In this document: in pieces, positions 1 to 64,000 of the stretch | How the letters are laid out: the number at the start of each line of letters is the position of its first letter | Numbering within the stretch: position 1 is the first letter of the stretch | Source: Gammaproteobacteria bacterium RIFCSPHIGHO2_12_FULL_39_24 | GTDB taxonomy: Bacteria; Pseudomonadota; Gammaproteobacteria; Coxiellales; Coxiellaceae | Assembly (NCBI GenBank): GCA_001802455.1 | Contig: MGXZ01000020.1 | Span: forward strand, 32,742 to 96,741 | Reading direction: 5' to 3' | Length of the DNA: 64,000 nucleotides | The notes under the pieces: model-generated | What the model saw: the letters and a program-made list of their open reading frames with translations, nothing else | Database searches by the model: none | Told to the model about the DNA's origin: nothing | Position numbers and translations under genes: made by a program

Positions 1-250
1 CCACACCATTTACTATTACAAAATAAAAAACTTCTTGATGTATTTTATTTTTTTCCGATTGAAATAAATAACGCCGACATAATAGATACGCAACCATCAT
101 TCCAATAAGATAGGCAATCACAATGGACCAGGCATATGAAAAAAAATTGCCTATAATAATTCGCGATCCTAAATTAATGAATGCAGCAAATCCATTCACC
201 AATAAAAATAATATAAATTTTTTATCGTAAAACTGACTGATAATCTTCAT
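1..250 (-). CDS. GtrA-like membrane protein, N-terminal part (gene continues past the left edge)
   Basis: Absent from the ORF track because it has no stop in the window. My own reverse-complement translation from the ATG at 250..248 gives MKIISQFYDKKFILFLLVNGFAAFINLGSRIIIGNFFSYAWSIVIAYLIGMMVAYLLCRRYLFQSEKNKIHQEVFYFVIVNGV, 83 codons without a stop. It has hydrophobic helices separated by a basic loop, as in GtrA-family proteins. The start overlaps the 3' end of the upstream ORF by 29 nt. Confidence 0.55.
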   Translation of the reverse strand, partial: MKIISQFYDKKFILFLLVNGFAAFINLGSRIIIGNFFSYAWSIVIAYLIGMMVAYLLCRRYLFQSEKNKIHQEVFYFVIVNGV

Positions 251-1565
251 GAACCAGTGTCGCTAACGTTGATCCCATTTTCACACTTTCCGACATACTG
301 CGATCTTCGGGATAATAATACGCCGTATCCGCCATATAAAATCCCTTTATTTCATCACATCGCATACGGGGTAATTTATCCAAGAAATTTATGCTACAAA
401 CGGTTTGTGAATACGCATAACGCGTTACTTTTGCAGCAATAATAGCTTCTTTAGTGAATGTATTCGATATCATACTAAGATAACGTGTTGCTTCTTTAAT
501 AAATCGTTCATCTTTCCAGCGATATTTTTCATGCGTAGATGGCATGTAATAAGGCACATAAATAATTCGTTCATCAGCTTGCGTAATACTGGAATTTAAA
601 TTGGTGTATTCAATGATACCTGGCAATGCAATACGAGAATCGTTGATGTTAACCCAAAAATGTTGTGTGATCGATTTTTTTGTTTTAAATAATACGCACG
701 CAACAGCAACGTTGGTGATAGCATTAATTTGATCATGCGTTTTTTTCGAAAAACTGGGGACTAACTTACTTACAAAAGGTAGTGGGATAGTTGAAACCAC
801 AATATCACTCTCAACCAGTTGTCCATTGATATTGACACCAATCACTTTATTATTTTCAGCAACCACTTCATCCACACCGGCGTTCAAATAAATATGTCCA
901 CCCATTTCGATAATACGATTTTTCATCGCGTCTAATAAAATTTCTGATCCGCCCTCAAGATAACCCAGCTGCTCTTTAAATAAATTACGTCGTGATAAAC
1001 CAACTCGTTTAATGCGTGTTCCTAACCAAGCAGCGGACAAATCATTTTTGTAATGATAAAATTTATAATAAAACAAACTGTCCCACAAAATTTCATATCC
1101 TTTTTTTCCCACCCATTTTTTTAGCCACGCAGTCGCTGTTATTTTATCAAGCTTATTCCAATTCTTGGTGTGCGACATTTTGAATGCCATTAATCCATAA
1201 CGCAATTTAGTCAGAAAATTCAATTTGGGAAAGGTTAACAATCCAATCGGTGTTCCCCACGGATACAACTTTCCATCGTAAAAAAAACCCATCGTCGTGT
1301 CTGTCCATCGCAACGCATGTTGCAAATTAAATTCAGACAACAGATCAAACAGTGGTTTATCTGTTTTACAAATAAAATGATAAAAACGTTCAATCTGAGT
1401 GCCATCGAAATCAAATGACGCAGACATTCCTCCGATACGATCATCGCGTTCGTACACACTCACGTGAAAACCTTTTTTTTGTAATTCATACGCTGCCATC
1501 AACCCCATGGGGCCGGCGCCAATGATAATGGCATTATTCGCGCGCATTGCCATATGACTCCTCAA
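222..1565 (-). CDS. FAD/NAD(P)-binding oxidoreductase (Rossmann-type flavoprotein, amine-oxidase/desaturase-like)
   Basis: 447-aa ORF with an N-terminal dinucleotide-binding fold, IIIGAGPMGLMAAYELQKKGFHVSVYERDDRIGG. It overlaps its neighbours by 32 and 29 nt, suggesting an operon. The start could be M1, M5 or M7. Confidence 0.8.
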   Translation of the reverse strand: MRSHMAMRANNAIIIGAGPMGLMAAYELQKKGFHVSVYERDDRIGGMSASFDFDGTQIERFYHFICKTDKPLFDLLSEFNLQHALRWTDTTMGFFYDGKLYPWGTPIGLLTFPKLNFLTKLRYGLMAFKMSHTKNWNKLDKITATAWLKKWVGKKGYEILWDSLFYYKFYHYKNDLSAAWLGTRIKRVGLSRRNLFKEQLGYLEGGSEILLDAMKNRIIEMGGHIYLNAGVDEVVAENNKVIGVNINGQLVESDIVVSTIPLPFVSKLVPSFSKKTHDQINAITNVAVACVLFKTKKSITQHFWVNINDSRIALPGIIEYTNLNSSITQADERIIYVPYYMPSTHEKYRWKDERFIKEATRYLSMISNTFTKEAIIAAKVTRYAYSQTVCSINFLDKLPRMRCDEIKGFYMADTAYYYPEDRSMSESVKMGSTLATLVHEDYQSVLR

Positions 1566-2466
1566 ACGCTTGACGTAATGGTGTTGGAGTTACCTTAAAT
1601 TCTTTTTCATAATCAACACCCACAAAATAATCACCTGCGGTTAATGCTTTTAATTGATCTGTGGTAAAAGGTGGTTTACTTGAAATCATTCCGGCGATTT
1701 TTATGATCCCATAAAAAAGACGATAGGGAATTTTAATAATCATGGTTTTTGATTTTTTGATTTTTTTAATTAAGTAAATAATATCGATATAATTCATTTC
1801 CTCTAATCCAGCAATATCAAAAATTTTTCCTGACGGTTTTTTTTCAAGCGCAGAAATAATGATTCTGCAAAAATCGCGACTGTATAATGGTTGACGTAAA
1901 TATTTTCCATCTCCTGGAATCGGAAAAATAGGTGTTTTTTCCATAAAACGAGACAACCAACCAAAATGTTTTGGGTCAAACCGTCCAAACATCAAGGTCG
2001 GTCTCAAAACACAACAAGCAATATTGCTGTCAAGCACCCTCTTTTCCTGTGCTTTTTTTGTGTTGGTGTAATCATCATTTGCAACTGAGTTAACAACAGA
2101 TGAACTGACATGAACGGTAAACACAATATTATTTTTTTTAATCGCATTTAAAACATGCTCTGTTGCAGTGAGATTATTTTTTTCAAATTCAGTTAAATAA
2201 AGACTCGTGACTTGTGCATGCAGAATAATGACGTATTGCGCATCGTTGAAATGATGTTCCCACTCACCCGGCACACTTAAATCGGCGCTCACGCACTGAA
2301 CGGATGGATTGCGTTTTTGAAGCAATGCCATATTCTCTGCATGCTTATCAATTGCAACCAGATTACAAAATCCTTTTTCACGCAACAGCAATAATAGATT
2401 TTGACCCACCAAACCTGCAGCGCCGGTGATAATGATTTTGTCTTGTGTATTCATGTTAATTATCAA
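1534..2466 (-). CDS. NAD(P)-dependent epimerase/dehydratase-family SDR
   Basis: 310-aa ORF with the glycine-rich motif IIITGAAGLVGQNL and YTNTK (YxxxK). An alternative ATG lies at 2454. Confidence 0.8.
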   Translation of the reverse strand: MIINMNTQDKIIITGAAGLVGQNLLLLLREKGFCNLVAIDKHAENMALLQKRNPSVQCVSADLSVPGEWEHHFNDAQYVIILHAQVTSLYLTEFEKNNLTATEHVLNAIKKNNIVFTVHVSSSVVNSVANDDYTNTKKAQEKRVLDSNIACCVLRPTLMFGRFDPKHFGWLSRFMEKTPIFPIPGDGKYLRQPLYSRDFCRIIISALEKKPSGKIFDIAGLEEMNYIDIIYLIKKIKKSKTMIIKIPYRLFYGIIKIAGMISSKPPFTTDQLKALTAGDYFVGVDYEKEFKVTPTPLRQAFEESYGNARE

Positions 2467-2480
2467 TCATTGGTTAAAAA

Positions 2481-2605
2481 TGAATTAAGCGCTGACAATT
2501 TGCATTCGTTCGTAGCCGTCACAACACCCTTGTTTTTCGTGAACATGACACAAAAACAAGGGATCTTGCAACGGCTTCTCACTACTTTAATTAGCGCTTA
2601 ATTCA
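2481..2605. repeat. Palindromic MITE/REP-like element, copy A (125 bp)
   Basis: Terminal inverted repeats are TGAATTAAGCGCT (2481..2493) and AGCGCTTAATTCA (2593..2605). The central hairpin is CCCTTGTTTTT / AAAAACAAGGG around the core TTTTTCGTGAACATGACACAAAAA. It lies in the 154-nt gap between two co-oriented genes. Confidence 0.85.
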
Positions 2606-2620
2606 CATTAGACAATCTAT

Positions 2621-4051
2621 TCACCCAATCGCCACCAGCGCTATTACAACAATAATAAATCCGATCACATACGTAACGCGATCTTTCAACGCAAACACAA
2701 TCGGATCATCATGCATTCTCCCCTCTGCGGTCATCAACCATGCACGCAAAATCCAATATAACAATAGCGGGCAAATTAAAAATAATAATTCGCTATAGTG
2801 ATACAAACGCAAAGATTCTTGCGACTGTACATATAACGCAAAAATTAAAATAGAGGCAAAACCACTGCAAATACCGAACATTTTGGTTTCTGACTCATGC
2901 TCAATCAAATAGGCACGACCTGGTAATCGTTCAAAACCATTTTCACTAAAACGTTTTAATTCACTGAGCCGCTTCATCAGAGCAAGGCTGGTAAAAAAGA
3001 AAAATGAAAATAATAACAACCACTGTGAATAACCCGTTTCACCCATAATCGTCATACCTGCAACAATGCGCGTGGTATACAATATTGCTAACGCAAACAC
3101 ATCCACTAACAATAATTTTTTTAATTTAAACGAATAAGCAACGGTAATTATGTAGTAGGAAATCAGTGCAATACAAAATACGGATGGTAACCACTCAAGC
3201 GCCAACACAACACCCGCCATAAAATTCACCGCCATCCCCAACAATGCGTATGAAATACTTAATTCGCCGCTGGCGACCGGACGAAATCGTTTGGTTGGGT
3301 GTAGTCGATCAGAAGGTAAATCCAATACATCATTTAATAAATAGGCGCTGGATGCAATCAATGAAAAACAAATAAATCCTAATACGGTAGATAAAATAAG
3401 TGGCGCATTATTAATTTCGTGCCCCAACAAAAGCGGCAAAAATATCAAAAGATTTTTTGCATACTGATGAATGCGCAACGCTTTTAAAAATGTTGAGAAA
3501 TTATTCATTGATGTTTTAAATACGATAGAAACGGGCGTTATTTTTTTTACTTTTTCAATAAAATGTGGGCTGTTGTTAACCACAACGGCTTCAGCAGCAT
3601 GTGCAAATACGGTTAAATCACATCGACCATTGCCAACATAAACGTACTGTCTTGAACCAAATTGTTGATCTAAGAAATCTCTTTTGCTGATACCACTTAA
3701 ATTAAGATCCCAATTCGTACCAAATGCTGTTTCAAAAATGGGGATTTGTTTTGCGATGGTATCTGCAATTTTTTGATCTGCCGCCGTAACCAAATATAAT
3801 TTGCATCCAGCCTCTTTTTGTTTTTTTAGCCAAAGTAAAAGTGGTTGATTCACCGGTAAATGTAATGTTGAAACATCAATGGATCCGGATAATTGTTTTT
3901 TGCAATAAACTCTTCCTTTTACCAATAACCAATAAAATATTTTAAAAACAATAAAAATATTTTTTTTAAAAGCGGCGATGGCAGTTTCATGCAATGTGTC
4001 TGTTAAAACAAGAGAACCATCCAGATCAACGCAAATGATTTTGTTTTCCAT
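2621..4051 (-). CDS. Fusion of a HAD-type phosphatase domain and a UbiA-superfamily polyprenyl-phosphate (phosphoribosyl)transferase-like domain
   Basis: 476-aa ORF. The N-terminus carries HAD motif I, VDLDGSL. The C-terminal ~280 aa are polytopic and carry the Asp-rich motif NDVLDLPSDRLHPTKRFRPVASG. From memory this resembles the Rv3806c-type phosphoribosyltransferase branch of the UbiA family. Confidence 0.7.
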   Translation of the reverse strand: MENKIICVDLDGSLVLTDTLHETAIAAFKKNIFIVFKIFYWLLVKGRVYCKKQLSGSIDVSTLHLPVNQPLLLWLKKQKEAGCKLYLVTAADQKIADTIAKQIPIFETAFGTNWDLNLSGISKRDFLDQQFGSRQYVYVGNGRCDLTVFAHAAEAVVVNNSPHFIEKVKKITPVSIVFKTSMNNFSTFLKALRIHQYAKNLLIFLPLLLGHEINNAPLILSTVLGFICFSLIASSAYLLNDVLDLPSDRLHPTKRFRPVASGELSISYALLGMAVNFMAGVVLALEWLPSVFCIALISYYIITVAYSFKLKKLLLVDVFALAILYTTRIVAGMTIMGETGYSQWLLLFSFFFFTSLALMKRLSELKRFSENGFERLPGRAYLIEHESETKMFGICSGFASILIFALYVQSQESLRLYHYSELLFLICPLLLYWILRAWLMTAEGRMHDDPIVFALKDRVTYVIGFIIVVIALVAIG

Positions 4052-4053
4052 CG

Positions 4054-5133
4054 CTAAGTGACCAAGACTGGCTCAAGCTGAGCACTAACTGATTGCGGAT
4101 GACAAGATTTGCTATAAATCACTCGACTTCCATGTTCTTGAAAAGCAATATCCAGCAATTTATGTTCAGATAATGCTTGCGTAATCTGTGGACGTTTTTC
4201 AGGGGGTGCTACCAACAACAAAAAGCCACCACCGCCCGCGCCACATAATTTTCCACCATAGGCACCAGCCGATAATGCTTTTGCATAAACGGCATCAACA
4301 TGAGGATTGCTGATGTGTGAAGCAATACTACGTTTCACTTCCCATGCGTAATGTAAAAGTTTACCAAAACGCTCAATCATTTCCGATGCAGTGTAATGAC
4401 TGTTTGTTAAAATTGAAAAAGCGTCGTCCACTTGCTCACACAATTTTTCAAGACGTTGGTTTCGATGATCTTTGCTGTTTTCATGAAAAGTTTGCGTTTG
4501 CATTTCAGCAGAAGATCGAAGACCGCCAATAAAAAACATCATGCAGGCTGATTCCAAAGCGCGTTTTTTTTCGTAGCTCAAACAAATGGGCTCGATATGA
4601 AAACGATTCTGCGAAAAAATAATTTTATTAAATCCACCACACGCTGCATAAACTTGATCTTGCCATCCACCGGTTTTTTGCAACTCACCACCCCGTTCAA
4701 TTTGAATGGCTTCTTCCGCCAACAATTCTGGCAATCGATAAATACCATGCAAAGCGTAAATTGCGTTGAGCATGCCAACGGTAAATGATGATGAAGATCC
4801 AACACCACTAGCCCCGGGTAAATCAGCAAACGTATTAATATCCAAAAAACTATTTTCATCTAAACAAGGATGCGTTTCTAAAATACGACGCGCTATTTCA
4901 TTCTCTAGTTGACTGGGTTGGTTTACATATTCTAATTTTGCATAAGATAATCGGATGCGTTTTTCAAAAAAACGCGCGAGCGAATTGACAGTCACATACA
5001 TATACTTATCAATGGCCGCTCCGAGAACAGCGCCACGCGACTGATTGAAAAAATCAGGAAAATCGGTTCCACCACCGAAAAAACCAATACGAAACGGTGT
5101 TTGCGTAATCACAATACCCTGCGTTCTCGTCAC
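4054..5133 (-). CDS. GHMP-family sugar kinase, HddA-like (D-glycero-D-manno-heptose 7-phosphate kinase type)
   Basis: 359-aa ORF with PFRIGFFGGGTDFPDF at the N-terminus and the GHMP motif LPGASGVGSSSS. Confidence 0.75.
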   Translation of the reverse strand: MTRTQGIVITQTPFRIGFFGGGTDFPDFFNQSRGAVLGAAIDKYMYVTVNSLARFFEKRIRLSYAKLEYVNQPSQLENEIARRILETHPCLDENSFLDINTFADLPGASGVGSSSSFTVGMLNAIYALHGIYRLPELLAEEAIQIERGGELQKTGGWQDQVYAACGGFNKIIFSQNRFHIEPICLSYEKKRALESACMMFFIGGLRSSAEMQTQTFHENSKDHRNQRLEKLCEQVDDAFSILTNSHYTASEMIERFGKLLHYAWEVKRSIASHISNPHVDAVYAKALSAGAYGGKLCGAGGGGFLLLVAPPEKRPQITQALSEHKLLDIAFQEHGSRVIYSKSCHPQSVSAQLEPVLVT

Positions 5134-5147
5134 TGTTCGTCCTTTAT

Positions 5148-5945
5148 TTAAATTAATATTTTTTCTTCAGTTTGTGTTTTTTTACCCAATGACAATCCCA
5201 TCAGCTCATGATAAAAATCAATTGCATCCGCAGGTTTTCCATCAAATCGTAATTCACCCTGGTGCATCACAAACACACGACTACATAATTCTTTTAACGT
5301 ATCAAATTCATGTGATGCAAAAATTAATAATTCCGCATTATCAATTAATGCGGTAATTCTTTTTTTTGCTTTAACAATAAATTTGGCATCCCCTGCCGAA
5401 AACACTTCATCCAATATTAAAATATCACCAGAAACTGATGTGGAGATCGAAAATGCCAGTCGAACAATCATTCCGGCTGAATACGTTTTAATAGGGTAAT
5501 CAATAAAATCGCCCAGCTCAGCAAATTCAATAATTTCATCAATCATCGCGCGCATTTCTTTCGGTTTTTTCCCCAACAACAAGCCGCGGTACATAATATT
5601 CTCGCGACCCGTTGCTTCCATTTCAAAACCCAAATTCAATTCAAACAATGAACGCACATCGCCAATAATATCAACAGAACCCGCTGACAAGGGATAAACC
5701 TGCGCGATTGTTTTCAGTAGTGTGCTTTTCCCTGCGCCATTATGTCCAATGAGTCCGATTCGTTCGCCGTGATAAATTTGAAATGATATGTTTTTTAACG
5801 CATGCACATCGGTAATTTCAACGTGATTTATTTTTTTTCGTGCCACTCGCCTGAATATAGTTTCTTTAAGCGAATGTGCTTTATACGCCAATGATGAATA
5901 GCGAACATCAACATTTTTTAAAATAATATGCGTTTTCTGCGTCAT
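5148..5945 (-). CDS. wzt: Polysaccharide ABC exporter, ATP-binding protein (Wzt/TagH/KpsT type)
   Basis: 265-aa ORF with Walker A GHNGAGKST, signature YSAGM and Walker B ILILDE. It overlaps the permease gene by 4 nt. Confidence 0.88.
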   Translation of the reverse strand: MTQKTHIILKNVDVRYSSLAYKAHSLKETIFRRVARKKINHVEITDVHALKNISFQIYHGERIGLIGHNGAGKSTLLKTIAQVYPLSAGSVDIIGDVRSLFELNLGFEMEATGRENIMYRGLLLGKKPKEMRAMIDEIIEFAELGDFIDYPIKTYSAGMIVRLAFSISTSVSGDILILDEVFSAGDAKFIVKAKKRITALIDNAELLIFASHEFDTLKELCSRVFVMHQGELRFDGKPADAIDFYHELMGLSLGKKTQTEEKILI

Positions 5946-6754
5946 AAATAATGAATCAATGTGTTTTCGTTTTTAATTAATAAACGAATAGCCCATGCCC
6001 AAAAAATTAATCCTGCGACAATGACATAAGCAAAATCAATTATCATGGGCGCGTGCCCATACAAAATCGGCGCACGAAATAATTCCAACAAGTGGTAAAT
6101 TGGATTGTAAGTGACGAGCACATGCAAATGTTTCGATTTCATCAGCAGTTTGTCAGAAATAAAAATCGGCGACACGTACCACACCATCTGAAAAATTAAA
6201 ACCAACAACCGTGCAAAATCGCGAAACTGAGTATTCGTAATGCCGCAAACAATGCAAACAGGTAATGCAATAAAAAATAACATGCAAAGCGCTGGAACAA
6301 TCCACACCAACGTAACCAATAAATGAAATGGTTGTTTTAACAACATCCATGCAGCTAAACCAATCAAAGCGTACATCATGTATATCATCGAAACGAGTAC
6401 CGTTCGAATCGAATAAATAATCATCGGATGCTTAAATTGTTTGATGTAACTGCTCGCTTTAAAAAAAGCATCACAGCCATCATTGCCACTACTCGTAATG
6501 ACTTCCCACACAATTAAACCAGAATAAACGTATGGTGCGTATGAAATCGCTTGTGACTTAAAAATAAAACTCATCACCAGCGTTAAAATGGCAGTGAGTA
6601 ATAGTGGCGTTAGTACTGCCCATGCAATTCCTAAGTAGGAGCGACGAAAGCGCGCACGAATATCAGACAACGCGAGATGCCACCAAAAATAGCGTGCAGA
6701 CCAAATTCGCTGTAAGTATTGCGGATAATTCGTTTCTATTTGTACATTTTGCAT
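5942..6754 (-). CDS. wzm: Polysaccharide ABC exporter, ABC-2 type permease (Wzm type)
   Basis: 270-aa polytopic ORF with about 6 hydrophobic helices, translationally coupled to the ATPase gene. Confidence 0.85.
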   Translation of the reverse strand: MQNVQIETNYPQYLQRIWSARYFWWHLALSDIRARFRRSYLGIAWAVLTPLLLTAILTLVMSFIFKSQAISYAPYVYSGLIVWEVITSSGNDGCDAFFKASSYIKQFKHPMIIYSIRTVLVSMIYMMYALIGLAAWMLLKQPFHLLVTLVWIVPALCMLFFIALPVCIVCGITNTQFRDFARLLVLIFQMVWYVSPIFISDKLLMKSKHLHVLVTYNPIYHLLELFRAPILYGHAPMIIDFAYVIVAGLIFWAWAIRLLIKNENTLIHYL

Positions 6755-6793
6755 GCTGTTGGACGAAACCTACCATGATCAAAAACGAATGAA

Positions 6794-7507
6794 TTATGGA
6801 ATAAATGCTTGATCTGCGTCAATCAATTTGAACTCAGCATAGCTCTCCGGCGTGCCGATATCATAGAACACGCCATCTAATTCTACGACACTGAGTTTTT
6901 TTCCCTGAGTTAACAACTGGGGATATAGCTCTGTTTCAAGTGAATAAGCTTGATTCTCAGGAATCGCAGAAAAAACAGCGGGTGATAATTTATAAATTCC
7001 CGCACTCACTAATCCATTCTGTTGTTGCTGCTTTTCTGCGAAAAATGCAATTTCATTGCTATGGGACTTTAAATAAATACTGCCAAAACGATCTGCTTCT
7101 TTTACTTTTTTGACACCAATGAGTGCTACATTATCATCGAGTGATTGCATAATAAAATTATTTAAATTTCCAGAAAAAAAAGTATCGCCGTTGAGAAATA
7201 AAAATGTTGATTCTGTTTTTAAATAAGGTGCCGCGAATAACAATGCGCCCGCTGTTCCCAGCAGGGTTTCTTCGCGAGAATAAATAATGTCTACACCCAA
7301 CTGATTTCCATTTCCACATGTACTTTCAATTTTGTCGTGCAGGTATCCCGTCAATAAAATAATATTTTTTATGCCATAGCTCGCTAACTTGCGAATCAAT
7401 AAAAATAAAAACGGCGTATCACCCACTGGTGCTAATGGTTTTGGCACATCGGAAATAACCGATTGTAGTCGAGACCCTTTTCCACCCACTAAAATAGCTG
7501 CGATCAT
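6794..7507 (-). CDS. Sugar-1-phosphate nucleotidyltransferase (HddC/RmlA-fold)
   Basis: 237-aa ORF with N-terminal ILVGGKGSRLQSVISDVPKPL (GxGxRL...K motif). It is the first gene of the minus-strand run 7507..~1. Confidence 0.8.
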   Translation of the reverse strand: MIAAILVGGKGSRLQSVISDVPKPLAPVGDTPFLFLLIRKLASYGIKNIILLTGYLHDKIESTCGNGNQLGVDIIYSREETLLGTAGALLFAAPYLKTESTFLFLNGDTFFSGNLNNFIMQSLDDNVALIGVKKVKEADRFGSIYLKSHSNEIAFFAEKQQQQNGLVSAGIYKLSPAVFSAIPENQAYSLETELYPQLLTQGKKLSVVELDGVFYDIGTPESYAEFKLIDADQAFIP

Positions 7508-7749
7508 TAGTTACCTGTTGTTATACCAATTCCATTAAACGTTCGTTTTTTGATTTTTCTTTAGCGCGGCAAATTCAGCATCCTACCTCATCTTGCCTAA
7601 AATTAATATCCTTGTTAACCTTGTCAGGAGTTTTTTGTAAAAAACAAAATAAAACAATATGTTATGTCTATTTCATCGATAACCTCCTGATTTAATATTT
7701 TCAAAAAAGATAAAATATTATCTGTATTTGATATAGAATTATGCTATAA

Positions 7750-8649
7750 ATGATGTCGTACATTTCGGACAAAATATTGTCATATATTTGGATGAAAACA
7801 GTAATGCGTGATGATCAAAAGAACATGATTGTGACCATCAAGCGCGAAGCTCGACCAAAAAAGCTAACCGTGGAAATGCGACGAAATCTTTTGAGTCGAT
7901 TTCTTAATGCGCAGCCTAGTTATGTATTGGGTCGAGATTTAGCTGCTCAAAGAATGTTGGATCACAACAATTCTTGCGAGGAAAGAATAGTGCATACATC
8001 TGATTTGATGCAACCCTTTCATCCTTTACTAATTCTGATGGTCCCCACCATGACAGGCTGCGCTTTCTTGTATAACGAATACTGTTTGTCTACATCCCTG
8101 CAAGAATCTGCTTTTTTTTGGATGCGGCTTTTTTGGATGAATCCTGTGTTGTCTTGCAGCCAGTATTTTCGTGAGAGGCAAATGGAAATCAATTTTGTTT
8201 TGATGGTACTTGCAAATATGCTTTTTGGTGAAGGTGTGGGTTTGAAAACATTGTTTATTGTTGGTTTATCACTCACATGTGCAAATGTTATTAACCCATG
8301 CGTGAAAAAATTAATTGATTGCTATTGTAAATCGCAATTGGCTGCACACTACGCGAGAGAATTATTTGCAACGCTCGCTTTTATTGTGGTGAGCGCTGCA
8401 GTGTTTGGCTATGCCGTTTACACTTACTCACCCAACTCAACAGATTTATTAAACAATGAAAAATTATGTGAGCGGTTTTTAAAAGAGTGTTGTCAGGCTG
8501 CGTTTGACGTATTTGGTTTGCCGGTTACTGCGACTCGAAGAGATCTATTTCGTGAACATAAAGAATGGTCGTCACGTTGTTTTGCAACAGGAACAGACAG
8601 AGAGACTATCAATGGCGCTTTAGCAATAGCGCGTGGGTGTGCGTCGTGA
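7750..8649 (+). CDS. Hypothetical Cys-rich polytopic membrane protein
   Basis: 299-aa ORF on the opposite strand to the surrounding locus. It has several hydrophobic segments and about 14 Cys. I see no family match by eye and no obvious SD, so the start is uncertain (ATG 7750 or 7792). Confidence 0.5.
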   Translation: MMSYISDKILSYIWMKTVMRDDQKNMIVTIKREARPKKLTVEMRRNLLSRFLNAQPSYVLGRDLAAQRMLDHNNSCEERIVHTSDLMQPFHPLLILMVPTMTGCAFLYNEYCLSTSLQESAFFWMRLFWMNPVLSCSQYFRERQMEINFVLMVLANMLFGEGVGLKTLFIVGLSLTCANVINPCVKKLIDCYCKSQLAAHYARELFATLAFIVVSAAVFGYAVYTYSPNSTDLLNNEKLCERFLKECCQAAFDVFGLPVTATRRDLFREHKEWSSRCFATGTDRETINGALAIARGCAS

Positions 8650-16864: not shown

Positions 16865-19537
16865 AACGATCGCTAATCCAACACTCAATTTACAGAGCTG
16901 GATAAATACGCTGGGATAAAATGTGAATCGTAAAACGCCCGATCCCGCCGGAACGTCTACTGCCATAAAATACCCATCCGCCAAATAAATTGGGATGGGT
17001 CGATGATTCCAGCTCGCTTTCCAATCCGGCGAGAAACTATCATCAAATAAAATGATTGAGGGATGCGCGAAATGTAAGTGTAGTTGAATATGATCAGTAT
17101 CAGAAGATTTAAATTGCAATGGAATAAACCGACGCTGATTGTCCGAAGCTAATGCAATACCACTGGTCACAATGATTTTATCTACATTAAATTTTGGAGA
17201 AGCAACCAATGTTAATTGTTGCTGAGTAGTTGGCAAGCTAATCGAATCAGAAAAAGCCGAAAATCGTGACAATGCATTCGGGCGAATAATTAATTTTTTC
17301 TGCGTATCAAAATCATATTTGACACCCATCAAATCTAAAAACCGCTGATTTTTACTCCGCGGAACAATACCCGCTCGTGTAAACCACGTTTCATGCGATT
17401 TCATTGCCAAAATAAATCGTTCCAATTTGTCACTGACAATGGAATCTACACCGCCATAACTACGCAATCCATATATCATAAAAATATTAGATTGCGCAGC
17501 TCCTGATGGATTGTGCGTATAAAGATGCGGCCTATTCATTCGATAATCCCACAAATCCAGTTTGTTTTGACGCGACATAATTGATTGATACATGTTTTCA
17601 TCACCCGGATAAATGGAATTCACCGACACAAAAGGCGGATTCATTCCGGCATATTCATACACTTTTGTATAAAACAACAAATCTCCAGCTGCGAAGAAAA
17701 AAATCAACGATAAAAACAACATCATTGAAATTTTTTTGTCACGAAGAAATAAAAATAAAACCCAGGTAACTGCAAAAACAGCAATAAATCGAAGTACAGC
17801 AAAAATAGAGTATGCAATCAAATAAGGATTTTGTTGATCCGATGATTTGGGATTGATAAAAATCATCACGATACAAAACAAGATACCCAAAACCAGTAAT
17901 ACATTTTTATGCAATTGTTTATCAGTATCGATATGGGTTAGCAAATAAAATGTGGCATAAGCCCAAATCATCGAGCACAGCGTGTAGAATAACGGCGTAA
18001 AGTTAATAACCACAGGATGATGCATCAACAGATAAATGACAAAACCAAACAAGTACAAAAACGCCACCAACAATACGCCCATTATAATACGCTGAGCCAT
18101 ATGAACAAGATTTTGTGTATCCAAATTAATTTTATTCACTGCAATAATTGTGCAAACAAACAATGCGGTCAGCACTAATTTTAAAAAAATAAAAAGGGGT
18201 AGCGCATAATGACTACCAGAAAGTATTAATCCAAAAACTCTACTGTAATAAGCGATAGCGGCACATAAAAATAAACCCGCAATAAGAATAGCGCCCTTCA
18301 AAAAAAGATCAAGACGAATATTATTCGTCTGTGTCATGCCATATAAAACATATCCAATAGAAGCAAACATAACAAATGACGTTACAATGCGAAAATATTC
18401 TGTGGTTACCAAGGGTGCCGTGATAAATCCAACAATATCGGATAATGGTTGTATTAAATAAACAAAAGTCACGCAACCGAGTATTGCCAAAAGACCCACT
18501 GTGCGAACTTTATAATCTATTCCACCAAATCCCGCTAATAAAATCACAAAAACGGCTGGCATGCCAAAATACAAAAGATTGTGCATTTGAATATGCACGG
18601 CCCCACTGCCCAACATCGAAAAGAATGTAGCGGATTCACCCAGGTAAGTGCCGAAAATACCGGGGATCATACCTGTTAATAAAAGATATCCATGCGTTCC
18701 ATCTACCGACTGCGGCCACAGGGAACCTTGCGCTGTTCCACTATGCAGCAATGCACTCAAAATGGGATACCATCGATATGCTGACATTGCCATCGAAAAT
18801 AAAAATGCACTAATCACTACGCTAACGGGATAGCGCCAGGGTTTCAGCAGAAATGGATAATTTTTTACAAAAAATACAGCGGCAATAATAGTTCCAAACG
18901 CAGCGATAAACCCAAAATGACCAATACCGAATAAAAAGAAAAAACCTAATACCAAATACACAAAATTAAATAAAACTGATCGGTTATCGAGTGTTAAAAA
19001 CAAATACAAAATCAGCATGGTGAGAAAAAAACCTTCCACCCCGATAAAAGTCATGGTGCAAAACCAAGTAAATCCGGATAATTGTGTTACCAGCGCTAAA
19101 AATAAAATACCAATTCTGGGAATAGCAAACAAATTAAAAATCTTAAAAGCGAGCACACCAATTAATGCTATCTCAATGAATTCAATTACTGTCAGCAAAG
19201 AGAAAATATATTTTTCTGGTACCAACAAAAGCGGCCAATTTGCTGGATTTAACAAATGATCGTGAAAACTCGTGGTAAAATCCATACCCGCAAAAATATA
19301 CGGATTCCAAAGACCCAACGAATGCTGATGCCATTCTCGATACCCATAAATAATATTGGGATAATGATTAAATAAACTATCGGTTGTAGAAACAATATAA
19401 GAGGCATAAATAAAAAATGGTGTGAAAATAAAAAATGAAAACAGCCAAAAAAGAATCCAGGTGTATTTTGATTCTGAAAAATTTTCCAGTTGCTTTAGAA
19501 AATATCGTGCCGTGAGTGGTTTATAAAACATGGTCAT
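16817..19537 (-). CDS. YfhO-like polytopic GT-C glycosyltransferase
   Basis: 906-aa ORF with more than 20 hydrophobic helices and a soluble C-terminal domain. That domain ends with the YfhO-like segment FSPDWKASWNHRPIPIYLADGYFMAVDVPAGSGVLRFTFYP and a final TM helix. Confidence 0.7.
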   Translation of the reverse strand: MTMFYKPLTARYFLKQLENFSESKYTWILFWLFSFFIFTPFFIYASYIVSTTDSLFNHYPNIIYGYREWHQHSLGLWNPYIFAGMDFTTSFHDHLLNPANWPLLLVPEKYIFSLLTVIEFIEIALIGVLAFKIFNLFAIPRIGILFLALVTQLSGFTWFCTMTFIGVEGFFLTMLILYLFLTLDNRSVLFNFVYLVLGFFFLFGIGHFGFIAAFGTIIAAVFFVKNYPFLLKPWRYPVSVVISAFLFSMAMSAYRWYPILSALLHSGTAQGSLWPQSVDGTHGYLLLTGMIPGIFGTYLGESATFFSMLGSGAVHIQMHNLLYFGMPAVFVILLAGFGGIDYKVRTVGLLAILGCVTFVYLIQPLSDIVGFITAPLVTTEYFRIVTSFVMFASIGYVLYGMTQTNNIRLDLFLKGAILIAGLFLCAAIAYYSRVFGLILSGSHYALPLFIFLKLVLTALFVCTIIAVNKINLDTQNLVHMAQRIIMGVLLVAFLYLFGFVIYLLMHHPVVINFTPLFYTLCSMIWAYATFYLLTHIDTDKQLHKNVLLVLGILFCIVMIFINPKSSDQQNPYLIAYSIFAVLRFIAVFAVTWVLFLFLRDKKISMMLFLSLIFFFAAGDLLFYTKVYEYAGMNPPFVSVNSIYPGDENMYQSIMSRQNKLDLWDYRMNRPHLYTHNPSGAAQSNIFMIYGLRSYGGVDSIVSDKLERFILAMKSHETWFTRAGIVPRSKNQRFLDLMGVKYDFDTQKKLIIRPNALSRFSAFSDSISLPTTQQQLTLVASPKFNVDKIIVTSGIALASDNQRRFIPLQFKSSDTDHIQLHLHFAHPSIILFDDSFSPDWKASWNHRPIPIYLADGYFMAVDVPAGSGVLRFTFYPSVFIQLCKLSVGLAIVLLLLVLFEIIRWKRV

Positions 19538-20273
19538 CTATCGCCAAAGTAAATCCCGCATTCACTGCATCATTTCGAAACATCTTGACGGTGTCGAGTG
19601 AATACTCTGATAACTCTTTTCCAATTAACGGTAATTTTTTTAATACATCATTTGTCACGGTAATAATATGGCAACCTATTTCATCTGCTTGAATAATATT
19701 AAGCAACTCTCTGGGACTGGCCCAAATTAATTCGAGCTGTGAATTGCTAGACATTATTTGTAAAGCGGTTTTCACAATGGGCAATGGATCACGACCCGTA
19801 TCGGCAATTCTTCCAGCAAATACGGAGATACACGCAGCAGGACCTTTCGCCAACGCATTATTTACAACTTCAACTTGTTGCAATGTCATGAGTGCCGTTA
19901 CATTTTGTTTCACACCTTCACTCGCTAATTCACGAATTAACGAAACAGAAGATTCGCCTTTTGTGTTTGACACAGGAATTTTGACATAAATATTTTTACC
20001 CCAACTCGCTATTTTTAAAGCTTGTGCATGCATCTCTTTAAAATCATCTGAAAATACTTCAAATGAAATGGGGCGATCAGGGATACAAGCAACCATTTCG
20101 CGCGCAAATTTTTCGTAGTCATTAATGCCGGCTTTGCGCATGAGTGTTGGATTGGTGGTAAATCCTTTAATAAAGGGTTGATGATACATTTCCATCATGC
20201 TAGATTTGTCAGCACCATCTGCAAAAATTTTTACTTTCATTTCTTGTTGCGTTTTCATTGCGTCACCTCTCAA
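19521..20273 (-). CDS. Transaldolase / fructose-6-phosphate aldolase family
   Basis: 250-aa ORF with KIFADGAD and NIYVKIPVS (Schiff-base Lys context). Alternative starts are at 20258 and 20240. Confidence 0.8.
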   Translation of the reverse strand: MRGDAMKTQQEMKVKIFADGADKSSMMEMYHQPFIKGFTTNPTLMRKAGINDYEKFAREMVACIPDRPISFEVFSDDFKEMHAQALKIASWGKNIYVKIPVSNTKGESSVSLIRELASEGVKQNVTALMTLQQVEVVNNALAKGPAACISVFAGRIADTGRDPLPIVKTALQIMSSNSQLELIWASPRELLNIIQADEIGCHIITVTNDVLKKLPLIGKELSEYSLDTVKMFRNDAVNAGFTLAIDDHVL

Positions 20274-20301
20274 AACACCTCCATCACAGCATCACTCGCT
20301 T

Positions 20302-20442
20302 CTTAAATGCGAATTAAGAGCTGAATTTGCATTTACTCGTGGGCGACTGGGGGGTACTTGTTTTTCGTGAAAATGACACAAAAACAAGCACACCCCAATT
20401 TCCCGCTCGCGCTTTTAATTTTGCTCTTAATTCGCATTTAAG
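20302..20442. repeat. Palindromic MITE/REP-like element, copy B (141 bp)
   Basis: It has perfect 20-bp terminal inverted repeats, CTTAAATGCGAATTAAGAGC (20302..20321) and GCTCTTAATTCGCATTTAAG (20423..20442). The core is TTTTTCGTGAAAATGACACAAAAA. It fills most of the 193-nt gap between two co-oriented genes. Confidence 0.9.
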
Positions 20443-20466
20443 ATATTTTCTTGAAGCGCAAAACTT

Positions 20467-21141
20467 TTATTTAGCAACCGACTCCCACTTTGTTTCCACT
20501 GTTTTTAACAAAGGATGCGAAACCAGCAAATGCCAAATCACTCCCTGAAACGCTTCTGCATGCGGCGTTGTATGTGATGCATTATCCACGGGTATTAACA
20601 CACAGGCATCTGCCATTTTTTTAGTATATCCGCCATCACGACTCACAATACCAACAATTTTTGCTTTTCTATCAACAGCCAGTTGAATAGCAAAAACCAA
20701 ATTAGGGCTCACATTTTTTTCTACATTGCCGCCACCCACTGAGAGAATAAAAATAGCGTCACGTTCATTTAATTTGCTAACTACCAACCAACTTGAAAAT
20801 GTGGTCTCCCATCCTTCATCATTGGTTCTGGCGGTTAATTCAGAAACATTATCCGTTGGCGCGTAAGCTTCCATACCCACAATTTTTCGAAAATCATTAA
20901 CGGCATGTGATGCATTAGCAGCGCTACCACCCACACCCAAAATAAAAAGACGACCATTATTTTTTTTCACGTCTGCAAGAATGCGCACCATGTTTTCAAT
21001 AGAGGCAACATCTAATTTATCAATGACTGTTTTTGCTTCGGCTAAAAATTGAGATGAAAATGTCATGGTTTTATTTCCTGTATTAATTTTGCGAATAATG
21101 GATCTTGCATCCGTTCGTTTATTTTTGTGAATTTTTATCAT
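20467..21141 (-). CDS. gmhA: SIS-domain sugar-phosphate isomerase (phosphoheptose isomerase-like)
   Basis: 224-aa ORF with LGVGGSAANASHAVNDFRK, typical of GmhA-type SIS proteins. It has an N-terminal extension of about 30 aa. Confidence 0.65.
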   Translation of the reverse strand: MIKIHKNKRTDARSIIRKINTGNKTMTFSSQFLAEAKTVIDKLDVASIENMVRILADVKKNNGRLFILGVGGSAANASHAVNDFRKIVGMEAYAPTDNVSELTARTNDEGWETTFSSWLVVSKLNERDAIFILSVGGGNVEKNVSPNLVFAIQLAVDRKAKIVGIVSRDGGYTKKMADACVLIPVDNASHTTPHAEAFQGVIWHLLVSHPLLKTVETKWESVAK

Positions 21142-21164
21142 ATAAGCCTGCGGGGAATCCGACT

Positions 21165-21223
21165 ATCGCAACACCCCATCGTTCTCGTCTTAAAAGACTC
21201 ACCCGATGGGGAAGTGTTGCGAT
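21165..21223. repeat. Imperfect hairpin / possible degenerate palindromic element
   Basis: ATCGCAACACCCCATCG (21165..21181) pairs with CGATGGGGAAGTGTTGCGAT (21204..21223) with a 2-nt bulge. No U-tract follows on the transcribed strand, so it is not a canonical terminator. Confidence 0.5.
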
Positions 21224-21278
21224 GTCACCTCCTCGGCTTTTGAGGAAAAATTCAAAAAATGCTCTCACTTCTTCAGCA

Positions 21279-22001
21279 TTATTCGCATTTTAAATGCATC
21301 GGTATATACCTTGAAAACGCTTCAATGCCTTCCGCAGAACCAATTTCATAAAATCGATTTTCAACTTCATAACTGGCCAATTCATTTCGCGATAATAATG
21401 CTTGATAGAGTTGCGCCAAATCAAATTTTTTTTCCTTCTTTTTTAAATCAAATGCCTTTTGATTAAAAATTCCAAGCCCATAATCGATATAATGCATATC
21501 ATCCGTTTTATTTAATTTATCGTATACACTGATTTCATTGTTTTGGTAAACAATATTACTCTTGTCCCCTTGATCACGATTATGATAAATGGTCATCAGT
21601 GATAGTTTTTTTGAAGTCACATATTTTTTTTGAACAGCTGCGAAATCACAATCAAGATAAGAATCCCCATACATAACAAAAAAATTTTCTGATTCAACAA
21701 CCGATAAAGCGTTTTTCACAGCACCTCCGGTTCCCAGTAATTGTTCTCCATCCAACGAATAACGCACATCCACATTATATTTTTTACCATCTCCAACCTG
21801 TTGCATAATGGAATCACATAAATAACCCAATGACAAAATAACTTTCGTAATACCTTTATTGCGTAATAACGTGAGTTGATAATCAATAAAGGGTTTTCCA
21901 TGAATAGAAATTAACGATTTCGGTATTGTTTTTGTGACGGGATAAAGTCGTGTGGCTAAACCACCCGCTACAATAATCATTGGAAAAAGCGTATTCGTCA
22001 T
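21279..22001 (-). CDS. Sugar-1-phosphate nucleotidyltransferase (HddC-like)
   Basis: 240-aa ORF with IIVAGGLATRLYPVTKTIPKSL. It has a 4-nt overlap with the upstream kinase gene. Confidence 0.8.
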   Translation of the reverse strand: MTNTLFPMIIVAGGLATRLYPVTKTIPKSLISIHGKPFIDYQLTLLRNKGITKVILSLGYLCDSIMQQVGDGKKYNVDVRYSLDGEQLLGTGGAVKNALSVVESENFFVMYGDSYLDCDFAAVQKKYVTSKKLSLMTIYHNRDQGDKSNIVYQNNEISVYDKLNKTDDMHYIDYGLGIFNQKAFDLKKKEKKFDLAQLYQALLSRNELASYEVENRFYEIGSAEGIEAFSRYIPMHLKCE

Positions 22002-22981
22002 GATTCTGCAACAACGTGAGTGCCATTAAAATCAAAATTAAAACGCACTTCTGGAAAGTTTGCTTCGCGCATAATTTTTCGTAACTGTTGTTTATTCTTA
22101 GCATAAAATAGCAAGAAACCACCGCCACCCGCACCAATCATCTTTCCACCCAACGCGCCATTTTTTAGTGCGAGATCATACAAGTCATCAATATGCGCAT
22201 TGCTCATACTTTTTGACCGTTTCTTTTTATGCTGCCAATGTACATTCATTAAATCAGCAAATGTTTCTGCATCACCCTTTTCTAAAGCAGTTTTACTTTT
22301 CAAACCAATTTCTTTCACAAAATGCAAATTATCAATCATCTCTTGATTGTTATCTTTGCTTTTATCATCTTGCTCTTTCAAAATGGACGACGCTGAACGA
22401 GAATATCCGGTAAAAAATAATAGTAAATTTTCTTCCAAATCAAACAAGGTATCTTGATCCACTTTTAAAGGATAGGCATTCACTTGATTATCTTTCGTGA
22501 ATTCAAAACAAGTTAAACCACCATAAGCGGCAATGTATTGATCTTGTTTTCCAATCGGTTCGTTCAATAAATTCAGTTCAATGTGACACGCTTCTTCTGC
22601 TAATTGCTTGGCATCAACAAGACCTTTATGTAACGTGTGTAATGCTTTCAGTAAAGCAGTGGTAAAACTGCCCGATGATCCCAAACCGGTTCCTGCTGGA
22701 ATGTCTGCCATACTGGTAATTTCTAATTGGAGGGGATGCACATTAAGATAACGTAATGTTTCGCGAATCAGCGGATGTTTAATTTGATTAATTTCGCTAA
22801 CACGTTCTAGTTCTGAATATTTGATAATTAAATCGGGAAAAAATGTTTTATGTAACGTGATATACACATATTTATTAATCGCTGCCGCAATTAAAAAACC
22901 GGAGTGATTTTGATAATATGACGGTAAATCAGTTCCGCCACCTCCCAAAGAAATTCTAAGCGGGCTACGCACCACAATCAT
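21998..22981 (-). CDS. GHMP-family sugar kinase, HddA-like (second copy)
   Basis: 327-aa ORF with SPLRISLGGGGTDLPSYY and the GHMP motif IPAGTGLGSSGSF. Confidence 0.78.
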   Translation of the reverse strand: MIVVRSPLRISLGGGGTDLPSYYQNHSGFLIAAAINKYVYITLHKTFFPDLIIKYSELERVSEINQIKHPLIRETLRYLNVHPLQLEITSMADIPAGTGLGSSGSFTTALLKALHTLHKGLVDAKQLAEEACHIELNLLNEPIGKQDQYIAAYGGLTCFEFTKDNQVNAYPLKVDQDTLFDLEENLLLFFTGYSRSASSILKEQDDKSKDNNQEMIDNLHFVKEIGLKSKTALEKGDAETFADLMNVHWQHKKKRSKSMSNAHIDDLYDLALKNGALGGKMIGAGGGGFLLFYAKNKQQLRKIMREANFPEVRFNFDFNGTHVVAES

Positions 22982-23954
22982 AGTGTGAGTCCTTGTAAAT
23001 TTTATCTACTATCACGAGCGCTGCATGCGCATCACCTAAATTTGCTTCGGGCGTTTTATTATGCTTAATGTCATCAAGAAAATGGATAAATTCAACTTCC
23101 CAAGAATTGTCCGCTGTTGGATATTCCCATGAAAATGCTTCCGGTGGCCCCATTTCAGGAAGCATTTTATAAAAAGTGATGCGTTCGATACCATAACTGC
23201 CACCCAAACCATCGATCGCGATCTTACCATTCTTCCCGTAAATCTCAAATGAAAAAGTATTTTTCCATTCGGTACAACTGACATGCAAAAATGCCGTTTG
23301 TTTTTTTGCTGTTTGTAAAATTAAAAATGCATTGTCATCAACGGGCATATTCCAAAAATACGTATGCGCATGTCCAACAACATCCGTAAAATCACCTAAA
23401 AACCAACGCGCGAGATCGATGACATGTACACCTTGATCGATTAATTCACCGCCACCCGATAATACAGGATTGGCACGCCATTCTTTTTCATAACCCAGTC
23501 TGCCGCCGTGACCGTAGCGCGCGCGCAGAAACATCAGTTCACCCAACGCACCTTCATTAATCAGTTCTTTTGCTTTTTGCATGGCGCGATGATAACGATG
23601 ATTAAATCCAACGCGCACCAACACATTATTTTTTTTTGCAGCATGAATAATTGGATCTAACGCTTTCGCATTTTTGGCAGCAGGTTTTTCAACTAAAACA
23701 TGTTTTTTGGCGTTGATTGCGGCCAGTGTTATTTCAGGCAATAAATAATGCGGTGTCGCGATAATAACAATATTAATCTCAGGATCATTAATCACATCGT
23801 GCCAATTATTAGATGCAATACAATTGGAAAAGACGGCTGCGAGTTTTTCTGCTTTTTGAATATCGTGATCCACGCACCGTTTCAAAATGCATTCTTGTAA
23901 TAACTGTGCGCGTTTATTGCCGATTAATCCGCAACCAATAATTCCGATATTCAT
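22965..23954 (-). CDS. Gfo/Idh/MocA-family NAD(P)-dependent oxidoreductase
   Basis: 329-aa ORF with IGIIGCGLIGNKRA and a VLVEKPAA (EKP) motif. Confidence 0.85.
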   Translation of the reverse strand: MNIGIIGCGLIGNKRAQLLQECILKRCVDHDIQKAEKLAAVFSNCIASNNWHDVINDPEINIVIIATPHYLLPEITLAAINAKKHVLVEKPAAKNAKALDPIIHAAKKNNVLVRVGFNHRYHRAMQKAKELINEGALGELMFLRARYGHGGRLGYEKEWRANPVLSGGGELIDQGVHVIDLARWFLGDFTDVVGHAHTYFWNMPVDDNAFLILQTAKKQTAFLHVSCTEWKNTFSFEIYGKNGKIAIDGLGGSYGIERITFYKMLPEMGPPEAFSWEYPTADNSWEVEFIHFLDDIKHNKTPEANLGDAHAALVIVDKIYKDSHYDCGA

Positions 23955-24844
23955 TTTTCATCACCCCACGACAAATTGCGATCTGTCGGTACAATGCGTC
24001 GCAACGTATACACATCCGTTTTTTGTAAATCGGATAAATGCATTTGTAAATCTTTCCAAGGATCCCACACCGCGCTGATTAATTTTCCGGTGATGTTATC
24101 ACTTTCGCTCGAAGCAAGATAAACACATAATTCAGCACCTGTTTCTAACGGCGATCCACCCGTTTCTTTTTGCTTGAGCAATTGCTGATAAAATGCATGG
24201 CCAACAATATCGGAGCCTGCTGTCAATACGTCATCCAGTAAGCGTGTATTTAATGCGCCGGGTGCCACGGCATTCACATCAATGTGATCTGTTTTTAATT
24301 CTTCTGCCAGTGTTTCTGCAAAACGCACAATCGCTGCTTTTGATACTGCATACGCACTTAAATTGGGCATGGGTTTGGTAGCACCACCACCGGATAAAAT
24401 AATAATTTTACTGCGCTTGTTTTTTTTTAGATAAGGAATAGCTGCTTTGCAAGAAAACACCGTCCCTTTTAAATTAATATCAATGGCGGTTGACCATTCA
24501 TCCCAATTAATTGTTTCAATCGAACCTTTAGGTCCATGAATTCCCGCATTACAAACCAAAACAGAAATTTTTCCGGTGGATTGATTTGCTAAATGCATTA
24601 GTTTTTCAACATCAGCGATTTTTGAAATATCAGCTCGGCAAGAAATGATTTTTTTATGATGTGGATTACAATTTGATAATTCAGCAACAGCCTCATTTAA
24701 TTTTTTTTCATCGCGCGCGCAAATCGTAATATCAGCACCTTCTGCTAAAAATGCTTTGCTGATGGCCAATCCCAAACCTTGATTAGCGCCCGTAATAACA
24801 GCTGAAACAGTGGATAGTTTCATTTGCGCTGCTCCAAGATCCAC
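23951..24844 (-). CDS. Classical short-chain dehydrogenase/reductase
   Basis: 297-aa ORF with VITGANQGLGLAI and YAVSKAA. The likely start is the ATG at 24823, which forms an ATGA overlap with the upstream stop. Confidence 0.85.
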   Translation of the reverse strand: MDLGAAQMKLSTVSAVITGANQGLGLAISKAFLAEGADITICARDEKKLNEAVAELSNCNPHHKKIISCRADISKIADVEKLMHLANQSTGKISVLVCNAGIHGPKGSIETINWDEWSTAIDINLKGTVFSCKAAIPYLKKNKRSKIIILSGGGATKPMPNLSAYAVSKAAIVRFAETLAEELKTDHIDVNAVAPGALNTRLLDDVLTAGSDIVGHAFYQQLLKQKETGGSPLETGAELCVYLASSESDNITGKLISAVWDPWKDLQMHLSDLQKTDVYTLRRIVPTDRNLSWGDEK

Positions 24845-25776
24845 TGATTACTTTTTAAATATTCTAGTGTATTGATAACCGCTTCTTTGATGGTGAGTTT
24901 AGGTTTCCATCCCAATGCATTTATTTTCTTGGTATCCAGAAAAATAAACGGGTTATCACCAATCCAACCGCGGTCACCGCCAGAATAAATTTTTTCTGGC
25001 GTGAGTCCTAAATGATTACAAATCCAATCAATAGAATTATTCACTTCACAATACGCATCAACTCCTAAATTAAAAATATTGATGCGATCCTGTGCGTGTT
25101 GTATTGCAACTTGAATCGCATCTAAACAATCTTGAATATACAAATAGGATTTTCTTTGTTTGCCGTTACCCAATATGTGTAATTTATGTGGGTTTTGCAG
25201 TAATTGTTTATAGAAATCAAATACGTGGCCATGCGTATACCGCTCACCTAAAATAGACACAAATCGAAAAATCCAAGATTGAAAATTAAATCCTTCGCAA
25301 TAAGCCTGAATTAATCCTTCTGCCGCTAACTTTGACGCACCATATAATGACGTTTGAGTTGGAAATGCGGTTGTTTCAGGTGTTGGAAATTCTGTTGCTT
25401 CTCCATAAATTGAACCCGTTGATGCAAAGACAATTTTTTTAATATTGTTTTTTCGCATTGCTTCCAGCACATGATAAGTAGCAATCGTATTTTGTTGTAA
25501 ATCTTTTTCGGGATAATCTGTTCCAAATCGTACGTCTGCATTGGCAGCAAAATGTATTACAAAATCACACCCCTTCATCGTTTCTGTTAATGCGGGCAAA
25601 TTTAATAAATCATTTTCTACGAACATGAAATGAGAATTTTTTTGAGCGGATTCAAGAAAAGCGGGTAATCCTGTCGAAAAATTATCATAACCTACCACAT
25701 CATTTTTTTCATGCAGCAGTCGATCTACTAAAGAACTACCGATAAATCCTGCGCTGCCTGTGACAAAATACTTCAT
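24820..25776 (-). CDS. NAD-dependent nucleotide-sugar epimerase/dehydratase-family protein
   Basis: 318-aa ORF with FVTGSAGFIGSSL and YGASKLA (YxxxK). The context ASTGSIYG looks epimerase/reductase-like. Confidence 0.85.
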   Translation of the reverse strand: MKYFVTGSAGFIGSSLVDRLLHEKNDVVGYDNFSTGLPAFLESAQKNSHFMFVENDLLNLPALTETMKGCDFVIHFAANADVRFGTDYPEKDLQQNTIATYHVLEAMRKNNIKKIVFASTGSIYGEATEFPTPETTAFPTQTSLYGASKLAAEGLIQAYCEGFNFQSWIFRFVSILGERYTHGHVFDFYKQLLQNPHKLHILGNGKQRKSYLYIQDCLDAIQVAIQHAQDRINIFNLGVDAYCEVNNSIDWICNHLGLTPEKIYSGGDRGWIGDNPFIFLDTKKINALGWKPKLTIKEAVINTLEYLKSNQWILEQRK

Positions 25777-25786
25777 ATTATTTTTC

Positions 25787-26161
25787 TTATTTAAAAACCC
25801 AATATCTCGCCATCATATATCCAGACAACACAGTGACACCAATAGCAGAAACCATACCAAAATAAGGTGAACATTGTAATTCAGAAACAATGAAATACAC
25901 AATCGTCATGGTGATGACGTAATTTACCATTACCATCACAACATATTTTACAATGTGTTTTTGTAAATTCTTTCCATTCACAGCAAATGTGAAATATCGA
26001 TTCATAGTAAAATGGGTTATCACAGACATGATATAAGCAAAAGAAATGGCGAGTTGATAATGAACATGAAATCCCTGAAAAAATAATGCAAACACGCCAA
26101 AATAAACGGTTGCTGATAATCCACCAATCAGACAATAAAAAATAACAGGGTGCATTCTCAT
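25787..26161 (-). CDS. GtrA-family membrane protein
   Basis: 124-aa ORF with four hydrophobic helices. It has a 4-nt overlap with the upstream GT2 gene. Confidence 0.7.
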   Translation of the reverse strand: MRMHPVIFYCLIGGLSATVYFGVFALFFQGFHVHYQLAISFAYIMSVITHFTMNRYFTFAVNGKNLQKHIVKYVVMVMVNYVITMTIVYFIVSELQCSPYFGMVSAIGVTVLSGYMMARYWVFK

Positions 26162-27138
26162 GATTCTTTTTTTTCTGTGGTTTGAAAACCAATCATACGA
26201 TCAATAATAAATATCGGTCGCTTTTTGGCTTCATCATAAATGCGCCCGATATATTCACCCACCAACCCAAGACAAAGTAATTGCACACCGGAAAAAAAAG
26301 TGATGGCCAAGATGGTGGTGGATAATCCTGGTGATAATTTAAAACCAAATAATTTTTGAATAACGTACCAAAAACCAATAATAAAACTCAGCAAAGCGGT
26401 CGATGCGCCCAATACAGACATTAATTGCAGAGGACGACTACTGAAACCAATCAACCCATTCAAACCAATCTTAAGTGATCCAGTAAAACGGTTATAATGA
26501 CCCCTGCCTGAAAAACGTGAATCGCGATCATACTCTACTGCAGTTTGTTTAAATCCCACATACGCCACTAACCCCCTTAGAAATCCATGTGATTCATTTA
26601 ATTTTCTTAATTCCTCGATCACTCTGCGCGTCATAATACGAAAATCACCTGTGTTTCTCGGTATGGAAACATCCGCTAATGCATTAATCATTTTATATCC
26701 GATGTGAGATATCAAACGTTTAATAACCGTTTCCCCTTTTCGTGAACGACGCTGTGCATAAACTACTTCATATCCCTCATTTAATTTTTGATACAATGTA
26801 GAAATTAATTCAGGTGGATCTTGCAAATCAACATCGATGACAACACACGTTTTTCCACAACAATATAAAATACCTGCCATCGTTGCAGCGGGTTGCCCAA
26901 AACGTCTTGAAAATTCAATTAACTTGATGCGAGTATCGCGCTGAATTTCATTCTCAATAGCGCGTGTTGTATTATCGGGTGATGGATCCAATGAAAATAG
27001 TATCTCATAATGCGGCGTAATACTTTGTAGTACAGGTTCTAATCTATTCAAAAAGGGCTTAATGTTATTGGCTTCCTTGTAAACCGGCACAACAACAGAA
27101 ATGGTCGTGGGATGATTAAGCAGAGATTGACTTGACAT
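26158..27138 (-). CDS. GT2 polyprenyl-phosphate glycosyltransferase (GtrB/ArnC/DPM1 type)
   Basis: 326-aa ORF with VVVPVYKEANNI, DVDLQDPPELI and two C-terminal TM helices. Confidence 0.82.
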   Translation of the reverse strand: MSSQSLLNHPTTISVVVPVYKEANNIKPFLNRLEPVLQSITPHYEILFSLDPSPDNTTRAIENEIQRDTRIKLIEFSRRFGQPAATMAGILYCCGKTCVVIDVDLQDPPELISTLYQKLNEGYEVVYAQRRSRKGETVIKRLISHIGYKMINALADVSIPRNTGDFRIMTRRVIEELRKLNESHGFLRGLVAYVGFKQTAVEYDRDSRFSGRGHYNRFTGSLKIGLNGLIGFSSRPLQLMSVLGASTALLSFIIGFWYVIQKLFGFKLSPGLSTTILAITFFSGVQLLCLGLVGEYIGRIYDEAKKRPIFIIDRMIGFQTTEKKES

Positions 27139-28324
27139 AATTACCTCTCGATTCCATCACTTCCGCTTTACGTAACACATCATAAACACGCTGAATATCC
27201 GCGCGCATATCTCTCGGATGATTTCCCACAAAAAAACCACGATCATGTGCTAAATTCGCATTGGTCATTTCACCAACGCAAGAATGATCACAATATTTTA
27301 TCACATCATGACGCAAGAAATTGCCGCCCGTGATGATGCGATATTGAATATCGGCTGCTTTCATCGCTTGCATGATTTTTTTTCGATCCAAATTATAGTG
27401 TGGATTTAAAATAATCGTAAAAGCAAACCAAGAACTTTTTCCATTTTCTTTTTGAATGATAAAACGATCATCATTACCGAATAATGATTTAAATGTTTCT
27501 GCATTTTTTCGTCTGATTTCAATAAAATGATCTAATTTTTTTAATTGTTCAATACCAATCGCACCTGATAATTCTAATGGACGTACATTGTAGCCCGGTA
27601 AAATAAATCGATAGGCTTCATAAAAATCATCATCAGATGGTGTAAATATGGTTGAATCTGTTGGTAAATCACGCGTCCAACCATGTGCGCGCATGGCTCT
27701 GGCGATGTGATAAATTTCTTCGTCATCCGTCATCACCACACCCCCCTCCATCGTGGAAATATGGTGCGAGAAAAAAGTGCTGAACGTATTCACATCACCA
27801 AATGTGCCGCACTGTTTTCCATTTAATTCAGCACCCATCGATTCACAATTATCTTCCAATAAATATAAATGATGCTTGTCGCAAAATTTTCTCAATATAT
27901 CTAATTTTGCAGGGTTTCCTAAAATACTCACCGCAACGACCATACGTGTTTTTGGCGTGAGTGCTTGTTCTAATTTACCGACATCGATATTTAAACTATC
28001 TAATTCAACATCAATAAATTTTAATGTTAAACCATATTGCATAAGTGGATAATAAGTGGTTGCCCACGAAATGGAGGGCACAATCACTTCATCGCCCGGT
28101 TTTAGGGGAGAATCCGATTTATAAAATAATGCGGCAACCGCAATTAAATTCGCAGATGAGCCTGAGTTCACCATTAATGCATACTTTCCGCCGAATTTTT
28201 TTGCAAAATCCGCTTCAAATTGTTTAACGTATTTTCCCATTGTAAAAATGCCGCCACGAATCACTTCTTGCATGGCATTCACTTCTTCTGATCCCCAAGT
28301 ACTACTGGCTAATTCATAACCCAT
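27116..28324 (-). CDS. PLP-dependent nucleotide-sugar 4-keto-6-deoxy 3-dehydratase, ColD-like (DegT fold, His in place of the PLP lysine)
   Basis: 402-aa ORF that is near-colinear with my memory of E. coli ColD (LASSTW, FTMGKYVKQFEADFAKKFG, LPGYNVRPLELSGAIGIEQLKKL). Its active-site context FFSHHISTMEGG has His where aminotransferases have Lys. Confidence 0.75.
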   Translation of the reverse strand: MGYELASSTWGSEEVNAMQEVIRGGIFTMGKYVKQFEADFAKKFGGKYALMVNSGSSANLIAVAALFYKSDSPLKPGDEVIVPSISWATTYYPLMQYGLTLKFIDVELDSLNIDVGKLEQALTPKTRMVVAVSILGNPAKLDILRKFCDKHHLYLLEDNCESMGAELNGKQCGTFGDVNTFSTFFSHHISTMEGGVVMTDDEEIYHIARAMRAHGWTRDLPTDSTIFTPSDDDFYEAYRFILPGYNVRPLELSGAIGIEQLKKLDHFIEIRRKNAETFKSLFGNDDRFIIQKENGKSSWFAFTIILNPHYNLDRKKIMQAMKAADIQYRIITGGNFLRHDVIKYCDHSCVGEMTNANLAHDRGFFVGNHPRDMRADIQRVYDVLRKAEVMESRGNYVKSISA

Positions 28325-28344
28325 TATTTTTACCTTTACTTATT

Positions 28345-29388
28345 TTATGATTTTACTAATGACACAATGGCCTCTTTGGTCGATGCAACCGTGGGATAAT
28401 AAAATTGTTCTAAATCAGCGCCAGCCGGTGAAGGACAGGCTGGTAAACCCAACCGTTTTACAGGTGCTTTCAAAAATGAGAAACCTTTTTCAGCAGCAAT
28501 AAAACCAATTTCAGCACACACACCACCAACAGCCCAACCTGTATCCACCACCAACAAACGACCTGTTTTTTTAAGCGACTCTAAAATAATCGTTTCATCT
28601 AATGGTTGGATAGTGCGAAGGTCAATCACATCAGCGTGAATATTTTTTTCTTTTTCTAATTCATTTGCGGCCGTCATTGCCAAATCGATTGCTTGTGATG
28701 CGCCTACAATAGTGACATCATTTCCGCGTCGACGATAAACACCTTTGCCCAATGGAATTTCATACGCTTCCGTTGGCACAACACCGGTTCTCTTCATCAA
28801 CCAACGATGCTCAATAATAATAGCGGGATTATTATCATTAATTGCCGAAATCATTAATCCTTTGACGTCATATGGTGTACTCGGCATCACAATTTTTAAA
28901 CCGGGAACACCTAACAATAAACCTTGAATCGCTTGTGAATGTTGCGGACCTGATCCCCACCCTCTTCCAATCGCAGCCCAAATTACCAGTGGTACGGAAT
29001 GTTGTCCGTTGTCCATCCAATGAATTTTTGATGCGTGATTGACTAATTGATTAAACGTTAATAATAAAAAATCAGGACGATTATGAAAATAAACAGGACG
29101 CATGCCTGTCATTGCAGCGCCGACACAAATTCCCGTCATCCCTTCTTCAGAAACCGGTGTATCAAAAACACGTGCAGCGCCATACATTTCTTTAAAACCT
29201 TTTGTGACACCAAACATGCCGCCTGGATCATCAACACCTTGACCCAATAAAAAAACTTTTTTGTCTTCATCCATTTTGTATGACAATGCTTCGCGAATCG
29301 CTTCAACGCTGCCGATCACACGACCATCCTGATTTACCGGGTCTTTTTGTTCGGCATTCGCAACCACTAATTTTTCATCCCACAACAT
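28345..29388 (-). CDS. ThDP-dependent 2-oxoacid dehydrogenase E1 component, beta-subunit-like
   Basis: 347-aa ORF with transketolase-like pyrimidine-binding and C-terminal domains (FDTPVSEEGMTGICVGAAMTGMRPV). Confidence 0.85.
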   Translation of the reverse strand: MLWDEKLVVANAEQKDPVNQDGRVIGSVEAIREALSYKMDEDKKVFLLGQGVDDPGGMFGVTKGFKEMYGAARVFDTPVSEEGMTGICVGAAMTGMRPVYFHNRPDFLLLTFNQLVNHASKIHWMDNGQHSVPLVIWAAIGRGWGSGPQHSQAIQGLLLGVPGLKIVMPSTPYDVKGLMISAINDNNPAIIIEHRWLMKRTGVVPTEAYEIPLGKGVYRRRGNDVTIVGASQAIDLAMTAANELEKEKNIHADVIDLRTIQPLDETIILESLKKTGRLLVVDTGWAVGGVCAEIGFIAAEKGFSFLKAPVKRLGLPACPSPAGADLEQFYYPTVASTKEAIVSLVKS

Positions 29389-29399
29389 GCGGCATTCCT

Positions 29400-30428
29400 C
29401 TAATCACAATAAACATAATTCATCAAATCATCTCGCGTTGGATGCGGACTTTGTTCCGCAAACGCGAAGGCTTTATTTATTTCTGCAGTGATTTGTTGTC
29501 TCAATTCTTCAACCTCTGATAATGGCAAAGAAAAATCTTCAATCAATACTTGTTGTAATAATGCAACGGGGTCTTTTGTTTTCCAATGCGCTAATTCTTC
29601 TGGTGTGCGATAACCCATATCTTCTTCTGAACCATGATGTCCGCGCCAACGATACGTAATGGCTTCAATAAAAGCAGGGCCAGAGCCATTATTGACATAA
29701 TCCAGCGCACGTTGCATCGCCTCATAAACAGCTAATACATTATTTCCATCAATGCATTCACTTTTTAATCCAAAGCTTTCTGCTTTTTTATAAATTCGAA
29801 TGTTGTCAGGTTGACGATAATGCAGTGGCGAACAAACAGAATAAAAATTATTTTCACAAAAATAAATCATCGGTAATTTGCGAACCGCCGCAAAATTCAT
29901 GCTTTCCCATGCCACTCCTTCTTCAACGCCCGCATCACCGGTGTACACGACTGTCTTGCGATGATTATTTTGCATTTGCGCTGATAATGAAAAACCCGTT
30001 GCAATGGGAATAGCGCCTGCAACAATCGCAGAAGAGCCCATCATACCAACAGACTTATCCATCAAGTGCATTGATCCACCACGAGAAGCAGTGCAACCTG
30101 TCATGCGACAATAAAACTCAGCAATCATTGCATTCAGATCACCGCCTTTTGCTAAATAAGCGCCATGTGTGCGATGACTGCAATAAATATAATCATCTTT
30201 GGTCAATAACGCACAACTTCCGACCACAGTGGCTTCTTGTCCAATCACCAGGTGAATGGGAGTTTTCATTTTATCTTCGTGATATCGTGCTGCAACGGTT
30301 TCTTCAATTAATCGAATGCGAAACATTTTGTAAAATAAATCCAACAAAAATGTTCGCGGATATTTTTTTGCTAATAATTTTAATGACGCAATGCCTTCGC
30401 CGTCATAGGGATATCGGATCATGGCCAT
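29400..30428 (-). CDS. ThDP-dependent 2-oxoacid dehydrogenase E1 component, alpha-subunit-like
   Basis: 342-aa ORF with the ThDP motif GDAGVEEGVAWESMNFAAVRKLPMIYFCENN. Confidence 0.85.
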   Translation of the reverse strand: MAMIRYPYDGEGIASLKLLAKKYPRTFLLDLFYKMFRIRLIEETVAARYHEDKMKTPIHLVIGQEATVVGSCALLTKDDYIYCSHRTHGAYLAKGGDLNAMIAEFYCRMTGCTASRGGSMHLMDKSVGMMGSSAIVAGAIPIATGFSLSAQMQNNHRKTVVYTGDAGVEEGVAWESMNFAAVRKLPMIYFCENNFYSVCSPLHYRQPDNIRIYKKAESFGLKSECIDGNNVLAVYEAMQRALDYVNNGSGPAFIEAITYRWRGHHGSEEDMGYRTPEELAHWKTKDPVALLQQVLIEDFSLPLSEVEELRQQITAEINKAFAFAEQSPHPTRDDLMNYVYCD

Positions 30429-30451
30429 TTTTTCCTTTATTTACACCATTT

Positions 30452-31399
30452 TTAATTTTTTTCAATCACTCGCTTTTCTGAAAAAAACCATTCATATGTT
30501 TTCTTAATTCCATCGCGAATAGCGATAGTGGGTTTCCATCCGAGTTCAGTTATTTTTTTGCTGTCTAATAATTTTTGCAACACACCATCTGGTTTTGATG
30601 TGTCCCACACAATTTCACCTCCAAAACCCACTGTTTCTGCAATCATGGTGGCAAGTTCACGAATAGACCAATCCATTCCAACACCCACATTCAGTGGCGC
30701 AGATGTTTCATCGCAACTTAAAACATGTATTACAGCACGCGCAATGTCATCCGCATGCACAAATTCACGACGCGGTGTTCCTGTTCCCCACAAAATAAGT
30801 TTGCTGAGATTTTTTTCTTTTGCGTCGTGCATTTTTGCCATCATCGCCGACATCACATGTCCCGCGTTAGGATCAAAATTATCAAATGGGCCGTAAGCAC
30901 TGTTTGGAATTAACGCGATAAAACGCTGTGTTTGATATTGCTGATTGTATGCATGACACAGTTGCACGCCCGCGAGTTTTGACATCGCGTAACTCATACT
31001 CGTCGCTTCTGGTTTTCCCGTCAACAATAAGTCTTCACTCATCGGCTGCACGCATTCACGCGGATACATGCAAGATGATCCAAAAAAAATAAGTTTATTC
31101 ACTTCAGCTTTTTGCGCTGCTTGAAACACGTTGAGTTGAATAGCGAGGTTGGTATTAATAAAATCAGCGGGCTTGGTTTTATTATAAAAAATACCGCCGA
31201 CCATTCCTGCTGCCAAAATAACGAATTGGGGTTTTATTTTTTCAACATACTGACTGACTGCGCTCGTATTCAATAAATTTAATTCAGCGCGCGTCGGATA
31301 ATGTAGGCGAGAAAACCCCAGCTCTTTAAGGTAACGCAAACAAGCTGAACCAATAAGACCTGTCGCACCCAGAATAAGAACTGAAGCTTCTCTGTCCAT
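30452..31399 (-). CDS. GDP-L-fucose synthase-like 3,5-epimerase/4-reductase (Fcl/WcaG family)
   Basis: 315-aa ORF with LILGATGLIGSA, GSSCMYP, YAMSKLAG and LWGTGTPRREFVHADD, closely paralleling Fcl. Confidence 0.8.
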   Translation of the reverse strand: MDREASVLILGATGLIGSACLRYLKELGFSRLHYPTRAELNLLNTSAVSQYVEKIKPQFVILAAGMVGGIFYNKTKPADFINTNLAIQLNVFQAAQKAEVNKLIFFGSSCMYPRECVQPMSEDLLLTGKPEATSMSYAMSKLAGVQLCHAYNQQYQTQRFIALIPNSAYGPFDNFDPNAGHVMSAMMAKMHDAKEKNLSKLILWGTGTPRREFVHADDIARAVIHVLSCDETSAPLNVGVGMDWSIRELATMIAETVGFGGEIVWDTSKPDGVLQKLLDSKKITELGWKPTIAIRDGIKKTYEWFFSEKRVIEKN

Positions 31400-32905
31400 T
31401 TACACAACCACTGCATTTGCTTCTTCAATCAATTGGCGACGCAATTTAATTTTCGTCATATCGGCAACATGATCATGCACGGCTTGTCCAAATTTTCTTT
31501 TCACCAACGCTAAATAGTTGGGATTAGTAAAATAACGATGGAAGGCGTTGTCACGGAATTTTAAAATTTCTGATGCAGGCAATGCTTCCGAACGCAATGG
31601 TTTGCTTTCGTATGCGTGTTGCGAATAACCAATCCACGAATCAGGCAATGCCCATTTTTTCTCGAGCGCGAGATCGTACAATTTCGATCCCGGATAAGCC
31701 ATCGCACAATAAAAATTAGCAAATTCACAATTCGCTTCAATGGCTAAATCCAATGTTTCATTCATCGATTCGGTCGTATCGTCGGGCAATCCAAAAATAT
31801 AATTACCAATAACATAAATACCAGCAGCTTGAATTTTGCGAACCACTTTGATGATGTCTTCACTGCCAAAACGACCTTTTTCAACACCATCACGCACATG
31901 CTTGCTGCCTGATTCGATACCGAGCGCCAACCAACGAATGCCGGCTGCACGCAATTTTTCTAAAAATTCATCTTTAACGGTATCCACGCGCGCATAGGCC
32001 CAAATATTTAAATCATAATTACGCTCAATTAATAAATCACAAATGCCAATGACATGATTTCTTTTTAAAACAAACATTTCATCAACAAATTTAATATTTT
32101 TAATGCCATACTCATTTACCAGCACATCAATTTCTTCCACCACTGTTTTGGGAGACCACATCCGATAAGAAGATTTTCCAAAGGGTGCATTAATGCAGCA
32201 AAATGTGCATTTGTAAGGACATCCTAAACTAGTATGGATCGATGCGTACGGTTGACGATCATTAATGTGATCGAAGCAATGCCAATTATGCGCGCGATAT
32301 TTATCCATTGGTAATAAATCCCACGCACCGCCCGGCATATCCGCATCTAAATTATCTAACAACAGTCCTTTTGGTGTAGACAACGCAACACCGCCGCGTT
32401 TGTACCACAAACTGGGCACCGCACTAAAATCAGTAGAGCCTGCTTTTAAAGCTTGAAATGTTTGCCAAATGGTTTGTGGACCTTCCTGACTGCACACAAA
32501 ATCAATTTGTTCTTCATTTAATGTTCTCGCCGGCAATGCAGCAGGATGCGTTCCCGTCATCATGATTTTGCATTGCGGCGATAATTGTTTTAGCGCAGTA
32601 CACGTTTCGCTGGCTGCCATCATGTTTTGTGTTGAAGCGGAAGGTTGAAAACCGTACACCACCATCACAATTAAAGTGGCATCATAATTATCCGCAATAT
32701 ACTTTGCTGTCATTGCAGGACTAAAATGACGAATTGGCGCATCAACAATATCGACTGTGCCGCCTTTTACGCGAACGTAAGTTGCAAACAGTGCTGCCAA
32801 AGAAGGGGGTTCGAACGCCGAAAATTCACTACTTAATTCTTGATATATCGCTGCTGGTGAGCCCGGATTAACTAACAGTACATCCACTTTTTGTTTGCCG
32901 CTCAT
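31400..32905 (-). CDS. B12-binding-domain radical SAM enzyme (class B, methyltransferase-like)
   Basis: 501-aa ORF with an N-terminal Rossmann-like cobalamin-binding region followed by GCPYKCTFCC (CxxxCxxC). Confidence 0.8.
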   Translation of the reverse strand: MSGKQKVDVLLVNPGSPAAIYQELSSEFSAFEPPSLAALFATYVRVKGGTVDIVDAPIRHFSPAMTAKYIADNYDATLIVMVVYGFQPSASTQNMMAASETCTALKQLSPQCKIMMTGTHPAALPARTLNEEQIDFVCSQEGPQTIWQTFQALKAGSTDFSAVPSLWYKRGGVALSTPKGLLLDNLDADMPGGAWDLLPMDKYRAHNWHCFDHINDRQPYASIHTSLGCPYKCTFCCINAPFGKSSYRMWSPKTVVEEIDVLVNEYGIKNIKFVDEMFVLKRNHVIGICDLLIERNYDLNIWAYARVDTVKDEFLEKLRAAGIRWLALGIESGSKHVRDGVEKGRFGSEDIIKVVRKIQAAGIYVIGNYIFGLPDDTTESMNETLDLAIEANCEFANFYCAMAYPGSKLYDLALEKKWALPDSWIGYSQHAYESKPLRSEALPASEILKFRDNAFHRYFTNPNYLALVKRKFGQAVHDHVADMTKIKLRRQLIEEANAVVV

Positions 32906-32921
32906 TTTCCTGTTCTCCTAA

Positions 32922-33866
32922 TCAAACATTTCCATAGACACTGTTTTTAATCATGGTAAATCCTTTTATTAATTCACGGATACCTTCTTCAATAGTGGTG
33001 TGCGGCTTAAATCCCGTTTTTTCTATTTTTTCATTCGAGACAATATAATTACGCTGATCAGGATCTTTACCCACCGTTGCTTCTACAAAAACAAAATCAG
33101 GAATAAATTGCTGTATTTTTTCACACAATTCTTTTTTGGATATATTGGCTTCTGATAAACCGACATTGTAAATCTGACCTTTCACGCGATCATGATTGGT
33201 AATCATGTGTAAAAATGCGCGCGCAACATCTCGAACATGCACATAGTTTCTTTTAAAGTGACCTTCAAACAACAAAACATATTTGTCGTACACAGCACGA
33301 TAAGTAAAATCGTTCACGAGCAAATCCGTACGCATGCGTGGCGAAATACCAAACACGGTTGCCAAACGCAAACTCACCGCATTCGGATGTTTCATTAATT
33401 CTTTTTCTACTTTTACTTTTTCTTGCGCGTAGTGCGAAATGGGATTGAGTGGAGATTCTTCTGTGCAAAAATTATTTTTATCACCAGAACCATAAGCACT
33501 GTTCGTTGTTGGCATATAAATTTTTTGCTCGCAGCTCATCAAATTGAGCATCATGATTATCGCATCGTAATTCACTGTCGTTGCTGTAATGGGATCTTGA
33601 TTGCACAATGGCGCACCGACCAACGCGGCCAACGGAATAACAATATCTGCTTTTTTTAAATAGGGTTGAATGGTTTCTTTAACACGAATATCGCCTTTAA
33701 CAATGTGAAAATTTTTGTAACGACACACAGCAGCAAGACTGTTTTGTTTGTACATGAAGTTGTCGATAACAGTGACTTCGTGTCCCAACTGTACTAATTC
33801 AGGCACTAAAGTTGAACCAATATAGCCTGCGCCACCGGTTACCACGATATTGTATTTTTTATCCAT
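32922..33866 (-). CDS. NAD-dependent nucleotide-sugar epimerase/reductase (extended SDR)
   Basis: 314-aa ORF with VVTGGAGYIGS and YAQEK. It is the first gene of the long minus-strand run 33866..~16817. Confidence 0.85.
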   Translation of the reverse strand: MDKKYNIVVTGGAGYIGSTLVPELVQLGHEVTVIDNFMYKQNSLAAVCRYKNFHIVKGDIRVKETIQPYLKKADIVIPLAALVGAPLCNQDPITATTVNYDAIIMMLNLMSCEQKIYMPTTNSAYGSGDKNNFCTEESPLNPISHYAQEKVKVEKELMKHPNAVSLRLATVFGISPRMRTDLLVNDFTYRAVYDKYVLLFEGHFKRNYVHVRDVARAFLHMITNHDRVKGQIYNVGLSEANISKKELCEKIQQFIPDFVFVEATVGKDPDQRNYIVSNEKIEKTGFKPHTTIEEGIRELIKGFTMIKNSVYGNV

Positions 33867-33900
33867 GAAAGTCCTTCGGTGACGAAAAATAGAGCGGTGT

Positions 33901-33915
33901 CATTCTACTGAACAA
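33901..33915 (-). promoter_or_regulatory. Conserved leader motif, copy 1 (minus-strand reading TTGTTCAGTAGAATG)
   Basis: It lies 35 nt upstream of the ATG at 33866 and is identical over 15 nt to 44091..44105. The flanks are also similar (GGTG upstream). Confidence 0.5.
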
Positions 33916-34024
33916 CCACCCATTCCACAAGACTGCTTCAACCTTACTTTATCGCTTTTTACCAGGTATGATCATCTCGTTCACTGGTCTTCACAAAATA
34001 GGCAAAAAGGCGCTGTATTGATAC

Positions 34025-36151
34025 ATGGATACCGTCAACAAAAATATTTTCTGTAAACAGTATGATTTGTTTCTCAATATTACGCTCTTGCTGTTATTGC
34101 TTTTTCTCACCGTAAAAATGAATTGTATTCCGGCGCATGATACTTTTTGGCAATATCAGTCATTTTTTGTTTTTTACAACCATTTTTATTTTTACAAAAC
34201 CATACTACAGTGGTTCCCTTATGGCTCATATGGCATACCAGCAATGCCGTTCAACTTGATGTCAATAACACCCGCTCTTTACTTAATAACATTTGTTGGA
34301 AAAGTCTTGGATGTGACAAACACATTACTTTTATTTGAAATGGGTATTTATATTGAAATTTTTATTTATTTTATTGGATTATATTTTCTGTTGATAGAAC
34401 TCAATGTCAGCAAGTCGATTCGTTTTATTGTTTTACTCTCAGCGCTCTCAACTACCGCATGGCAATGGCAAATTGGATTTATGCTCAATATTTTTTACTT
34501 GATTCCACTTATTTTATTTTGTTTTATTAGATTGGATAAAACAAAACAAATAAGGTGGTTATATTATTCTGGTTATATTTTCTTAATTAACATTATCGGT
34601 ATAGCAACTTATTTAATACTCATTCAATTTTATACACTGTTTTTCTTTTTTATTGGGCTGTTAATCACAAATCGTGCTTTATCTAAAACAGTATTTTCAA
34701 CTGCTATTTTTAAAACGAAATATTTTGCGCTGCTCATTATAATGTTGATTCCTTTTATCACCATGGCGCATTTCATCACACATGATTTGATTGATCTGAC
34801 ACCCGGCAGAATACATGGTTACAATACAGTGGATACCTTTATCCATTATGCTTTTCAACCCATTGGTAATGTCGTTTATGGATATCTGACTGGCAATATT
34901 TCACTCTCAGATAATACGTACTATATCGGACTTTTTTTATTAGCCGCTTTTATTTACGGAATTTTTTATTGCGACAATAAATACTTTCGAGCATTTTTAT
35001 TACCAATCATTTTTTTAATATGGCTTTCGATATCCGGTATTTTTGCACACATTGTTTATTTTTTTCCAGGAATGAAATACTATCGCCACATTGATCTCAC
35101 ATTCGGCATCACCAGTTGTTTAATGATCATTAGCGCGGCGATTATCATACAAAATATTGTTAATGATCATACGCGTCGTTTTGTGTGTCCGACATTTTTT
35201 ATTATAATATTTACGTTAATGATTGTTGATTTTTTAGTAAGTCACTTTGTCCTACACACTATTCCAACATTTCATTCTACTGTCCCCATAAAAATACTCA
35301 CTACAAAATTTAATCTTTATCAGCTTTTTTTCTGTATGCGAATTATTTTTTATTCAACATTTATTTTTTTTGCAGCACGCTCGCAACGACCCATTTGGAT
35401 TATCTTATTTTCTATTGCTATTTTTGATGTGATGAGCTACCAATTTCTACAACTATACGATATCAAACACAACTATTTTACAGCGACAAAAACAATCACC
35501 ACGGCTGAGAAAATAAAATATCAACCCAAACGAAGCGATACTGTTAAAAACATGACGCCGAATCAACTGGAACGTTGGAACTTATCGACCAACATGGCTT
35601 CTGTTAAAAATTCGTTGGATGATAATTCTGCAGTTTATTCCCAATCTACTTATTTATTTGCTTCATCAGACCCGTGTCATCCCAAATACCGAGTTGATTT
35701 ATTATCACCATCGATTGCACCGCTTTTTCAACAAATCAATCATGGGCACGGAACTAACAACCTGCTCAATATCATTGGCTGCCACTCATCAAAATTATTT
35801 TTAAATGGACTGCCGCTGTTTACGTTTCAATTAAATCACTTTAGTGGTGACACCGTTTCTTTTACCGTTGAAAATAAAAGTGATCGATCTCAACTGTTAA
35901 CCTATGCTGATGCTCAATATCCAGGTTGGACGGTATTTATTGATGGGCAACAAAAAAAACTGATGACAACACAGCATGGATTCAAAGCAGTCGTACTGTC
36001 ACCGGGGGTGCATACAGTATATTTTGAATATGCAAATTTACTTTATTTAATTTTATCGTGGTTTTTAGCGGGCGCCTCATTGTTATTTTTTCTCTCACTC
36101 ATTATGTCGCTATCAGTGTTTTTATCAAAATTAATTCGCTCTGCCACATAA
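34025..36151 (+). CDS. YfhO-like polytopic GT-C glycosyltransferase (second copy)
   Basis: 708-aa ORF with many TM helices. A C-terminal soluble segment carries YPGWTVFIDGQQKKLMTTQHGFKAVVLSPGVHTVYFEY and is followed by a terminal TM helix. Confidence 0.65.
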   Translation: MDTVNKNIFCKQYDLFLNITLLLLLLFLTVKMNCIPAHDTFWQYQSFFVFYNHFYFYKTILQWFPYGSYGIPAMPFNLMSITPALYLITFVGKVLDVTNTLLLFEMGIYIEIFIYFIGLYFLLIELNVSKSIRFIVLLSALSTTAWQWQIGFMLNIFYLIPLILFCFIRLDKTKQIRWLYYSGYIFLINIIGIATYLILIQFYTLFFFFIGLLITNRALSKTVFSTAIFKTKYFALLIIMLIPFITMAHFITHDLIDLTPGRIHGYNTVDTFIHYAFQPIGNVVYGYLTGNISLSDNTYYIGLFLLAAFIYGIFYCDNKYFRAFLLPIIFLIWLSISGIFAHIVYFFPGMKYYRHIDLTFGITSCLMIISAAIIIQNIVNDHTRRFVCPTFFIIIFTLMIVDFLVSHFVLHTIPTFHSTVPIKILTTKFNLYQLFFCMRIIFYSTFIFFAARSQRPIWIILFSIAIFDVMSYQFLQLYDIKHNYFTATKTITTAEKIKYQPKRSDTVKNMTPNQLERWNLSTNMASVKNSLDDNSAVYSQSTYLFASSDPCHPKYRVDLLSPSIAPLFQQINHGHGTNNLLNIIGCHSSKLFLNGLPLFTFQLNHFSGDTVSFTVENKSDRSQLLTYADAQYPGWTVFIDGQQKKLMTTQHGFKAVVLSPGVHTVYFEYANLLYLILSWFLAGASLLFFLSLIMSLSVFLSKLIRSAT

Positions 36152-37053
36152 ACCAAAGGGCGCTTCAGAATTTGCGTGTGAATACTGGCAACATATTCAC
36201 CGATGATTCCAAGAAAAAATAACAATATTGAAAAAAAGAAAAATAACGCGATCATAATGGGTGCGATACCCGCATAAAAATGATTCCAAAAAATAAGTTT
36301 TAAAATAAATAATGCAGCAGCACAAAACAGGCTAAATACAGATAAAAAAAGTCCTAGCATCGTTGCTAATCGGATCGGCACTTTTGAGTGACTCGTAAAC
36401 CCCAGTATCGCCCAATCAAAAAGAATATAAAAATTGGCTTTCGAAGCACCGCGTTTTCTAAGTGGTTGCAAAAAAGGAATTTCTTTAATTGGATAACCAA
36501 TCTCTGAAATAATTCCTCTGAAATAGGGATACGAATCACCCAGCTCTTTGATCGCATGAATAACTGTTTTGTCATATAAACCAAAGCCGGTGAAATTTTT
36601 AACGAGTTTTATATTCGCAATTTTATTGGCAAGCCAGTAATATAATTTTCTCACTCTAGCCATCAAAAAACCTTCTTGGGTTTTTGCTTTTGTCGCAACA
36701 ACAATTTTCCAACCCGCCTCCCACGCTGTCAAAAAATCCTTAATCAGTTCTGGCGGATCTTGTAAATCACACACAATCGAAATAACCACATCCCCTTTTG
36801 CCTGAAAATAACCATACACAGGTGAACGCACAGGACCAAAGTTTCTAGTATTAACAATAATTTTCACATTATTATCTTGTGCTGCGATTCTTTTTAAAAT
36901 AGAAACGGTTTTATCTTCAGAACAGTTATCAATAAAAATATGCTCATAATGATATTGCGGTAATTCAGAAAATATTTTTTTCACCTGCTCATATAGATCA
37001 GCAGCATTTTCTTCTTCGTTATAACAAGGCGTCACCACAGAGATCAGCTTCAT
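36043..37053 (-). CDS. GT2 polyprenyl-phosphate glycosyltransferase (GtrB/ArnC/DPM1 type), second copy
   Basis: 336-aa ORF with VVTPCYNEEENA, VCDLQDPPELI and two C-terminal TM helices. Its hydrophilic tail overlaps the convergent GT-C gene by 109 nt. Confidence 0.82.
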   Translation of the reverse strand: MKLISVVTPCYNEEENAADLYEQVKKIFSELPQYHYEHIFIDNCSEDKTVSILKRIAAQDNNVKIIVNTRNFGPVRSPVYGYFQAKGDVVISIVCDLQDPPELIKDFLTAWEAGWKIVVATKAKTQEGFLMARVRKLYYWLANKIANIKLVKNFTGFGLYDKTVIHAIKELGDSYPYFRGIISEIGYPIKEIPFLQPLRKRGASKANFYILFDWAILGFTSHSKVPIRLATMLGLFLSVFSLFCAAALFILKLIFWNHFYAGIAPIMIALFFFFSILLFFLGIIGEYVASIHTQILKRPLVYVAERINFDKNTDSDIMSERKNNNEAPAKNHDKIK

Positions 37054-37409
37054 AATACGTTCCTAAAAACAAAATGTTTATTCGCATAATAACTCGCGAA
37101 CGCCAATAGCACGATCGCTATTCCGCCATCAAGATAAAGATCAGAAATAAAATCATGCAACAAATGTATTATTCCGATGTTCAAAAAATACAGCACTAAA
37201 TACAAAAAACAAAATCGTAAAAAAAAATTGTCATTTTTAAAAACAAGTCTGCTGATGGTAAAAAAGTTAAAAATCACACCCAGTACCGTTGAACCCAGCG
37301 CTGCGAAGAGATAGGAGATGTTCAAAAAAACAAGAGCGCTAAAGATTGCGTACCCAAAAAGCGTGTTCAGGCCACCCACTAACAAAAAACGAATAAATCG
37401 AGCATTCAT
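37050..37409 (-). CDS. GtrA-family membrane protein
   Basis: 119-aa ORF starting MNARFIRFLLVGGLNTLFGYAIF (typical GtrA N-terminus), with four hydrophobic helices. It has 4-nt overlaps on both sides. Confidence 0.75.
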   Translation of the reverse strand: MNARFIRFLLVGGLNTLFGYAIFSALVFLNISYLFAALGSTVLGVIFNFFTISRLVFKNDNFFLRFCFLYLVLYFLNIGIIHLLHDFISDLYLDGGIAIVLLAFASYYANKHFVFRNVL

Positions 37410-39184
37410 GCACTTTGTTTCATCACTAGAAAATAATTTTCAACCATCTGATAGTGTGGTTCATATAATGGTCGCCAACTCAGGTAACCATCTTCTTTTA
37501 TTTCACGATACAAGGCTTGCCTACTTATTTCTTTGAAATTTAATTTTTTATAAAGATCAATCGCGCGCGAATTGTTTCCCAACACTTTTAAATAATATTG
37601 CTGAATATCTAAAAATATTTTTCCCCAGCTCATCATCGCCTCACATGCGAAAAGCATAACACCTTTGTGATAATTTATTTTTCCACGCACAATGTTATCT
37701 ATTTCGCACGCCTTGTTTTTCCAATCAAAACGATTCAAACCAACATGGCCAACATATTCCCCATTTTTCTCTCTCACAAAAAACAAAACCCTGTCTTTTG
37801 CTTTCGTGAGTAAATGCTCAAGCCATCGCTTTGTGCTTTCTACCGTTACATCAAACTCATCTAAAAATCCGTGTTGATTTTTCTTTCTCCACTCCATCAA
37901 GAACAATATTTTTTGGTCATTCAATCTGTCATTCTGACAAATTGCTTCCAGCGTAAATAACGCGCCGTTACAATTAAAATCAATTAAATATCCATTTTCC
38001 TTAATATCCGCTATTTTTTTTATAACTTCTTCTTTATGAGACATCCAGCCTTGCAATGCATGTTGGGCAGATGCTTGCTTCATCACCAGTTGTTTGATTG
38101 CACCGCAAACATAATCAATTTCTTCTTCTGATAAATTATGCCCACTTGGTAAATTAATTCCACGAGAACCAACAAAATAAGCATTGGGATTATTTTCGCG
38201 CTGAAACATTGGCATCGAGCTAAGTGGATGAAATACCGGTCTTGAATCAACCCCTTTTTCTTTTAATTTCTGAATAAAATCATCTCTGGTTTCTGGGATA
38301 TCATTACTCAAAATAATAGATGTCATCCAAAAGATATTATTCACATTTTTCTTTTCAACATTTAATTTCAGTAACTCAATATCATTCAATCGACTTTGAT
38401 ACCATTTGAATATTTTTTTTTTCTGGGCAACAATTTCTTCAACACGCTCAAGTTGCGCCAAACCCAATGCCGCTTGCATATTTGACATTTTATATTTAAA
38501 TCCAATGCTGGTATTAAACAGCGGAACTTTGGGATCTCGACCATGGTCACCAAAATATTGCGCCTTTTCAAAAAGAACTTTGTTGTTCGTTACCAGCATT
38601 CCGCCTTCGCCAGTCACAATCGCTTTTGCACCTTGAAAACTAAACGCAGCCGCATCACCAAATGATCCGGTTCGTTTTCCATGATAAGTTGCACCAATAC
38701 TTTGCGCTGCGTCTTCGATCACAAATAAATTATGTTTTTTTGCGAGTGCCAACAGTGGTTCCATATCACAAGGATGTCCGTATAAATGTACTGGCATGAT
38801 TGCAATCGTTTTGGGAGTAATTAATTTTTCAACTGATTCTGGCAACATTGTCCACGATTCTAAATCGATATCACAAAAAACAGGTGTTGCACCAACATAT
38901 TTCACAACCGATGCTGTTGCCACCCACGTTATCTCGGGAACAATAATTTCATCACCTTCTTTTATGTTCAGTGCTTTTAAAATAAGATGCATTGCGCCTG
39001 TGCAACTGGAAGTGGCTAATGCATGACTAACATCCAAATATTTTGCAAATTGATTTTGGAATTTACTCAGATAGTTTGCCCAACTGTGATTCCATCCATT
39101 GGCAACTGCGTCAGCAACATAAGCAATTTCTTTATTTGTAATGCTGGGACCTGCAGTTAAAATAACATCACTTATTTTACTCAT
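37406..39184 (-). CDS. Bifunctional DegT/DnrJ/EryC1-type sugar aminotransferase fused to a C-terminal GNAT N-acetyltransferase domain
   Basis: 592-aa ORF. The N-terminal ~380 aa retain the PLP lysine (FSFQGAKAIVTGEGG). The C-terminal ~190 aa are GNAT-like (VGHVGLNRFDWKNKACEIDNIVRG...NSRAIDLYKKLNF). Confidence 0.8.
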   Translation of the reverse strand: MSKISDVILTAGPSITNKEIAYVADAVANGWNHSWANYLSKFQNQFAKYLDVSHALATSSCTGAMHLILKALNIKEGDEIIVPEITWVATASVVKYVGATPVFCDIDLESWTMLPESVEKLITPKTIAIMPVHLYGHPCDMEPLLALAKKHNLFVIEDAAQSIGATYHGKRTGSFGDAAAFSFQGAKAIVTGEGGMLVTNNKVLFEKAQYFGDHGRDPKVPLFNTSIGFKYKMSNMQAALGLAQLERVEEIVAQKKKIFKWYQSRLNDIELLKLNVEKKNVNNIFWMTSIILSNDIPETRDDFIQKLKEKGVDSRPVFHPLSSMPMFQRENNPNAYFVGSRGINLPSGHNLSEEEIDYVCGAIKQLVMKQASAQHALQGWMSHKEEVIKKIADIKENGYLIDFNCNGALFTLEAICQNDRLNDQKILFLMEWRKKNQHGFLDEFDVTVESTKRWLEHLLTKAKDRVLFFVREKNGEYVGHVGLNRFDWKNKACEIDNIVRGKINYHKGVMLFACEAMMSWGKIFLDIQQYYLKVLGNNSRAIDLYKKLNFKEISRQALYREIKEDGYLSWRPLYEPHYQMVENYFLVMKQSA

Positions 39185-39198
39185 CTTTATTTCCTACA

Positions 39199-40098
39199 TT
39201 AATTTAACGTTATTTCTATCGACAACAAATCTCTAAAATGATTTTGATCGCCCACTAACTTTGGAATAAAATCTCGAAAGCCCAATCGATGCACCAAGGG
39301 TATTTTCGTTATTTCGCCTTTGAAAAATAATTCATGTATTTTTTCAAGAATAGCGCTACCGAAACCACCATCCAACTGATGTTCTTCTACCGTAAATATT
39401 TTTTTGGATTTTTTAACAATACTACTTATTCCTTGAATATCCATCGGCTTGATGACGGGAACACTATATAAGCTAAAAGCGAGTTTTTTTTCTTTCAAGA
39501 TGGTGTAAACAAAATGGGTGATCGTGCCGGTCGTTAAAATAGATATGTCTGAATTATTTTCAATAATGGGTAACACTCTTTCCACAGACTTAATTTCACC
39601 ATCATGCAAAACATCTGAACCGCCTTTATCTAAGCGAATATAACAAGGGCAGGAATATAACATCGCATTTTCTAGCGATGCTTTGGTTTCTCTGATATCA
39701 GCGGGCGTGTAGACACGTATGTTTGGTAATGCACGCAATATTGCCATGTCTTCAATTCCATGGTGCGTATACCCAGCACTACCATAAGTAAATCCTGCGC
39801 CAATCGAAATAATTTTTACATTAGCGTTGTGGTAACACAAATCATTTCGAATTTGTTCTAAACACCTGAGTGATGGGAAATTGGCAATGGAGTAAACAAA
39901 AACCGTTTTTCCCGCAAGCGCCATTCCAGAAGCAACACCAATCATATTCTGTTCTGCGACACCGGCATTAATAAATTGATTTGGAAATTGTTCCTGAAAT
40001 TTTTCAAGAACAGAGTATCCCAAATCACCCGTCATCAAAATAAGATTAGGATTATTTTTTCCCATTTCTACTAATGTATTAATTAAAACGGTTCTCAC
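39199..40098 (-). CDS. Split transketolase, C-terminal (pyrimidine-binding) subunit
   Basis: 299-aa ORF with FINAGVAEQNMIGVASGMALAGK, typical of the transketolase central domain. Confidence 0.85.
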   Translation of the reverse strand: MRTVLINTLVEMGKNNPNLILMTGDLGYSVLEKFQEQFPNQFINAGVAEQNMIGVASGMALAGKTVFVYSIANFPSLRCLEQIRNDLCYHNANVKIISIGAGFTYGSAGYTHHGIEDMAILRALPNIRVYTPADIRETKASLENAMLYSCPCYIRLDKGGSDVLHDGEIKSVERVLPIIENNSDISILTTGTITHFVYTILKEKKLAFSLYSVPVIKPMDIQGISSIVKKSKKIFTVEEHQLDGGFGSAILEKIHELFFKGEITKIPLVHRLGFRDFIPKLVGDQNHFRDLLSIEITLN

Positions 40099-40104
40099 AT
40101 TTTT

Positions 40105-40911
40105 TTACCCCAATTCTTTTTGCGCTAAATTAAATTGCTCGGCATTAGGAGAGGCATAATGCCACTGTAATTTATTTTCCATAAAACCAACGCCCCTTCC
40201 CTTCACGGTATGCGCAATAATGATGGTTGGTTTATTCGATATATTTTTCTTATTCAATTGTGTTTTAATATCAGCATGATCATGACCATCTATTTCAACC
40301 ACATTCCAACCAAATGCTTTCCATTTATCTGAAAATGGTTCAAGACGCATAATTTCTTCCACCGTTCCTAGTCCTTGTAATTTGTTATAGTCAACTATCA
40401 TGTTTACATTATCTAACTGATGATGCGCACAAAATAATGCTGACTCCCATGTTGTTCCTTCATCACATTCTCCATCACTCAATAAAACAAAAACACGATT
40501 AGATTTTTTATCCAACTTAAATGCTTTTGCAATTCCACTCGCTACTGGTAATCCATGACCTAATGATCCCGTAGAAAGTTCCACACCTGGAACACCATTT
40601 GCGGTGACATGACCAAATAATCGAGAATCATTTTGACAATACGTTGTCAGCTCTTCTTCCGAAATAAATCCGTAAGCAGCCAATGTCGCATACATTGCTG
40701 CAACACCATGTCCTTTACTTAAAATAAAATAATCTCGTTCAACTGAACGGTAAGTCGCTGGAGAAATACGAAGCACATCCGAATACAAAACGGCTAAAAT
40801 ATCAATCACAGAAAATGATGAACCGATATGCGAACTCTTCGATTCCGTAATCATTTTTAAAACTAGTTTTCTAATTTTAAGTGCGATAAATATAGAATCT
40901 TTTTTATTCAT
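40105..40911 (-). CDS. Split transketolase, N-terminal (ThDP-binding) subunit
   Basis: 268-aa ORF with SHIGSSFSVIDILAVLY, SKGHGVAAMYA and LSDGECDEGTTWESALFCAHHQLDNV. Confidence 0.85.
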   Translation of the reverse strand: MNKKDSIFIALKIRKLVLKMITESKSSHIGSSFSVIDILAVLYSDVLRISPATYRSVERDYFILSKGHGVAAMYATLAAYGFISEEELTTYCQNDSRLFGHVTANGVPGVELSTGSLGHGLPVASGIAKAFKLDKKSNRVFVLLSDGECDEGTTWESALFCAHHQLDNVNMIVDYNKLQGLGTVEEIMRLEPFSDKWKAFGWNVVEIDGHDHADIKTQLNKKNISNKPTIIIAHTVKGRGVGFMENKLQWHYASPNAEQFNLAQKELG

Positions 40912-40915
40912 ATTG

Positions 40916-42139
40916 TTATCGACTTTTTAAAAACAATGAAACAGATTCATGCATATGATCCAGCATAGCTTGTGTCAACCCATGATGACACGCTAATAAA
41001 ATACCACCTCGCATCACTTGATCCGCATTCGGATAATGATCTCGTTTTTTGCATACCATATTTTTGAATCCAGGTTGTCTTAAAATATTGCCTGTGAAAA
41101 CAGTACGCGTTTGTATATTTCTTTTTTCTAAAAATAGTTGTAATTCTGTTCGAGTAAACGGTGCATCATCTTTTACCATCACTGGAAAAGCTAACCAACC
41201 TGTGCGCGAATACTGGAGTTGTTTTGGTAAAATAAAATAGGATTCATGTTGTTTGAAAAAATTTTTTTGTTTTTCAAACCAATGAATGCGTGCATCAATA
41301 TTTTTTTGTAAATTATCTAATTGCACCAAACCAAAAGCGGCACACATTTCATTTGCTTCTAAATTATAACCTAACGCCTCAAAAACAAATTTTGCATCGT
41401 AGCGCATCCCCTCAACATCAACACTAAAGCGATTCTCAATCGACTCAGATTCAACAAATAAAGAAGAACTGCGTCCCCAACTTCTTAGTAATTTCGCACG
41501 ATTTGATAAACGGTCATCATTCACACACAACATACCGCCATTACCGCCACAACTAATCACATGCGATCCATAGAAGCTGGTCGTGGAGATATCAACAAAT
41601 TGTCCTGTAGTGTGATTATCAATCGTTGCGCTCAATGTGTCTGCTGAATCTTCAATCAGTATTAAATTATATTTATCTGCAATTGTTTTTATTTTTTTCC
41701 AATCCGGTAAATTACCCAATAAATTCGGGATCATCATCGCTTTTGTTTTTGAAGTAATCATCGATTCAATTTGATCAACATCGATATTAAATGTATCAGG
41801 TTCTACATCGATAAACACAGGCACTAAACCATTACGCACTAATGGCGCAATAGTTGTTGAAAAAGTTAAAACAGGTGTGATAATTTCAGAACCTGCTGGC
41901 AAATCTAGAATTTCCACCGCGAGATAATTCGCTGAGGAACCTGAGTTCACCATAATACCGTGCTTTTTTGCAAACAACGTTGCGATACGCGCTTCCATCT
42001 CATATACATGCTTTCCCATTTGCGTTGATGTATTTAACACGTGCATCACCGCATTTTTTTCTGCTTCACCCCAAACAGCTTTTCCGTATGGCACATGAAT
42101 GAATTGCTCTTGCATTTTACGCTCAACCACGGTTGTCAT
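40916..42139 (-). CDS. PLP/PMP-dependent NDP-4-keto-6-deoxyhexose 3-dehydratase, E1 (RfbH/DdhC)/SpnQ-like
   Basis: 407-aa DegT-fold ORF. Its active-site context TSFYGSHVISCGGNGG has His at the position of the Schiff-base Lys. It lies directly downstream of rfbF-rfbG. Confidence 0.7.
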   Translation of the reverse strand: MTTVVERKMQEQFIHVPYGKAVWGEAEKNAVMHVLNTSTQMGKHVYEMEARIATLFAKKHGIMVNSGSSANYLAVEILDLPAGSEIITPVLTFSTTIAPLVRNGLVPVFIDVEPDTFNIDVDQIESMITSKTKAMMIPNLLGNLPDWKKIKTIADKYNLILIEDSADTLSATIDNHTTGQFVDISTTSFYGSHVISCGGNGGMLCVNDDRLSNRAKLLRSWGRSSSLFVESESIENRFSVDVEGMRYDAKFVFEALGYNLEANEMCAAFGLVQLDNLQKNIDARIHWFEKQKNFFKQHESYFILPKQLQYSRTGWLAFPVMVKDDAPFTRTELQLFLEKRNIQTRTVFTGNILRQPGFKNMVCKKRDHYPNADQVMRGGILLACHHGLTQAMLDHMHESVSLFLKSR

Positions 42140-42142
42140 TGC

Positions 42143-43213
42143 TCACTCCTGCGTTACTAATTTTTCGTATTGTTTGATTTGCCCTATTGTTATTTCGCGC
42201 ATGTTTTTTTTATTCATCCACGCTTGATACCAAGTCGAAATCCACGCAATAGTCGCATCTATGTCTAACTGCGATTTCCACTTTAATTCGTTCATCGCTT
42301 TTGTTGTATCTAATTTCAAATAATGCGCTTCATGTAAATTTTCTTTATCTTGCTCAATAAGATAACCCCTGTTTTTTTCTGGCCACACAGAAAACATTTT
42401 TTTAATTATTTTTTCCACGCTCATTGCATCTTGTACAAAAGGTCCAAAATTCCATGCGCCACTTAATTTATCTGGATGATGAAATAATTTTTCAGCTAAC
42501 AATAAATATCCAAACAAAGGTTCCAATACGTGTTGCCAAGGACGAATTGCATTTGGATTTCGAATTACAACTGATCTGTTTTCAATAATACTGTTTATGA
42601 TATCGGGAATAAGGCGATCTTGAGACCAATCACCACCACCAATCACATTACCTGCTCGTGCAGAAGCCAATCCTTTTTTTAATTTTTGAAAATAGGATTT
42701 TTGATAGGCCGTTGTCACTAATTCAGAACATGCTTTACTACTACTGTAGGGATCCTCTCCGCCGACATTTTCATTTTCACGATACCCCCACATCCATTCT
42801 TTATTCTCGTAACATTTATCCGTTGTCACATTCACAACAGCCTTCACTGATTCGGTGGTTTTTGCAGCTTCTAATACATACGCTGTTCCCATCACATTGG
42901 TAGAATAAGTTTCAATAGGATTGTGATACGAATACCGAACAAGCGGTTGCGCAGCCATGTGGATAATAATTTCTGGTTCGAAATCATGAATGATTTTTTT
43001 GATCTGCGAAAATTCACGCACATCTGCAATACAATTTTTCATGTGCTGTGCAACATCAGCAAGTGAAAATAAATTGGGTGTTGTTGTAGGTTCAAGCGAG
43101 ATGCCACACAAATGCGCATTCAGTTGCTGCAACCACAGTGATAACCAAGATCCTTTAAATCCAGTGTGACCCGTGATTAATACACGGCGATTTTTCCAAA
43201 ACAATGCATTCAC
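42143..43213 (-). CDS. rfbG: CDP-glucose 4,6-dehydratase
   Basis: 356-aa ORF with FWKNRRVLITGHTGFKGSWLSLWL, VTTDKCYEN and YSSSKAC. Confidence 0.88.
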   Translation of the reverse strand: MNALFWKNRRVLITGHTGFKGSWLSLWLQQLNAHLCGISLEPTTTPNLFSLADVAQHMKNCIADVREFSQIKKIIHDFEPEIIIHMAAQPLVRYSYHNPIETYSTNVMGTAYVLEAAKTTESVKAVVNVTTDKCYENKEWMWGYRENENVGGEDPYSSSKACSELVTTAYQKSYFQKLKKGLASARAGNVIGGGDWSQDRLIPDIINSIIENRSVVIRNPNAIRPWQHVLEPLFGYLLLAEKLFHHPDKLSGAWNFGPFVQDAMSVEKIIKKMFSVWPEKNRGYLIEQDKENLHEAHYLKLDTTKAMNELKWKSQLDIDATIAWISTWYQAWMNKKNMREITIGQIKQYEKLVTQE

Positions 43214-43233
43214 ATTCAGCTACTCACGTTGGA

Positions 43234-44043
43234 CTACATCTCCATAAAATCCTTTTCTATAATAGATGAATGATTACCCCACACTTTCCACGGCGCCTTT
43301 TGTTTATTCCACAATGATTCCAATAAAATTTTCTCGCGCAATGTGTCCATCGGCTGCCAAAATCCTTCATGAAAATACGCTTTCATTTGACCCGCTTCAG
43401 CCAACCGACGCATTGGCTCTTGCTCCCACACTGTCGTGTCATCCTTGATATAGTCAATTACTTTAGGAGATAAAATAAAAAATCCGCCATTAATCCAACC
43501 ACCATTTCCCTGGGGTTTTTCTTGAAACCCAACTACGGAAGTTCCTTCTACTTCCAAAGAACCAAAACGAGCGGCTGGTTTAACAGCGCTCACTGTTGCA
43601 AGCTTACCATGCGCTTGATGAAATCGAATTAAATCTTGAATATCAATATCACTCACGCCGTCACCATAAGTGAAACAAAAATCGTCTTCGCCTAAATAAG
43701 ATTGAATGCGTCTTAAACGCCCACCAGTCATTGTTGCTTCACCCGTATCAACTAATGTCACTTTCCATGGTTCGGCATTTTTCTGATGTACATGCATTTG
43801 ATTATGTTCCATGTCAAAAGTAACATCTGACATATGCAAAAAATAATTCGCGAAATATTCTTTAATGACATAACTTTTATAACCAAGACAAATAATAAAA
43901 TCACGAATGCCATATACAGAATAAATTTTCATGATATGCCACAGAATTGGTTTTCCACCGATTTCAACCATAGGCTTTGGTTTGTGATCCGTTTCTTCAC
44001 TAATACGAGTGCCGTACCCACCCGCTAGAATGACCACTTTCAT
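43234..44043 (-). CDS. rfbF: Glucose-1-phosphate cytidylyltransferase
   Basis: [42 protein letters not shown] prefer the ATG at 44043 over the track start at 44067. Confidence 0.88.
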
Positions 44044-44090
44044 GAAAAAACTTCCTATGAAAATCACAACCCATTGAGAAATAAGCAGGC

Positions 44091-44105
44091 CATTCTACTG
44101 AACAA
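44091..44105 (-). promoter_or_regulatory. Conserved leader motif, copy 2 (minus-strand reading TTGTTCAGTAGAATG)
   Basis: It lies in the short gap between the GT2 stop (44107) and the rfbF start, and is identical over 15 nt to 33901..33915. Confidence 0.5.
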
Positions 44106-44106
44106 A

Positions 44107-44898
44107 TCACCACCATACAAGCGCAAGCAATCGACGCTTCACCTTTCTGAAAAAGGTGCCGTCCTGTTCTAAAAATTGTTCGGTATTTTTATTTAAACTG
44201 GTTGGCGTGCGGCGATTTTGGCTGAGTTTTTTATTAATTGGATAAATAGGTGTTAACGCACCACATTTTTCCATAAAAATACCATCCGCATGTGATTCTG
44301 TATCTTTACCTTCTGGCCACCATTCACAATTTGAAATCTTCTCCACTAAACTTCGACGATGACAAAATTGCAAATAATCCACTTTGTTATCCAACCGAAC
44401 ACCACCACAACATTTTCCCGCTTTTTTCAGCGCTAATCGTTGACCAAAAATTTTTGTTTTTCCATCAGGATAAACCACGCTATAATCTTGTGAGGCATAC
44501 ATCGCTTCTACGGTTGGATTAGATTGCGCAAATTCTACCAATGTTGCAAAGGCATTCGGATAAAAAATATCATCATCAGAAAGATAAACAATTAAATCAC
44601 CTTTCACTTTTCCGTTACGAAAACATTCATTAAAACACCATGGCGCCATCGCTTTTGTTTTTCGAATTATTGCTGTTTCTGTTGAACGAATTAATTGAAT
44701 ACGTGAATCGGTTATCCAAGAAAACTGATGGTAATATCCTTGATCGTACAGCACGCCACTATCAACCAAAAGACATTCCCAATTTTGATATGTTTGATTT
44801 AATAAACTCTGCACGGCTTCATGGCAAATATCAGGTTTATTGTGACTGACTAAAATGCAACTGACTAACATAAATAATTTTCCAACGCTATCTCCCAA
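44107..44898 (-). CDS. GT2-family glycosyltransferase
   Basis: 263-aa ORF with ILVSHNKPDICHEAVQSLLNQTYQNWECLLVDSG and LSDDD. An alternative start lies at 44871. Confidence 0.8.
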   Translation of the reverse strand: MGDSVGKLFMLVSCILVSHNKPDICHEAVQSLLNQTYQNWECLLVDSGVLYDQGYYHQFSWITDSRIQLIRSTETAIIRKTKAMAPWCFNECFRNGKVKGDLIVYLSDDDIFYPNAFATLVEFAQSNPTVEAMYASQDYSVVYPDGKTKIFGQRLALKKAGKCCGGVRLDNKVDYLQFCHRRSLVEKISNCEWWPEGKDTESHADGIFMEKCGALTPIYPINKKLSQNRRTPTSLNKNTEQFLEQDGTFFRKVKRRLLALVWW

Positions 44899-45728
44899 TG
44901 CGGAATTTCTCCTATCACTTCACTGATTTTTTTATTACTTAAAACACTATACGGTGGTCGCATCGCGATGGTTGGAAATTGCGATGAAGCAATAGGATCA
45001 ACGACCGCAGTAATCTTGGTTTTCTCGATAATTTTTTTTGCAAATTCATACCACGTTGCTTGACCCGAATTCACAACATGATACGTTCCTGCAACACCTT
45101 GTGATTTTAAAAAACAAAATAAAATACGGGCGACTTCCGCCGTTGAAGTGGGTGACATGACTTGATCATTCACAACCGATATCTTTCCTTTTTCTTTCGC
45201 AAGACGAATCATAGTCTCAACAAAATTACCGCCTTTTCCGCTTGCACCGGCAATACCAAATAATGACGCAACGCGAAAAATAATGGTGTCATGATGATTG
45301 ATCAATGCTAATTTTTCACCCATTAATTTTGATGCACCATATACATTTAATGGCGCAGGATTATTTTTTTCAGTCAGTGGTTCACGCTCTTCCCCACCGC
45401 CAAAAACATAATCTGTACTCACATGCACAAACCGTGTTTTTTTTTCGTGACACACTTTCGCCATTTCACGTACCGCAAATGCATTAATTAAAAATGCTTT
45501 ATCGGCATGCGATTCCACCTCATCGGTTTTGTGATAACCAGTGCAATTAATTAATATGTCAAATGAATGTGATGTTAATTTTGCTTGTATTTCTGCTAGA
45601 TTGCTGATATCTAATTCAGCGCGCGTCCAATTTGTCAGCGAAAAATCTGGTTTATTTTTTTCAAATTCACGACAAATATCCGTTCCCAATTGTCCATTTG
45701 CACCCAGTAATAATAAATGCATCATCAA
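44865..45728 (-). CDS. rfbD: dTDP-4-dehydrorhamnose reductase
   Basis: 287-aa ORF with LLLGANGQLG, STDYVFGG and YGASKLMGE. Confidence 0.85.
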   Translation of the reverse strand: MMMHLLLLGANGQLGTDICREFEKNKPDFSLTNWTRAELDISNLAEIQAKLTSHSFDILINCTGYHKTDEVESHADKAFLINAFAVREMAKVCHEKKTRFVHVSTDYVFGGGEEREPLTEKNNPAPLNVYGASKLMGEKLALINHHDTIIFRVASLFGIAGASGKGGNFVETMIRLAKEKGKISVVNDQVMSPTSTAEVARILFCFLKSQGVAGTYHVVNSGQATWYEFAKKIIEKTKITAVVDPIASSQFPTIAMRPPYSVLSNKKISEVIGEIPHWEIALENYLC

Positions 45729-45731
45729 ACC

Positions 45732-46283
45732 TCAAAAATTAATTTCCGCATCGCGCAGCAAGGGTGCGTGTTTATCTTTTTCTGATAATTGAATGCCATC
45801 CAAAAACGGCCATGCAATATTAATAACAGAATCATTCCACAAAATTTGTCGATCGTCTGCAGGCGAATACTCATTGGTTGCGCGATAAAGCAAATGGGTA
45901 TTTTCTTCCAATACCAACACACCATGCGCAAATCCTTCTGGCACCCACAACATATGATGATTGTCGGCAGTTAAGATTGCAGAAACCCATTTTCCAAACG
46001 TGGGTGAATTTTTTCTAATATCCACCGCAACATCAAATACCGAACCGGATATGACACGCACCAATTTACCCTGCATTTTAGGATGTAATTGATAATGTAA
46101 TCCACGCAACACGCCACGACCTGATGACGAATAATTATCTTGCTGAAAATCACCCACAATACCATTTGCTTCAAAATCACTGCGTTTATACGTTTCCATA
46201 AAAAATCCACGATCATCATTGAAGACGCGTGGTTTTATTAAAATAACGTCAGGAATAACTTGTTTAATAAATTCAAATGGCAT
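45732..46283 (-). CDS. rfbC: dTDP-4-dehydrorhamnose 3,5-epimerase
   Basis: DDRGFFMETY, RGLHYQ, KLVRVISGSVFDVAVDIR and PEGFAHGV. I prefer the start at ATG 46283 (MPFEFIK). Confidence 0.88.
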   Translation of the reverse strand: MPFEFIKQVIPDVILIKPRVFNDDRGFFMETYKRSDFEANGIVGDFQQDNYSSSGRGVLRGLHYQLHPKMQGKLVRVISGSVFDVAVDIRKNSPTFGKWVSAILTADNHHMLWVPEGFAHGVLVLEENTHLLYRATNEYSPADDRQILWNDSVINIAWPFLDGIQLSEKDKHAPLLRDAEINF

Positions 46284-46312
46284 GTGCTCACCTCTTCTCA
46301 CTTACCGCTTTA

Positions 46313-46513
46313 ATGAATTAAGCGCTGATTTCTTTACATCCGCTCGCAGATGATATAACTGCTTTAAACATCTGAATGCTTGCGGGTGACTTGGGCATAT
46401 CTATTTTTCGTGAACATGACACAAAAATAAATATGCCCAATTTCCCACTCGCTTGAAAGTTTATCAAAGCAGTCATATCATCACTCACTACTTCAAGTCA
46501 GCGCTTAATTCAT
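46313..46513. repeat. Palindromic MITE/REP-like element, copy C (201-bp long form)
   Basis: Terminal inverted repeats are ATGAATTAAGCGCTGA (46313..46328) and TCAGCGCTTAATTCAT (46498..46513). A nested imperfect inverted repeat pairs 46349..46369 with 46459..46482. The inner perfect 10-bp stem TTGGGCATAT / ATATGCCCAA flanks the core TTTTTCGTGAACATGACACAAAAA. Confidence 0.9.
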
Positions 46514-46530
46514 TTCAGCATTATTCACAT

Positions 46531-47559
46531 TTAAATATTAATCATCCCATTATGCAATTCCAGTTTTTTAATAATCGGGTACCACTTTTCGAGATCCTTA
46601 TACCAATCTAATGTGATGGTTGTTTCGGTGCGATCTAATTCACCCGACATTAATTTTTCCAAAATTTGTTCCACCCCTTTTTGCGCCGTCCACTGTGGTT
46701 CCCACTTTAATTTATTTTTAATTTTATCGAATGACACATAATAACTACGATGATCTATATCACCATACCACTGAATTTCCACGTCTTTTTTCGTTTTTTC
46801 TCGAACAACTTTCGCAATCATTTCCGCAAGTGGGCCAACTTGATAATTCATCGCATCACCACCAACATTAAAAATTTCTCCATTTATTTTTTCAGTAGAT
46901 GCTATTAACAACATCAACATCACATCCGTCGTATCATCGATATGAACCATGGGGCGATATTGTTTTCCATCGCGCATTAAAGGCAATATCCCATTTTTCC
47001 ATGCGCTTTGCGTCATTGCATTAATCGCTAAATCAAAACGCATGCGCGGACTATATCCAAACACAGTGGATTGACGCATGACCGTAACCATAAATTGATT
47101 ATCCGCTAATCGCAACACATCTTGTTCCGCTTTTTCATTTGCTTTTGCGTACGTGGTGAGTGGATTTGTTTTTGCAGTTTCACTTACCTTATTATCTTGA
47201 AAACCATAAATGCTACAACTCGACGGCAAAATATAACGTGAAACACCCGCAGCTTTTGCAAGTTTTGCGGCGTTTGCGCGCGCAACATGATTAATTTCCC
47301 AAGTTGCTTTATCAAACACCTCACCCGCCGGATCATTTGAAATCGCAACCAAATCAATCACAGCATCAATATTATGAAAATGCGACTGATTTAAACATCG
47401 CGCATCTTCTCGAATTATTCTTAAATTGGGATGCGCTGCTATTTTTTCTGCGCCAAAAAAATAACGATCGATTGCATGAACACCATAACCTGCATTTAAT
47501 AATTTCGGCACCAAAACACAACCAATATATCCACCTGCCCCGGTTACCAACACCCTCAT
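46531..47559 (-). CDS. NAD-dependent nucleotide-sugar epimerase/reductase (extended SDR)
   Basis: 342-aa ORF with VLVTGAGGYIGCVL, SSCSIYG and YAKANEK. Confidence 0.82.
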   Translation of the reverse strand: MRVLVTGAGGYIGCVLVPKLLNAGYGVHAIDRYFFGAEKIAAHPNLRIIREDARCLNQSHFHNIDAVIDLVAISNDPAGEVFDKATWEINHVARANAAKLAKAAGVSRYILPSSCSIYGFQDNKVSETAKTNPLTTYAKANEKAEQDVLRLADNQFMVTVMRQSTVFGYSPRMRFDLAINAMTQSAWKNGILPLMRDGKQYRPMVHIDDTTDVMLMLLIASTEKINGEIFNVGGDAMNYQVGPLAEMIAKVVREKTKKDVEIQWYGDIDHRSYYVSFDKIKNKLKWEPQWTAQKGVEQILEKLMSGELDRTETTITLDWYKDLEKWYPIIKKLELHNGMINI

Positions 47560-48767
47560 TTTACTTTCTCCATAATATGTTTACGCACAATATGTTCCGC
47601 TATTGCCATGGATGAAGTAAATGCGGGTGAAATGGCATTTAATAAATGCAGCGAATGATCGGTTTCTTCAAACACATAATCCATCACCAATTCTTTTGTT
47701 TTCCAGTTTACCAATTGTGGTCTGATTCCCACTTTCGAACAATTCACCAACCAATCTGATTGTAATTCTTTTACTAATGATTTTGCGCAGCGATAAAAAT
47801 ACGATTTAAAATATTTTCTTGGCTCTGTTAAAGCAACTTGTCTGAATTTTTTATTAGTGAAAAATAAATTGGTGGATTTGGCAATAATAGATCCTAATTC
47901 AACATCCATACCTGATAAAATACCGTAATTTTCGCGACCAAAAGCAGGAATGGCAGTAGGTCCAATATACACATCACTATGAATATTTTTAGTAAAATGC
48001 ACACCCAAAAAAGGATTGTGAATATCAGGAACAGGGTAGATATTGCCATTTAAGCGATAAATTTGATCTTGTTTTAATTTACGATAAATTCCTTTAAAGG
48101 GAATCATCACAAATTGTTGTGCGATACCAAAATGCTGCGCAACTTTTTCAGCATACGCACCCGCTGCATTAATTAAAAAATCAAAATGAATAAGTTGATG
48201 ATTAGTTATTGCGATATTGTTTACTTTCAAACCAATTAATTTTTCGTTAAATAAAAAACGCACTTTTTTTGAAGCAAGTAATGTTTGTTTGAGTGATTGC
48301 ATAATTCGCTTAGGATCCACAACAGCGGTGTTATATGAATATAGCGCTTTTTCATGTGTTTTCGCCCAAGGTTCAATTTCTGAAAGTTGTTTTTCATCAA
48401 TTAATTCAACTTTTGCGCCATTGTCTGTTGCACGTTCGAATAATGTATACAGTGTTTTTAATTCTTCTGTATTTTTTGCCACCACTACTTTACCACAATG
48501 ATGAATCGGTAACTGATGTTGCTCACAATACGCCTGCATTTTTAGATTACCGGTTAAACAAAATTTCGCCTTAAGCGAATCTTGCACGTAATAAATGCCA
48601 GCATGCAGAACACCGCTGTTTCGTCCAGAAGCATGCAATGCCAATTCTGATTCTTTTTCAAGAATCAAAATATCATCACAACCATGGGATAGAAGTTCGC
48701 GTGCAATCGTGAGAGACAATATACCGCCGCCTACAATTAAGATGCACGCGCTTTCTTGTACAGTCAT
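47556..48767 (-). CDS. FAD-dependent oxidoreductase, L-2-hydroxyglutarate oxidase (LhgO)-like DAO family
   Basis: 403-aa ORF with ILIVGGGILSLTIAREL, LEKESELALHASGRNSGVLHAGIYY and C-terminal LLNAISPAFTSSMAIAEHI. Confidence 0.75.
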   Translation of the reverse strand: MTVQESACILIVGGGILSLTIARELLSHGCDDILILEKESELALHASGRNSGVLHAGIYYVQDSLKAKFCLTGNLKMQAYCEQHQLPIHHCGKVVVAKNTEELKTLYTLFERATDNGAKVELIDEKQLSEIEPWAKTHEKALYSYNTAVVDPKRIMQSLKQTLLASKKVRFLFNEKLIGLKVNNIAITNHQLIHFDFLINAAGAYAEKVAQHFGIAQQFVMIPFKGIYRKLKQDQIYRLNGNIYPVPDIHNPFLGVHFTKNIHSDVYIGPTAIPAFGRENYGILSGMDVELGSIIAKSTNLFFTNKKFRQVALTEPRKYFKSYFYRCAKSLVKELQSDWLVNCSKVGIRPQLVNWKTKELVMDYVFEETDHSLHLLNAISPAFTSSMAIAEHIVRKHIMEKVK

Positions 48768-48864
48768 CTTGAATTATTCCATGGTTAAATCGCGCAATAA
48801 TACCGCGACTTCTCAAAAAAAACACGTATAATTGCGACACTCCTTATTTTTGTGAGAGTGAATA

Positions 48865-49803
48865 GTGAATACAAACTCAACTCCCTGTGTCGCAATATTG
48901 TTAGCCACCTATAATGGCCAAGTTTTTTTACCAGAACAACTCAATTCTTTTCTGTCTCAAACGCACAGTAATTGGAAAATTCTTGCATCCGATGATGGTT
49001 CATGTGATCAAACACTCACAATACTAGAGCAATTCAGGATGGATCACGGCACAGAAAAATTATCTATTGTGAGTGGTCCTGGAAAAGGATTTGTGGCAAA
49101 TTTCTTTTCAATGGTTTGTAGTGAGACTTGTTCGGCTGATTATTATGCTTTTTCAGACCAAGATGATGTGTGGGAAAATGATAAATTGCAGCGCGCTATT
49201 GATTGGTTAAAAACCATTCCCAACAATACTCCCGCCTTATATTGTGCACGCACGCGCTTAGTTGATCAAGATAATCGTGAAATTGGTTTATCACCTTTAT
49301 TCCCTAAAAAACCCTGTTTTGAAAATGCGTTGGTGCAAAGTATTGCGGGTGGTAACACTATGGTTTTTAATGATGCAGCACGATGTTTATTTAAAACAGT
49401 AAGTGATAATACAGAACTCAATAGTCATGATTGGTGGTATTACATTATAATCACAGGATTAGGTGGTCAATTTTTTTATGACCATCATTGCTCGCTGCGC
49501 TATCGTCAACATAGTGGTAATTTAACAGGGATGAACACTTCTTTTTCCGCTAAATTATTTCGCATTCGTATGTTGTTTGAGGGTCGATTTAAAAAATGGA
49601 ATGATGAAAATATGATGATGCTGGCAAAGTCACAACATCTGCTCACACCAGAAAATAAAATTATTTTTGATCGGTTTGTTCAGGCTAGAAAAAGTAATTT
49701 ATTTTCGCGGCTCATTGTGTTTTTTATTAAAATTAAAATTCATCGTCAGACTTTTTTTGGAAATATCGCATTAATTGCAGCAGCGATTGTTAATAAGGTG
49801 TAA
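48865..49803 (+). CDS. GT2-family glycosyltransferase (rhamnosyltransferase-like)
   Basis: 312-aa ORF with a GTG start. It contains VAILLATYNGQVFLPEQLNSFLSQTHSNWKILASDDGS and FSDQDDVW. It is divergent from 47556..48767 across a 97-nt gap that contains TATAAT (about 48828). Confidence 0.8.
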   Translation: MNTNSTPCVAILLATYNGQVFLPEQLNSFLSQTHSNWKILASDDGSCDQTLTILEQFRMDHGTEKLSIVSGPGKGFVANFFSMVCSETCSADYYAFSDQDDVWENDKLQRAIDWLKTIPNNTPALYCARTRLVDQDNREIGLSPLFPKKPCFENALVQSIAGGNTMVFNDAARCLFKTVSDNTELNSHDWWYYIIITGLGGQFFYDHHCSLRYRQHSGNLTGMNTSFSAKLFRIRMLFEGRFKKWNDENMMMLAKSQHLLTPENKIIFDRFVQARKSNLFSRLIVFFIKIKIHRQTFFGNIALIAAAIVNKV

Positions 49804-50682
49804 TCACACAAACATTTTCTGCTTCAATAAATTCATCAAATACTGCCCATAACCCATTTTCAAAAGAGGTGTGGCGAGTTTTTGAAGTTGTGCATCATCG
49901 ATATACCCTTTTCGCCATGCGATTTCCTCTGGACACATAATGCGAAGTCCTTGGCGTTTTTCTAAAATTGAAACATATTGTGCTGCATCCAGTAATGATT
50001 GATGCGTTCCGGTATCTAGCCACGCATAACCACGATGCATTAATTCCACTTTTAATTTATTTTGTTGTAAATAAATTTTATTCACATCGGTAATTTCTAA
50101 TTCATGTCTGGCTGATGGATGAAGTGATTTTGCAATCGACACCACATTGTTATCATAAAAATATAAACCGGTAATTGCATAATTTGATTTTGGTAGTACT
50201 GGCTTTTCAATTATATCAATCACATTACCATTTTGATCAAACTCAACAACACCATAACGCTCAGGATCATTGACATAATACCCAAACACCGTTGCACCCA
50301 GTATTTCATCTCGTGCTTTGGTGAGCATCGCTTCAAGTCCAGTGCCATAAAAAATATTATCACCCAAAATTAAAGCGACAGGATTATTTCCAATGAATTT
50401 TTCACCCAATATAAACGCTTGCGCTAACCCATCCGGTGAAGGTTGTTCAATATAAGAAAATGAAACACCCCATTGTGAACCGTCCTTTAATAATTTTTTA
50501 TAATGGGGTAAATCGTTTGGTGTTGAGATAATTAAAATATCGTTGATGTGCGCAAGCAGTAAAGTAGAGAGCGCATAGTAAATCATGGGTTTATCAAAAA
50601 TAGGGAGTAATTGTTTGCTCACCACTTGTGTTAACGGATAAAGTCGCGTGCCTAAACCACCCGCTAAAATAATTCCTTTCAT
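49804..50682 (-). CDS. rfbA: Glucose-1-phosphate thymidylyltransferase
   Basis: [36 protein letters not shown]. The ATG at 50682 is preferred because it avoids overlap with the upstream lipoprotein gene. Confidence 0.9.
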
Positions 50683-50689
50683 GATATTC

Positions 50690-50914
50690 TCAATTGGTGA
50701 TTGTTTCACAATGTGTCGAACACCAACCATTATGACACCATTGATTGCATTTTTGATTTTGCGGTGGTGTGGTTGTTGTTTGTGGCGTAGTTGTTTTTAT
50801 TGAACCCGCATTTTTATTAGAAATATTGGTTAAATAGTGCTGACCCCAATTACCACAACCAGTGAGTGATAACACACTTATCACAATAGTAAATAAAATA
50901 ATTATTCTTTTCAT
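50690..50914 (-). CDS. Small lipoprotein with a Thr/Pro tract and a Cys-rich C-terminus
   Basis: 74-aa ORF with a signal peptide and lipobox LSLTGC. This is followed by [15 protein letters not shown] and [14 protein letters not shown]. Confidence 0.55.
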
Positions 50915-50931
50915 ACTATCCTTTTAAAAAA

Positions 50932-51336
50932 TTAGGATTGCGAACACGAATCTGGGTTGACGTGACAGCCGCCCAATCCGCTATTGTGTCGACACGCATC
51001 ACGTGCACCATTAATCGCAATTTGTTTACTAAATGAAGTCCAATACCATGTGCCTTGTTTTGGCGCCTGTGCATTCTCTTTCACAGTTGGGATCGTGTCA
51101 TGTGATAAACACCGCCAATATTCACGTGGTGGAAAACAAACAATCTCGCAAGGCTTGTGGTCATTGTAATAAACACATGCCCGCTCAACTGCTCTACGCG
51201 TCTCTAAATGATTAAGACCGTATTGATTCCACACAGCGCCATTCACGTTACTCGCTGTACAGTGCCACAACGGCGTTGCTAAGCTAATGGATGAAAATAC
51301 AGTAGGTAAAGTGAGTAGTAGAATGCGTTTCAACAT
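50932..51336 (-). CDS. Small secreted Cys-rich protein
   Basis: The likely start is the ATG at 51336 (MLKRILLLTLPTVFSSISLA, signal-peptide-like). The mature part contains 8 Cys. I recognise no family. Confidence 0.5.
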   Translation of the reverse strand: MLKRILLLTLPTVFSSISLATPLWHCTASNVNGAVWNQYGLNHLETRRAVERACVYYNDHKPCEIVCFPPREYWRCLSHDTIPTVKENAQAPKQGTWYWTSFSKQIAINGARDACRHNSGLGGCHVNPDSCSQS

Positions 51337-51549
51337 AGATGAAATTCCAAAATAGAAAATCATACTGTGTTAGGTTGAATTACTCAATACTCACAACACC
51401 ATATATCTATATCTTTATTCTTAGATATTTAAGTAGTAGTAGTTATATAGGCTTTTTTCTGTGTATAACTCTATAATAGTTAAATTAATTATAGTGTTGT
51501 AATTAAATTTATGTTTTGTAAAAGTGGTCTGGTTTAGTGTTGATAATTT

Positions 51550-51558
51550 TGTGGATAA
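51550..51558 (-). promoter_or_regulatory. Perfect DnaA-box 9-mer (TTATCCACA on the minus strand)
   Basis: TGTGGATAA on the plus strand, in the AT-rich 242-nt gap between rsmB and the Cys-rich protein gene. Confidence 0.4.
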
Positions 51559-51605
51559 CTTTACCTACTGATTTATACCGACTTTTCTTTATGGTAATAC
51601 CGATC

Positions 51606-52910
51606 TTATCCACAGGATTTTTGAAGTATTGAATAGAAAAAACCATCACGATTGTGATCACCAGTGAGAACTTGTTGACCATACTGGAGGTTAATTCCCC
51701 AATTATTATTAATGGGAATGATTTTTGCATTAGGTTGCGCAGCGAGAAATAATTGAATCACCTGTTCATTTTCATTAGGTAAAATAGAACAGGTTGTGTA
51801 AATTAATTTTCCATTGGGTTTTAATAGAGGCCAGATTGTTTTTAACATAATCAATTGTTGTTCTGATAAATTTTTAATATCTGTTTTTTTTCTTAAAATT
51901 TTAATATCTGGATGTCGTCTAATCACTCCTATTGCAGAGCAGGGCGCATCTAATAAAATACGATCAAAAACATTTTCAGAAAATTCTTGTTGAATAGACA
52001 AAATATCCACCACCATTAATTTTACGTTTTGCGAATTCAGTTGTAAGCGTTTTATATTTTCGTTAATTTTCGCTAAACGCGATTGACTACTATCAACTGA
52101 AATTAATTTTTTAATAATGGGATAGCATTCTAAAATATGGGTTGTTTTACTACCAGGTGCAGCACACGCATCTAAAATAATATGATCTGATTGTAAATCC
52201 AAATAGTCGATGACTTTTTGTCCGCTTGCATCTTGCACGCTGAATAATCCATCATAAAAACCCGGTATTTTTTCAATGGGAATGGCTTTGGTAATTAAAA
52301 TCGCTTGGGGTAAATCCTCTATTAATTCTGACGCAATATTTTCTGCTGATAATTTTTTTTGAAATTGTTTTGAATTAATTTTTGTTTTATTAACACGTAA
52401 AAATAAAGGTGCTTTTTGATTATTAGCTTCCAAGATATTTTTCCAATTTTCTGGCCACGCATTTTTAATAGCATCTATTATCCAGTTTGGATGTGAAAAT
52501 TCTGCTGTTATTCCTTTTATTTTTAAGGTATTTTCTTTTTGTTGTGTAATCACTATTCGTAAAATTTTATTTACCAAACCAGACGCCCACGCTTTTTTTA
52601 ACGCGCGCGTTGCAGTAACAGTTTCATCGACCAACGCATGTTTCGCAATACGCATAAATAAAATTTGATACAAACCCACACACAATAAACATTCAATGTC
52701 TTTATCTTCTTGTTTTAGTGGTTTTTCTAACACTGTTTTTAAAATAACTTGCAGTTGAATCCAAAAACGAATCACTCCAAAACACATTTCTTTAATAAAT
52801 GGAATTTCACCATTAGGTAATGTTGTTTCTAACAATACTTCTGACAGTGAGAGATGGTTATAACAAACACGGTGAATAATGGTTGCGGCAATCGCGCGTG
52901 AGTTTGTCAT
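51606..52910 (-). CDS. rsmB: 16S rRNA (cytosine967-C5)-methyltransferase
   Basis: 434-aa ORF with FSVQDASGQ, DACAAPGSKT, LLDAPCSAIGVIRRHPDIK and YTTCSILPNENE. Confidence 0.9.
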   Translation of the reverse strand: MTNSRAIAATIIHRVCYNHLSLSEVLLETTLPNGEIPFIKEMCFGVIRFWIQLQVILKTVLEKPLKQEDKDIECLLCVGLYQILFMRIAKHALVDETVTATRALKKAWASGLVNKILRIVITQQKENTLKIKGITAEFSHPNWIIDAIKNAWPENWKNILEANNQKAPLFLRVNKTKINSKQFQKKLSAENIASELIEDLPQAILITKAIPIEKIPGFYDGLFSVQDASGQKVIDYLDLQSDHIILDACAAPGSKTTHILECYPIIKKLISVDSSQSRLAKINENIKRLQLNSQNVKLMVVDILSIQQEFSENVFDRILLDAPCSAIGVIRRHPDIKILRKKTDIKNLSEQQLIMLKTIWPLLKPNGKLIYTTCSILPNENEQVIQLFLAAQPNAKIIPINNNWGINLQYGQQVLTGDHNRDGFFYSILQKSCG

Positions 52911-54985
52911 GATGATAAAAGAGAAATATCCGCGACTTTGGTAAACAAGGTTCGAATAGAGGCGAGTAATGCTAAACGATTTTGTTTTTTCTTCTCATCA
53001 TCCACCATAATCATCACAGAATCAAAAAATTGATCGATGGGTTCTTTTAAGGCGGACAACTCAGTTAATGCTTTTTCATAATCAGTTTTATCGTATAATG
53101 CATCTACAATTTTAGTACGCTCGGCTAATTGTTTTGCTAATTCATGCTCTGCTGGAAATTCAAATAATGTTGTGTTGGTTTTTTTAAATTCTTTTTTATC
53201 TAATTTTTTTAGAATATTGCTGACGCGTTTATTGGCTGCCGCTAAGCTTGCCGCTTCAGGTAATTTTTGAAATTGTAAAACCGCTTTGACTCGATGATCA
53301 AAATCAATAAGCGATGCAGGTTGACAAACAGAAACGGATTCAAATACTTCAACTGAAACACCTTGTTCGATATACCACGATTTTAAACGTGTCAAAATAA
53401 ACTCATGCGCTTCTTTTACAACTGCGTGGTTGGTTAATGCAGTGGTATATAATTTTTTAGATTCGGTTAATAACACCGACAAATCCACCTCTATTTTTTT
53501 CTCAATTAAAATACGAACAATACCGTGTGCTGCACGACGTAATGCAAATGGATCTTTATCACCCGTTGGTGTTTTTCCTATTCCTAATACACCAATGACA
53601 GTATCTATTCGATCTGCTAATGCCAAACCACTTCCGATTTCTGAAGCTGGCAATACATCACCTGAAAATTTTGGCAAATAATGTTCGCGAATTGCTTCTG
53701 CCACTACTTCAGATTCGTGATCATTGAGTGCGTAATAACACCCCATCACGCCTTGCAAGTTGGGAAATTCGCCCACCATATCTGTTACCAAATCACATTT
53801 ACATAAAGTCGCCGCGCGTTTCATCTCATTTATTTCACTATTCATTTTTTTTGCGATTACGCTTGCGAGTTTTATTAATCGTTGTGTTTTATCACCCAAA
53901 CTACCTAATTGATCTTGAAAAATAGTGTGTTCTAATTTCGGTAAACGATTAATCAATGTTTGTTTACAATCTTGTTGATAAAAAAACGCAGCATCAGATA
54001 AACGCGCGCAAATCACACGCTCATTTCCTTTTACCACCATTTCAGAATTTTTACTCACAATATTGCAAACAATAACAAATAAGGGTTGTAAATTACCACT
54101 TAAATCAGTCACTGGAAAACAACGCTGATGTGTTTTCATTGATGTAATTAATACTTCTTTTGGTATTGATAAAAATGGTTTATCGAATTTACCTTTTAAA
54201 ATAATAGGCCATTCAACCAATGCGGTTACTTCATTTAATAAATCTTCATCTAAAACAACCTGTTGATCTGAATTCACTGAAGACAAAATCGCTTTTTTTA
54301 TTGTGTTTTTTCGCGATTCAAAATCAGCAATCACAAATCCTTGTGAATAAAGCAACATAGCATAATCACTGGGTTTGGTGATGCGAATGGGTTTGGGATG
54401 ATGAAAACGATGTCCGATTGTGTCACGCGATGTTTGAATGCCGAAAATAGTAGCTGAAATAACTTCTTCACCGAATAACATCACAATCCACTGTACCGGA
54501 CGAATAAAAGTAGCGGTGTTTTTTCCCCAACGCATCGGTTTTGCAATCGGTAATGTTGAAATTACTGTTGAAACTATTTCTGGTAATAATGTTTTTGTTT
54601 GCAATCCAGGTTTTTCACACACACACGCTAATCGTTTTCCCTTTGGTGTTTCTTTTATAGTTAATTGATCCACCGACACACCACAAGATTTTGCAAAACC
54701 CAAACACACTAAAGTGGGAATGCCACTTTTGTCATACGCTTCTTGTAACGAAGGACCTTGGCGTTCGATAGTTTGGGGTGCTTGTGTGGTATCTAATCCG
54801 GTAATTAAAATCGCTAAACGACGCGGTGTTGAAAAACATTTTATATCACTAAAAGTTAATTTATTTTCTGATAAAATTTGTGAAAATTGATCGTGCAATG
54901 CACATGATAAATTTTGTTGTGCACGCGCTGGAATTTCTTCACAGCCTAATTCTAATAGAAAATCTTGTTTGTTTGTAAATACCAT
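52907..54985 (-). CDS. glyS: Glycine--tRNA ligase beta subunit
   Basis: DFLLELGCEEIP near the N-terminus, about 690 aa, directly downstream of glyQ. The start at ATG 54985 is preferred. Confidence 0.92.
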   Translation of the reverse strand: MVFTNKQDFLLELGCEEIPARAQQNLSCALHDQFSQILSENKLTFSDIKCFSTPRRLAILITGLDTTQAPQTIERQGPSLQEAYDKSGIPTLVCLGFAKSCGVSVDQLTIKETPKGKRLACVCEKPGLQTKTLLPEIVSTVISTLPIAKPMRWGKNTATFIRPVQWIVMLFGEEVISATIFGIQTSRDTIGHRFHHPKPIRITKPSDYAMLLYSQGFVIADFESRKNTIKKAILSSVNSDQQVVLDEDLLNEVTALVEWPIILKGKFDKPFLSIPKEVLITSMKTHQRCFPVTDLSGNLQPLFVIVCNIVSKNSEMVVKGNERVICARLSDAAFFYQQDCKQTLINRLPKLEHTIFQDQLGSLGDKTQRLIKLASVIAKKMNSEINEMKRAATLCKCDLVTDMVGEFPNLQGVMGCYYALNDHESEVVAEAIREHYLPKFSGDVLPASEIGSGLALADRIDTVIGVLGIGKTPTGDKDPFALRRAAHGIVRILIEKKIEVDLSVLLTESKKLYTTALTNHAVVKEAHEFILTRLKSWYIEQGVSVEVFESVSVCQPASLIDFDHRVKAVLQFQKLPEAASLAAANKRVSNILKKLDKKEFKKTNTTLFEFPAEHELAKQLAERTKIVDALYDKTDYEKALTELSALKEPIDQFFDSVMIMVDDEKKKQNRLALLASIRTLFTKVADISLLSS

Positions 54986-55033
54986 ATTTTCTCGTATTTT
55001 TACGCACTCATTGTCGCGCATGCTTCTGAAGCA

Positions 55034-55939
55034 TCACCCCACCTTATATAACGGAAACCCTAATTTTTCCCGCGCCGCATAATACGCATTCGCCACACCG
55101 AAACTTAATTTACGCACGCGCAAAATAAAGCGTTGTCGTTCTGAAACTGAAATAGCTTGTCGTGCATCCAGTAAATTAAAGGTGTGCGATGCTTTCAATG
55201 TCATTTCATAAGCAACCAAGGGCAATTGCAATTCAATTAAGCGAGCTACCTCTTTTTCGTAATAATCAAATAATTCAAATAGTTTTTTGGTGTCAGCATG
55301 TTCAAAATTATACGCAGACATTTCTACTTCATTTTGATGAAAAACATTTCCATACGTGACAACACCTTGTGGACCTTCAGTCCACACTAAATCAAAAATA
55401 CTATCTTTGCTTTGTAAGAACATCGCGAGACGTTCAAGTCCATACGTGATTTCACCCGTCACTGGATTGCACGGCAAACCACCCACTTGCTGGAAATAAG
55501 TAAATTGCGTGATTTCCATTCCATCTTGCCACACTTCCCAACCCAATCCCCACGCGCCCAATGATGGTGATTCCCAATTATCTTCGACAAAGCGAATGTC
55601 GTGCAACAACGGATCAATTCCTAAAACACGTAATGAATCTAAATAAAGTGTCTGAATGTTATTGGGTGACGGCTTTAACATCACTTGAAATTGATAGAAG
55701 TGTTGCACACGATTGGGATTTTCACCATAACGACCATCGGTTGGACGACGCGATGGTTGCACAAATGCGGTGTTCCATGGTTCAGGACCAATTGCACGCA
55801 AAAAAGTATTCGGATGAAATGTGCCCGCACCCACTTCTAAATCAAGCGGCTGCAAAATCACACAACCTTGCTCACTCCAAAATTGTTGCAGTGTTAAAAT
55901 AATTTCTTGAAAAGTGAGTGATTTTTTTTGATGTTGCAT
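55034..55939 (-). CDS. glyQ: Glycine--tRNA ligase alpha subunit
   Basis: [24 protein letters not shown]...[13 protein letters not shown]. The start at ATG 55939 is preferred. Confidence 0.93.
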
Positions 55940-55998
55940 AACATTTTTGTGATTGAGGTGAGTGTGAATTAATTTCCACACTCACGCATCAATAATTG

Positions 55999-56853
55999 TT
56001 ATTGAACCGATTTAAGTTGATCTTGTAAATCTTTCAATGTTGTTGCGCCTGGAATATAAGCAAATTTTGTTTGTGCTTTATTGCCAATCACAAAAGTAGG
56101 CGTTCCCATGATTTTTAAATTTTGCGCTAATTGAAAATTCGCTTTCAATTGTTTTTGAATATCAGGTGATGCCATATCTTTTTTAACGATTGCCACATCA
56201 AAACCCGATTTTTTCACCATCGCTAAAATACTGTCCTGTGTGAGCGGATTGCTGCTGGTTAGTAACGCTTGATGTAATCCATAATATTTTGCTTGATTCG
56301 ATTTTGCAGCAGCCAATGCTACTTTTGCAGCAAAATCCGATACGCCGCCAAAAATAGGCAGTTCTTTGAAAATCACATGAATGTTTTTATCTTCTTTTAC
56401 TAATTTTTCAATCGTGGGTTGCATTGCGCGACAATGACCGCATTGATAATCAAAAAATTCAACTATTGTCACGGGCGCTTCTTTGCTGCCGATGCTGGGT
56501 GATTGTGTGTCATCAAATAAGGCTGTTTTATTTTGTGCTATTGCTGTCATCGCAGCGGTTTGCATTTTCTTTTCTTGTTCTGCTTGCAATGTTTGTGATG
56601 CTTCGACTAATACTTGTGGATTGGCTACTAAATAATCATGAATGATTTTTTGTAATTGCGTCACTTGATCAGGTGTAAACGCGCGCACGTTGTCGGGAGT
56701 TAATGTCGACGCATCAGTGGTTGATGCTGCTGTGGTTGTTGTGCTAGCAGCAACCGGTGTTGTTGTTACCGTTACTGCATCAGCAGCACACACAAGATTG
56801 CTAACGCCAGCAATAACAGTAGAAAGTAATAAAATGCGGATTATTTTTTTCAT
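55999..56853 (-). CDS. DsbA-family periplasmic thiol:disulfide oxidoreductase, Com1-like
   Basis: It has a signal peptide MKKIIRILLLSTVIAGVSNLVCA, then a Thr-rich tract, then the thioredoxin fold with FFDYQCGHCRAM (CxxC). From memory it resembles the Coxiella Com1 27-kDa protein. Confidence 0.8.
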   Translation of the reverse strand: MKKIIRILLLSTVIAGVSNLVCAADAVTVTTTPVAASTTTTAASTTDASTLTPDNVRAFTPDQVTQLQKIIHDYLVANPQVLVEASQTLQAEQEKKMQTAAMTAIAQNKTALFDDTQSPSIGSKEAPVTIVEFFDYQCGHCRAMQPTIEKLVKEDKNIHVIFKELPIFGGVSDFAAKVALAAAKSNQAKYYGLHQALLTSSNPLTQDSILAMVKKSGFDVAIVKKDMASPDIQKQLKANFQLAQNLKIMGTPTFVIGNKAQTKFAYIPGATTLKDLQDQLKSVQ

Positions 56854-56965
56854 GAGTTTTAGTCCTTTTATCAAAATCAAGATGGGTAACTATAACGATT
56901 TCATTTATGAACTGCAATTAATGTGTGTTCCAAATGAGTAATCGATGTTTTTTTGGTATGCGTAA

Positions 56966-57110
56966 GTGAATTAATAAAGAACCGCGCATGAGTGCGAAGC
57001 ACTAAATAAGCGGAGCAGAAAATCATTACTCACATCCGCTCGCTATGCTCGCGGTTCCGTACTGTTACACTGGCGCAAACTATGTCTCACTTTATTTAGT
57101 GTGTTGAACG
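56966..57110. repeat. Possible degenerate relative of the palindromic element family
   Basis: It contains GTGAATTAA (similar to the family terminus) and ACATCCGCTCGC, which is identical to 12 nt in copy C. It also has imperfect inverted repeats (GAACCGCG / CGCGGTTC; CACTAAATAAG / CTTTATTTAGTG). The conserved core is absent. Confidence 0.3.
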
Positions 57111-57153
57111 CTAAATCTCATTTTTAATCAATCAGTAATAGTAGTTGTTAATA

Positions 57154-57215
57154 TGTGGATAAAACTTATATTTTTATAAAAATCAAATAGTTGTAGTGCG
57201 TACTTTTGTGGATAA
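57154..57215 (-). promoter_or_regulatory. Two perfect, same-orientation DnaA boxes flanking an AT-rich spacer
   Basis: TGTGGATAA occurs at 57154..57162 and 57207..57215 (TTATCCACA on the minus strand). The spacer is AACTTATATTTTTATAAAAATCAAATAG. The site lies in the 468-nt non-coding region upstream of the Com1-like gene. Confidence 0.55.
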
Positions 57216-57321
57216 GAATAAGTGATTTCGGTTGGTTGTTTGGGGAAAAAGTGGTGAGAATGAGATTATCCGCCGATCAGAAAACATCGGCGGATATCCA
57301 TTGAGCGTTAGATATCAATTA

Positions 57322-57759
57322 TTATCTTGGTGATGGCGGTGGTGTTGGTGTTGGTGTTGCTGTTGTGCTCACGATAGGAAACCTTTTTGTTGTATCATCA
57401 AAGTCGACTACTGTTGATGAAGCATTACTATTATTATCATCTCTATTAGCATTATTAGCATTAAGCAGCTGTTGTTCAGCTGGCGTTGCCTGACGGAACG
57501 TTCTGTTATAAAAACCAGTTATTTTTTCAGCAATAACATTTCGGTTTTTGTAACCAACACAACCAATTGCAAAGATAGAAACTGTAATGGCCGTGATACA
57601 TAGAAGACCATCACGAGTCAGATCCCGCGGTTTTGGCTCTTTTGTATCATCTGATGGTATTGGCGCCGATGTGTTTGTGCTATTTGTACCATTGTTAAGT
57701 GTAATCCCAACAAGCCAAGCAACACCTGGTTGTAAATTCAGTTGTACAGGTAAAGGCAT
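57322..57759 (-). CDS. Hypothetical single-pass membrane protein with low-complexity Asn-rich and Thr/Pro-rich regions
   Basis: 145-aa ORF with a central TM helix LLCITAITVSIFAIGCVGY. Its C-terminus reads STTATPTPTPPPSPR. Confidence 0.45.
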   Translation of the reverse strand: MPLPVQLNLQPGVAWLVGITLNNGTNSTNTSAPIPSDDTKEPKPRDLTRDGLLCITAITVSIFAIGCVGYKNRNVIAEKITGFYNRTFRQATPAEQQLLNANNANRDDNNSNASSTVVDFDDTTKRFPIVSTTATPTPTPPPSPR

Positions 57760-57853
57760 GTAACTTTCTCCAAAATTAATTTTAAAGACATTATATTGAC
57801 CAGTTTCTTAGAAGTAAGATATTAATACAAATTTTATACGGTAGCAACAGAAT

Positions 57854-58717
57854 TTATACAGAAATAAAAGACCGTATTCTATTCATTGCGTTTTTTTCGA
57901 TCTGACGAACGCGCTCGATGGAGATGGTGAACATTTCAGACAACTCTTCAAGGGTGGATTTTTCCTCATTCAACCAGCGTCGCTGAATGATGATTTGACT
58001 GCGCTTATCTAATGCCGCGATGGCTTTATGTAGTTGCGTGCTTTGTTGTGTTTCCAACTCAGTTGAAGCTAGCGCATTTTCAGGACTAGCGCTTTGATCT
58101 TCAAGATAATTGATCGGTGCTTGCCAAGCGTGATCCTCTTCACCGCTATCAGAAGAAAATTCCAGTGATTGATCATGATTATTCAAACGCATTTCCATTT
58201 GACGCACATCGTGATGCGATACATTTAATGCTTCCGCAACCACCGCAACTTCTTCATTACTAAACCAATCTCGTTTTTTTGCCGCTTTTCGCAGATTAAA
58301 AAACAATTTACGTTGCGCTTTCGTTGTTGCAATTTTTACAATGCGCCAATTGCGAATAATAAACTCATGCATTTCCGAACGAATCCAATGCACGGCAAAC
58401 GACACCAATCGCACACCCACTTTGGGGTTAAATCGTTTGACGGCTTTCATCAAACCAATATTACCTTCTTGGATTAAATCCGCTTGTTGTAAACCATAAC
58501 CGGCGTACGTTCGAGCAATTTTCACCACAAAACGCAGGTGCGATAAAACGAGCTGACGAGCTGCTGCCAAATCGTTATGCTCTTGTAGACGAGTCGCCAG
58601 CGCTTGTTCTTCCGTTTCGGTGAGTAAAGGGATTTGGTTAACCCAGTGAATATAAGCGCCTAAACTACCAACGGATAACGCGCCTGCTGTTGCGAATAAC
58701 GCTGTATTATTTTTCAT
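57854..58717 (-). CDS. rpoH: RNA polymerase sigma-32 (heat-shock sigma factor)
   Basis: 287-aa ORF with the RpoH box QRKLFFNLRK and region 2 IQEGNIGLMKAVKRFNP. It is syntenic with ftsYEX. Confidence 0.93.
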   Translation of the reverse strand: MKNNTALFATAGALSVGSLGAYIHWVNQIPLLTETEEQALATRLQEHNDLAAARQLVLSHLRFVVKIARTYAGYGLQQADLIQEGNIGLMKAVKRFNPKVGVRLVSFAVHWIRSEMHEFIIRNWRIVKIATTKAQRKLFFNLRKAAKKRDWFSNEEVAVVAEALNVSHHDVRQMEMRLNNHDQSLEFSSDSGEEDHAWQAPINYLEDQSASPENALASTELETQQSTQLHKAIAALDKRSQIIIQRRWLNEEKSTLEELSEMFTISIERVRQIEKNAMNRIRSFISV

Positions 58718-58755
58718 GCTGCGGATTCTAGCATAAGTGATTTAAAGTCGGCAAC

Positions 58756-59709
58756 TCAATCCATTTGCTCGGGTTGATTTAAAAATTGTGTGCTGATAAT
58801 CCACGCACTGAAAAATCCCAGCAACGCAGAAACCAATAAAAGTAATAACCCAATTGAAATTGAAATAGTGTGAAGATGAAAAGGTGTGTGATACGTTTGC
58901 GCTAATTGTGAAATGGGCGGCTGAATTTGTGCGAGAAAAATTGTGATAAACATCCACGCAACCGTTCCACCTAAAAAACCATATAGCGTGCCACGATACA
59001 ATAACGGACGTCGAATGTAAGCATGTGTTGCTCCCATTAATTTCATCACTAAAATTTCTTTGGTGTGCGCAGCAAGTGATGAACGTAATGCGTGACCAAT
59101 AATTAATACCACACTAAAGCCAAATAACAGTGATAATGCTTTTGTTATTTTTTTCCCGACTAAGATAATATCGTACAAACGCGTCACCCAGTTCATATCG
59201 AGTTGGGCGATATCAACTCCCGGTAATATTTTTAGCGCTGAAAATAATGTGTTAGTGGCAGCAGGATCGCGATCATTTTTCGCGGGCAAAATAGTAATGA
59301 CACCTGGAATTGGATTTTTCTGAAATAATTTGACGACACTACCAAACGAAGCATTTTGTTGAAATTCAGCCAGACCTTGCTCAGGCGAAATATATTTTAC
59401 TTGCGCAATATGCGGATTATTTTGCAACTGTTGCATGAGCGCATCGACTTGTGTTTGCGCGATATCGGTTTTCAGAAATAATGAAATTGTCGGCGAACTC
59501 GTGTTCCACTGATGATCCACATATTGCAAATTTTCCAACAACACATAAAAACCCATCGGTAATGCAATAGCGATACCAATCACACTAATTACAATAAAGT
59601 TAGAAACAGGTGCTCTCGTGAGTTCAATGAATGCGAAACGAATTGCACGCCAATGTGATATTAACCAGCGAGAAAAACCATCGTGAATATGATTTGTTTT
59701 GTTTATCAC
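58756..59709 (-). CDS. ftsX: Cell division ABC transporter permease-like protein FtsX
   Basis: 317-aa ORF with four TM helices and a periplasmic loop. It has a 4-nt overlap with ftsE. Confidence 0.88.
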   Translation of the reverse strand: MINKTNHIHDGFSRWLISHWRAIRFAFIELTRAPVSNFIVISVIGIAIALPMGFYVLLENLQYVDHQWNTSSPTISLFLKTDIAQTQVDALMQQLQNNPHIAQVKYISPEQGLAEFQQNASFGSVVKLFQKNPIPGVITILPAKNDRDPAATNTLFSALKILPGVDIAQLDMNWVTRLYDIILVGKKITKALSLLFGFSVVLIIGHALRSSLAAHTKEILVMKLMGATHAYIRRPLLYRGTLYGFLGGTVAWMFITIFLAQIQPPISQLAQTYHTPFHLHTISISIGLLLLLVSALLGFFSAWIISTQFLNQPEQMD

Positions 59710-60365
59710 AACCTGTCCTGCTGAGTGGTACCATTGTGTAACGTGATCATGCGATAAGGCATTTGCGCGATGAGCGATAAATCATGTGTTGCAATTAATA
59801 CCGTAACACCGACTGCGTGAAATGCTTCAAACAATCGTAAAATTTCTATCGACAACTGCGGATCTAAATTTCCGGTTGGCTCATCCGCTAATAAAATATC
59901 CGGTTTATTGACTACCGCGCGTGCAATCCCAATGCGCTGCTGTTCTCCGCATGATAATGCATCTGGATAATATTTTTCTTTGGATAATAATCCCACTTTG
60001 TCGAGTGCTGCATGCACACGACGACGCATTTCACGCGTACGATAACCCTGAATTTCCAGTGGCAACGCAATATTGTCAAACACCGTTCGCGTGTTAATCA
60101 ATTGCGGATTTTGATAAATCATACCAATGCGACGACGCAGTGATGGAATTTGTTTTTTTGATAAGCGTGATAAATTATGTTGATTGACTTGAATTTGTCC
60201 GCGCGTTGGAGATTCAATTTGCATTGCAAGTTTCAACACGGTGGATTTTCCAGCGCCAGAATGTCCCGTTAAAAAAACCATCTCGCTCGATTTAATTGAA
60301 AACGACACATTGGATAATGCGGTGTGTCCGCTGTATTCTTTTGCAACGTTATTAAATTCGATCAT
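59706..60365 (-). CDS. ftsE: Cell division ATP-binding protein FtsE
   Basis: 219-aa ORF with GHSGAGKST, LSCGEQQRIGIARA and LLADEPTGNLD. Confidence 0.92.
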   Translation of the reverse strand: MIEFNNVAKEYSGHTALSNVSFSIKSSEMVFLTGHSGAGKSTVLKLAMQIESPTRGQIQVNQHNLSRLSKKQIPSLRRRIGMIYQNPQLINTRTVFDNIALPLEIQGYRTREMRRRVHAALDKVGLLSKEKYYPDALSCGEQQRIGIARAVVNKPDILLADEPTGNLDPQLSIEILRLFEAFHAVGVTVLIATHDLSLIAQMPYRMITLHNGTTQQDRL

Positions 60366-60386
60366 ATTTAAGCTATCCGTAATTGC

Positions 60387-61328
60387 TCATTCACCAAACA
60401 ACGCCTCAACAAAATCGTGTGCCACAAACGGTTTCAAATCATCCAGTTGTTCACCCACACCAATAAAGCGAATCGGTAATTGTGTTTTTTGTGTAATCGC
60501 AAAAACCATTCCACCGCGCGCAGTCCCATCTAATTTTGTCACACTGATACCATTTAATCCAATGGCGTCATGAAATTCTTTCGCTTGTATTAATGCGTTT
60601 TGTCCAATACCCGCATCTACAATCAACATGGTTTCATGCGGATAATTCACATCCATTTTTTGCATCACCCGTTTTATTTTTTTCAATTCACTCATTAAAT
60701 GTGATTGGGTATGCAGCCGTCCTGCAGTATCGGCAATTAAAATATCGTAATTTTTTGCGATTGCTGATTGCAGTGCATCGTAAATGACTGAAGCGCTATC
60801 AGCACCTGGTTGTTGCGCAATCACTGTGACATGATTGCGTTCGCCCCACACCTGTAATTGATCAATAGCGGCAGCACGAAACGTATCCCCTGCTGCGAGC
60901 ATCACTGTTTTTCCCTGAGTTTTATAATAATGCGCGAGTTTTGCAATACTGGTTGTTTTTCCCGCACCATTCATGCCGACCATCAAAATCACAAATGGTT
61001 TTTGATTGATGATCAGCGGCGCTTCATATGGTTTCAATAGATCAATCATTTCTGCTTTGAGTGAAGCGATTAATGCAGTAGGATCGGATAATTGTTTGCG
61101 ATCCACTTTTTCAGTCATTTTCTTTAATAAATAATTTGTCGATTCAATGCCGATATCGGCCGACAATAAAATCGTTTCAAGTGATTCAAGCAATTCCGCA
61201 TCAATGGTTTTTTTGCCGAGAATTAAGTTAGCCAATCTATCTGAAAAATTTTTTCGGGTGCGTTTTAATCCGTCGGCGAGTCGCCCGAACCAACTGGGTT
61301 CAGAGGTGGATTTTAGAAACTGGAACAT
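60387..61328 (-). CDS. ftsY: Signal recognition particle receptor FtsY (short form)
   Basis: 313-aa ORF with GMNGAGKTTSIAKLA, DTAGR and TKLDGTARGG. Confidence 0.92.
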   Translation of the reverse strand: MFQFLKSTSEPSWFGRLADGLKRTRKNFSDRLANLILGKKTIDAELLESLETILLSADIGIESTNYLLKKMTEKVDRKQLSDPTALIASLKAEMIDLLKPYEAPLIINQKPFVILMVGMNGAGKTTSIAKLAHYYKTQGKTVMLAAGDTFRAAAIDQLQVWGERNHVTVIAQQPGADSASVIYDALQSAIAKNYDILIADTAGRLHTQSHLMSELKKIKRVMQKMDVNYPHETMLIVDAGIGQNALIQAKEFHDAIGLNGISVTKLDGTARGGMVFAITQKTQLPIRFIGVGEQLDDLKPFVAHDFVEALFGE

Positions 61329-61345
61329 GTTTGTTTTACCTATAA

Positions 61346-64000
<2,655 letters not shown>

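Follow-up and report, generated by a model that had tools for sequence, protein, structure and literature searches.

A putative lipid-linked pentofuranose locus with an additional reductase and flavoprotein in a Coxiellaceae-like gammaproteobacterium

At the left end of a 64,000-nucleotide stretch of DNA (the window), a fused phosphatase-phosphoribosyltransferase gene is followed by genes for a short-chain dehydrogenase/reductase (SDR), a flavoprotein and a GtrA-family protein, and the question that this locus raises is what the SDR and the flavoprotein contribute. A preliminary description read the four genes as a pathway with the chemical logic of decaprenyl-phosphate-arabinose synthesis, in which the Rossmann-type flavoprotein stood in for DprE1 as a non-orthologous replacement. 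The shared logic is borne out, but the flavoprotein is not a DprE1 replacement, because homologues of both DprE1 and DprE2 lie just past the window edge. Since the usual oxidase and reductase are present in the same operon, the flavoprotein and its partner reductase constitute an extra module.

Extent of the locus

Minus-strand open reading frames occupy 2621..4051 (476 aa), 1534..2466 (310 aa) and 222..1565 (447 aa), and a further frame at 1..250 runs past the window edge, in agreement with the four genes originally listed. The 32-nt and 29-nt overlaps given for them hold with the TTG starts of the longest frames; metagenome gene callers choose later ATG starts, yielding an SDR of 306 aa and a flavoprotein of 441 aa (start at 1547), whose genes then overlap by 14 nt, and the 29-nt overlap between flavoprotein and GtrA is retained. 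The genes are indeed tightly packed, but they do not form a four-gene unit, as the block runs on both upstream and beyond position 1. The upstream continuation is unbroken to 7507 on the same strand. It comprises an HddA-like GHMP-family sugar kinase (4054..5133; PF00288, PF08544; NF049969 at 131 bits, below the cut-off of 600), which ends 3 nt before the start of the fusion gene, the Wzt-type ATP-binding subunit (5148..5945; PF00005; NF050108 at 226 bits, cut-off 400) and Wzm-type permease subunit (5942..6754; NF050109 at 129 bits, cut-off 380) of a polysaccharide ABC exporter, and, as first gene of the block, an HddC-like sugar-1-phosphate nucleotidyltransferase (6794..7507; PF00483, E 3e-32; NF049965 at 146 bits, cut-off 300).

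The window cuts the operon, leaving its downstream genes past position 1. A metagenome contig (L001) that is 100% identical to window positions 1..14051 extends beyond this edge and carries, all co-directional, the remainder of GtrA followed by homologues of DprE1 and DprE2 and by a 549-aa polytopic GT-C-like protein. The resulting order, UbiA, SDR, flavoprotein, GtrA, DprE1, DprE2, GT-C, is repeated in the independent contigs L002 and L005 and in three Coxiellaceae genomes (L011-L013). Window positions 1..7507 together with about 3.8 kb past the left edge form a single glycan locus, transcribed in one direction, in a Coxiellaceae-like gammaproteobacterium. No Leloir glycosyltransferase is present within the co-directional block itself.

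Functions for making and delivering a lipid-linked pentose

The 476-aa protein joins a HAD phosphoribose phosphatase (residues ~1-178) to a UbiA-type polyprenyl-phosphate 5-phosphoribosyltransferase (~179-476). NCBIfam NF006088 spans it in full (541 bits, residues 4-475), it matches UbiA (PF01040) at E 1.7e-21, and the HAD-domain profile matches HAD proteins only, if weakly, which upholds the fusion proposed in the preliminary description. That description had also assigned the UbiA domain to the phosphoribosyltransferase branch and suggested a profile search, in which NCBIfam DPPRS models scored 102-139 bits versus at most 49.5 bits for other prenyltransferases; the only PDB matches are to Rv3806c (8j8j, E 2.5e-24). 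The HAD domain keeps its Asp-x-Asp and the UbiA domain its catalytic Asn/Asp motif: VDLDGS occupies residues 8-13, and NDVLDLPSDRLHPTKRFRPVASG, beginning at N240, lines up in every column with NDVRDVEADREHPTKRFRPIAAG of Rv3806c. Residues N240, D241, D244 and D248, with R361 and E364, are spaced like the mutagenesis-tested residues of Citrobacter youngae ORF15, the C. youngae side being taken from the published description (PMC11127046). The fused phosphatase, earlier listed as a difference from decaprenyl-phosphate-arabinose synthesis, is an already characterised architecture, that of ORF15, which was shown to produce farnesyl-phosphate-ribofuranose from PRPP (Kelly et al., PNAS 2024, PMC11127046). 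The 476-aa fusion is likewise predicted from its sequence to make polyprenyl-phosphate-ribofuranose from PRPP.

The frame at 1..250 (minus strand) encodes the first 83 of the 135 codons of a GtrA-family small membrane protein, a putative polyprenyl-phosphate-pentose flippase; the full protein (L001 13802-14209) matches PF04138 at E 2e-14, confirming the GtrA-type transporter expected after the flavoprotein. Directly after it, the DprE1 homologue matches PDB entry 4aut over its full length (E 7.5e-69), and the best PDB match of the DprE2 homologue is DprE2 itself (E 5e-23), although both fall under their NCBIfam equivalog cut-offs (353 vs 500 and 160 vs 250). The GT-C enzyme that had been anticipated may correspond to the 549-aa protein, a weakly supported candidate: the best structural matches of its model (pLDDT 67) are ArnT, AftB, Pmt, ALG6, AftD and PglB, at Foldseek E 0.05-0.5 and TM 0.27-0.38, and it has no sequence-level match.

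The SDR and the flavoprotein

The SDR (1534..2466, minus strand) is of the extended type, matching the Epimerase family (PF01370) at E 5e-19; TGxxGxxG, Ser121-123, Tyr133 and Lys137 are conserved in 72 homologues, and the Ser/Tyr/Lys catalytic residues are retained in the window's own protein. Its assignment as partner of the flavoprotein rests on gene linkage. The flavoprotein (222..1565, minus strand), a putative tailoring enzyme, matches Amino_oxidase (PF01593, E 3e-31) and NF005560 (505 bits), and has more than 6000 homologues. The structure prediction suggested in the preliminary description gave an AF2 model of pLDDT 93, for which Foldseek ranked rice phytoene desaturase (5mog, TM 0.83) first and protoporphyrinogen oxidases next. 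Plant-type phytoene desaturase and the protoporphyrinogen oxidase HemY have in common with it a two-domain FAD fold (TM 0.77-0.83) and an N-terminal GxGxxG dinucleotide-binding motif, but identity is just 14-19%, the family-specific NCBIfam models of these enzymes all score it far under cut-off, and its context is glycan synthesis rather than carotenoid or haem synthesis. The nearest structural relatives carry out isoprenoid-chain desaturation, or porphyrinogen or amine oxidation; none is known to oxidise a sugar hydroxyl.

Homologous loci reveal a recurring cassette of HAD::UbiA, DprE1, DprE2, the 310-aa SDR, a flavoprotein of about 430 aa and GtrA, in hosts that include Xanthomonas, Stenotrophomonas, Lysobacter, Burkholderia, Rhizobium, Vibrio and Cohnella. 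Among the 59 flavoprotein loci flanked by 6 kb or more on either side, 52 contain UbiA, DprE1 and DprE2, and 51 the SDR as well; UbiA occurs without DprE1 and DprE2 in two, and five have no UbiA within 10 kb. The gene immediately upstream of the flavoprotein is the SDR in 61 of 74 loci, and the one immediately downstream is GtrA in 52 of 72. On plasmids, HAD::UbiA is found on about 105 and a close flavoprotein homologue on only about seven. In Rhizobium sp. CCGE531 another flavoprotein class accompanies the phosphoribosyltransferase, a GMC oxidoreductase beside two SDRs. The pair is absent from the arabinofuranose systems of Pseudomonas aeruginosa, mycobacteria, Azorhizobium and S. maltophilia R551-3, and the flavoprotein is absent from the ribofuranose and xylofuranose systems of C. 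youngae; the pair is therefore dispensable for those three sugars.

What the pair may do

That the flavoprotein and the 310-aa SDR replace DprE1 and DprE2, 2'-epimerising lipid-linked ribose to arabinose, is very improbable. A flavoprotein and an SDR beside a phosphoribosyltransferase and GtrA do resemble the DprE1/DprE2 logic, and the Lysobacterales loci L032 and L042 have HAD::UbiA, SDR, flavoprotein and GtrA with neither DprE1 nor DprE2 within 10 kb. However, genuine homologues of both enzymes share the operon in this genome, on a contig identical to the window, on which account the substitution was rejected; with DprE1 and DprE2 at 52 of the 59 well-flanked loci, one of the two pairs would be redundant nearly everywhere.

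A second reading makes the lipid rather than the sugar the substrate: the flavoprotein might saturate, desaturate or isomerise one of the isoprene units in the polyprenyl carrier while the SDR worked on a lipid alcohol or aldehyde, to give a carrier dedicated to the donor. In its favour, phytoene desaturase, protoporphyrinogen oxidase and carotenoid desaturases are nearest in structure, HpnE and carotene desaturases are nearest among the named NCBIfam families, the PDB matches of the SDR are mostly to NDUFA9, a membrane-surface subunit of complex I, and some loci have the flavoprotein without UbiA nearby. Yet the HpnE and desaturase models score far under their cut-offs (71 vs 283 and 52 vs 622), and the pair is linked to sugar-donor genes and GtrA rather than to isoprenoid synthesis genes, with no polyprenyl synthase seen in the cassettes, so that this role appears unlikely. 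Somewhat harder still to credit is action on a soluble nucleotide sugar of the polymer backbone, for instance by an epimerase and a mutase-like flavoenzyme, with the lipid-linked pentose genes as mere neighbours. The SDR is a member of the NAD-dependent epimerase/dehydratase family and finds its best full-length PDB match in a UDP-glucuronate 4-epimerase, the upstream genes include a GHMP kinase and a nucleotidyltransferase, and UDP-galactopyranose mutases are among the weak sequence matches of the flavoprotein; but the latter has no GLF domain and no mutase in its top 50 structural matches, and the order SDR, flavoprotein, GtrA is kept in at least five phyla in which the surrounding backbone genes change completely.

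Relationship to known systems

The C. youngae O1/O2 system, which adds pentofuranose side chains, combines ORF15 (PRP::PPPRS) with a transporter and with ORF12, a GT-C of family GT136; an epimerase, ORF13, is optional (PMC11127046). ORF15 and the 476-aa protein are built alike, a HAD phosphatase at the N-terminus being joined to a UbiA-type PRPP:polyprenyl-phosphate phosphoribosyltransferase, and their catalytic motifs are spaced identically as far as the published description of C. youngae gives it. Both loci adjoin Wzm/Wzt ABC-transporter genes, and each has a small transporter alongside a polytopic GT-C-like protein. They differ in that the transporter is GtrA-type here and MATE in C. youngae, epimerisation falls to DprE1 and DprE2 homologues, the GT-C candidate resembles no known family detectably in sequence, and the SDR and phytoene-desaturase-like flavoprotein are additional. 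With the mycobacterial pathway (Rv3806c, Rv3807c, DprE1, DprE2 and Rv3789) the locus has in common a four-step chemical logic, homologues of Rv3806c, DprE1 and DprE2, and a GtrA-family protein; its phosphatase comes as a fused HAD domain, in place of a stand-alone enzyme of the PAP2 type, and its carrier is presumably undecaprenyl rather than decaprenyl phosphate. It has two redox enzymes beyond those of that pathway and of its Gram-negative counterparts, pilin arabinosylation in P. aeruginosa Pa5196/PA7 and noeCHOP of Azorhizobium/Rhizobium.

The same gene set occurs at the LPS locus's etfA end in Xanthomonas citri 306 (XAC3588-3595, AAM38431-38438), where it was catalogued in 2007 without function; X. 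oryzae strains BXO8 and BLS256 have the block too (Patil et al. 2007, PMC2238763). It comprises a 481-aa HAD::UbiA protein, a 433-aa oxidoreductase, a 242-aa SDR, a 314-aa NAD-dependent epimerase, a 428-aa 'phytoene desaturase' and a 132-aa GtrA, and recurs in the Xanthomonas loci L034, L053, L077 and L079. Gene order and host lineage differ from those of the window locus, and flavoprotein identity is ~50%. XAC3593 and XAC3594 are the X. citri orthologues of the pair. X. citri appears in Fig. S12 of Kelly et al. as a 'more elaborate system with multiple epimerases' (PMC11127046), and for XAC3591, XAC3593 and XAC3595 only Tn5 biofilm phenotypes are recorded (PMC3130047).

A proposed pathway

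As in the two characterised enzymes to which it is strongly homologous, the UbiA domain would move ribose-5-phosphate from PRPP onto polyprenyl phosphate, and the fused HAD domain would remove the 5-phosphate to leave polyprenyl-phosphate-ribofuranose. The DprE1 and DprE2 homologues would then oxidise and re-reduce C2, giving an arabinofuranose donor. The SDR and flavoprotein most likely tailor the lipid-linked pentose by a second redox reaction at the membrane surface, perhaps a further epimerisation or a change of ring or configuration. The final donor would then differ from plain ribo-, arabino- and xylofuranose, or else a second donor would arise alongside the first. GtrA would carry the donor across the membrane, where the 549-aa protein, if a GT-C, could add the sugar to the polymer exported by the adjacent Wzm/Wzt. 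The locus thus probably encodes a three-component system of the C. youngae kind, which would add a pentofuranose side chain to a surface polysaccharide in the periplasm, together with an SDR/flavoprotein tailoring pair, a conserved and widespread extra module that, judged by linkage and fold, most likely carries out a second redox step.

Extent of the gene block

The four minus-strand reading frames with which the preliminary description began were recovered at 2621..4051 (476 aa), 1534..2466 (310 aa) and 222..1565 (447 aa), with the fourth, 1..250, open past the window edge. The overlaps of 32 and 29 nt hold with the TTG starts of the longest ORFs; with the later ATG starts chosen by metagenome gene callers, which give products of 306 and 441 aa, the genes still overlap or abut. 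Pfam searches assign a UbiA domain to the 476-aa protein (PF01040, E 1.7e-21), an NAD-dependent epimerase/dehydratase domain to the 310-aa SDR (PF01370, E 5e-19), and Amino_oxidase (PF01593, E 3e-31) plus NAD_binding_8 domains to the 447-aa flavoprotein, while ORF 1..250 (minus strand) encodes the N-terminus of GtrA.

These four genes do not form a unit by themselves, being part of a larger co-directional block. Upstream of the fusion gene the block runs on almost gaplessly to 7507, with genes for an HddA-like GHMP kinase (4054..5133), Wzt (5148..5945), Wzm (5942..6754) and an HddC-like nucleotidyltransferase (6794..7507), all on the minus strand. In the other direction, an exact look-up of the 476-aa protein led to a 79-kb metagenome contig, a segment of which (L001) is 100% identical to window positions 1..14051 and reaches 7.4 kb past position 1. 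Beyond the edge lie co-directional genes for the complete GtrA (135 aa) and for proteins of 432, 243 and 549 aa, followed by pgi. The complete GtrA matches PF04138 (E 2e-14), as had been proposed from its truncated frame. The same gene order occurs in two independent contigs (L002, L005) and in three Coxiellaceae genomes (L011-L013).

Between the glycan block and two methionine-salvage genes, encoding an IF-2B family protein (12673..13686) and a class II aldolase (13683..14336), stand two divergent plus-strand ORFs of 299 aa (7750..8649) and 1368 aa (8565..12671). Neither product matches Pfam; the longer one contains linkers rich in Pro and Thr, and its C-terminus is basic and rich in Ser.

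The HAD::UbiA fusion protein

The fusion protein scores 541 bits over residues 4-475 against the full-length NCBIfam equivalog NF006088 (cut-off 351). Its membrane domain scores 139, 127 and 102 bits against three NCBIfam DPPRS models, and at most 49.5 bits against other prenyltransferase models, with CyoE (haem O synthase) at 27.6 and UbiA at 19.4. The sole PDB match of the fusion protein at E<=1 is mycobacterial Rv3806c (8j8j, E 2.5e-24), with which the Asp-rich motif of the preliminary description aligns column for column. The profile comparison thus places the domain in the phosphoribosyltransferase branch, of the Rv3806c type, and not among the quinone or haem prenyltransferases, as that description had held. 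The core NDxxDxxxD is present in 63 of 64 collected homologues and the full 23-residue pattern in 45.

The phosphatase domain had also been correctly recognized as fused on. The motif DLDGS, at residues 9-13 within the N-terminal 178 residues, contains the catalytic Asp of HAD motif I, and in an alignment of 11 homologues (A4) D9, D11 and K123 are invariant and N141 and D145 at least 90% conserved. A profile of the domain matches HAD-superfamily proteins exclusively in the PDB, weakly (E 0.017-0.95). As a single sequence the domain gives no PDB match and a sub-threshold match to PF00702 (E 0.011); a free-standing homologue in locus L010 has PF12710.

This fusion architecture has been characterized before. 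ORF15 of Citrobacter youngae O1, studied by Kelly, Duong, Nothof, Lowary and Whitfield, joins a phosphoribose phosphatase to a polyprenyl-phosphate phosphoribosyltransferase (PRP::PPPRS) and produces farnesyl-phosphate-ribofuranose from PRPP (Kelly et al., PNAS 2024, PMC11127046). Residues N240, D241, D244, D248 and R361/E364 of the fusion protein are spaced like N247, D248, D251, D255 and R366/E369 of ORF15, and these positions (Asn-Asp-x-x-Asp-x-x-x-Asp, Arg-x-x-Glu) have been probed by mutagenesis in both ORF15 and Rv3806c (PMC11127046). The fusion protein is accordingly spelled out here as a predicted PRPP-dependent, ORF15-type polyprenyl-phosphoribose synthase.

DprE1 and DprE2 homologues and a candidate GT-C enzyme

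Two of the genes past the window edge in L001 bear directly on the proposal that the flavoprotein is a non-orthologous replacement of DprE1. The 432-aa FAD_binding_4 protein is a DprE1 homologue, which aligns over its full length with Mycobacterium smegmatis DprE1 (PDB 4aut, E 7.5e-69) and scores 353 bits against NF053785 (equivalog cut-off 500). The 243-aa classical SDR is a DprE2 homologue: its best PDB match is DprE2 (E 5e-23; next SDR 4e-12), with a score below the NCBIfam equivalog cut-off (160 against 250). Because these homologues stand in the same operon, DprE1 replacement fails for this genome, and a true DprE1 homologue likewise coexists with the flavoprotein in 52 of 59 loci. Nor is the flavoprotein itself a DprE1 member, having an amine-oxidase/PDS fold and not the VAO/PCMH fold of FAD_binding_4, or the sole oxidase partner of the PPPRS, which a DprE1 homologue accompanies in the same genome.

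The third gene encodes a polytopic protein of 549 aa with about 10 hydrophobic segments. It gave no match in Pfam or NCBIfam as a single sequence, none in Pfam with 11 homologues, and none in a profile search of the PDB. Past its first helix lies an acidic PFGDTWDD motif, part of a conserved P-F-x-D-x-W-D ... H-N-E-H-R signature that, on visual inspection, recurs at the N-terminus of the membrane proteins adjoining the SDR-flavoprotein pair in loci L026 (PFWDxWD...HNEHR) and L010. The structural model (pLDDT 67 overall, 70-95 across most of the membrane part) has as its top Foldseek matches ArnT, AftB, Pmt1/2, ALG6, AftD and PglB, all weak (E 0.05-0.5, TM 0.27-0.38) and all GT-C enzymes. On this modelling the 549-aa protein is likely a GT-C enzyme, so that the GT-C destination suggested earlier for the donor has a candidate in the same operon. 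No further GT-C homologues of the cassette-associated families were found elsewhere in the window.

Relationship to known systems and distribution

The locus is an ordinary member of the known Kelly/Whitfield three-component pentofuranosylation family. In C. youngae, ORF15, a transporter and a GT-C enzyme jointly accomplish the periplasmic addition of side-chain pentofuranoses, and in such systems auxiliary epimerases alter the sugar (PMC11127046). A PRP::PPPRS with the same catalytic spacing is common to that system and the window locus, and the small transporter in the operon of the donor synthase is here GtrA, a putative flippase. Kelly et al. name X. citri and a Bacillus as having 'more elaborate systems' that contain several epimerases and GT-Cs; the flavoprotein is absent from their text (PMC11127046). 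Their E. coli example was not located, since an Enterobacteriaceae cassette (L051) had no megablast match in all complete E. coli genomes.

The cassette variant itself has been seen previously and never explained. A 2007 study already listed this gene set in X. citri 306 (AAM38431-38438) and in X. oryzae BXO8, giving no function for it (PMC2238763), and Tn5 insertions in the X. citri genes XAC3591, XAC3593 and XAC3595 yielded biofilm-defective mutants (PMC3130047). On what the cassette does, the literature searched yielded gene lists and Tn5 phenotypes only.

The flavoprotein family is very large (6165 of 8000 scored candidates at E<=1e-10), with 50-74% identity across classes. Scanning one genome for each species turned up at least 591 relatives, from which 80 loci were kept and all their ORFs searched with the window and L001 proteins. 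Fifty-nine loci were well flanked, with at least 6 kb either side of the flavoprotein gene. UbiA, DprE1 and DprE2 are all present in 52 of these, accompanied by the 310-aa SDR in 51 and by GtrA in every one; two Lysobacterales loci (L032, L042) have HAD::UbiA, SDR, flavoprotein and GtrA without DprE1/DprE2, and in the other five there is no UbiA within 10 kb. The SDR gene immediately precedes the flavoprotein gene in 61 of 74 loci, and GtrA immediately follows it in 52 of 72. Among the carriers are Xanthomonas, Stenotrophomonas, Lysobacter, Dyella, Vibrio scophthalmi, Parachitinimonas, Cupriavidus, alphaproteobacteria, and Cohnella and other Bacillota, as well as a Burkholderia stagnalis replicon and a conjugative Agrobacterium plasmid, where the RefSeq names are generic. 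The window flavoprotein is itself annotated as hypothetical, from an uncultured bacterium (ACD_29 scaffold), and the nearest genomes by flavoprotein are Coxiellaceae metagenome-assembled genomes.

The pair is missing from most PPPRS loci. Among plasmids, about 105 carry a full-length HAD::UbiA and only about 7 a close flavoprotein homologue. Examples of simple systems are UbiA with an EamA-type transporter (Vibrio alfacsensis) and UbiA with a PMT-type GT-C (Rhodovulum), and a phage collection yielded a single UbiA match, weak and without annotation.

A different arrangement occurs on a plasmid of Rhizobium sp. CCGE531 (L093, 7965-15907), where HAD::UbiA, in a system cited by Kelly et al. (PMC11127046), lies with a GMC-family flavoprotein, two SDRs and an SMR transporter. 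Neither SDR has significant similarity to the 310-aa SDR. With this GMC flavoprotein, at least three flavoprotein classes (VAO, GMC and amine-oxidase fold) accompany donor synthases. An LPG_synthase_TM protein of about 320 aa, with an MprF flippase-like domain, was seen at L007 11703-12656, at L010 14243-15214 and in 19 of the 59 well-flanked loci; it is frequent in Xanthomonadales, Vibrio and Burkholderiales cassettes and absent from the window locus.

Other glycan genes of the window

Elsewhere, too, the window carries many glycan genes, among them genes for GT2 enzymes and several SDRs. A second sugar-activation set at 19521..23954 (minus strand) encodes a transaldolase/F6P-aldolase family protein, a SIS-domain isomerase, a nucleotidyltransferase, a GHMP kinase and a GFO/IDH/MocA oxidoreductase, and parallels the HddA/HddC-like pair adjoining the UbiA fusion. 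On a Vibrio alfacsensis plasmid (L094), genes for a GHMP kinase, a heptose isomerase and a nucleotidyltransferase lie directly upstream of HAD::UbiA. A row of genes at 27116..33866 (minus strand) encodes a DegT aminotransferase, the alpha and beta subunits of a thiamine-dependent E1, two SDRs of the extended type and a radical SAM enzyme that binds B12. Such a set suggests that an amino or deoxy sugar, branched or C-methylated, is made, and it resembles the Coxiella burnetii O-antigen region; DegT enzymes occur in the window more than once.

At 34025..36151 (plus strand) lies the gene for a protein of 708 aa with some 12 hydrophobic segments, which reaches 26.9 bits against YfhO, under the cut-off of 28.5, and adjoins a GT2 glycosyltransferase (36043..37053, minus strand). 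The two may constitute a second lipid-linked glycosylation pair, of the hexose type, with one GtrB-like and one YfhO/GT-C-like member. Two further minus-strand products lack a Pfam family, one of 906 aa with about 15 hydrophobic segments (16817..19537) and a soluble one of 538 aa (14333..15949).

The SDR-flavoprotein pair

The predicted structure of the flavoprotein is confident (pLDDT 93). Its best Foldseek match is rice phytoene desaturase (TM 0.83), followed by protoporphyrinogen oxidases and then by an uncharacterized archaeal oxidoreductase and amine oxidases. The fold alone is held in common with these enzymes, each of the family-specific NCBIfam models scoring far below its cut-off: HpnE (71 against 283), zeta-carotene desaturase (52 against 622), phytoene desaturase (37 against 569), the crtI family (45 against 238) and protoporphyrinogen oxidase TIGR00562 (51 against 97.85). 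A UDP-galactopyranose mutase was considered as well. Sequence matching to mutases is limited to the N-terminal 45-100 residues (E 3.5e-5), the GLF domain PF03275 was not found in the protein, and the mutase was dropped as the main reading because none appears among the top 50 structural matches. In the SDR, TGxxGxxG and the catalytic Ser/Tyr/Lys residues are kept in 72 of 72 aligned homologues, and its PDB relatives, all low-scoring, are UDP-glucuronate 4-epimerase, NDUFA9 of complex I and dTDP-glucose dehydratases.

Donor systems for ribofuranose, xylofuranose and arabinofuranose function without the pair, and the pair stays placed between the donor synthase and GtrA. The most parsimonious interpretation is that it carries out an extra tailoring step on the lipid-linked pentose. 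Such a step could be a second oxidation/reduction epimerization, or a change of ring or configuration toward L-xylose or lyxose; alternatively, the pair could modify the lipid carrier or have a soluble nucleotide-sugar role. Within the tailoring reading, a more specific version is offered tentatively and as rather doubtful: that a polyprenyl-phosphate-D-arabinofuranose or ribofuranose donor is converted to a lipid-linked pentose without a known biosynthetic route, such as L-xylose or D-lyxofuranose. In one chemically coherent form of this scheme the flavoprotein would open or re-close the ring, or oxidize the sugar, and the GalE-like SDR would invert a centre; where a methyltransferase gene lies nearby, as in some loci, its product would go on to make O-methyl pentoses. 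L-Xylose is the C4 epimer of D-arabinose; it forms a non-stoichiometric side branch of Ralstonia O-antigens, and L-xylose side branches are also found in Xanthomonas and Stenotrophomonas O-antigens.

The flavoprotein frequently has a class I methyltransferase as its neighbour, a hint that some lineages make O-methyl pentoses. Among loci without DprE1/DprE2 or without UbiA, the flavoprotein is followed by a SAM-dependent methyltransferase, of the Methyltransf_11 type in L026, L069 and L032 and Methyltransf_21 in L009, and in L026, L009 and L032 also by a polytopic protein that lacks a Pfam family. The regions concerned are L026 11590-14221, L069 11361-12023, L032 11119-11955 and L009 11304-13707.

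Surface glycans, O-antigens among them, change in antigenicity when they bear side-chain pentoses, and the donor pathway is related to a validated tuberculosis drug target. The ordinary three-component membership of the locus removes the DprE1-replacement claim and puts the focus on a conserved redox pair, 50-70% identical among hundreds of species, of which the citrus canker pathogen is one. Always tied to the lipid-linked pentose donor pathway, this pair is what stays interesting: working out its reaction could explain the origin of unusual pentoses in bacterial glycans and could add an enzyme pair to glycoengineering toolkits.

Follow-up and report, generated by a model that had tools for sequence, protein, structure and literature searches.

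What are the palindromic repeats that occupy gaps in a large surface-glycan locus of an uncultured Coxiellaceae bacterium, and did they arrive there by insertion or do they belong to the operons around them? We addressed this question in a 64,000-nt stretch of DNA, hereafter the window, which belongs to contig 20 of a genome that measures 1.59 Mb, has 39% GC and is assembled in 27 contigs. The best named relatives of the host's SufB are from groundwater Gammaproteobacteria and Coxiellaceae MAGs, with 82% identity to Paracoxiella and 79% to Coxiella burnetii. A sequence-only reading of the window had described the repeats as non-autonomous mobile or REP-like elements with a conserved core and covarying stems. 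Our analysis shows that the three repeats are copies of a previously undescribed MITE family, with about 20 copies in the genome of this groundwater bacterium.

Results

Three palindromic copies in the window

Palindromic copies were found at all three places where the sequence-only reading had put them, and in each of them the terminal motif occurs twice, the two occurrences being inverted with respect to each other. The 24-nt core that it reported, TTTTTCGTGAAMATGACACAAAAA, was matched exactly in all three copies, where 100 shuffles gave an expectation of 0. Boundaries were corrected as given in Table 1. Copy A lies between two co-oriented minus-strand genes; its ends (ATGAATTAAG...CTTAATTCACAT) are slightly decayed, as is its target duplication. 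The ends of copy B (ATGCGAATTAAGAGC...GCTCTTAATTCGCAT) are intact. The type C copy has the same ends and core as A and B, an extra outer stem, and an inner part homologous to type B. Copy B had been credited with perfect 20-bp terminal inverted repeats, of which 16 bp are true repeat but the other 4 bp are the target duplication TTAA; because TTAA is itself palindromic, the inverted repeat looked longer than it is. The three copies do share one orientation within the window, but both orientations occur genome-wide. No transposase is present in the window, as the sequence-only reading noted, and the assembly also lacks a cognate one.

Table 1. Elements and their parts in the window, and lengths of gene junctions that are filled in the host genome.
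Feature	Position in window	Strand	Details
Type A MITE copy (copy A), 129 bp	2480..2608	+	92-96% identity to 5 other A copies
Copy A 24-nt apical core	2533..2556	+	8-bp stem, one bulged C, 7-nt loop AACATGA
Left TTAA, 4-bp target-site duplication of copy B	20303..20306	.	
Type B MITE copy (copy B), 131 bp	20307..20437	+	95-97% identity to 4 other B copies
Copy B 24-nt apical core	20361..20384	+	A at position 12 (variant)
Right TTAA, 4-bp target-site duplication of copy B	20438..20441	.	
Type E MITE copy, ~200 bp	21089..21288	+	Ends (A)TGCGAATAAT...ATTATTCGCAT; at least 8 genome copies; without the 24-nt core
Type C MITE copy (copy C), 201 bp	46313..46513	+	83-98% identity to 7 other C copies
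Copy C 24-nt apical core	46404..46427	+	
Rrf2-sufB gap			138 nt here; 11-75 nt in congeners
rodA-mltB gap			156 nt here; -4 to 65 nt in five congeners
amgK-murU gap			192 nt here; -4 to 37 nt in six congeners
Gap at site of copy B (gmhA to transaldolase-like gene)			193 nt here; 118 unrelated nt in G006

Copy number and placement in the genome

Searching the whole genome for the core returned 18 exact and 2 near copies, spread over 12 contigs and both strands. Sorting by blastn gave three subfamilies: 6 copies of type A (~130 bp, 92-96% identity), 5 of type B (~131 bp, 95-97%) and 8 of type C (~201 bp, 83-98%). Two diverged A-like copies have an apical loop about 20 nt longer and are ~78-80% identical to A, and the genome also holds one internally deleted copy of 64 bp and several solo ends. 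Short (129-205 bp overall), without coding capacity for a transposase and dispersed in about 20 copies, these elements match the description of MITEs.

Where do the copies lie? Fourteen of 19 are between co-oriented genes; 9 of these face the genes as the window copies do and 5 face the other way, a split that is not significant; the remaining five have convergent or divergent gene pairs on either side. Outside the window, the other 17 copies adjoin unrelated housekeeping genes such as sufB, rodA, murU and rpe.

A few structural details accompany this distribution. The motif C(C/A)(G/C)CTCGC stands ~30-35 nt from each end in all MITE types. Because it has the same orientation on both arms, it gives the stem a conserved mismatch of pyrimidines. 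The 64-bp copy (C20:97088-97151), just beyond the right edge of the window, looks like a deletion between two such direct repeats. At the right end of type A, TTAAT repeats resemble a PmrA box. Two type C copies on contig 8 share a ~530-bp repeat that includes their left flank, and a 78-nt stretch of the window (7535-7612) is 87-88% identical to C8:24861-24938 and 29005-29082, beside these same copies. Another repeat of ~125 nt, at 56956-57080 of the window, recurs at least 6 times on other contigs, where the copies are 72-85% identical.

Target-site duplications and empty sites

The elements end in ATGCGAATTAAG...CTTAATTCGCAT, and terminal inverted repeats (ATGCGAATTAAGMGC...GCKCTTAATTCGCAT) are present in all subfamilies. 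Exact 4-bp direct repeats flank 9 of the 20 copies in the host genome (TTAA three times, TAAA twice, and TTCA, TGAA, TAGA and TTGA once each), and most other copies are off by 1-2 positions. Exact 4-bp duplications also occur at 6 of 9 copies of a related family in G004, a congener, and at the single copy in G006, another congener. All of them have the form TNNA, which has a background frequency of 8.7%. By chance, an identical pair of 4-mers at such spacing is expected in 0.8% of copies in the host genome; a binomial test computed for at least 10 of 20 gave ~2e-16, and the 9 of 20 observed are still far beyond chance. Since TTCA, TAAA, TGAA, TAGA, TTGA and TTTA are not palindromic, these are direct repeats and not extensions of the inverted repeats.

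Comparison with congeners, the second check on mobility, showed empty sites: four gene junctions that are filled here lack the element in related species (Table 1). At the site of copy B, one further congener, G007, has an additional gene. Contigs from four independent groundwater and soil metagenomes break at the element, where depth rises ~12-fold, and some of them join type A flanks to the common core, which independently confirms the repeat. Among the DNA contigs of these four metagenomes we found no joint that skips the element and no polymorphic empty allele.

Some insertions touch the ends of genes. Two type A copies (C2:72709-72717 and C13:110941-110949) are inserted at TGAA, the TGA being the stop codon of the upstream gene, which is amgK-like in one case and Rrf2-like in the other. 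Several further ORFs terminate within element termini.

A candidate parent insertion sequence

Which transposase could have moved these elements? In G005, a congener, the terminal repeat is matched four times, each time less than 100 nt from the end of a contig, as is typical of a repeat that has collapsed in assembly. When metagenomes were scanned with the end sequences from G005, a contig (Ga0210006_1000107) was found that joins two G005 contigs through a 981-bp element (L093:4689-5669) from the population of this congener. The element has the same 19-bp terminal repeats and a single ORF of 300 aa. The ORF matched PF13612 (DDE_Tnp_1_3) with 48.3 bits against a cut-off of 27, and also PF01609; against NF033520, the NCBIfam model of the IS982 transposase, it scored 127.1 bits with a cut-off of 130 (E = 7.8e-37), and the runner-up models, all IS5, reached at most 42 bits. 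This transposase has thousands of homologues, mostly on 1-kb contigs. Two copies of the 981-bp element have the 4-bp flanks TATA and TCAA, swapped between the copies, which fits a 4-bp duplication after which the copies recombined with each other, or else an assembly that is chimeric.

A size of ~1 kb with one ~300-aa IS982-type DDE ORF fits the description of the IS982 family (PMC7335449). Inverted repeats of that family begin 5'-AC(N)6T(N)5TT (PMC7335449), whereas the repeat of the candidate parent begins 5'-ATGCGAATT, which agrees in the T at position 9 but has AT in place of AC at its start. We therefore label the parent IS982-like. It has only the terminal ~20-26 nt in common with the MITEs, so that descent of the MITE interior from the 981-bp element is not established.

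The 27 contigs of the host genome contain no homologue of the L093 transposase. Mobilization was thus either historical or dependent on a copy that was not binned, two cases that a metagenome-assembled genome cannot separate. The sole DDE_Tnp_1 transposase of the assembly belongs to an IS5-like element of ~880 bp (C13:87882-88762; L148:1134-2013) whose inverted repeats are 23 nt long (TTAAGAACCTGTCGC...) and whose ORF is broken into pieces of 201 and 78 aa. We rejected its gene (C13:88249-88705) as a partner of the MITEs because it is IS5-like, has unrelated ends and is frameshifted. Taken together, the terminal inverted repeats, 4-bp duplications, ~20 copies, empty sites and parent-type IS strongly support the proposal that the elements are non-autonomous, mobile and MITE-like.

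A long hairpin with a nearly invariant tip

Every element folds into one long hairpin, with z scores of -7.6 to -9.6; the transcribed strand of copy B, at -64.8 kcal/mol, has z = -9.6. The core forms the tip, in which T5 and A5 arms surround GTG/CAC, one bulged C and a 7-nt loop. The core is also the most faithfully kept part of the element, with mismatches within subfamilies at 2 of 456 positions as against 179 of 2528 elsewhere (Fisher p = 3e-11).

The stem covariation reported between copies is real. Across 69 pairs of the C subfamily, 97.5% of cells are paired, and 10 pairs have changed on both sides, where shuffles gave 4.9 and none of the 500 came as high. When types A, B and C are compared with the G006 copy and a G004 relative, 11 of the 21 pairs of the apical stem show compensatory changes. 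Even an insertion in the terminal repeat of the G006 copy is compensated, GAATTACTGAGC being paired with GCTCAGTAATTC. The covariation had been taken to argue for a selected hairpin; the covariation stands, but by itself it does not prove selection of an RNA hairpin. Template-switch correction of quasi-palindromes can mimic covariation. It is possible that the hairpin features reflect selection of master copies for a single-stranded hairpin, or, for the compensated pairs, such correction. Template-switch correction would, however, leave the strand asymmetry and the invariant loop unexplained.

That asymmetry is marked. In 18 of 19 copies the more stable fold is that of the strand with UUUUUGUGUCAUGUUCACGAAAAA, the complement of the core as written here; G-U pairs give this strand a mean advantage of 10 kcal/mol. 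The advantage is unchanged whichever way a copy faces its neighboring genes, and it is thus a family trait inherited from master copies, not the result of selection site by site.

What else might the core or the hairpin be? Scanning five loci against Rfam 15 gave only microRNA-precursor matches far below threshold, and any long hairpin gives such matches. Scans for promoters and terminators found nothing above shuffles inside the elements, and the three window copies neither contain nor border on an intrinsic terminator, in the sense of a GC-rich stem with a run of T behind it. Inspection by eye led us to reject the core as a CRP/FNR-type or IHF site, since the spacing of half-sites is unfit and there are no other genomic sites. 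Small ORFs starting at the ATG of the loop were rejected too, since their frames differ by subfamily, the frame in copy C of the window soon meets a stop, and a ribosome-binding site is lacking.

Ends and interiors in sister species and sister families

How far does the hairpin extend beyond this genome? A covariance model of the apical 83 positions, run against all 64 genomes of the family, found the module in three genomes of one genus, at 22 loci here, 4 in G004 and ~20 in G006. The same model found none in 56 other genomes of the family, in agreement with the DNA search, and a scan of reference genomes for the core returned one G006 contig and nothing else. The sequence family is accordingly as new as it had looked, having been found in only three genomes of one genus and being without a match in Rfam, but the kind of element is not, since both IS982-derived MITEs (PMC9769881) and MITEs of Coxiella (PMC5896051) have been described.

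The congeners differ in what the module is joined to. In G004 it has a core variant, TTTTCGTGAACACGCCACAAAAA, and different terminal repeats (CTCYGYACACGACAA...). The related copies in G006 (~20) differ in their apex and lack outer ends of the IS982-like type. G006 also has a single type B copy, at a site that is not orthologous to any copy in the host genome. It lies just upstream of a giant open-ended ORF of >1726 aa (L021, JABDDR010000044.1, 1541-6718), and JABDDR010000044.1 has no other sequence in common with the host genome. Conversely, G004, which is 58% complete, has 42 matches to the terminal repeat. These make up more than 20 copies of an element of ~188 bp that agrees with the family here in its ends and the subterminal ~35 nt but not in its interior, and G001 has a related family with variant ends. 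The occurrence of ATGCGAATTAAG ends on other interiors, and of the module on other ends, implies that ends and interior reassort. From these comparisons, the module appears to have reassorted among at least three kinds of terminus in three species: ATGCGAATTAAG here, CTCYGYACACGACAA in G004 and none such in G006.

The host genome itself has two sister families that start with ATGCGAA, types E and F. At its right end, the type E copy of the window (Table 1) overlaps the last codons and the stop of the nucleotidyltransferase-like ORF that lies upstream. Downstream is a SIS-isomerase gene, whose ORF at its longest extends into the same copy; the real start of this gene is probably 21066. Type F, a third family, is found at G000:C3:317-513, C20:26454-26649, C22:89258-89389 and C8:28753-28910, with ends ATGCGAACCA...TGGTTCGCAT; its interior resembles that of the abundant ~188-bp family of G004.

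Discussion

How did these elements spread? We consider it very probable that an IS982-type transposase, supplied in trans, moves them. In this model, the IS982-like DDE enzyme would recognize the ~19-bp terminal inverted repeats (ATGCGAATTAAGMGCTGA) and insert the elements at TNNA sites, duplicating 4 bp. The L093 transposase, or a close relative of it, is the likely agent. Because the assembly has no cognate transposase, we infer that the copies in the host genome are now stranded. The hairpin module would be a separable part carried along by the mobile ends, and any effect on expression would be a by-product.

Plain decay of a MITE does not predict two features of the family, the near-invariance of the core and the compensated stems. 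Is the interior then more than passive filler? It is possible, but on balance we doubt, that the palindromic interior with its near-invariant 24-nt apex is a separately selected hairpin module. The ~10 kcal/mol better folding of one strand suggests that the module acts in single-stranded form, as DNA or RNA. It may be that the module juxtaposes the two ends of an element that is shorter than the persistence length of DNA and so promotes its own mobilization; alternatively, it may act on transcripts.

A rival explanation is that the host has adopted the hairpin, or selection has kept it, as an RNA element within operons, where it would serve as an exonuclease barrier or a processing site, so that the genes before and after it are expressed at different levels. 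In a transcribed operon, such as those of the window, the element would form a very stable RNA hairpin, and at -50 to -90 kcal/mol such a hairpin could plausibly affect mRNA decay or processing. The stability of the fold, the compensated stems and nearly invariant core, the 14 of 19 copies between co-oriented genes, and the fact that the better-folding strand is the transcribed one in all three window copies are consistent with this idea. However, the genome-wide orientation of 9 against 5 is not significant, and the strand asymmetry is the same in either direction, as expected of a trait inherited from master copies. Moreover, the elements have no terminator-like or promoter-like sites above background and belong to no Rfam family, and sister species with the same operons have empty sites. 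We therefore regard adoption by the host as unlikely, and IS982-type transposition as the better account of the family.

The elements could also be REPs or REPINs spread by a RAYT (Y1/HUH), or targets of IS1111/IS110 elements like QMITE2 of C. burnetii, given their palindromic build, the position of the copies outside genes and a host in the Coxiellaceae, where QMITE2 is known (PMC5896051). This is highly improbable. The host genome had no match to PF01797 (RAYT) or to PF01548 and PF02371 (IS110 family), while controls matched, and 4-bp target duplications and IS-type terminal repeats are not features of REPs. When five genomes of genus g3 (probably Coxiella) were searched by pattern and by model, the core and the ends were both absent, and they were not found in the genomes of other families that were searched. 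The "REP-like" alternative of the sequence-only reading is therefore not supported. Finally, that the elements are conserved, non-mobile leaders or intergenic regulatory sequences of glycan operons, as the single orientation of the window copies in the gaps of one large surface-glycan locus might suggest, has practically no chance of being right, because copies elsewhere stand beside unrelated housekeeping genes in both orientations, and the target duplications and empty orthologous sites refute it.

How do these MITEs compare with known systems? REPINs are dispersed hairpin-forming repeats in which complementarity of the stem is kept across copies. To our knowledge, REPs and REPINs depend on a RAYT and do not duplicate their target. 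The elements described here are likewise dispersed and hairpin-forming but, unlike REPINs, they have no RAYT in the genome and do have 4-bp duplications. Correia elements (NEMIS) of Neisseria are MITEs of ~100-155 bp with terminal inverted repeats, in a genome without a cognate transposase, and are often co-transcribed with flanking genes to form mRNA hairpins. They have a TA duplication, outward promoters and an IHF site at their center, and RNase III is known to cleave the hairpins of their RNA; in contrast, the family described here has 4-bp duplications and no promoter-like sites above background.

The closest parallel to the proposed origin comes from a Cardinium endosymbiont of Oedothorax gibbosus, in which MITECca01 and MITECca02 derive from ISCca4 of the IS982 family (PMC9769881). 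Like these, our elements are short, lack a transposase, have inverted repeats that match those of a ~1-kb element, of the IS982 family in Cardinium and IS982-like here, and have spread in many copies through a small genome in a lineage-specific manner (PMC9769881). The Cardinium MITEs are ~240 bp and lie beside intact parents in the same genome (PMC9769881), whereas here the candidate parent was found in a sister species only. The family described here further differs from them in an interior that is a long palindrome with an invariant apex, in its three subfamilies, and in a parent repeat that starts with AT rather than AC.

Within the same bacterial family, C. burnetii has two palindromic MITEs (150-400 bp) that are mainly intergenic or overlap the 3' ends of ORFs (PMC5896051). 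QMITE1 is 300-400 bp long and has IHF sites and repeats of 2-4 bp; in QMITE2 the direct repeats are 7-11 nt long, given as 7-9 bp in the main text of the paper, and IS1111 targets its GTAG REP (PMC5896051). Neither has been assigned a transposase, both are thought to be stranded, and transcribed copies have been proposed to affect neighboring genes (PMC5896051). Judged by these published descriptions, our family is set apart by its 4-bp TNNA duplications, its IS982-like ends and the lack of an IS110-type gene.

What does this mean for the Coxiellaceae? Several related MITE families colonize environmental members of the family, as in C. burnetii, and one of them is now linked to a plausible transposase partner on the basis of shared terminal repeats, while the QMITEs of Coxiella are still without one. 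The only sizeable gaps in the tightly packed operons of the glycan locus are insertions and not regulatory leaders, and annotators should therefore distrust ORF starts and ends that run into these elements. The elements also break short-read assemblies, which makes them relevant to binning and strain tracking. The modular hairpin with its conserved tip is the sole feature that goes beyond what is ordinary for a MITE family. With an invariant apex, compensated stems and swappable ends, the family is well suited to the question of whether selection acts on the interior of a MITE.

Follow-up and report, generated by a model that had tools for sequence, protein, structure and literature searches.

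In Campylobacter, the GDP-heptose C4-dehydrogenase Cj1427 and a 3-dehydratase generate 3-deoxy-4-keto-heptose in vitro, and together with C4-reductases these enzymes yield GDP-3-deoxy-heptoses (PMC10680097). Keto sugars are branched with pyruvate by E1αβ-type (αKADH2) enzymes; addition of a hydroxyethyl-ThDP carbanion to the sugar ketone, leaving a C-acetyl tertiary alcohol, has been proposed for AviB1/B2 and Pau11/12, and branching by KbDH-α/β has been demonstrated in vitro on ketone analogs (PMC4753412; PMC12247030). Methylated ThDP-derived branches are known from everninomicin (PMC12247030). In Coxiella, the proposed virenose C-methylase is TylCIII-like rather than a radical SAM enzyme (PMC3539893), and the E1-like genes that do sit in the O-antigen region, as a first-pass annotation of the present locus also states, are read as metabolic E1 in PMC5423948.

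We analyzed a 64-kb stretch of DNA (the window), assigning domains with Pfam and NCBIfam profiles. ORF calling identifies eight consecutive minus-strand ORFs at 25787–33866. Their boundaries, their order, and three quoted motifs all match the first-pass annotation, whose observations stand throughout and whose interpretation holds in part. Neighboring genes are spaced by −25 to +23 nt, indicating operon-like packing, and together they make up the first eight genes of a 16-gene array on the minus strand, which runs from 33866 down to 16817. The same eight-gene order occurs on independent assemblies of the locus (NCBI, ENA, Logan, and JGI), and the core of the set recurs in dozens of unrelated genomes, far beyond what would be expected by chance. 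The eight genes belong to a widespread, uncharacterized gene cassette, in which a GDP-heptose is most likely 3-deoxygenated and given a two-carbon branch and is further altered by a B12 radical enzyme.

The array begins with an extended SDR (32922–33866, 314 aa) that aligns over its full length with PDB 6VO6/6VO8 (376 bits), identified as Cj1427 via the Cj1427 structure paper cited in PMC10680097. By sequence, this protein is a close homolog of the Campylobacter NAD-dependent GDP-heptose C4-dehydrogenase, and its PTTNSAYG motif, read directly, is devoid of the acidic pair of 4,6-dehydratases. A second enzyme, of the DegT family (27116–28324, 402 aa), contains FFSHHISTMEGG and matches the PMP-dependent GDP-4-keto-sugar 3-dehydratase ColD of E. 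coli (2gms/3gr9; 448 bits, ∼60% identity), with SHHI falling on ColD His188. This position is His in all nine aligned DegT-family proteins (two of this window and seven of related loci, three just 32% identical), in agreement with the ColD-type identity suggested earlier. The module has a C4-dehydrogenase in place of a GDP-heptose 4,6-dehydratase, none of which is present. We also considered a GalE-like extended SDR, an epimerase or reductase encoded immediately downstream (24820–25776; PDB 3EHE, 287 bits), as a 4,6-dehydratase and ruled it out because its STGSIYGE motif is missing the dehydratase acid/base residues Asp and Glu. These features suggest that O6 is probably retained in the product, so that, of the 3,6-dideoxy sugar originally proposed, the 3-deoxy part is supported and the 6-deoxy part is not. 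The Cj1427-like SDR would oxidize C4, leaving O6 in place, and the ColD-type enzyme, with His replacing Lys, would then take off the 3-OH to give GDP-3-deoxy-4-keto-heptose, a predicted step for which the homology of both enzymes is clear.

Downstream of the eight genes, the same array encodes a transaldolase (19521–20273; NCBIfam TIGR02134, 337 bits, above the cut-off of 282), a GmhA-like SIS-domain isomerase (20467–21141; Pfam SIS_2; NCBIfam gmhA, a weak 53 bits), an HddC/MurU-like sugar-1-phosphate nucleotidyltransferase (21279–22001; Pfam and NCBIfam, with MurU outscoring HddC), and an HddA-like GHMP sugar kinase (21998–22981; best NCBIfam match HddA, 181 bits). HddA, HddC, and GmhA are among the best NCBIfam matches of the kinase, nucleotidyltransferase, and isomerase, all far below cut-offs, such that the starting sugar could be a heptose analog or an octose. 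Together with the Cj1427-like SDR, these matches bear out the heptose origin that had been raised as a possibility. The transaldolase is a probable source of sedoheptulose 7-phosphate, from which the isomerase, kinase, and nucleotidyltransferase would produce GDP-D-glycero-α-D-manno-heptose; no GmhB-type phosphatase is found within the 64-kb window, and this enzyme would need to be encoded elsewhere in the genome.

The central pair of genes encodes a ThDP-dependent E1 alpha subunit of αKADH2 type (29400–30428, 342 aa; Pfam E1_dh, 216 bits) and an E1 beta subunit (28345–29388, 347 aa; Pfam Transket_pyr and Transketolase_C). The alpha subunit contains GDAGVEEG...CENN, and this GDAG...NN ThDP/Mg motif aligns with that of human PDH E1α. 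The pair is free-standing: no ORF of 150 aa or more anywhere in the window has a lipoyl, 2-oxoacid_dh, or dihydrolipoamide-dehydrogenase domain, which extends to 64 kb the first-pass observation that the E1 pair has no accompanying E2 or E3 component. We propose E1αβ as the candidate C2-branch donor enzyme. It would decarboxylate pyruvate and add the resulting hydroxyethyl-ThDP carbanion to the C4 ketone, yielding a 4-C-acetyl tertiary alcohol; the position of the branch at C4 is deduced solely from the site of ketone formation.

The remaining enzyme of unusual type is a class-B radical SAM protein (31400–32905, 501 aa), which contains SLGCPYKCTFCC and has Pfam Radical_SAM and B12-binding domains, as annotated initially. 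It is a member of an unnamed, very conserved family without a curated model of its own, comprising more than 8000 database clusters, many of them 70%–80% identical; C229/C233/C236, C237, and C289 are invariant. In NCBIfam the protein comes closest to HpnJ (177 bits) and BchE (131 bits), with neither score reaching the cut-off. The best Foldseek matches (TsrM, AprD4, OxsB, MgmA, CysS, and TokK) agree with a class-B assignment, although the fold does not discriminate between reaction types; AprD4 is also the best PDB sequence match. The enzyme would modify the branched scaffold by either C-methylation or C–C ring closure, with the branch or the side chain of the heptose as the most plausible site. 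The C-methylation assumed previously is one option only, given this fold and the non-methylase nature of HpnJ and BchE. In Legionella maceachernii, dedicated 5′-deoxyadenosine salvage and MetK genes adjoin the radical SAM gene, which suggests stoichiometric use of SAM. A 5′-deoxyadenosine salvage gene pair is also found at 12673–14336 of the present window.

Four further oxidoreductases are encoded in the array. The start codon of a GDP-L-fucose-synthase-like (Fcl-like) epimerase/reductase (30452–31399, 315 aa) follows immediately after the radical SAM stop codon; its product matches E. coli GFS 1bsv (282 bits) and NCBIfam GDPFucSynFcl (366 bits, below the cut-off of 500) and keeps the full GFS catalytic set (equivalents of C109, Y136, K140, and H179), as expected from the initial assignment. 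By sequence it appears equipped for 4-keto reduction, as is ColC, an activity that would be in competition with C4 branching. Besides the GalE-like SDR, there are a classical short-chain dehydrogenase (23951–24844; Pfam adh_short, 164 bits; FabG- and acetoin-reductase-like in NCBIfam), a candidate branch ketoreductase found in this locus type alone, and a GFO/IDH/MocA oxidoreductase identified by profile searches (22965–23954), a sugar dehydrogenase or ketoreductase. These four enzymes would fix stereochemistry and redox state.

The eight-gene set closes with a GtrB/ArnC/PgfS-like GT2, a polyprenyl-phosphate glycosyltransferase (26158–27138, 326 aa; Pfam Glycos_transf_2), and a small GtrA-family membrane protein, a putative lipid-linked-sugar flippase (25787–26161, 124 aa; Pfam GtrA_DPMS_TM, 67.5 bits), whose genes overlap by 4 nt. 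The GT2 has two TM segments at its C terminus and full-length, sub-cut-off matches to NCBIfam PgfS (242 bits) and ArnC (147 bits). The final gene of the array (16817–19537), overlapping the transaldolase gene by 17 nt, encodes a 906 aa YfhO-like polytopic protein, a candidate periplasmic glycosyltransferase. A crude hydropathy scan gives 17 TM-like segments, 16 of them within the first ∼620 residues, followed by a soluble C-terminal domain and a final segment near residue 873; the C terminus has a weak YfhO match (E 1.3e-4). A second YfhO-like GT-C membrane protein (34025–36151, plus strand; Pfam YfhO, E 2e-6, below cut-off; 12 TM-like segments) is divergently transcribed between the two Gtr modules. 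Both YfhO-like proteins are candidates on the basis of sub-threshold matches and topology. This gene content is in line with the lipid-carrier delivery envisaged in the first-pass annotation, and at the present locus a lipid carrier most likely takes up the sugar before it is attached to a glycan of the cell surface. By analogy, the GT2 would load the finished sugar onto undecaprenyl phosphate, GtrA would flip it across the membrane, and, on the periplasmic side, a YfhO-like protein would transfer it to a surface glycan such as LPS.

The radical SAM gene is present in 565 species-level genomes, and we counted co-occurrence in 34 loci with full flanks around it. A ThDP enzyme lies beside it in 32 of the 34 (E1αβ in 21, a split transketolase in nine, and a half-size E1 pair in two), and the C4-dehydrogenase (32), GHMP kinase (32), DegT-family (31), and nucleotidyltransferase (31) genes are similarly frequent. 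The dehydratase-type His is found in every aligned cassette DegT version from seven related loci. The Fcl-like enzyme, encoded in 11 of the 34 loci, is an accessory part of the cassette. GtrA is encoded in none of the 34, which makes the lipid-carrier route (GtrB, GtrA, and YfhO-like protein) rare outside the present locus and not generalizable. Leptospirillum ferriphilum has a compact eight-gene version, and in seven-gene versions NUDIX and Wzm/Wzt genes come next. Herbaspirillum lusitanum also carries the cassette. As a mobile cassette, the sugar-nucleotide core has spread horizontally and is found in many phyla, and we reject a Coxiella- or Legionellales-specific module on this distribution. 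Taken together, the data favor, with somewhat better than even confidence, a five-stage pathway predicted to comprise heptose activation, C4 oxidation/3-deoxygenation, branching, tailoring, and lipid-carrier export to a surface glycan, of which the second to fourth stages would correspond to the conserved, horizontally mobile cassette.

Two other readings dispense with branching. E1αβ could be the E1 of a metabolic pyruvate or acetoin dehydrogenase with E2/E3 partners encoded elsewhere, as its sequence family (NCBIfam PDH_E1_alph_y, 298 bits, and PDH E1β subfamily, 288 bits) and database names such as “acetoin:DCPIP oxidoreductase” would imply. However, both scores are below cut-off, E2/E3 are absent from the 64 kb, and the pair sits among sugar-nucleotide genes with gaps of 11–23 nt, an embedding also seen in Leptospirillum, Simkania, Omnitrophota, and Bdellovibrionales. 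Other cassettes, moreover, have the split transketolase at the place of E1αβ, a replacement that is sensible only with a C2-transfer role on a sugar, and we consider a metabolic role extremely improbable. Quite unlikely, taken as a whole, is a plain colitose-like pathway in which the ColD-type enzyme and the Fcl-like enzyme, in a ColC-like role, make GDP-3-deoxy-L-heptose, with E1αβ and the radical SAM enzyme serving another product or being loosely linked neighbors. The closeness of the ColD-type enzyme to its E. coli counterpart, the intact Fcl-like catalytic residues, and the Campylobacter reconstitution of GDP-3-deoxy-heptoses (PMC10680097) would all suit it, but no member of the cassette is less conserved than the Fcl-like gene, which seven-gene cassettes lack altogether, the ThDP and radical SAM enzymes are near-universal partners of ColD and the C4-dehydrogenase, and the genes are translationally packed in a single array.

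Within the favored pathway of C4 branching, the choice concerns the radical SAM step. If the branched heptose were methylated at an unactivated carbon, either C7 or one in the C2 branch, the product would be an acyclic C10 branched deoxy sugar. Fom3 and GenK methylate hydroxymethyl or hydroxyalkyl carbons; the class-B fold with its B12-binding domain, the methylases among the structural neighbors (TsrM, MgmA, CysS, and TokK), salvage and MetK genes that would fit heavy stoichiometric SAM consumption (L. maceachernii, and the salvage pair here), and the everninomicin precedent (PMC12247030) point in the same direction. This reading is possible but doubtful, in that AprD4, like the best curated matches, is a non-methylase, the predicted product matches no known glycan sugar, and the tight tie to a ThDP enzyme of whatever type is left unexplained. 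That tie (32 of 34 loci) is accommodated by a special case of the favored pathway in which, after 4-C-acetylation, the radical SAM enzyme removes a hydrogen from C7 and bonds this carbon to C8, the carbonyl carbon of the branch; the cyclopentane so closed would make the product a 4,8-cyclo-3,9-dideoxy-nonose, either caryose or one of its stereoisomers. One conserved gene can be assigned to every feature that sets caryose apart: the 3-deoxy position to the ColD-type enzyme, the retained O6 to a C4-dehydrogenase rather than a 4,6-dehydratase, and C8 and C9, with its 9-methyl, to a pyruvate-derived acetyl from E1αβ, such that the C9 skeleton is the sum of C7 from the heptose genes and C2. HpnJ and BchE are both associated with formation of five-membered carbocycles, and seven-gene cassettes without a separate ketoreductase fit a ring closure that uses up the ketone. 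PMC9092360, which also treats HpnJ, gives the biosynthetic origin of caryose as unknown. We nevertheless judge this combined C7–C8 bond and ring closure unlikely. The only known producer, Trinickia (Burkholderia) caryophylli, is absent from the best 80 of 565 genome matches and from the best 120 protein matches, also when the search started from a Burkholderiales protein. Radical addition onto a ketone carbonyl is unusual chemistry, characterized class-B enzymes are mostly methylases, the HpnJ similarity is distant, and the stoichiometric SAM use suggested by L. maceachernii is not strictly needed for a redox-neutral isomerization.

Among known systems, the C. jejuni capsule pathway (Cj1427, the HS:5 C3-dehydratase, and C4-reductases) shares with the present locus GDP-D-glycero-α-D-manno-heptose as likely entry, a close Cj1427 homolog, a His-containing ColD-type 3-dehydratase, and an Fcl-like SDR. 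In contrast, Campylobacter loci have neither a ThDP enzyme nor a radical SAM enzyme, their 3-dehydratase naturally acts after a 4,6-dehydratase to give 3,6-dideoxy sugars whereas here it is paired with a C4-dehydrogenase, and their products reach the capsule by cytoplasmic transferases rather than a predicted Gtr-type lipid carrier. The αKADH2 branching enzymes AviB1/AviB2 (avilamycin), Pau11/Pau12 (paulomycin), the aldgamycin pair, and KbDH-α/β (kibdelomycin), which we liken to E1αβ by role and gene context, are likewise two-subunit E1 enzymes without E2/E3 that adjoin keto-sugar-making enzymes, and a tertiary alcohol results when they place a pyruvate-derived acetyl on the ketone of a sugar (PMC4753412; PMC12247030), as proposed here. 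They act on TDP-deoxyhexoses of actinomycete antibiotics in Gram-positive secondary metabolism, whereas the present pair would act on a GDP-heptose destined for a surface glycan, occurs in Gram-negative and many other phyla, and always has a B12-radical SAM enzyme beside it.

YerE/YerF of yersiniose and the related ErwE and MMAR_2332 offer a parallel logic of 4-keto formation, 3-deoxygenation, and ThDP-dependent C4 branching on a nucleotide sugar bound for LPS (PMC9306805), but the YerE-like enzymes, which use CDP-3,6-dideoxy-4-keto-glucose, are single-chain flavoproteins of the decarboxylase superfamily and require a 4,6-dehydratase as well as the E1/E3 dehydrase system. The segment 25787–33866 encodes none of these. 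HpnJ and BchE, the best curated relatives of the radical SAM protein, align with it over the full length, but far below family cut-offs, and their substrates (hopanoid glucosamine and Mg-protoporphyrin ester) differ. Finally, the Gtr, ArnC-ArnT, and CsbB-YfhO systems also combine a GtrB-like GT2 with C-terminal TM helices, a GtrA-family protein, and a polytopic transferase, here a YfhO-like candidate with a sub-threshold GT-C assignment, and place the sugar on undecaprenyl phosphate for transfer outside the cytoplasm, as predicted here. Known systems of this type carry common sugars (Glc, GlcNAc, and L-Ara4N), whereas the carrier genes described here lie inside a predicted exotic branched-sugar operon.

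The branched-sugar module is one copy of a mobile and conserved cassette that most likely acts on a GDP-heptose and comprises a C4-dehydrogenase, a 3-dehydratase, a ThDP enzyme and a B12-radical SAM enzyme; in this genome it is wired to a predicted Gtr-type lipid-carrier route. The ORF listing places eight minus-strand genes (25787-33866) exactly where the first-pass annotation had them, with all three of its quoted motifs present, and its domain calls are borne out by Pfam and NCBIfam; its observations stand, and its interpretation is supported in part. Neighboring genes in this run are spaced by -25 to +23 nt, and independent assemblies from ENA, Logan and JGI contain the same locus. The array does not end at 25787. 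It continues on the minus strand through eight more genes, encoding a GalE-like SDR (24820-25776), a classical SDR (23951-24844), a GFO/IDH/MocA oxidoreductase (22965-23954), an HddA-like GHMP kinase (21998-22981; best NCBIfam match, below cut-off), an HddC/MurU-like nucleotidyltransferase (21279-22001; below cut-off), a GmhA-like SIS protein (20467-21141; weak match), a bona fide transaldolase (19521-20273) and, last, a 906-amino acid polytopic protein of YfhO-like topology (16817-19537). A further YfhO-like gene is transcribed divergently upstream of the array (34025-36151, plus strand). In a promoter and terminator scan, sites were fewer than in shuffled controls and no notable terminator fell inside the array; an Rfam scan gave no matches, with no B12, SAM or TPP riboswitch.

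The SDR at 32922-33866 matches PDB entries 6VO6 and 6VO8 at 376 bits, with residues 6-313 aligning to 4-311 of 6VO6, its full length. It carries the motif TTNSAYG rather than T(D/S)E and lacks the acid/base pair of the 4,6-dehydratases, as read from its sequence and the residues that matter in SDR dehydratases. The second extended SDR (24820-25776) is GalE-like and likewise lacks the dehydratase residues. Since module 2, the second branched-sugar module of the window, holds no GDP-heptose 4,6-dehydratase, the 3,6-dideoxy sugar proposed in the first-pass annotation is unsupported, and the product is more likely a 3-deoxy sugar that keeps O6. We take 6VO6 and 6VO8 to be Cj1427, the structure paper of which is cited in PMC10680097. 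Cj1427 oxidizes C4 of GDP-D-glycero-α-D-manno-heptose without 6-deoxygenation, using a tightly bound NADH that is recycled by α-ketoglutarate (PMC10680097). The putative GDP-heptose synthesis set, assigned by best match and context, scores below equivalog level throughout (HddA 181 bits against a cut-off of 600, HddC 96 against 300, GmhA 53 against 209), and no HAD phosphatase (GmhB) was found in the window.

The DegT-family protein (27116-28324) is of ColD type, as had been proposed: it matches 2gms and 3gr9 at 448 bits over residues 2-384, and Pfam DegT at 269 bits. Its SHHI motif aligns with SHHI of ColD, the first histidine falling on His188, a position marked by the H188N and H188K mutant entries. 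A histidine at this position is invariant in nine aligned cassette DegT sequences, including ones 32% identical to ColD and the copy from the first branched-sugar module of the window. Judging from these residues, the aligned proteins are predicted dehydratases rather than aminotransferases; ColD-type enzymes remove the 3-OH of a GDP-4-keto sugar with the help of PLP/PMP and glutamate. In vitro, Cj1427 and a ColD-type C3-dehydratase together yield GDP-D-glycero-4-keto-3-deoxy-heptose (PMC10680097).

The E1α (29400-30428) and E1β (28345-29388) genes are adjacent and retain an intact ThDP/Mg motif, GDAG...CENN. The reported absence of E2 and E3 partners holds: across the 64-kb window, no ORF of 150 amino acids or more has such a domain. 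Both subunits fall below the cut-offs of the curated NCBIfam pyruvate dehydrogenase models (E1α 298 bits against 394, E1β 288 against 321). Synteny, in the window and in related loci, embeds the pair among genes for a keto sugar nucleotide. We considered whether the radical SAM gene is independent of the ThDP enzyme, as strict tblastn searches showed many loci without E1αβ, but relaxed searches overturned this: in the loci seemingly without the pair, its place is taken by a split transketolase or by half-size E1 subunits in a pair. The exchange of E1αβ for an unrelated ThDP enzyme in the same position argues strongly, on context, that moving a two-carbon unit onto the sugar is integral to the pathway and that the E1 pair does not serve as a metabolic dehydrogenase. 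At one transketolase-type locus, a D-2-hydroxyacid dehydrogenase gene adjoins the transketolase and is possibly a supplier of hydroxypyruvate.

Relatives of the radical SAM enzyme occur in 565 genomes in a scan of one genome per species, among them Herbaspirillum lusitanum, Legionella maceachernii, a Coxiella-like tick endosymbiont, Simkania, Omnitrophota, Bdellovibrionales, Rhodospirillaceae and Niveibacterium. Co-occurrence was assessed in 34 loci with at least 9 kb on either side of the radical SAM gene. A ThDP enzyme is encoded in 32 of the 34 (E1αβ in 21, split transketolase in 9, a half-size E1-like pair in 2), as are a Cj1427-like C4-dehydrogenase (32/34) and a GHMP kinase (32/34). A DegT-family gene and a nucleotidyltransferase are each present in 31, the Fcl-like enzyme in 11, a GtrB-like GT2 in 4 and GtrA in none. 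Leptospirillum ferriphilum has a compact eight-gene cassette with transposases on its flanks. Some seven-gene versions lack a separate reductase and are followed by NUDIX and Wzm/Wzt genes, which points to an ABC-transporter-dependent polysaccharide. A plasmid search returned only copies from Azospirillum and Solidesulfovibrio, at 46-56% identity, and we know of no glycan structure linked with them; a literature search on the LPS of H. lusitanum gave nothing of use. Recurrent accessories of the cassette were also seen (L074, 13321-14253; L059, 17500-20095; and Azospirillum lipoferum 4B plasmid AZO_p6, L087): a D-2-hydroxyacid dehydrogenase by the split transketolase, a NUDIX hydrolase after the cassette in L059, L006 and A. 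lipoferum, and Wzm/Wzt in L059. In L. maceachernii ATCC 35300 (L015, 3287-12418), a species with yersiniose A reported in its LPS, the orthologous radical SAM enzyme is 74% identical and its gene lies outside a heptose cassette. The gene is followed there by those for an MTAP-like phosphorylase, a class II aldolase, a phosphoribosyltransferase, an MtnA-like isomerase and a SAM synthetase; an integrase and a transposase adjoin this block, which resembles a mobile island of radical SAM and SAM-recycling genes.

The class-B identity proposed for the radical SAM enzyme (31400-32905) is upheld by an invariant C229-X3-C233-X2-C236 motif and an N-terminal Pfam B12-binding domain (35.4 bits against a cut-off of 32.1). 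The family comprises more than 8000 database clusters, many of them 70-80% identical across beta- and gammaproteobacteria and beyond; mean column identity is 70% in an alignment of 24 members drawn from the closest matches in several phyla. Its best curated relatives, HpnJ (177 bits) and BchE (131 bits), followed by various methylases and AprD4, all score far below their cut-offs. The enzyme is not placed in HpnJ itself, for which TIGR03471 requires 578 bits, and no hopanoid genes lie nearby. Foldseek ranks TsrM, AprD4, OxsB, MgmA, CysS and TokK about equally against the AlphaFold model (pLDDT 72), so that the modeled structure confirms the class-B fold and does not separate methylases from non-methylases.

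What this enzyme does to the sugar can be read in two competing ways. Methylation, the default for class-B enzymes, is possible, and we hold it tentatively. It fits the dedicated 5'-deoxyadenosine salvage genes, phosphoribosyltransferase and MetK that adjoin the radical SAM gene in L. maceachernii, and also a pair of overlapping minus-strand genes in the window, for an MtnA-like IF-2B isomerase (12673-13686) and a class II aldolase (13683-14336). This pair, about 2.5 kb beyond the operon end at 16817, resembles the isomerase and aldolase steps of a DHAP-shunt route for salvaging 5'-deoxyadenosine/5-deoxyribose, and it may reflect heavy radical SAM turnover. AprD4, OxsB, BchE and HpnJ, which share the class-B fold, show that this fold does not imply methylation, and HpnJ and BchE are tied to the formation of five-membered carbocycles. 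Having such enzymes as its nearest curated relatives is one of the points in favor of a route to caryose-type carbocyclic higher sugars, in which the radical SAM enzyme would close a cyclopentane from C7 to the branch carbonyl. Before closure, GDP-heptose would be oxidized at C4 and deoxygenated at C3, and the ThDP enzyme would add acetyl (or hydroxyacetyl) at C4. The reading is attractive in retro-biosynthetic terms. For every feature of caryose, a 4,8-cyclo-3,9-dideoxy-nonose, one conserved gene could account: ColD for the 3-deoxy position, a C4-dehydrogenase in place of a 4,6-dehydratase for the retained O6, a pyruvate-derived acetyl for C8 and C9 with its methyl, and heptose plus branch for the seven plus two carbons.

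Against this, the ring-closing chemistry is unusual, and the caryose producer, Trinickia caryophylli, is not among the radical SAM and E1α homologues listed (the best 80 of the 565 genome matches or the best 120 protein matches). We regard caryose-type closure as unlikely; the remaining probability goes to radical SAM chemistry other than methylation or such closure. Caryose biosynthesis has been stated to be unknown (PMC9092360), and the cassette makes that question directly testable. If this reading held, carbocyclic nonoses, which are known from one plant pathogen, would be common on the surfaces of hundreds of species, among them Legionellales, Coxiella-like endosymbionts, Simkania, Leptospirillum and Herbaspirillum, and radical SAM enzymes would gain a new type of reaction on nucleotide sugars.

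The support for the pathway that we propose comes from enzyme homology, gene order, co-occurrence across loci and in vitro precedent for two steps. GDP-heptose would be its starting point, as the kinase, transferase and isomerase matches, all weak, suggest. On the model of AviB1/B2, Pau11/12, the aldgamycin pair and KbDH-α/β (PMC4753412, PMC12247030), E1αβ would add a pyruvate-derived acetyl, carried as hydroxyethyl-ThDP, to the C4 ketone, and the radical SAM enzyme and SDRs would tailor the branched product. The Fcl-like protein (30452-31399) matches Escherichia coli GDP-fucose synthase at 282 bits and its NCBIfam model at 366, below the equivalog cut-off of 500. It keeps the catalytic set (C110, H181, Y137 and K141, equivalent to E. 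coli C109, H179, Y136 and K140) and has phenylalanine in place of E. coli H170; no Gmd, the GDP-mannose 4,6-dehydratase partner, is encoded in the array. By analogy with ColC, it could epimerize C5 and reduce C4, in either order relative to branching. The GtrB-type GT2 (26158-27138), which has C-terminal TM helices, overlaps the adjacent GtrA-family gene (25787-26161) by 4 nt. This GT2 would load the sugar onto undecaprenyl phosphate, GtrA would flip the lipid-linked sugar and a YfhO-like protein would transfer it to a surface glycan. The two candidate GT-C proteins for the last step (16817-19537 and 34025-36151) have YfhO-like topology and match YfhO at 21 and 26.9 bits, below the cut-off; BLASTP found no significant similarity between them. 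We also considered a product of the erwiniose type, in which heptose, C7 methylation and a two-carbon branch give a 3,6,8-trideoxy-4-C-hydroxyethyl-octose. This idea was set aside, since erwiniose is already explained by the YerE-like ErwE, which makes it from CDP-3,6-dideoxy-4-keto-glucose and 4-hydroxy-2-oxopentanoate (PMC9306805).

Sugar modules that depend on ThDP occur twice in the window, and each is served by a separate GtrA and GtrB. The other Gtr module lies beyond the divergent YfhO-like gene and carries a split transketolase and a His-type dehydratase of its own. This first branched-sugar module (36043-44067, minus strand) follows a logic parallel to module 2 and encodes a nucleotidyltransferase, a 4,6-dehydratase, a His-type DegT protein (SHVIS, with histidine at the ColD His188 position), a TktN and TktC split transketolase, a DegT-GNAT fusion, GtrA and a GT2, with rmlC and rmlD beyond it. 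A further glycan set (222-7507, minus strand) encodes a flavin amine-oxidase-like protein, an SDR epimerase, a UbiA-family prenyltransferase (476 amino acids), a second HddA-like GHMP kinase, an ABC transporter ATPase with a 5-TM permease-like ORF, and a nucleotidyltransferase; its UbiA, FAD oxidase and SDR trio is, to our eye, reminiscent of polyprenyl-phospho-pentose (DPA-like) pathways. The 1368-amino acid ORF at 8565-12671 (plus strand) has a single TM-like segment at its N-terminus and no family matches beyond weak ones to Big_9, LVIVD and cadherin-like domains; it probably encodes a large protein, secreted or on the cell surface, that has been inserted among the glycan genes. The ORFs at 14333-15949 and 15899-16864 had no family match at all.

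Coxiella does carry E1-like genes in its O-antigen region, as the first-pass annotation stated. They were read as fatty-acid metabolism in the source paper (PMC5423948), and the proposed virenose C-methylase of C. burnetii is TylCIII-like (PMC3539893). Our analysis offers a concrete hypothesis for these unexplained "pyruvate dehydrogenase" genes of the Coxiella burnetii LPS region, and the same hypothesis covers a decaying cassette in Coxiella-like endosymbiont strain 580 (L064, 9041-13452). There the C4-dehydrogenase (311 amino acids) and radical SAM (499 amino acids) genes are intact, the GHMP kinase is in three ORFs and the Fcl-like gene in two; this decaying copy may correspond to the "pseudogenised CBU_0688 orthologues" of PMC13252051.

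Set beside known systems, the finding adds a variant to the nucleotide-sugar branching pathways: a compact route of seven to eight genes to an undescribed higher-carbon branched sugar, in which a radical SAM enzyme would act on a nucleotide sugar in a new way. In the literature consulted here, sugar branchers of the E1αβ and split-transketolase types are described only from actinomycete antibiotics. A 2025 review assigns αKADH2 and transketolase branchers mainly to the making of antibiotics, and the YerE-like ones to LPS (PMC12247030). The present cassette does not fit this division, as both its E1αβ and split-transketolase types belong to a surface-glycan cassette found in at least 565 species of many phyla, and its ThDP enzymes nearly always keep company with a single unnamed family of B12-radical SAM enzymes that is very conserved. 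Of the closest characterized systems, module 2 has its first two tailoring enzymes in common with the Campylobacter heptose pathway, its type of ThDP enzyme with the actinomycete αKADH2 sugar branchers, and its predicted carrier route with the Gtr and CsbB-YfhO systems. The YerE pathway, also among the closest, follows the same logic, but with another enzyme family and another nucleotide.

Follow-up and report, generated by a model that had tools for sequence, protein, structure and literature searches.

What could be the function of a locus in which two gene arrays each bring together a ThDP-dependent enzyme, a DegT-family sugar 3-dehydratase, a GT2 glycosyltransferase and a GtrA-family membrane protein? 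Within the window, i.e., the entire stretch of 64,000 nucleotides analysed, the gene list and coordinates of the initial annotation are borne out, all open reading frames of both arrays being found on the minus strand with the expected domains (Pfam, NCBIfam); since neighbouring genes are separated by gaps of 0–23 nt or overlap by 4–25 nt, both arrays look like operons. Our answer, held with somewhat better than even confidence, is that the region encodes two modules for periplasmic glycosylation, independent of each other and both of the three-component type, each of which makes, in the cytoplasm, an unusual C-branched deoxy sugar. What we observe directly are the identities of the genes, the states of the catalytic residues, synteny and co-occurrence; the substrates, the branching position, the sequence of the steps and the acceptor are all inferred.

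Module 1 (44067 to 36043) begins with an RfbF-type glucose-1-phosphate cytidylyltransferase (43234..44067, minus strand like all genes below unless otherwise indicated; TIGR02623, 462 bits vs. a cut-off of 300), with orthologues of 61–70% identity among loci L012–L019, and a CDP-glucose 4,6-dehydratase (42143..43213; TIGR02622, 505 bits vs. 278); these would convert glucose-1-phosphate via CDP-glucose to CDP-4-keto-6-deoxyglucose. They are followed by a sugar 3-dehydratase of the E1/RfbH clade (40916..42139). Among solved structures, this protein is closest to the E1 dehydrase 3BCX (E 4.5e-64); with the RfbH model NF011936 it scores 320 bits, under the cut-off of 423. This enzyme shares with E1 dehydrase the catalytic histidine, retained at the position of E1 His220 (“YGSHVISCGG”), but differs from it in that every cysteine ligating the E1 [2Fe-2S] cluster is replaced. 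Alignments to 3BCX and, for the module-2 enzyme, 2GMS place histidine in the catalytic column of both DegT dehydratases, confirming the His-for-Lys substitution first read from the sequence. The iron–sulfur-free enzyme is predicted to remove the hydroxyl group from C3, probably using glutamate as in the ColD route, and to yield CDP-3,6-dideoxy-4-keto-glucose.

A clue to the fate of this intermediate comes from the relatives of the dehydratase, a family conserved at 64–84% in Coxiellaceae, Legionella and Thiotrichales. In all seven distinct close relatives (64–81% identity; L012/L016, which are the same locus, L013, L014, L015, L017, L018 and L019) a YerE-like protein with TPP_enzyme_N/M/C domains is encoded no more than 8 kb away, and in five of the seven RfbF and CDP-glucose 4,6-dehydratase lie directly upstream of the dehydratase, the pair not being detected there in L015 and L018. 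YerE is a proven branching enzyme for CDP-3,6-dideoxy-4-keto-glucose (PMC12247030, PMC9306805). No YerE-like gene was found within the window; the CDP-glucose genes and the dehydratase are the same as in the YerE cassettes, but the slot held there by the YerE-like enzyme is occupied here by a split transketolase, which directly follows the dehydratase.

The N-terminal (PP-domain) half of the latter, TK-N (40105..40911; PF00456, Transketolase_N, E 4e-42), retains the donor histidines and the ThDP–Mg motif. The C-terminal half (Pyr + C domain), TK-C (39199..40098; PF02779, Transket_pyr, and PF02780, Transketolase_C; best solved relative 6YAJ, E 3e-46), has Gly at the position of H461 and Ala at that of D469 of EcTK (residue roles from PMC7661550) and a replaced Ser loop, while H473 and the cofactor glutamate are retained. 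This signature marks 48 of 66 sampled split transketolases, whereas both H461 and D469 are kept in all 18 split transketolases of the pentose-phosphate type; judged by these positions, the module-1 enzyme belongs to a glycan-locus subfamily that has lost these acceptor residues. The neighbourhoods of the two types differ accordingly: among loci flanked by 3 kb or more of sequence, DegT or CDP-glucose 4,6-dehydratase genes are neighbours of 23/39 glycan-type enzymes vs. 0/16 of the H/D/H (pentose-phosphate) type (Fisher p = 3.4e-5), and a transaldolase adjoins 13 of the latter 16. The most frequent neighbour of the glycan type is not a dehydratase, however, but a Lys-type DegT aminotransferase (14/39, in 11 cases within 200 nt); a His-type DegT occurs in only 2/39, and in 10/39 RfbF, CDP-glucose 4,6-dehydratase and a GT2 gene occur without any DegT. 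The dehydratase–transketolase arrangement recurs in L094 and L068. Thus, a 3-dehydratase is not the typical partner of a split transketolase, and 3-deoxygenation is optional for this family.

Located between the transketolase and GtrA genes, and overlooked in the initial annotation, is a gene (37406..39184) whose 592-aa product joins a Lys-type DegT aminotransferase to a GNAT N-acetyltransferase (PF01041, E 1.8e-114, plus GNAT). The catalytic column of this protein holds lysine; among solved structures it most resembles perosamine synthetase (3BN1, E 5e-92), and its orthologues (45–59% identity) adjoin transketolases in L092, L094, L102 and L115. Perosamine synthetase aminates C4, so that the enzyme most like it in module 1 could compete for the C4 ketone instead of acting on a branch. 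This similarity, together with the frequency of Lys-type and the rarity of His-type DegT genes beside glycan-type transketolases, would suit a pathway lacking ring branching, in which transketolase, aminotransferase and GNAT make a small N-acetylated amino-alcohol or ketol substituent, or the transketolase acts on some other carbonyl, the CDP-3,6-dideoxy-4-keto sugar being simply aminated at C4 and acetylated. We regard such a pathway as unlikely: the ten loci having the CDP-glucose genes and GT2 without DegT indicate that the aminotransferase is not required, the transketolase fills the YerE position of seven distinct orthologous cassettes, consumption of the C4 ketone by the aminotransferase would leave the operon's transketolase without an obvious carbonyl acceptor, and transamination of a branch ketone is known from kibdelomycin (PMC12247030). 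According to the branching pathway that we prefer, the transketolase would use the ketone as acceptor and attach to C4 a ketol unit of two carbons (hydroxyacetyl), and the fusion protein is proposed to aminate and then N-acetylate the new side-chain ketone.

The product would next be loaded onto polyprenyl phosphate by the GT2 protein encoded at 36043..37053 (PF00535; GtrB/ArnC/PgfS type, 185 bits with PgfS and 114 bits with ArnC, both under cut-off) and flipped by the GtrA-family protein (37050..37409; PF04138, 57.8 bits vs. a cut-off of 26.1), a small candidate flippase with four hydrophobic segments. Orthologues of this GT2 (55–59% identity) are found in most of L012–L019, namely in 5/7 of the YerE-type relatives, two of which (L014 and L019) also have GtrA (40% identity). 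In module 2 the corresponding proteins are a GT2 (26158..27138; 242 bits with PgfS and 147 with ArnC, again under cut-off), whose gene overlaps the dehydratase gene by 23 nt, and a GtrA-family protein (25787..26161; PF04138, 67.5 bits); in most of the other loci neither is conserved alongside the module-2 cassette. Both GT2 proteins contain the motif DLQDPPELI, as first reported, and have two C-terminal hydrophobic segments, a GtrA gene overlapping or abutting each; this GtrB/ArnC/PgfS-type build supports the earlier suggestion that both load polyprenyl phosphate. Two polytopic membrane proteins also escaped the initial annotation: one of 12 hydrophobic segments (34025..36151, plus strand; YfhO, a weak 26.9 bits under the cut-off of 28.5) and one of 906 aa and 14 hydrophobic segments (16817..19537, minus strand; YfhO, a weak 21 bits, under cut-off). 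Both are candidate GT-C glycosyltransferases and each may complete the three-component system of its module, the former moving the module-1 sugar to a periplasmic acceptor and the latter possibly taking part in export of the module-2 sugar by the second GT2/GtrA pair.

At the centre of module 2 (33866 to 19521) lie a stand-alone ThDP-dependent E1α subunit (29400..30428; PF00676, E1_dh, E 7e-64; best solved relative 2OZL, E 2e-44), an E1β subunit (28345..29388; PF02779, Transket_pyr, and PF02780, Transketolase_C) and a ColD-type PLP/PMP sugar 3-dehydratase (27116..28324; 2GMS, E 2.6e-133) with His188 retained in “FFSHHISTMEGG”. The initial annotation proposed a survey of how often such ThDP enzymes neighbour 3-dehydratases; in small samples ranked by similarity, the outcome is mixed: the split transketolase rarely does so, as seen above, whereas E1β and a His-type ColD are retained in 6/6 other sampled loci having an E1α homologue of at least 53% identity (L006, L008/L009, L010/L011, L139 of Leptospirillum ferriphilum, L140 and L141, all independent). 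Here the E1β orthologues are 63–79% and the ColD orthologues 64–81% identical to those of the window, the latter all with histidine, and most of these loci also carry radical SAM, GHMP kinase, Fcl-like, NTP-transferase and 6VO6-like SDR genes. E1α–E1β–ColD is the core of a conserved cassette, and this conservation in other loci supports the view that ThDP and dehydratase genes are not adjacent by chance. The ColD-type enzyme would take off the C3 hydroxyl and E1α/β would place a pyruvate-derived acetyl unit on C4.

Colitose biosynthesis ends with two steps catalyzed by ColD and an Fcl/ColC-like enzyme, and module 2 also has an epimerase/reductase resembling GDP-L-fucose synthase or ColC (30452..31399; NF047922, 366 bits, under the cut-off of 500; best solved relative 1BSV, E 4e-83), with orthologues of 48–58% identity in L008, L139, L140 and L141. 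The presence of this enzyme makes it conceivable that ColD and the reductase yield an ordinary unbranched 3-deoxy or 3,6-dideoxy colitose-like sugar, E1α/β being used for an acetyl or hydroxyethyl substituent or for a non-sugar keto compound; in fact, ColD and an Fcl-like gene occur without E1α/β in L013 and L015. We consider this improbable, somewhat more so than the non-branching transketolase, in that E1α/E1β directly abut ColD in 5/6 cassette loci (two genes intervene in L140), the ColD copies linked to E1 share 64–81% identity with that of the window as opposed to only 54–59% for those without E1, and L006 and L010 have no Fcl-like gene near the cassette yet keep E1α/β, ColD, the radical SAM enzyme and the 6VO6-like SDR.

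Could both ThDP enzymes instead be a pyruvate dehydrogenase E1 and a pentose-phosphate transketolase of central metabolism that merely happen to lie in a polysaccharide locus? The NCBIfam names (pyruvate dehydrogenase E1 alpha/beta and transketolase) and a transaldolase gene in the window (19521..20273; TIGR02134, 337 bits, over cut-off) would point that way, but every ThDP score is under the equivalog cut-offs, neither an E2 nor an E3 gene was found within the window, TK-C is without the H461 and D469 kept by all pentose-phosphate-type split enzymes, the transaldolase lies 19 kb from the transketolase beside a GmhA-like gene, and synteny with sugar genes is strict. This explanation is already disfavoured and we deem it very improbable.

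Returning to C-branching in module 2, what would be the sugar? The first gene encodes an SDR (32922..33866; 6VO6/6VO8, E 1.1e-111), with orthologues of 70–79% identity in L006, L010, L139, L140 and L141. The PDB labels 6VO6, which we take to be Cj1427, only as “putative sugar-nucleotide epimerase/dehydratase”; the window enzyme is probably a Cj1427-type NDP-heptose C4-dehydrogenase. Precursor supply is represented by HddA-like GHMP kinase, sugar-1-phosphate nucleotidyltransferase, GmhA-like SIS protein and the transaldolase (19521..22981), with HddA, HddC and GmhA matches of 181, 96 and 53 bits, all under cut-off. Cj1427 converts α-ketoglutarate to L-2-hydroxyglutarate and, with a ColD-like C3-dehydratase, makes GDP-3-deoxy-4-keto-heptose in vitro (PMC10680097). 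An L-2-hydroxyglutarate oxidase (47556..48767; NF008726, 316.5 bits vs. a cut-off of 299), with orthologues in L006, L010 and L140, probably recycles this by-product of the C4-dehydrogenase. The 6VO6 homologue, the oxidase and the HddA-, HddC- and GmhA-like genes point to GDP-3-deoxy-4-keto-heptose as the module-2 intermediate. Based on sub-threshold HddA, HddC and GmhA matches and on the identification of 6VO6 with Cj1427, this assignment suggests that the module probably starts from a GDP-heptose, likely GDP-D-glycero-D-manno-heptose oxidised at C4, and not from a 3,6-dideoxyhexose. Tailoring would be carried out by an HpnJ-like B12-binding radical SAM enzyme (31400..32905; PF02310 and PF04055; HpnJ TIGR03471, 177 bits, under cut-off; orthologues of 66–80% identity in the cassette loci) and several reductases/epimerases, including a GalE-like SDR, a short-chain SDR and a GFO/IDH/MocA oxidoreductase (22965..25776).

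The two modules had been described as assembled from non-homologous parts around unrelated ThDP enzymes. This is incorrect: TK-C matches E1β (E 2e-5) and TK-N matches E1α (E 2e-6), the halves of the two ThDP enzymes are remote homologues of 21% identity with the same two Pfam domains in both C-terminal halves, and homology at the superfamily level extends to all four pairs of components, to the GtrA pair only as a shared Pfam family. On the other hand, the pairwise comparison that had been suggested favours independent recruitment over recent duplication, the GT2 proteins being 25% and the dehydratases 32% identical, with no BLAST similarity found between the two GtrA proteins.

ThDP-dependent sugar branching by YerE-like, E1α/β-type and split-transketolase enzymes is already described (reviewed in PMC12247030). 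Pyruvate-derived two-carbon branches are placed on keto sugars by E1α/β pairs in avilamycin, aldgamycin, paulomycin and kibdelomycin (PMC12247030, PMC4802897), the branch ketone being transaminated in the last, whereas branching by the Streptomyces transketolases is still unproven (PMC12247030). Of the original proposal that branching of 4-keto-3,6-dideoxy sugars is the selected function, ThDP-dependent C-branching of an NDP-3-deoxy-4-keto sugar stands as the best-supported reading of both modules, while the 3,6-dideoxyhexose probably does not apply to module 2. Sugar branching in this kind of locus has not previously been described for a split transketolase or for an E1 pair resembling that of pyruvate dehydrogenase; the surface-glycan locus of this uncultured groundwater gammaproteobacterium probably encodes two separate C-branched deoxy-sugar pathways, each with its own thiamine enzyme and each delivering its product to a lipid carrier.

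Both modules lie within a run of minus-strand genes of ~34 kb (50730 to 16817), whose members overlap or are a few bases apart; its housekeeping flanks are rsmB, glyS and glyQ on one side and, on the other, mtnA together with a large surface protein. Module 1 (36043–44067) contains a split transketolase (TK) whose two halves are TK-N (40105..40911) and TK-C (39199..40098), whereas module 2 (19521–33866) contains an E1α/E1β pair; the TK-N has a 100% identical counterpart in the MAG “Gammaproteobacteria bacterium RIFCSPHIGHO2_02_FULL_39_13”. All ORFs listed in the initial annotation were found in place and with the domains ascribed to them; not included there were a fusion of a Lys-type DegT aminotransferase with a GNAT (592 aa, 37406..39184), located directly after the transketolase, and two polytopic membrane proteins that resemble YfhO weakly and have 12 and 14 hydrophobic segments. 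The initial reading, that the same cassette had been assembled twice from non-homologous parts and that ThDP-dependent branching of 4-keto-3,6-dideoxy sugars was the selected function, holds insofar as the ThDP enzymes are tied to NDP-keto-sugar genes, and fails as regards the non-homology of the parts, the pairing of the TK with a 3-dehydratase and the 3,6-dideoxyhexose of module 2.

Further genes complete the picture of the locus. The genes rmlA, rmlC and rmlD occupy 44865..46301 and 49804..50730 and, despite their presence, no protein within the window reaches the cut-off for RmlB (dTDP-glucose 4,6-dehydratase). A third sugar-related set (222..7507, minus strand) encodes an amine oxidase-like flavoprotein, an SDR epimerase, a 476-aa UbiA-family prenyltransferase, a second GHMP kinase, an ABC transporter ATPase and an HddC-like nucleotidyltransferase, and the glycan locus is bordered by a likely surface protein of 1368 aa (8565..12671, plus strand) with Big_9 and LVIVD-repeat matches. 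An ORF for a 708-aa membrane protein (plus strand) and a GT2 ORF (minus strand) converge, their 3′ ends overlapping by 109 nt (36043..36151).

The dehydratase of module 1 (40916..42139) has the Yersinia E1 dehydrase 3BCX (E 4.5e-64) as its nearest relative and retains the equivalent of His220 (“YGSHVIS” vs “YPAHHIT” of E1), a position fixed by the H220K mutant 3BB8. The His-for-Lys replacement proposed for both DegT dehydratases of the window is thus borne out by alignment (with 2GMS and 3BCX) and by the catalytic column. On the other hand, the cysteines that hold the [2Fe-2S] cluster of E1 are all replaced (“EDCC” by “EDSA” and “CYCAPGCDNTC” by “SSSLFVESESI”), the score with the RfbH model (320 bits) falls short of its cut-off (423), and among the annotated ORFs of the window there is no E3 or ferredoxin-reductase-type gene. 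The loss of the Fe-S cysteines and the score below the RfbH cut-off therefore indicate an E1-clade enzyme working with neither cluster nor E3 reductase, which would presumably follow the glutamate-dependent route of ColD.

This dehydratase family is highly conserved (64–84% identity) in Coxiellaceae, Legionella, Thiotrichales and related MAGs. A genome scan with the module 1 dehydratase yielded seven close and distinct loci (L012/L016, which are one locus, as well as L013, L014, L015, L017, L018 and L019), the other 39 hits being remote DegT proteins that were left out. In all seven a YerE-like ThDP enzyme (~576–618 aa; in L012 with the Pfam domains TPP_enzyme_N/M/C) is encoded at most 8 kb from the dehydratase; an RfbF-like cytidylyltransferase and a CDP-glucose 4,6-dehydratase are found directly upstream in five, being undetected in L015 and L018, and an orthologue of the GT2 at 36043 (55–59% identity) is present in five, two of which also have the GtrA (40% identity). 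The C2 branch that CDP-3,6-dideoxy-4-keto-glucose receives on the way to yersiniose has been shown to be installed by YerE (PMC12247030; PMC9306805). In the window, tblastn with the L012 YerE-like protein detected no such gene (best E 0.39), and the slot directly after the dehydratase, downstream of RfbF, RfbG and the 3-dehydratase, is occupied by the split TK. This non-orthologous replacement of YerE within a conserved cassette constitutes the strongest argument that the TK acts on the same keto sugar; as judged from its gene content, the window would resemble the YerE loci in its working while having no member of the YerE family. Two of the YerE-type loci, L013 (17108..19310) and L015 (6648..8768), also have a pair consisting of a ColD (54–59% identity) and an Fcl-like gene, with no E1α/β; this probably represents an ordinary colitose-type pathway, in contrast to the E1-linked ColD copies.

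Module 1 shares the route from CDP-glucose through a 4,6-dehydratase to a 3-dehydratase with the yersiniose A pathway (RfbF, RfbG, E1/E3, YerE, YerF) and with the systems of ErwE, MMAR_2332 and MygE, YerE-like enzymes that serve branched sugars of LPS (PMC9306805, PMC12247030). The end product of the common route is CDP-3,6-dideoxy-4-keto-glucose, and in both cases the gene of the ThDP enzyme comes directly after that of the dehydratase. Unlike the yersiniose A pathway, module 1 has the split TK instead of YerE, a dehydratase devoid of [2Fe-2S] cysteines and of a nearby E3 instead of the E1/E3 couple, and the aminotransferase-GNAT instead of a YerF-type reductase.

To what extent the TK itself is adapted to such a substrate can be judged from its relatives. 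Metagenome contigs scanned with the TK-N gave 80 loci at 47–58% identity, 66 of which had a full TK-C and were classified, the roles of the residues being those of E. coli transketolase (EcTK; PMC7661550), whose numbering is used. The TK-C alignment (L059–L138) splits these proteins cleanly into two classes. The pentose-phosphate class (18/66) keeps H461, D469 and H473 (“SHAGITVGGDGASHQ”) as well as a “DADLSxST” loop, features shared by the characterised split TK of Carboxydothermus (6YAJ). In the glycan class, formed by the other 48 sequences and the window protein, H461 is replaced by Gly (Ser in one case), D469 by Leu, Gln, Val or Ala, and the loop is shortened to “GDLGFGV”; the window TK-C has Gly at 461, Ala at 469 and “TGDLGYSV” in place of “DADLSxST”. 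At the same time H473, the cofactor glutamate, the donor histidines of TK-N and the ThDP-Mg motif are retained in this class, and the window TK keeps “SSHIG”, “SKGHG”, “FGHV”, “SDGE...DYN”, “QWHY” and “GVAEQN”, which account for EcTK H26, H66, H100, H261 and H473, the ThDP/Mg motif and the Glu. Judging from these residues, the donor side of the window TK appears to be catalytically intact and, because the equivalent of His100 is kept, hydroxyacetyl (ketol) transfer is expected; by the same alignment its acceptor side is without the residues holding a phosphorylated aldose.

The two classes differ also in their genomic context. Where at least 3 kb of flank were available, transaldolase adjoins 13 of 16 pentose-phosphate-class genes and none of 39 glycan-class genes, whereas a DegT or CDP-glucose 4,6-dehydratase gene adjoins 23/39 of the latter and is near 0/16 of the former (Fisher p = 3.4e-5). 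Within the glycan class the “GQH” sequences accompany CDP-glucose cassettes and the “GLH” ones Lys-type DegT aminotransferases.

The identity of the neighbours does not support the view that the TK and the 3-dehydratase represent a selected pair. In this neighbourhood survey a His-type DegT occurs in only 2 of the 39 glycan-class loci (L068 and L094; L085 and L115 are two further cases with shorter data), so that the 3-dehydratase as an obligate partner of the split TK was discarded; in the three nearest TK loci found by exact look-up (L001–L003, L004 and L005) the dehydratase is likewise not the usual partner. A Lys-type DegT is present in 14 of the 39 loci, at a distance of at most 200 nt in 11, and ten loci have an RfbF, CDP-glucose 4,6-dehydratase and GT2 cassette with no DegT at all. 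The selected pairing is that of a glycan-type TK with enzymes making or consuming NDP-keto sugars.

Orthologues (45–59% identity) of the window aminotransferase adjoin TKs in four loci (L092, L094, L102 and L115), which fits a sequential action of the two enzymes: the TK would create an α-hydroxy-ketone branch and the aminotransferase would then aminate it, a transaminated branch being known in kibdelomycin (PMC12247030). Direct amination of C4 instead of the branch remains as an alternative, favored by the finding that the window enzyme is most similar to perosamine synthetase, a C4-aminotransferase.

Two-gene TKs within sugar-modification clusters are also found in the miharamycin and amipurimycin pathways, for which a keto-sugar acceptor and hydroxyacetyl branching have been proposed (PMC12247030); since its donor-side histidines are kept, the same transfer is expected for the window TK. 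These two and 13 further Streptomyces BGCs make up the split-TK candidates of the literature, “all from Streptomycetes”, pertaining to secondary metabolism and none of them characterised (PMC12247030). The window TK, which is likened to them by gene context, belongs instead to a low-GC gammaproteobacterial surface-glycan locus, where it would act on a CDP-sugar, and, unlike the few Streptomyces candidates, to a large environmental subfamily (48/66 sampled TK-C).

In module 2 the dehydratase (27116..28324) matches E. coli ColD 2GMS with E 2.6e-133, its “FFSHHISTMEGG” aligning with “FYSHHIATMEGG” of ColD; the catalytic position being fixed by the H188N and H188K mutant entries, His188 is therefore present (column = H). 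The E1α carries an E1_dh domain and the E1β Transket_pyr/Transketolase_C domains, and no lipoyl E2 or E3 gene was found anywhere in the window. E1α homologues are plentiful, from 75% down to 53% identity, close ones being named also from Chlamydiales MAGs, and in every context retrieved, i.e., six out of six other loci (L006, L008/L009, L010/L011, L139 of Leptospirillum ferriphilum, L140 and L141), they are accompanied by E1β (63–79% identity) and a His-type ColD (64–81%). Most of these loci also have a B12-rSAM enzyme (66–80%), a GHMP kinase (37–40%), an Fcl-like enzyme (48–58%), an NTP-transferase and an orthologue (70–79%) of the SDR at 32922..33866, so that the cassette, found in Leptospirillum and in gammaproteobacterial MAGs, comprises up to eight genes. 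It adjoins a capsule-export (Wza-type) gene in L140 and flagellar genes in L141. A more distant E1α/β pair (34–38% identity) lies beside a Lys-type DegT in L004, and the coexistence of split TK and E1α/β in one locus recurs in L004, L073 and L086. A central-metabolic role of the ThDP enzymes was rejected in view of the active-site signature, the absence of E2/E3 genes and the synteny.

Some of these loci offer additional observations. In L141 (1..5000 and 6492..14914) the genes for rSAM, GHMP kinase, Fcl-like enzyme, E1α, E1β, ColD, NTP-transferase and SDR directly follow flgI, flgK and a flagellin-like gene, with a NeuB-like gene beside them, an arrangement that hints at flagellin glycosylation with the sugar of the cassette. 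Two soluble proteins of the window with no Pfam match (14333..16864; 538 aa, minus strand, and 321 aa, plus strand) have orthologues (32% and 44%) directly beside ColD in L006 (13312..15661) and probably belong to the module 2 pathway. At the locus edge MtnA (5-methylthioribose-1-P isomerase, above cut-off) is encoded beside a class II aldolase (12673..14336, minus strand), and the cassette locus L006 contains an MtnA orthologue (5110..6222; 60% identity); the two enzymes may provide a 5-deoxyribose (DHAP-shunt) salvage of the 5′-deoxyadenosine derived from the radical SAM enzyme.

As to the sugar on which module 2 operates, the SDR at 32922..33866 matches PDB 6VO6/6VO8 with E 1.1e-111, 6VO6 being, we presume, Cj1427. 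No Gmd was found in the window (best gmd score 51 bits), nor any 4,6-dehydratase for module 2, and the conservation of a 6VO6-like C4-dehydrogenase beside ColD in the absence of Gmd suggests that ColD receives a 4-keto-heptose. Cj1427 regenerates its NAD+ by reducing α-ketoglutarate to L-2-hydroxyglutarate (PMC10680097). An L-2-hydroxyglutarate oxidase scoring above the curated NCBIfam cut-off is encoded at 47556..48767 (minus strand), has orthologues accompanying the cassette in L006, L010 and L140, and probably recycles the L-2-hydroxyglutarate of the Cj1427-type C4-dehydrogenase. We know of no description of such a coupling. Module 2 also has HddA-, HddC- and GmhA-like genes, all below their cut-offs, and at its 3′ end a transaldolase above cut-off. 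In vitro, Cj1427 and a ColD-like C3-dehydratase with PLP and glutamate yield GDP-D-glycero-3-deoxy-4-keto-heptose (PMC10680097). The match of the SDR, the oxidase, the precursor genes, the missing 4,6-dehydratase and this in vitro precedent make a 3-deoxy-4-keto-heptose the likely acceptor of E1α/β; the 3,6-dideoxyhexose initially assigned to this module is less likely, given that the window has the conserved 6VO6-like dehydrogenase in place of Gmd or another 4,6-dehydratase.

Module 2 thus shares with the GDP-heptose pathways of Campylobacter jejuni (Cj1427, HS:5 C3-dehydratase; PMC10680097) a 6VO6 homologue, a ColD-like PLP dehydratase, HddA/HddC-like genes for activation and genes for Fcl-like epimerase/reductases; unlike these pathways, it has both a ThDP and a radical SAM step. 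The 3-deoxy-D-glycero-heptoses obtained in the C. jejuni work were presented there as novel in vitro products and not natural ones (PMC10680097). On the side of the ThDP enzyme, module 2 is comparable with the αKADH2 enzymes (AviB1/B2, the aldgamycin and kosinostatin enzymes, Plm8/Plm9 and KbDH-α/β; PMC12247030, PMC4802897), which are likewise stand-alone E1α/β with no E2/E3 in an NDP-keto-sugar pathway. In avilamycin, aldgamycin, paulomycin and kibdelomycin, C2 branching from pyruvate has been linked to E1α/β by genetics or biochemistry (PMC12247030; PMC4802897) and the branch, acetyl in the αKADH2 systems, is later tailored, the same being expected here. By analogy with Plm8/9, AviB1/B2 and KbDH (PMC4802897, PMC12247030), we infer that the E1α/β of module 2 would transfer a pyruvate-derived acetyl to the sugar ketone. 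Known αKADH2 examples concern actinomycete antibiotic sugars on dTDP-deoxyhexoses or pentoses, whereas the partners in module 2 are a ColD-type 3-dehydratase, a Cj1427-like dehydrogenase, a GHMP kinase and the B12-rSAM enzyme.

The latter is most similar to HpnJ, for which formation of a cyclopentane ring out of a sugar is assumed (PMC9092360), and this likeness invites the speculation, in our judgment an improbable one, that the Cj1427-like dehydrogenase, ColD, E1α/β and the HpnJ-like enzyme build a caryose-type carbocyclic nonose (4,8-cyclo-3,9-dideoxynonose). C1–C7 would come from the heptose, the 3-deoxy position from ColD and C8–C9 from the acetyl added at C4, and the rSAM enzyme would form the C7–C8 bond, closing the ring between C7 and the acetyl carbonyl. 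According to the literature, the biosynthesis of caryose has yet to be established (PMC9092360).

Concerning the relationship between the two modules, their GT2 proteins are 25% identical (E 4e-39), their GtrA proteins display no significant BLASTP similarity (E 0.24) and their dehydratases are 32% identical. The modules are not recent duplicates, given these low identities, and a recent duplication of the GT2/GtrA pairs was likewise rejected. The sequence DLQDPPELI is indeed common to both GT2 proteins. DLQDPPE, which falls within the stretch over which the two GT2 domains are conserved, is a family-wide motif and is therefore uninformative on recent duplication. At the same time the ThDP enzymes, held in the initial annotation to be non-homologous, turn out to be distant homologues, with 21% identity between TK-C and E1β (E 2e-5) and between TK-N and E1α (E 2e-6) and with the same two Pfam domains in their second subunits; by these comparisons both are members of the transketolase-like superfamily, and none of the compared parts lacks homology to its counterpart. 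The phrase “convergent assembly from non-homologous parts” is thus an overstatement, and “two anciently diverged paralogous toolkits” fits better.

Both GtrA-adjacent GT2s have PF00535, the DLQDPPE motif and two C-terminal hydrophobic segments, which are lacking in the other two GT2s of the window, and each overlaps its own GtrA gene by 4 nt. They resemble PgfS and ArnC most; with scores of 185 and 242 bits for PgfS (cut-off 500) and of 114 and 147 bits for ArnC (cut-off 529), they share, as far as motif and segments can tell, the PgfS/ArnC architecture but belong to different subfamilies. The two polytopic proteins, candidate GT-Cs between which pairwise comparison detected no similarity, score 26.9 and 21 bits for YfhO (cut-off 28.5) over the C-terminus only, making their assignment weak. 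The window repeats, twice in one locus, the combination of membrane-anchored GT2, GtrA-family and polytopic protein of GtrA/GtrB/GtrC, ArnC/ArnT, CsbB-GtcA-YfhO and S. mutans Pgf, from which it departs by the GT2 scores below the PgfS/ArnC cut-offs, the weak YfhO matches and the module 1 donor, which would be a CDP-sugar. Lipid-linked export, in which the sugar would be loaded onto polyprenyl phosphate, flipped and transferred by the GT-C-like protein, is a reasonable model; unlike yersiniose-type sugars, handled by a Leloir transferase, the module 1 product is probably loaded on polyprenyl phosphate. Most other loci lack GT2 and GtrA beside the module 2 cassette, so that the lipid-linked route characterises this genome rather than the cassette.

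The window would thus work like known branching systems. What is new, with the proviso that part of it may already be catalogued, is the replacement of YerE by a split TK, predicted to act on a CDP-sugar, in a Gram-negative surface-glycan locus, the sequence signature separating a large glycan-associated TK subfamily from the pentose-phosphate TKs, the heptose, ColD, E1α/β and rSAM cassette spanning several phyla, and the presence of both ThDP classes in one locus. Nothing relevant was retrieved from the literature on split transketolases of O-antigen or capsule loci, or on the heptose/E1/rSAM cassette. A 2025 review distinguishes among the ThDP enzymes branching keto sugars the YerE-like ones in LPS, αKADH2 in the secondary metabolites of about 120 clusters and the split TKs with 13 candidates (PMC12247030), the current view being that E1α/β and split TKs occur only in actinomycete antibiotics (PMC12247030). 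We entertain as a serious possibility, somewhat short of a probable one, that the glycan-type split TKs (H461G, D469L/Q/A) constitute a large unrecognised family branching NDP-4-keto sugars across environmental and Gram-negative polysaccharide loci, in which YerE-like, split-TK and E1α/β carboligases can replace one another on a common deoxysugar scaffold.

If this is true, all three carboligase classes serve surface glycans, the split-TK class is common rather than rare, and a new pool of ketone-accepting ThDP enzymes becomes available for biocatalysis. Branched-chain sugars are strong antigens and useful chiral building blocks, and the E1α/β-ColD cassette, conserved across phyla, is a target for structure determination of its product. 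Finally, the TK signature would put right the annotation of many genes that are called “transketolase” or “pyruvate dehydrogenase E1” in polysaccharide loci.
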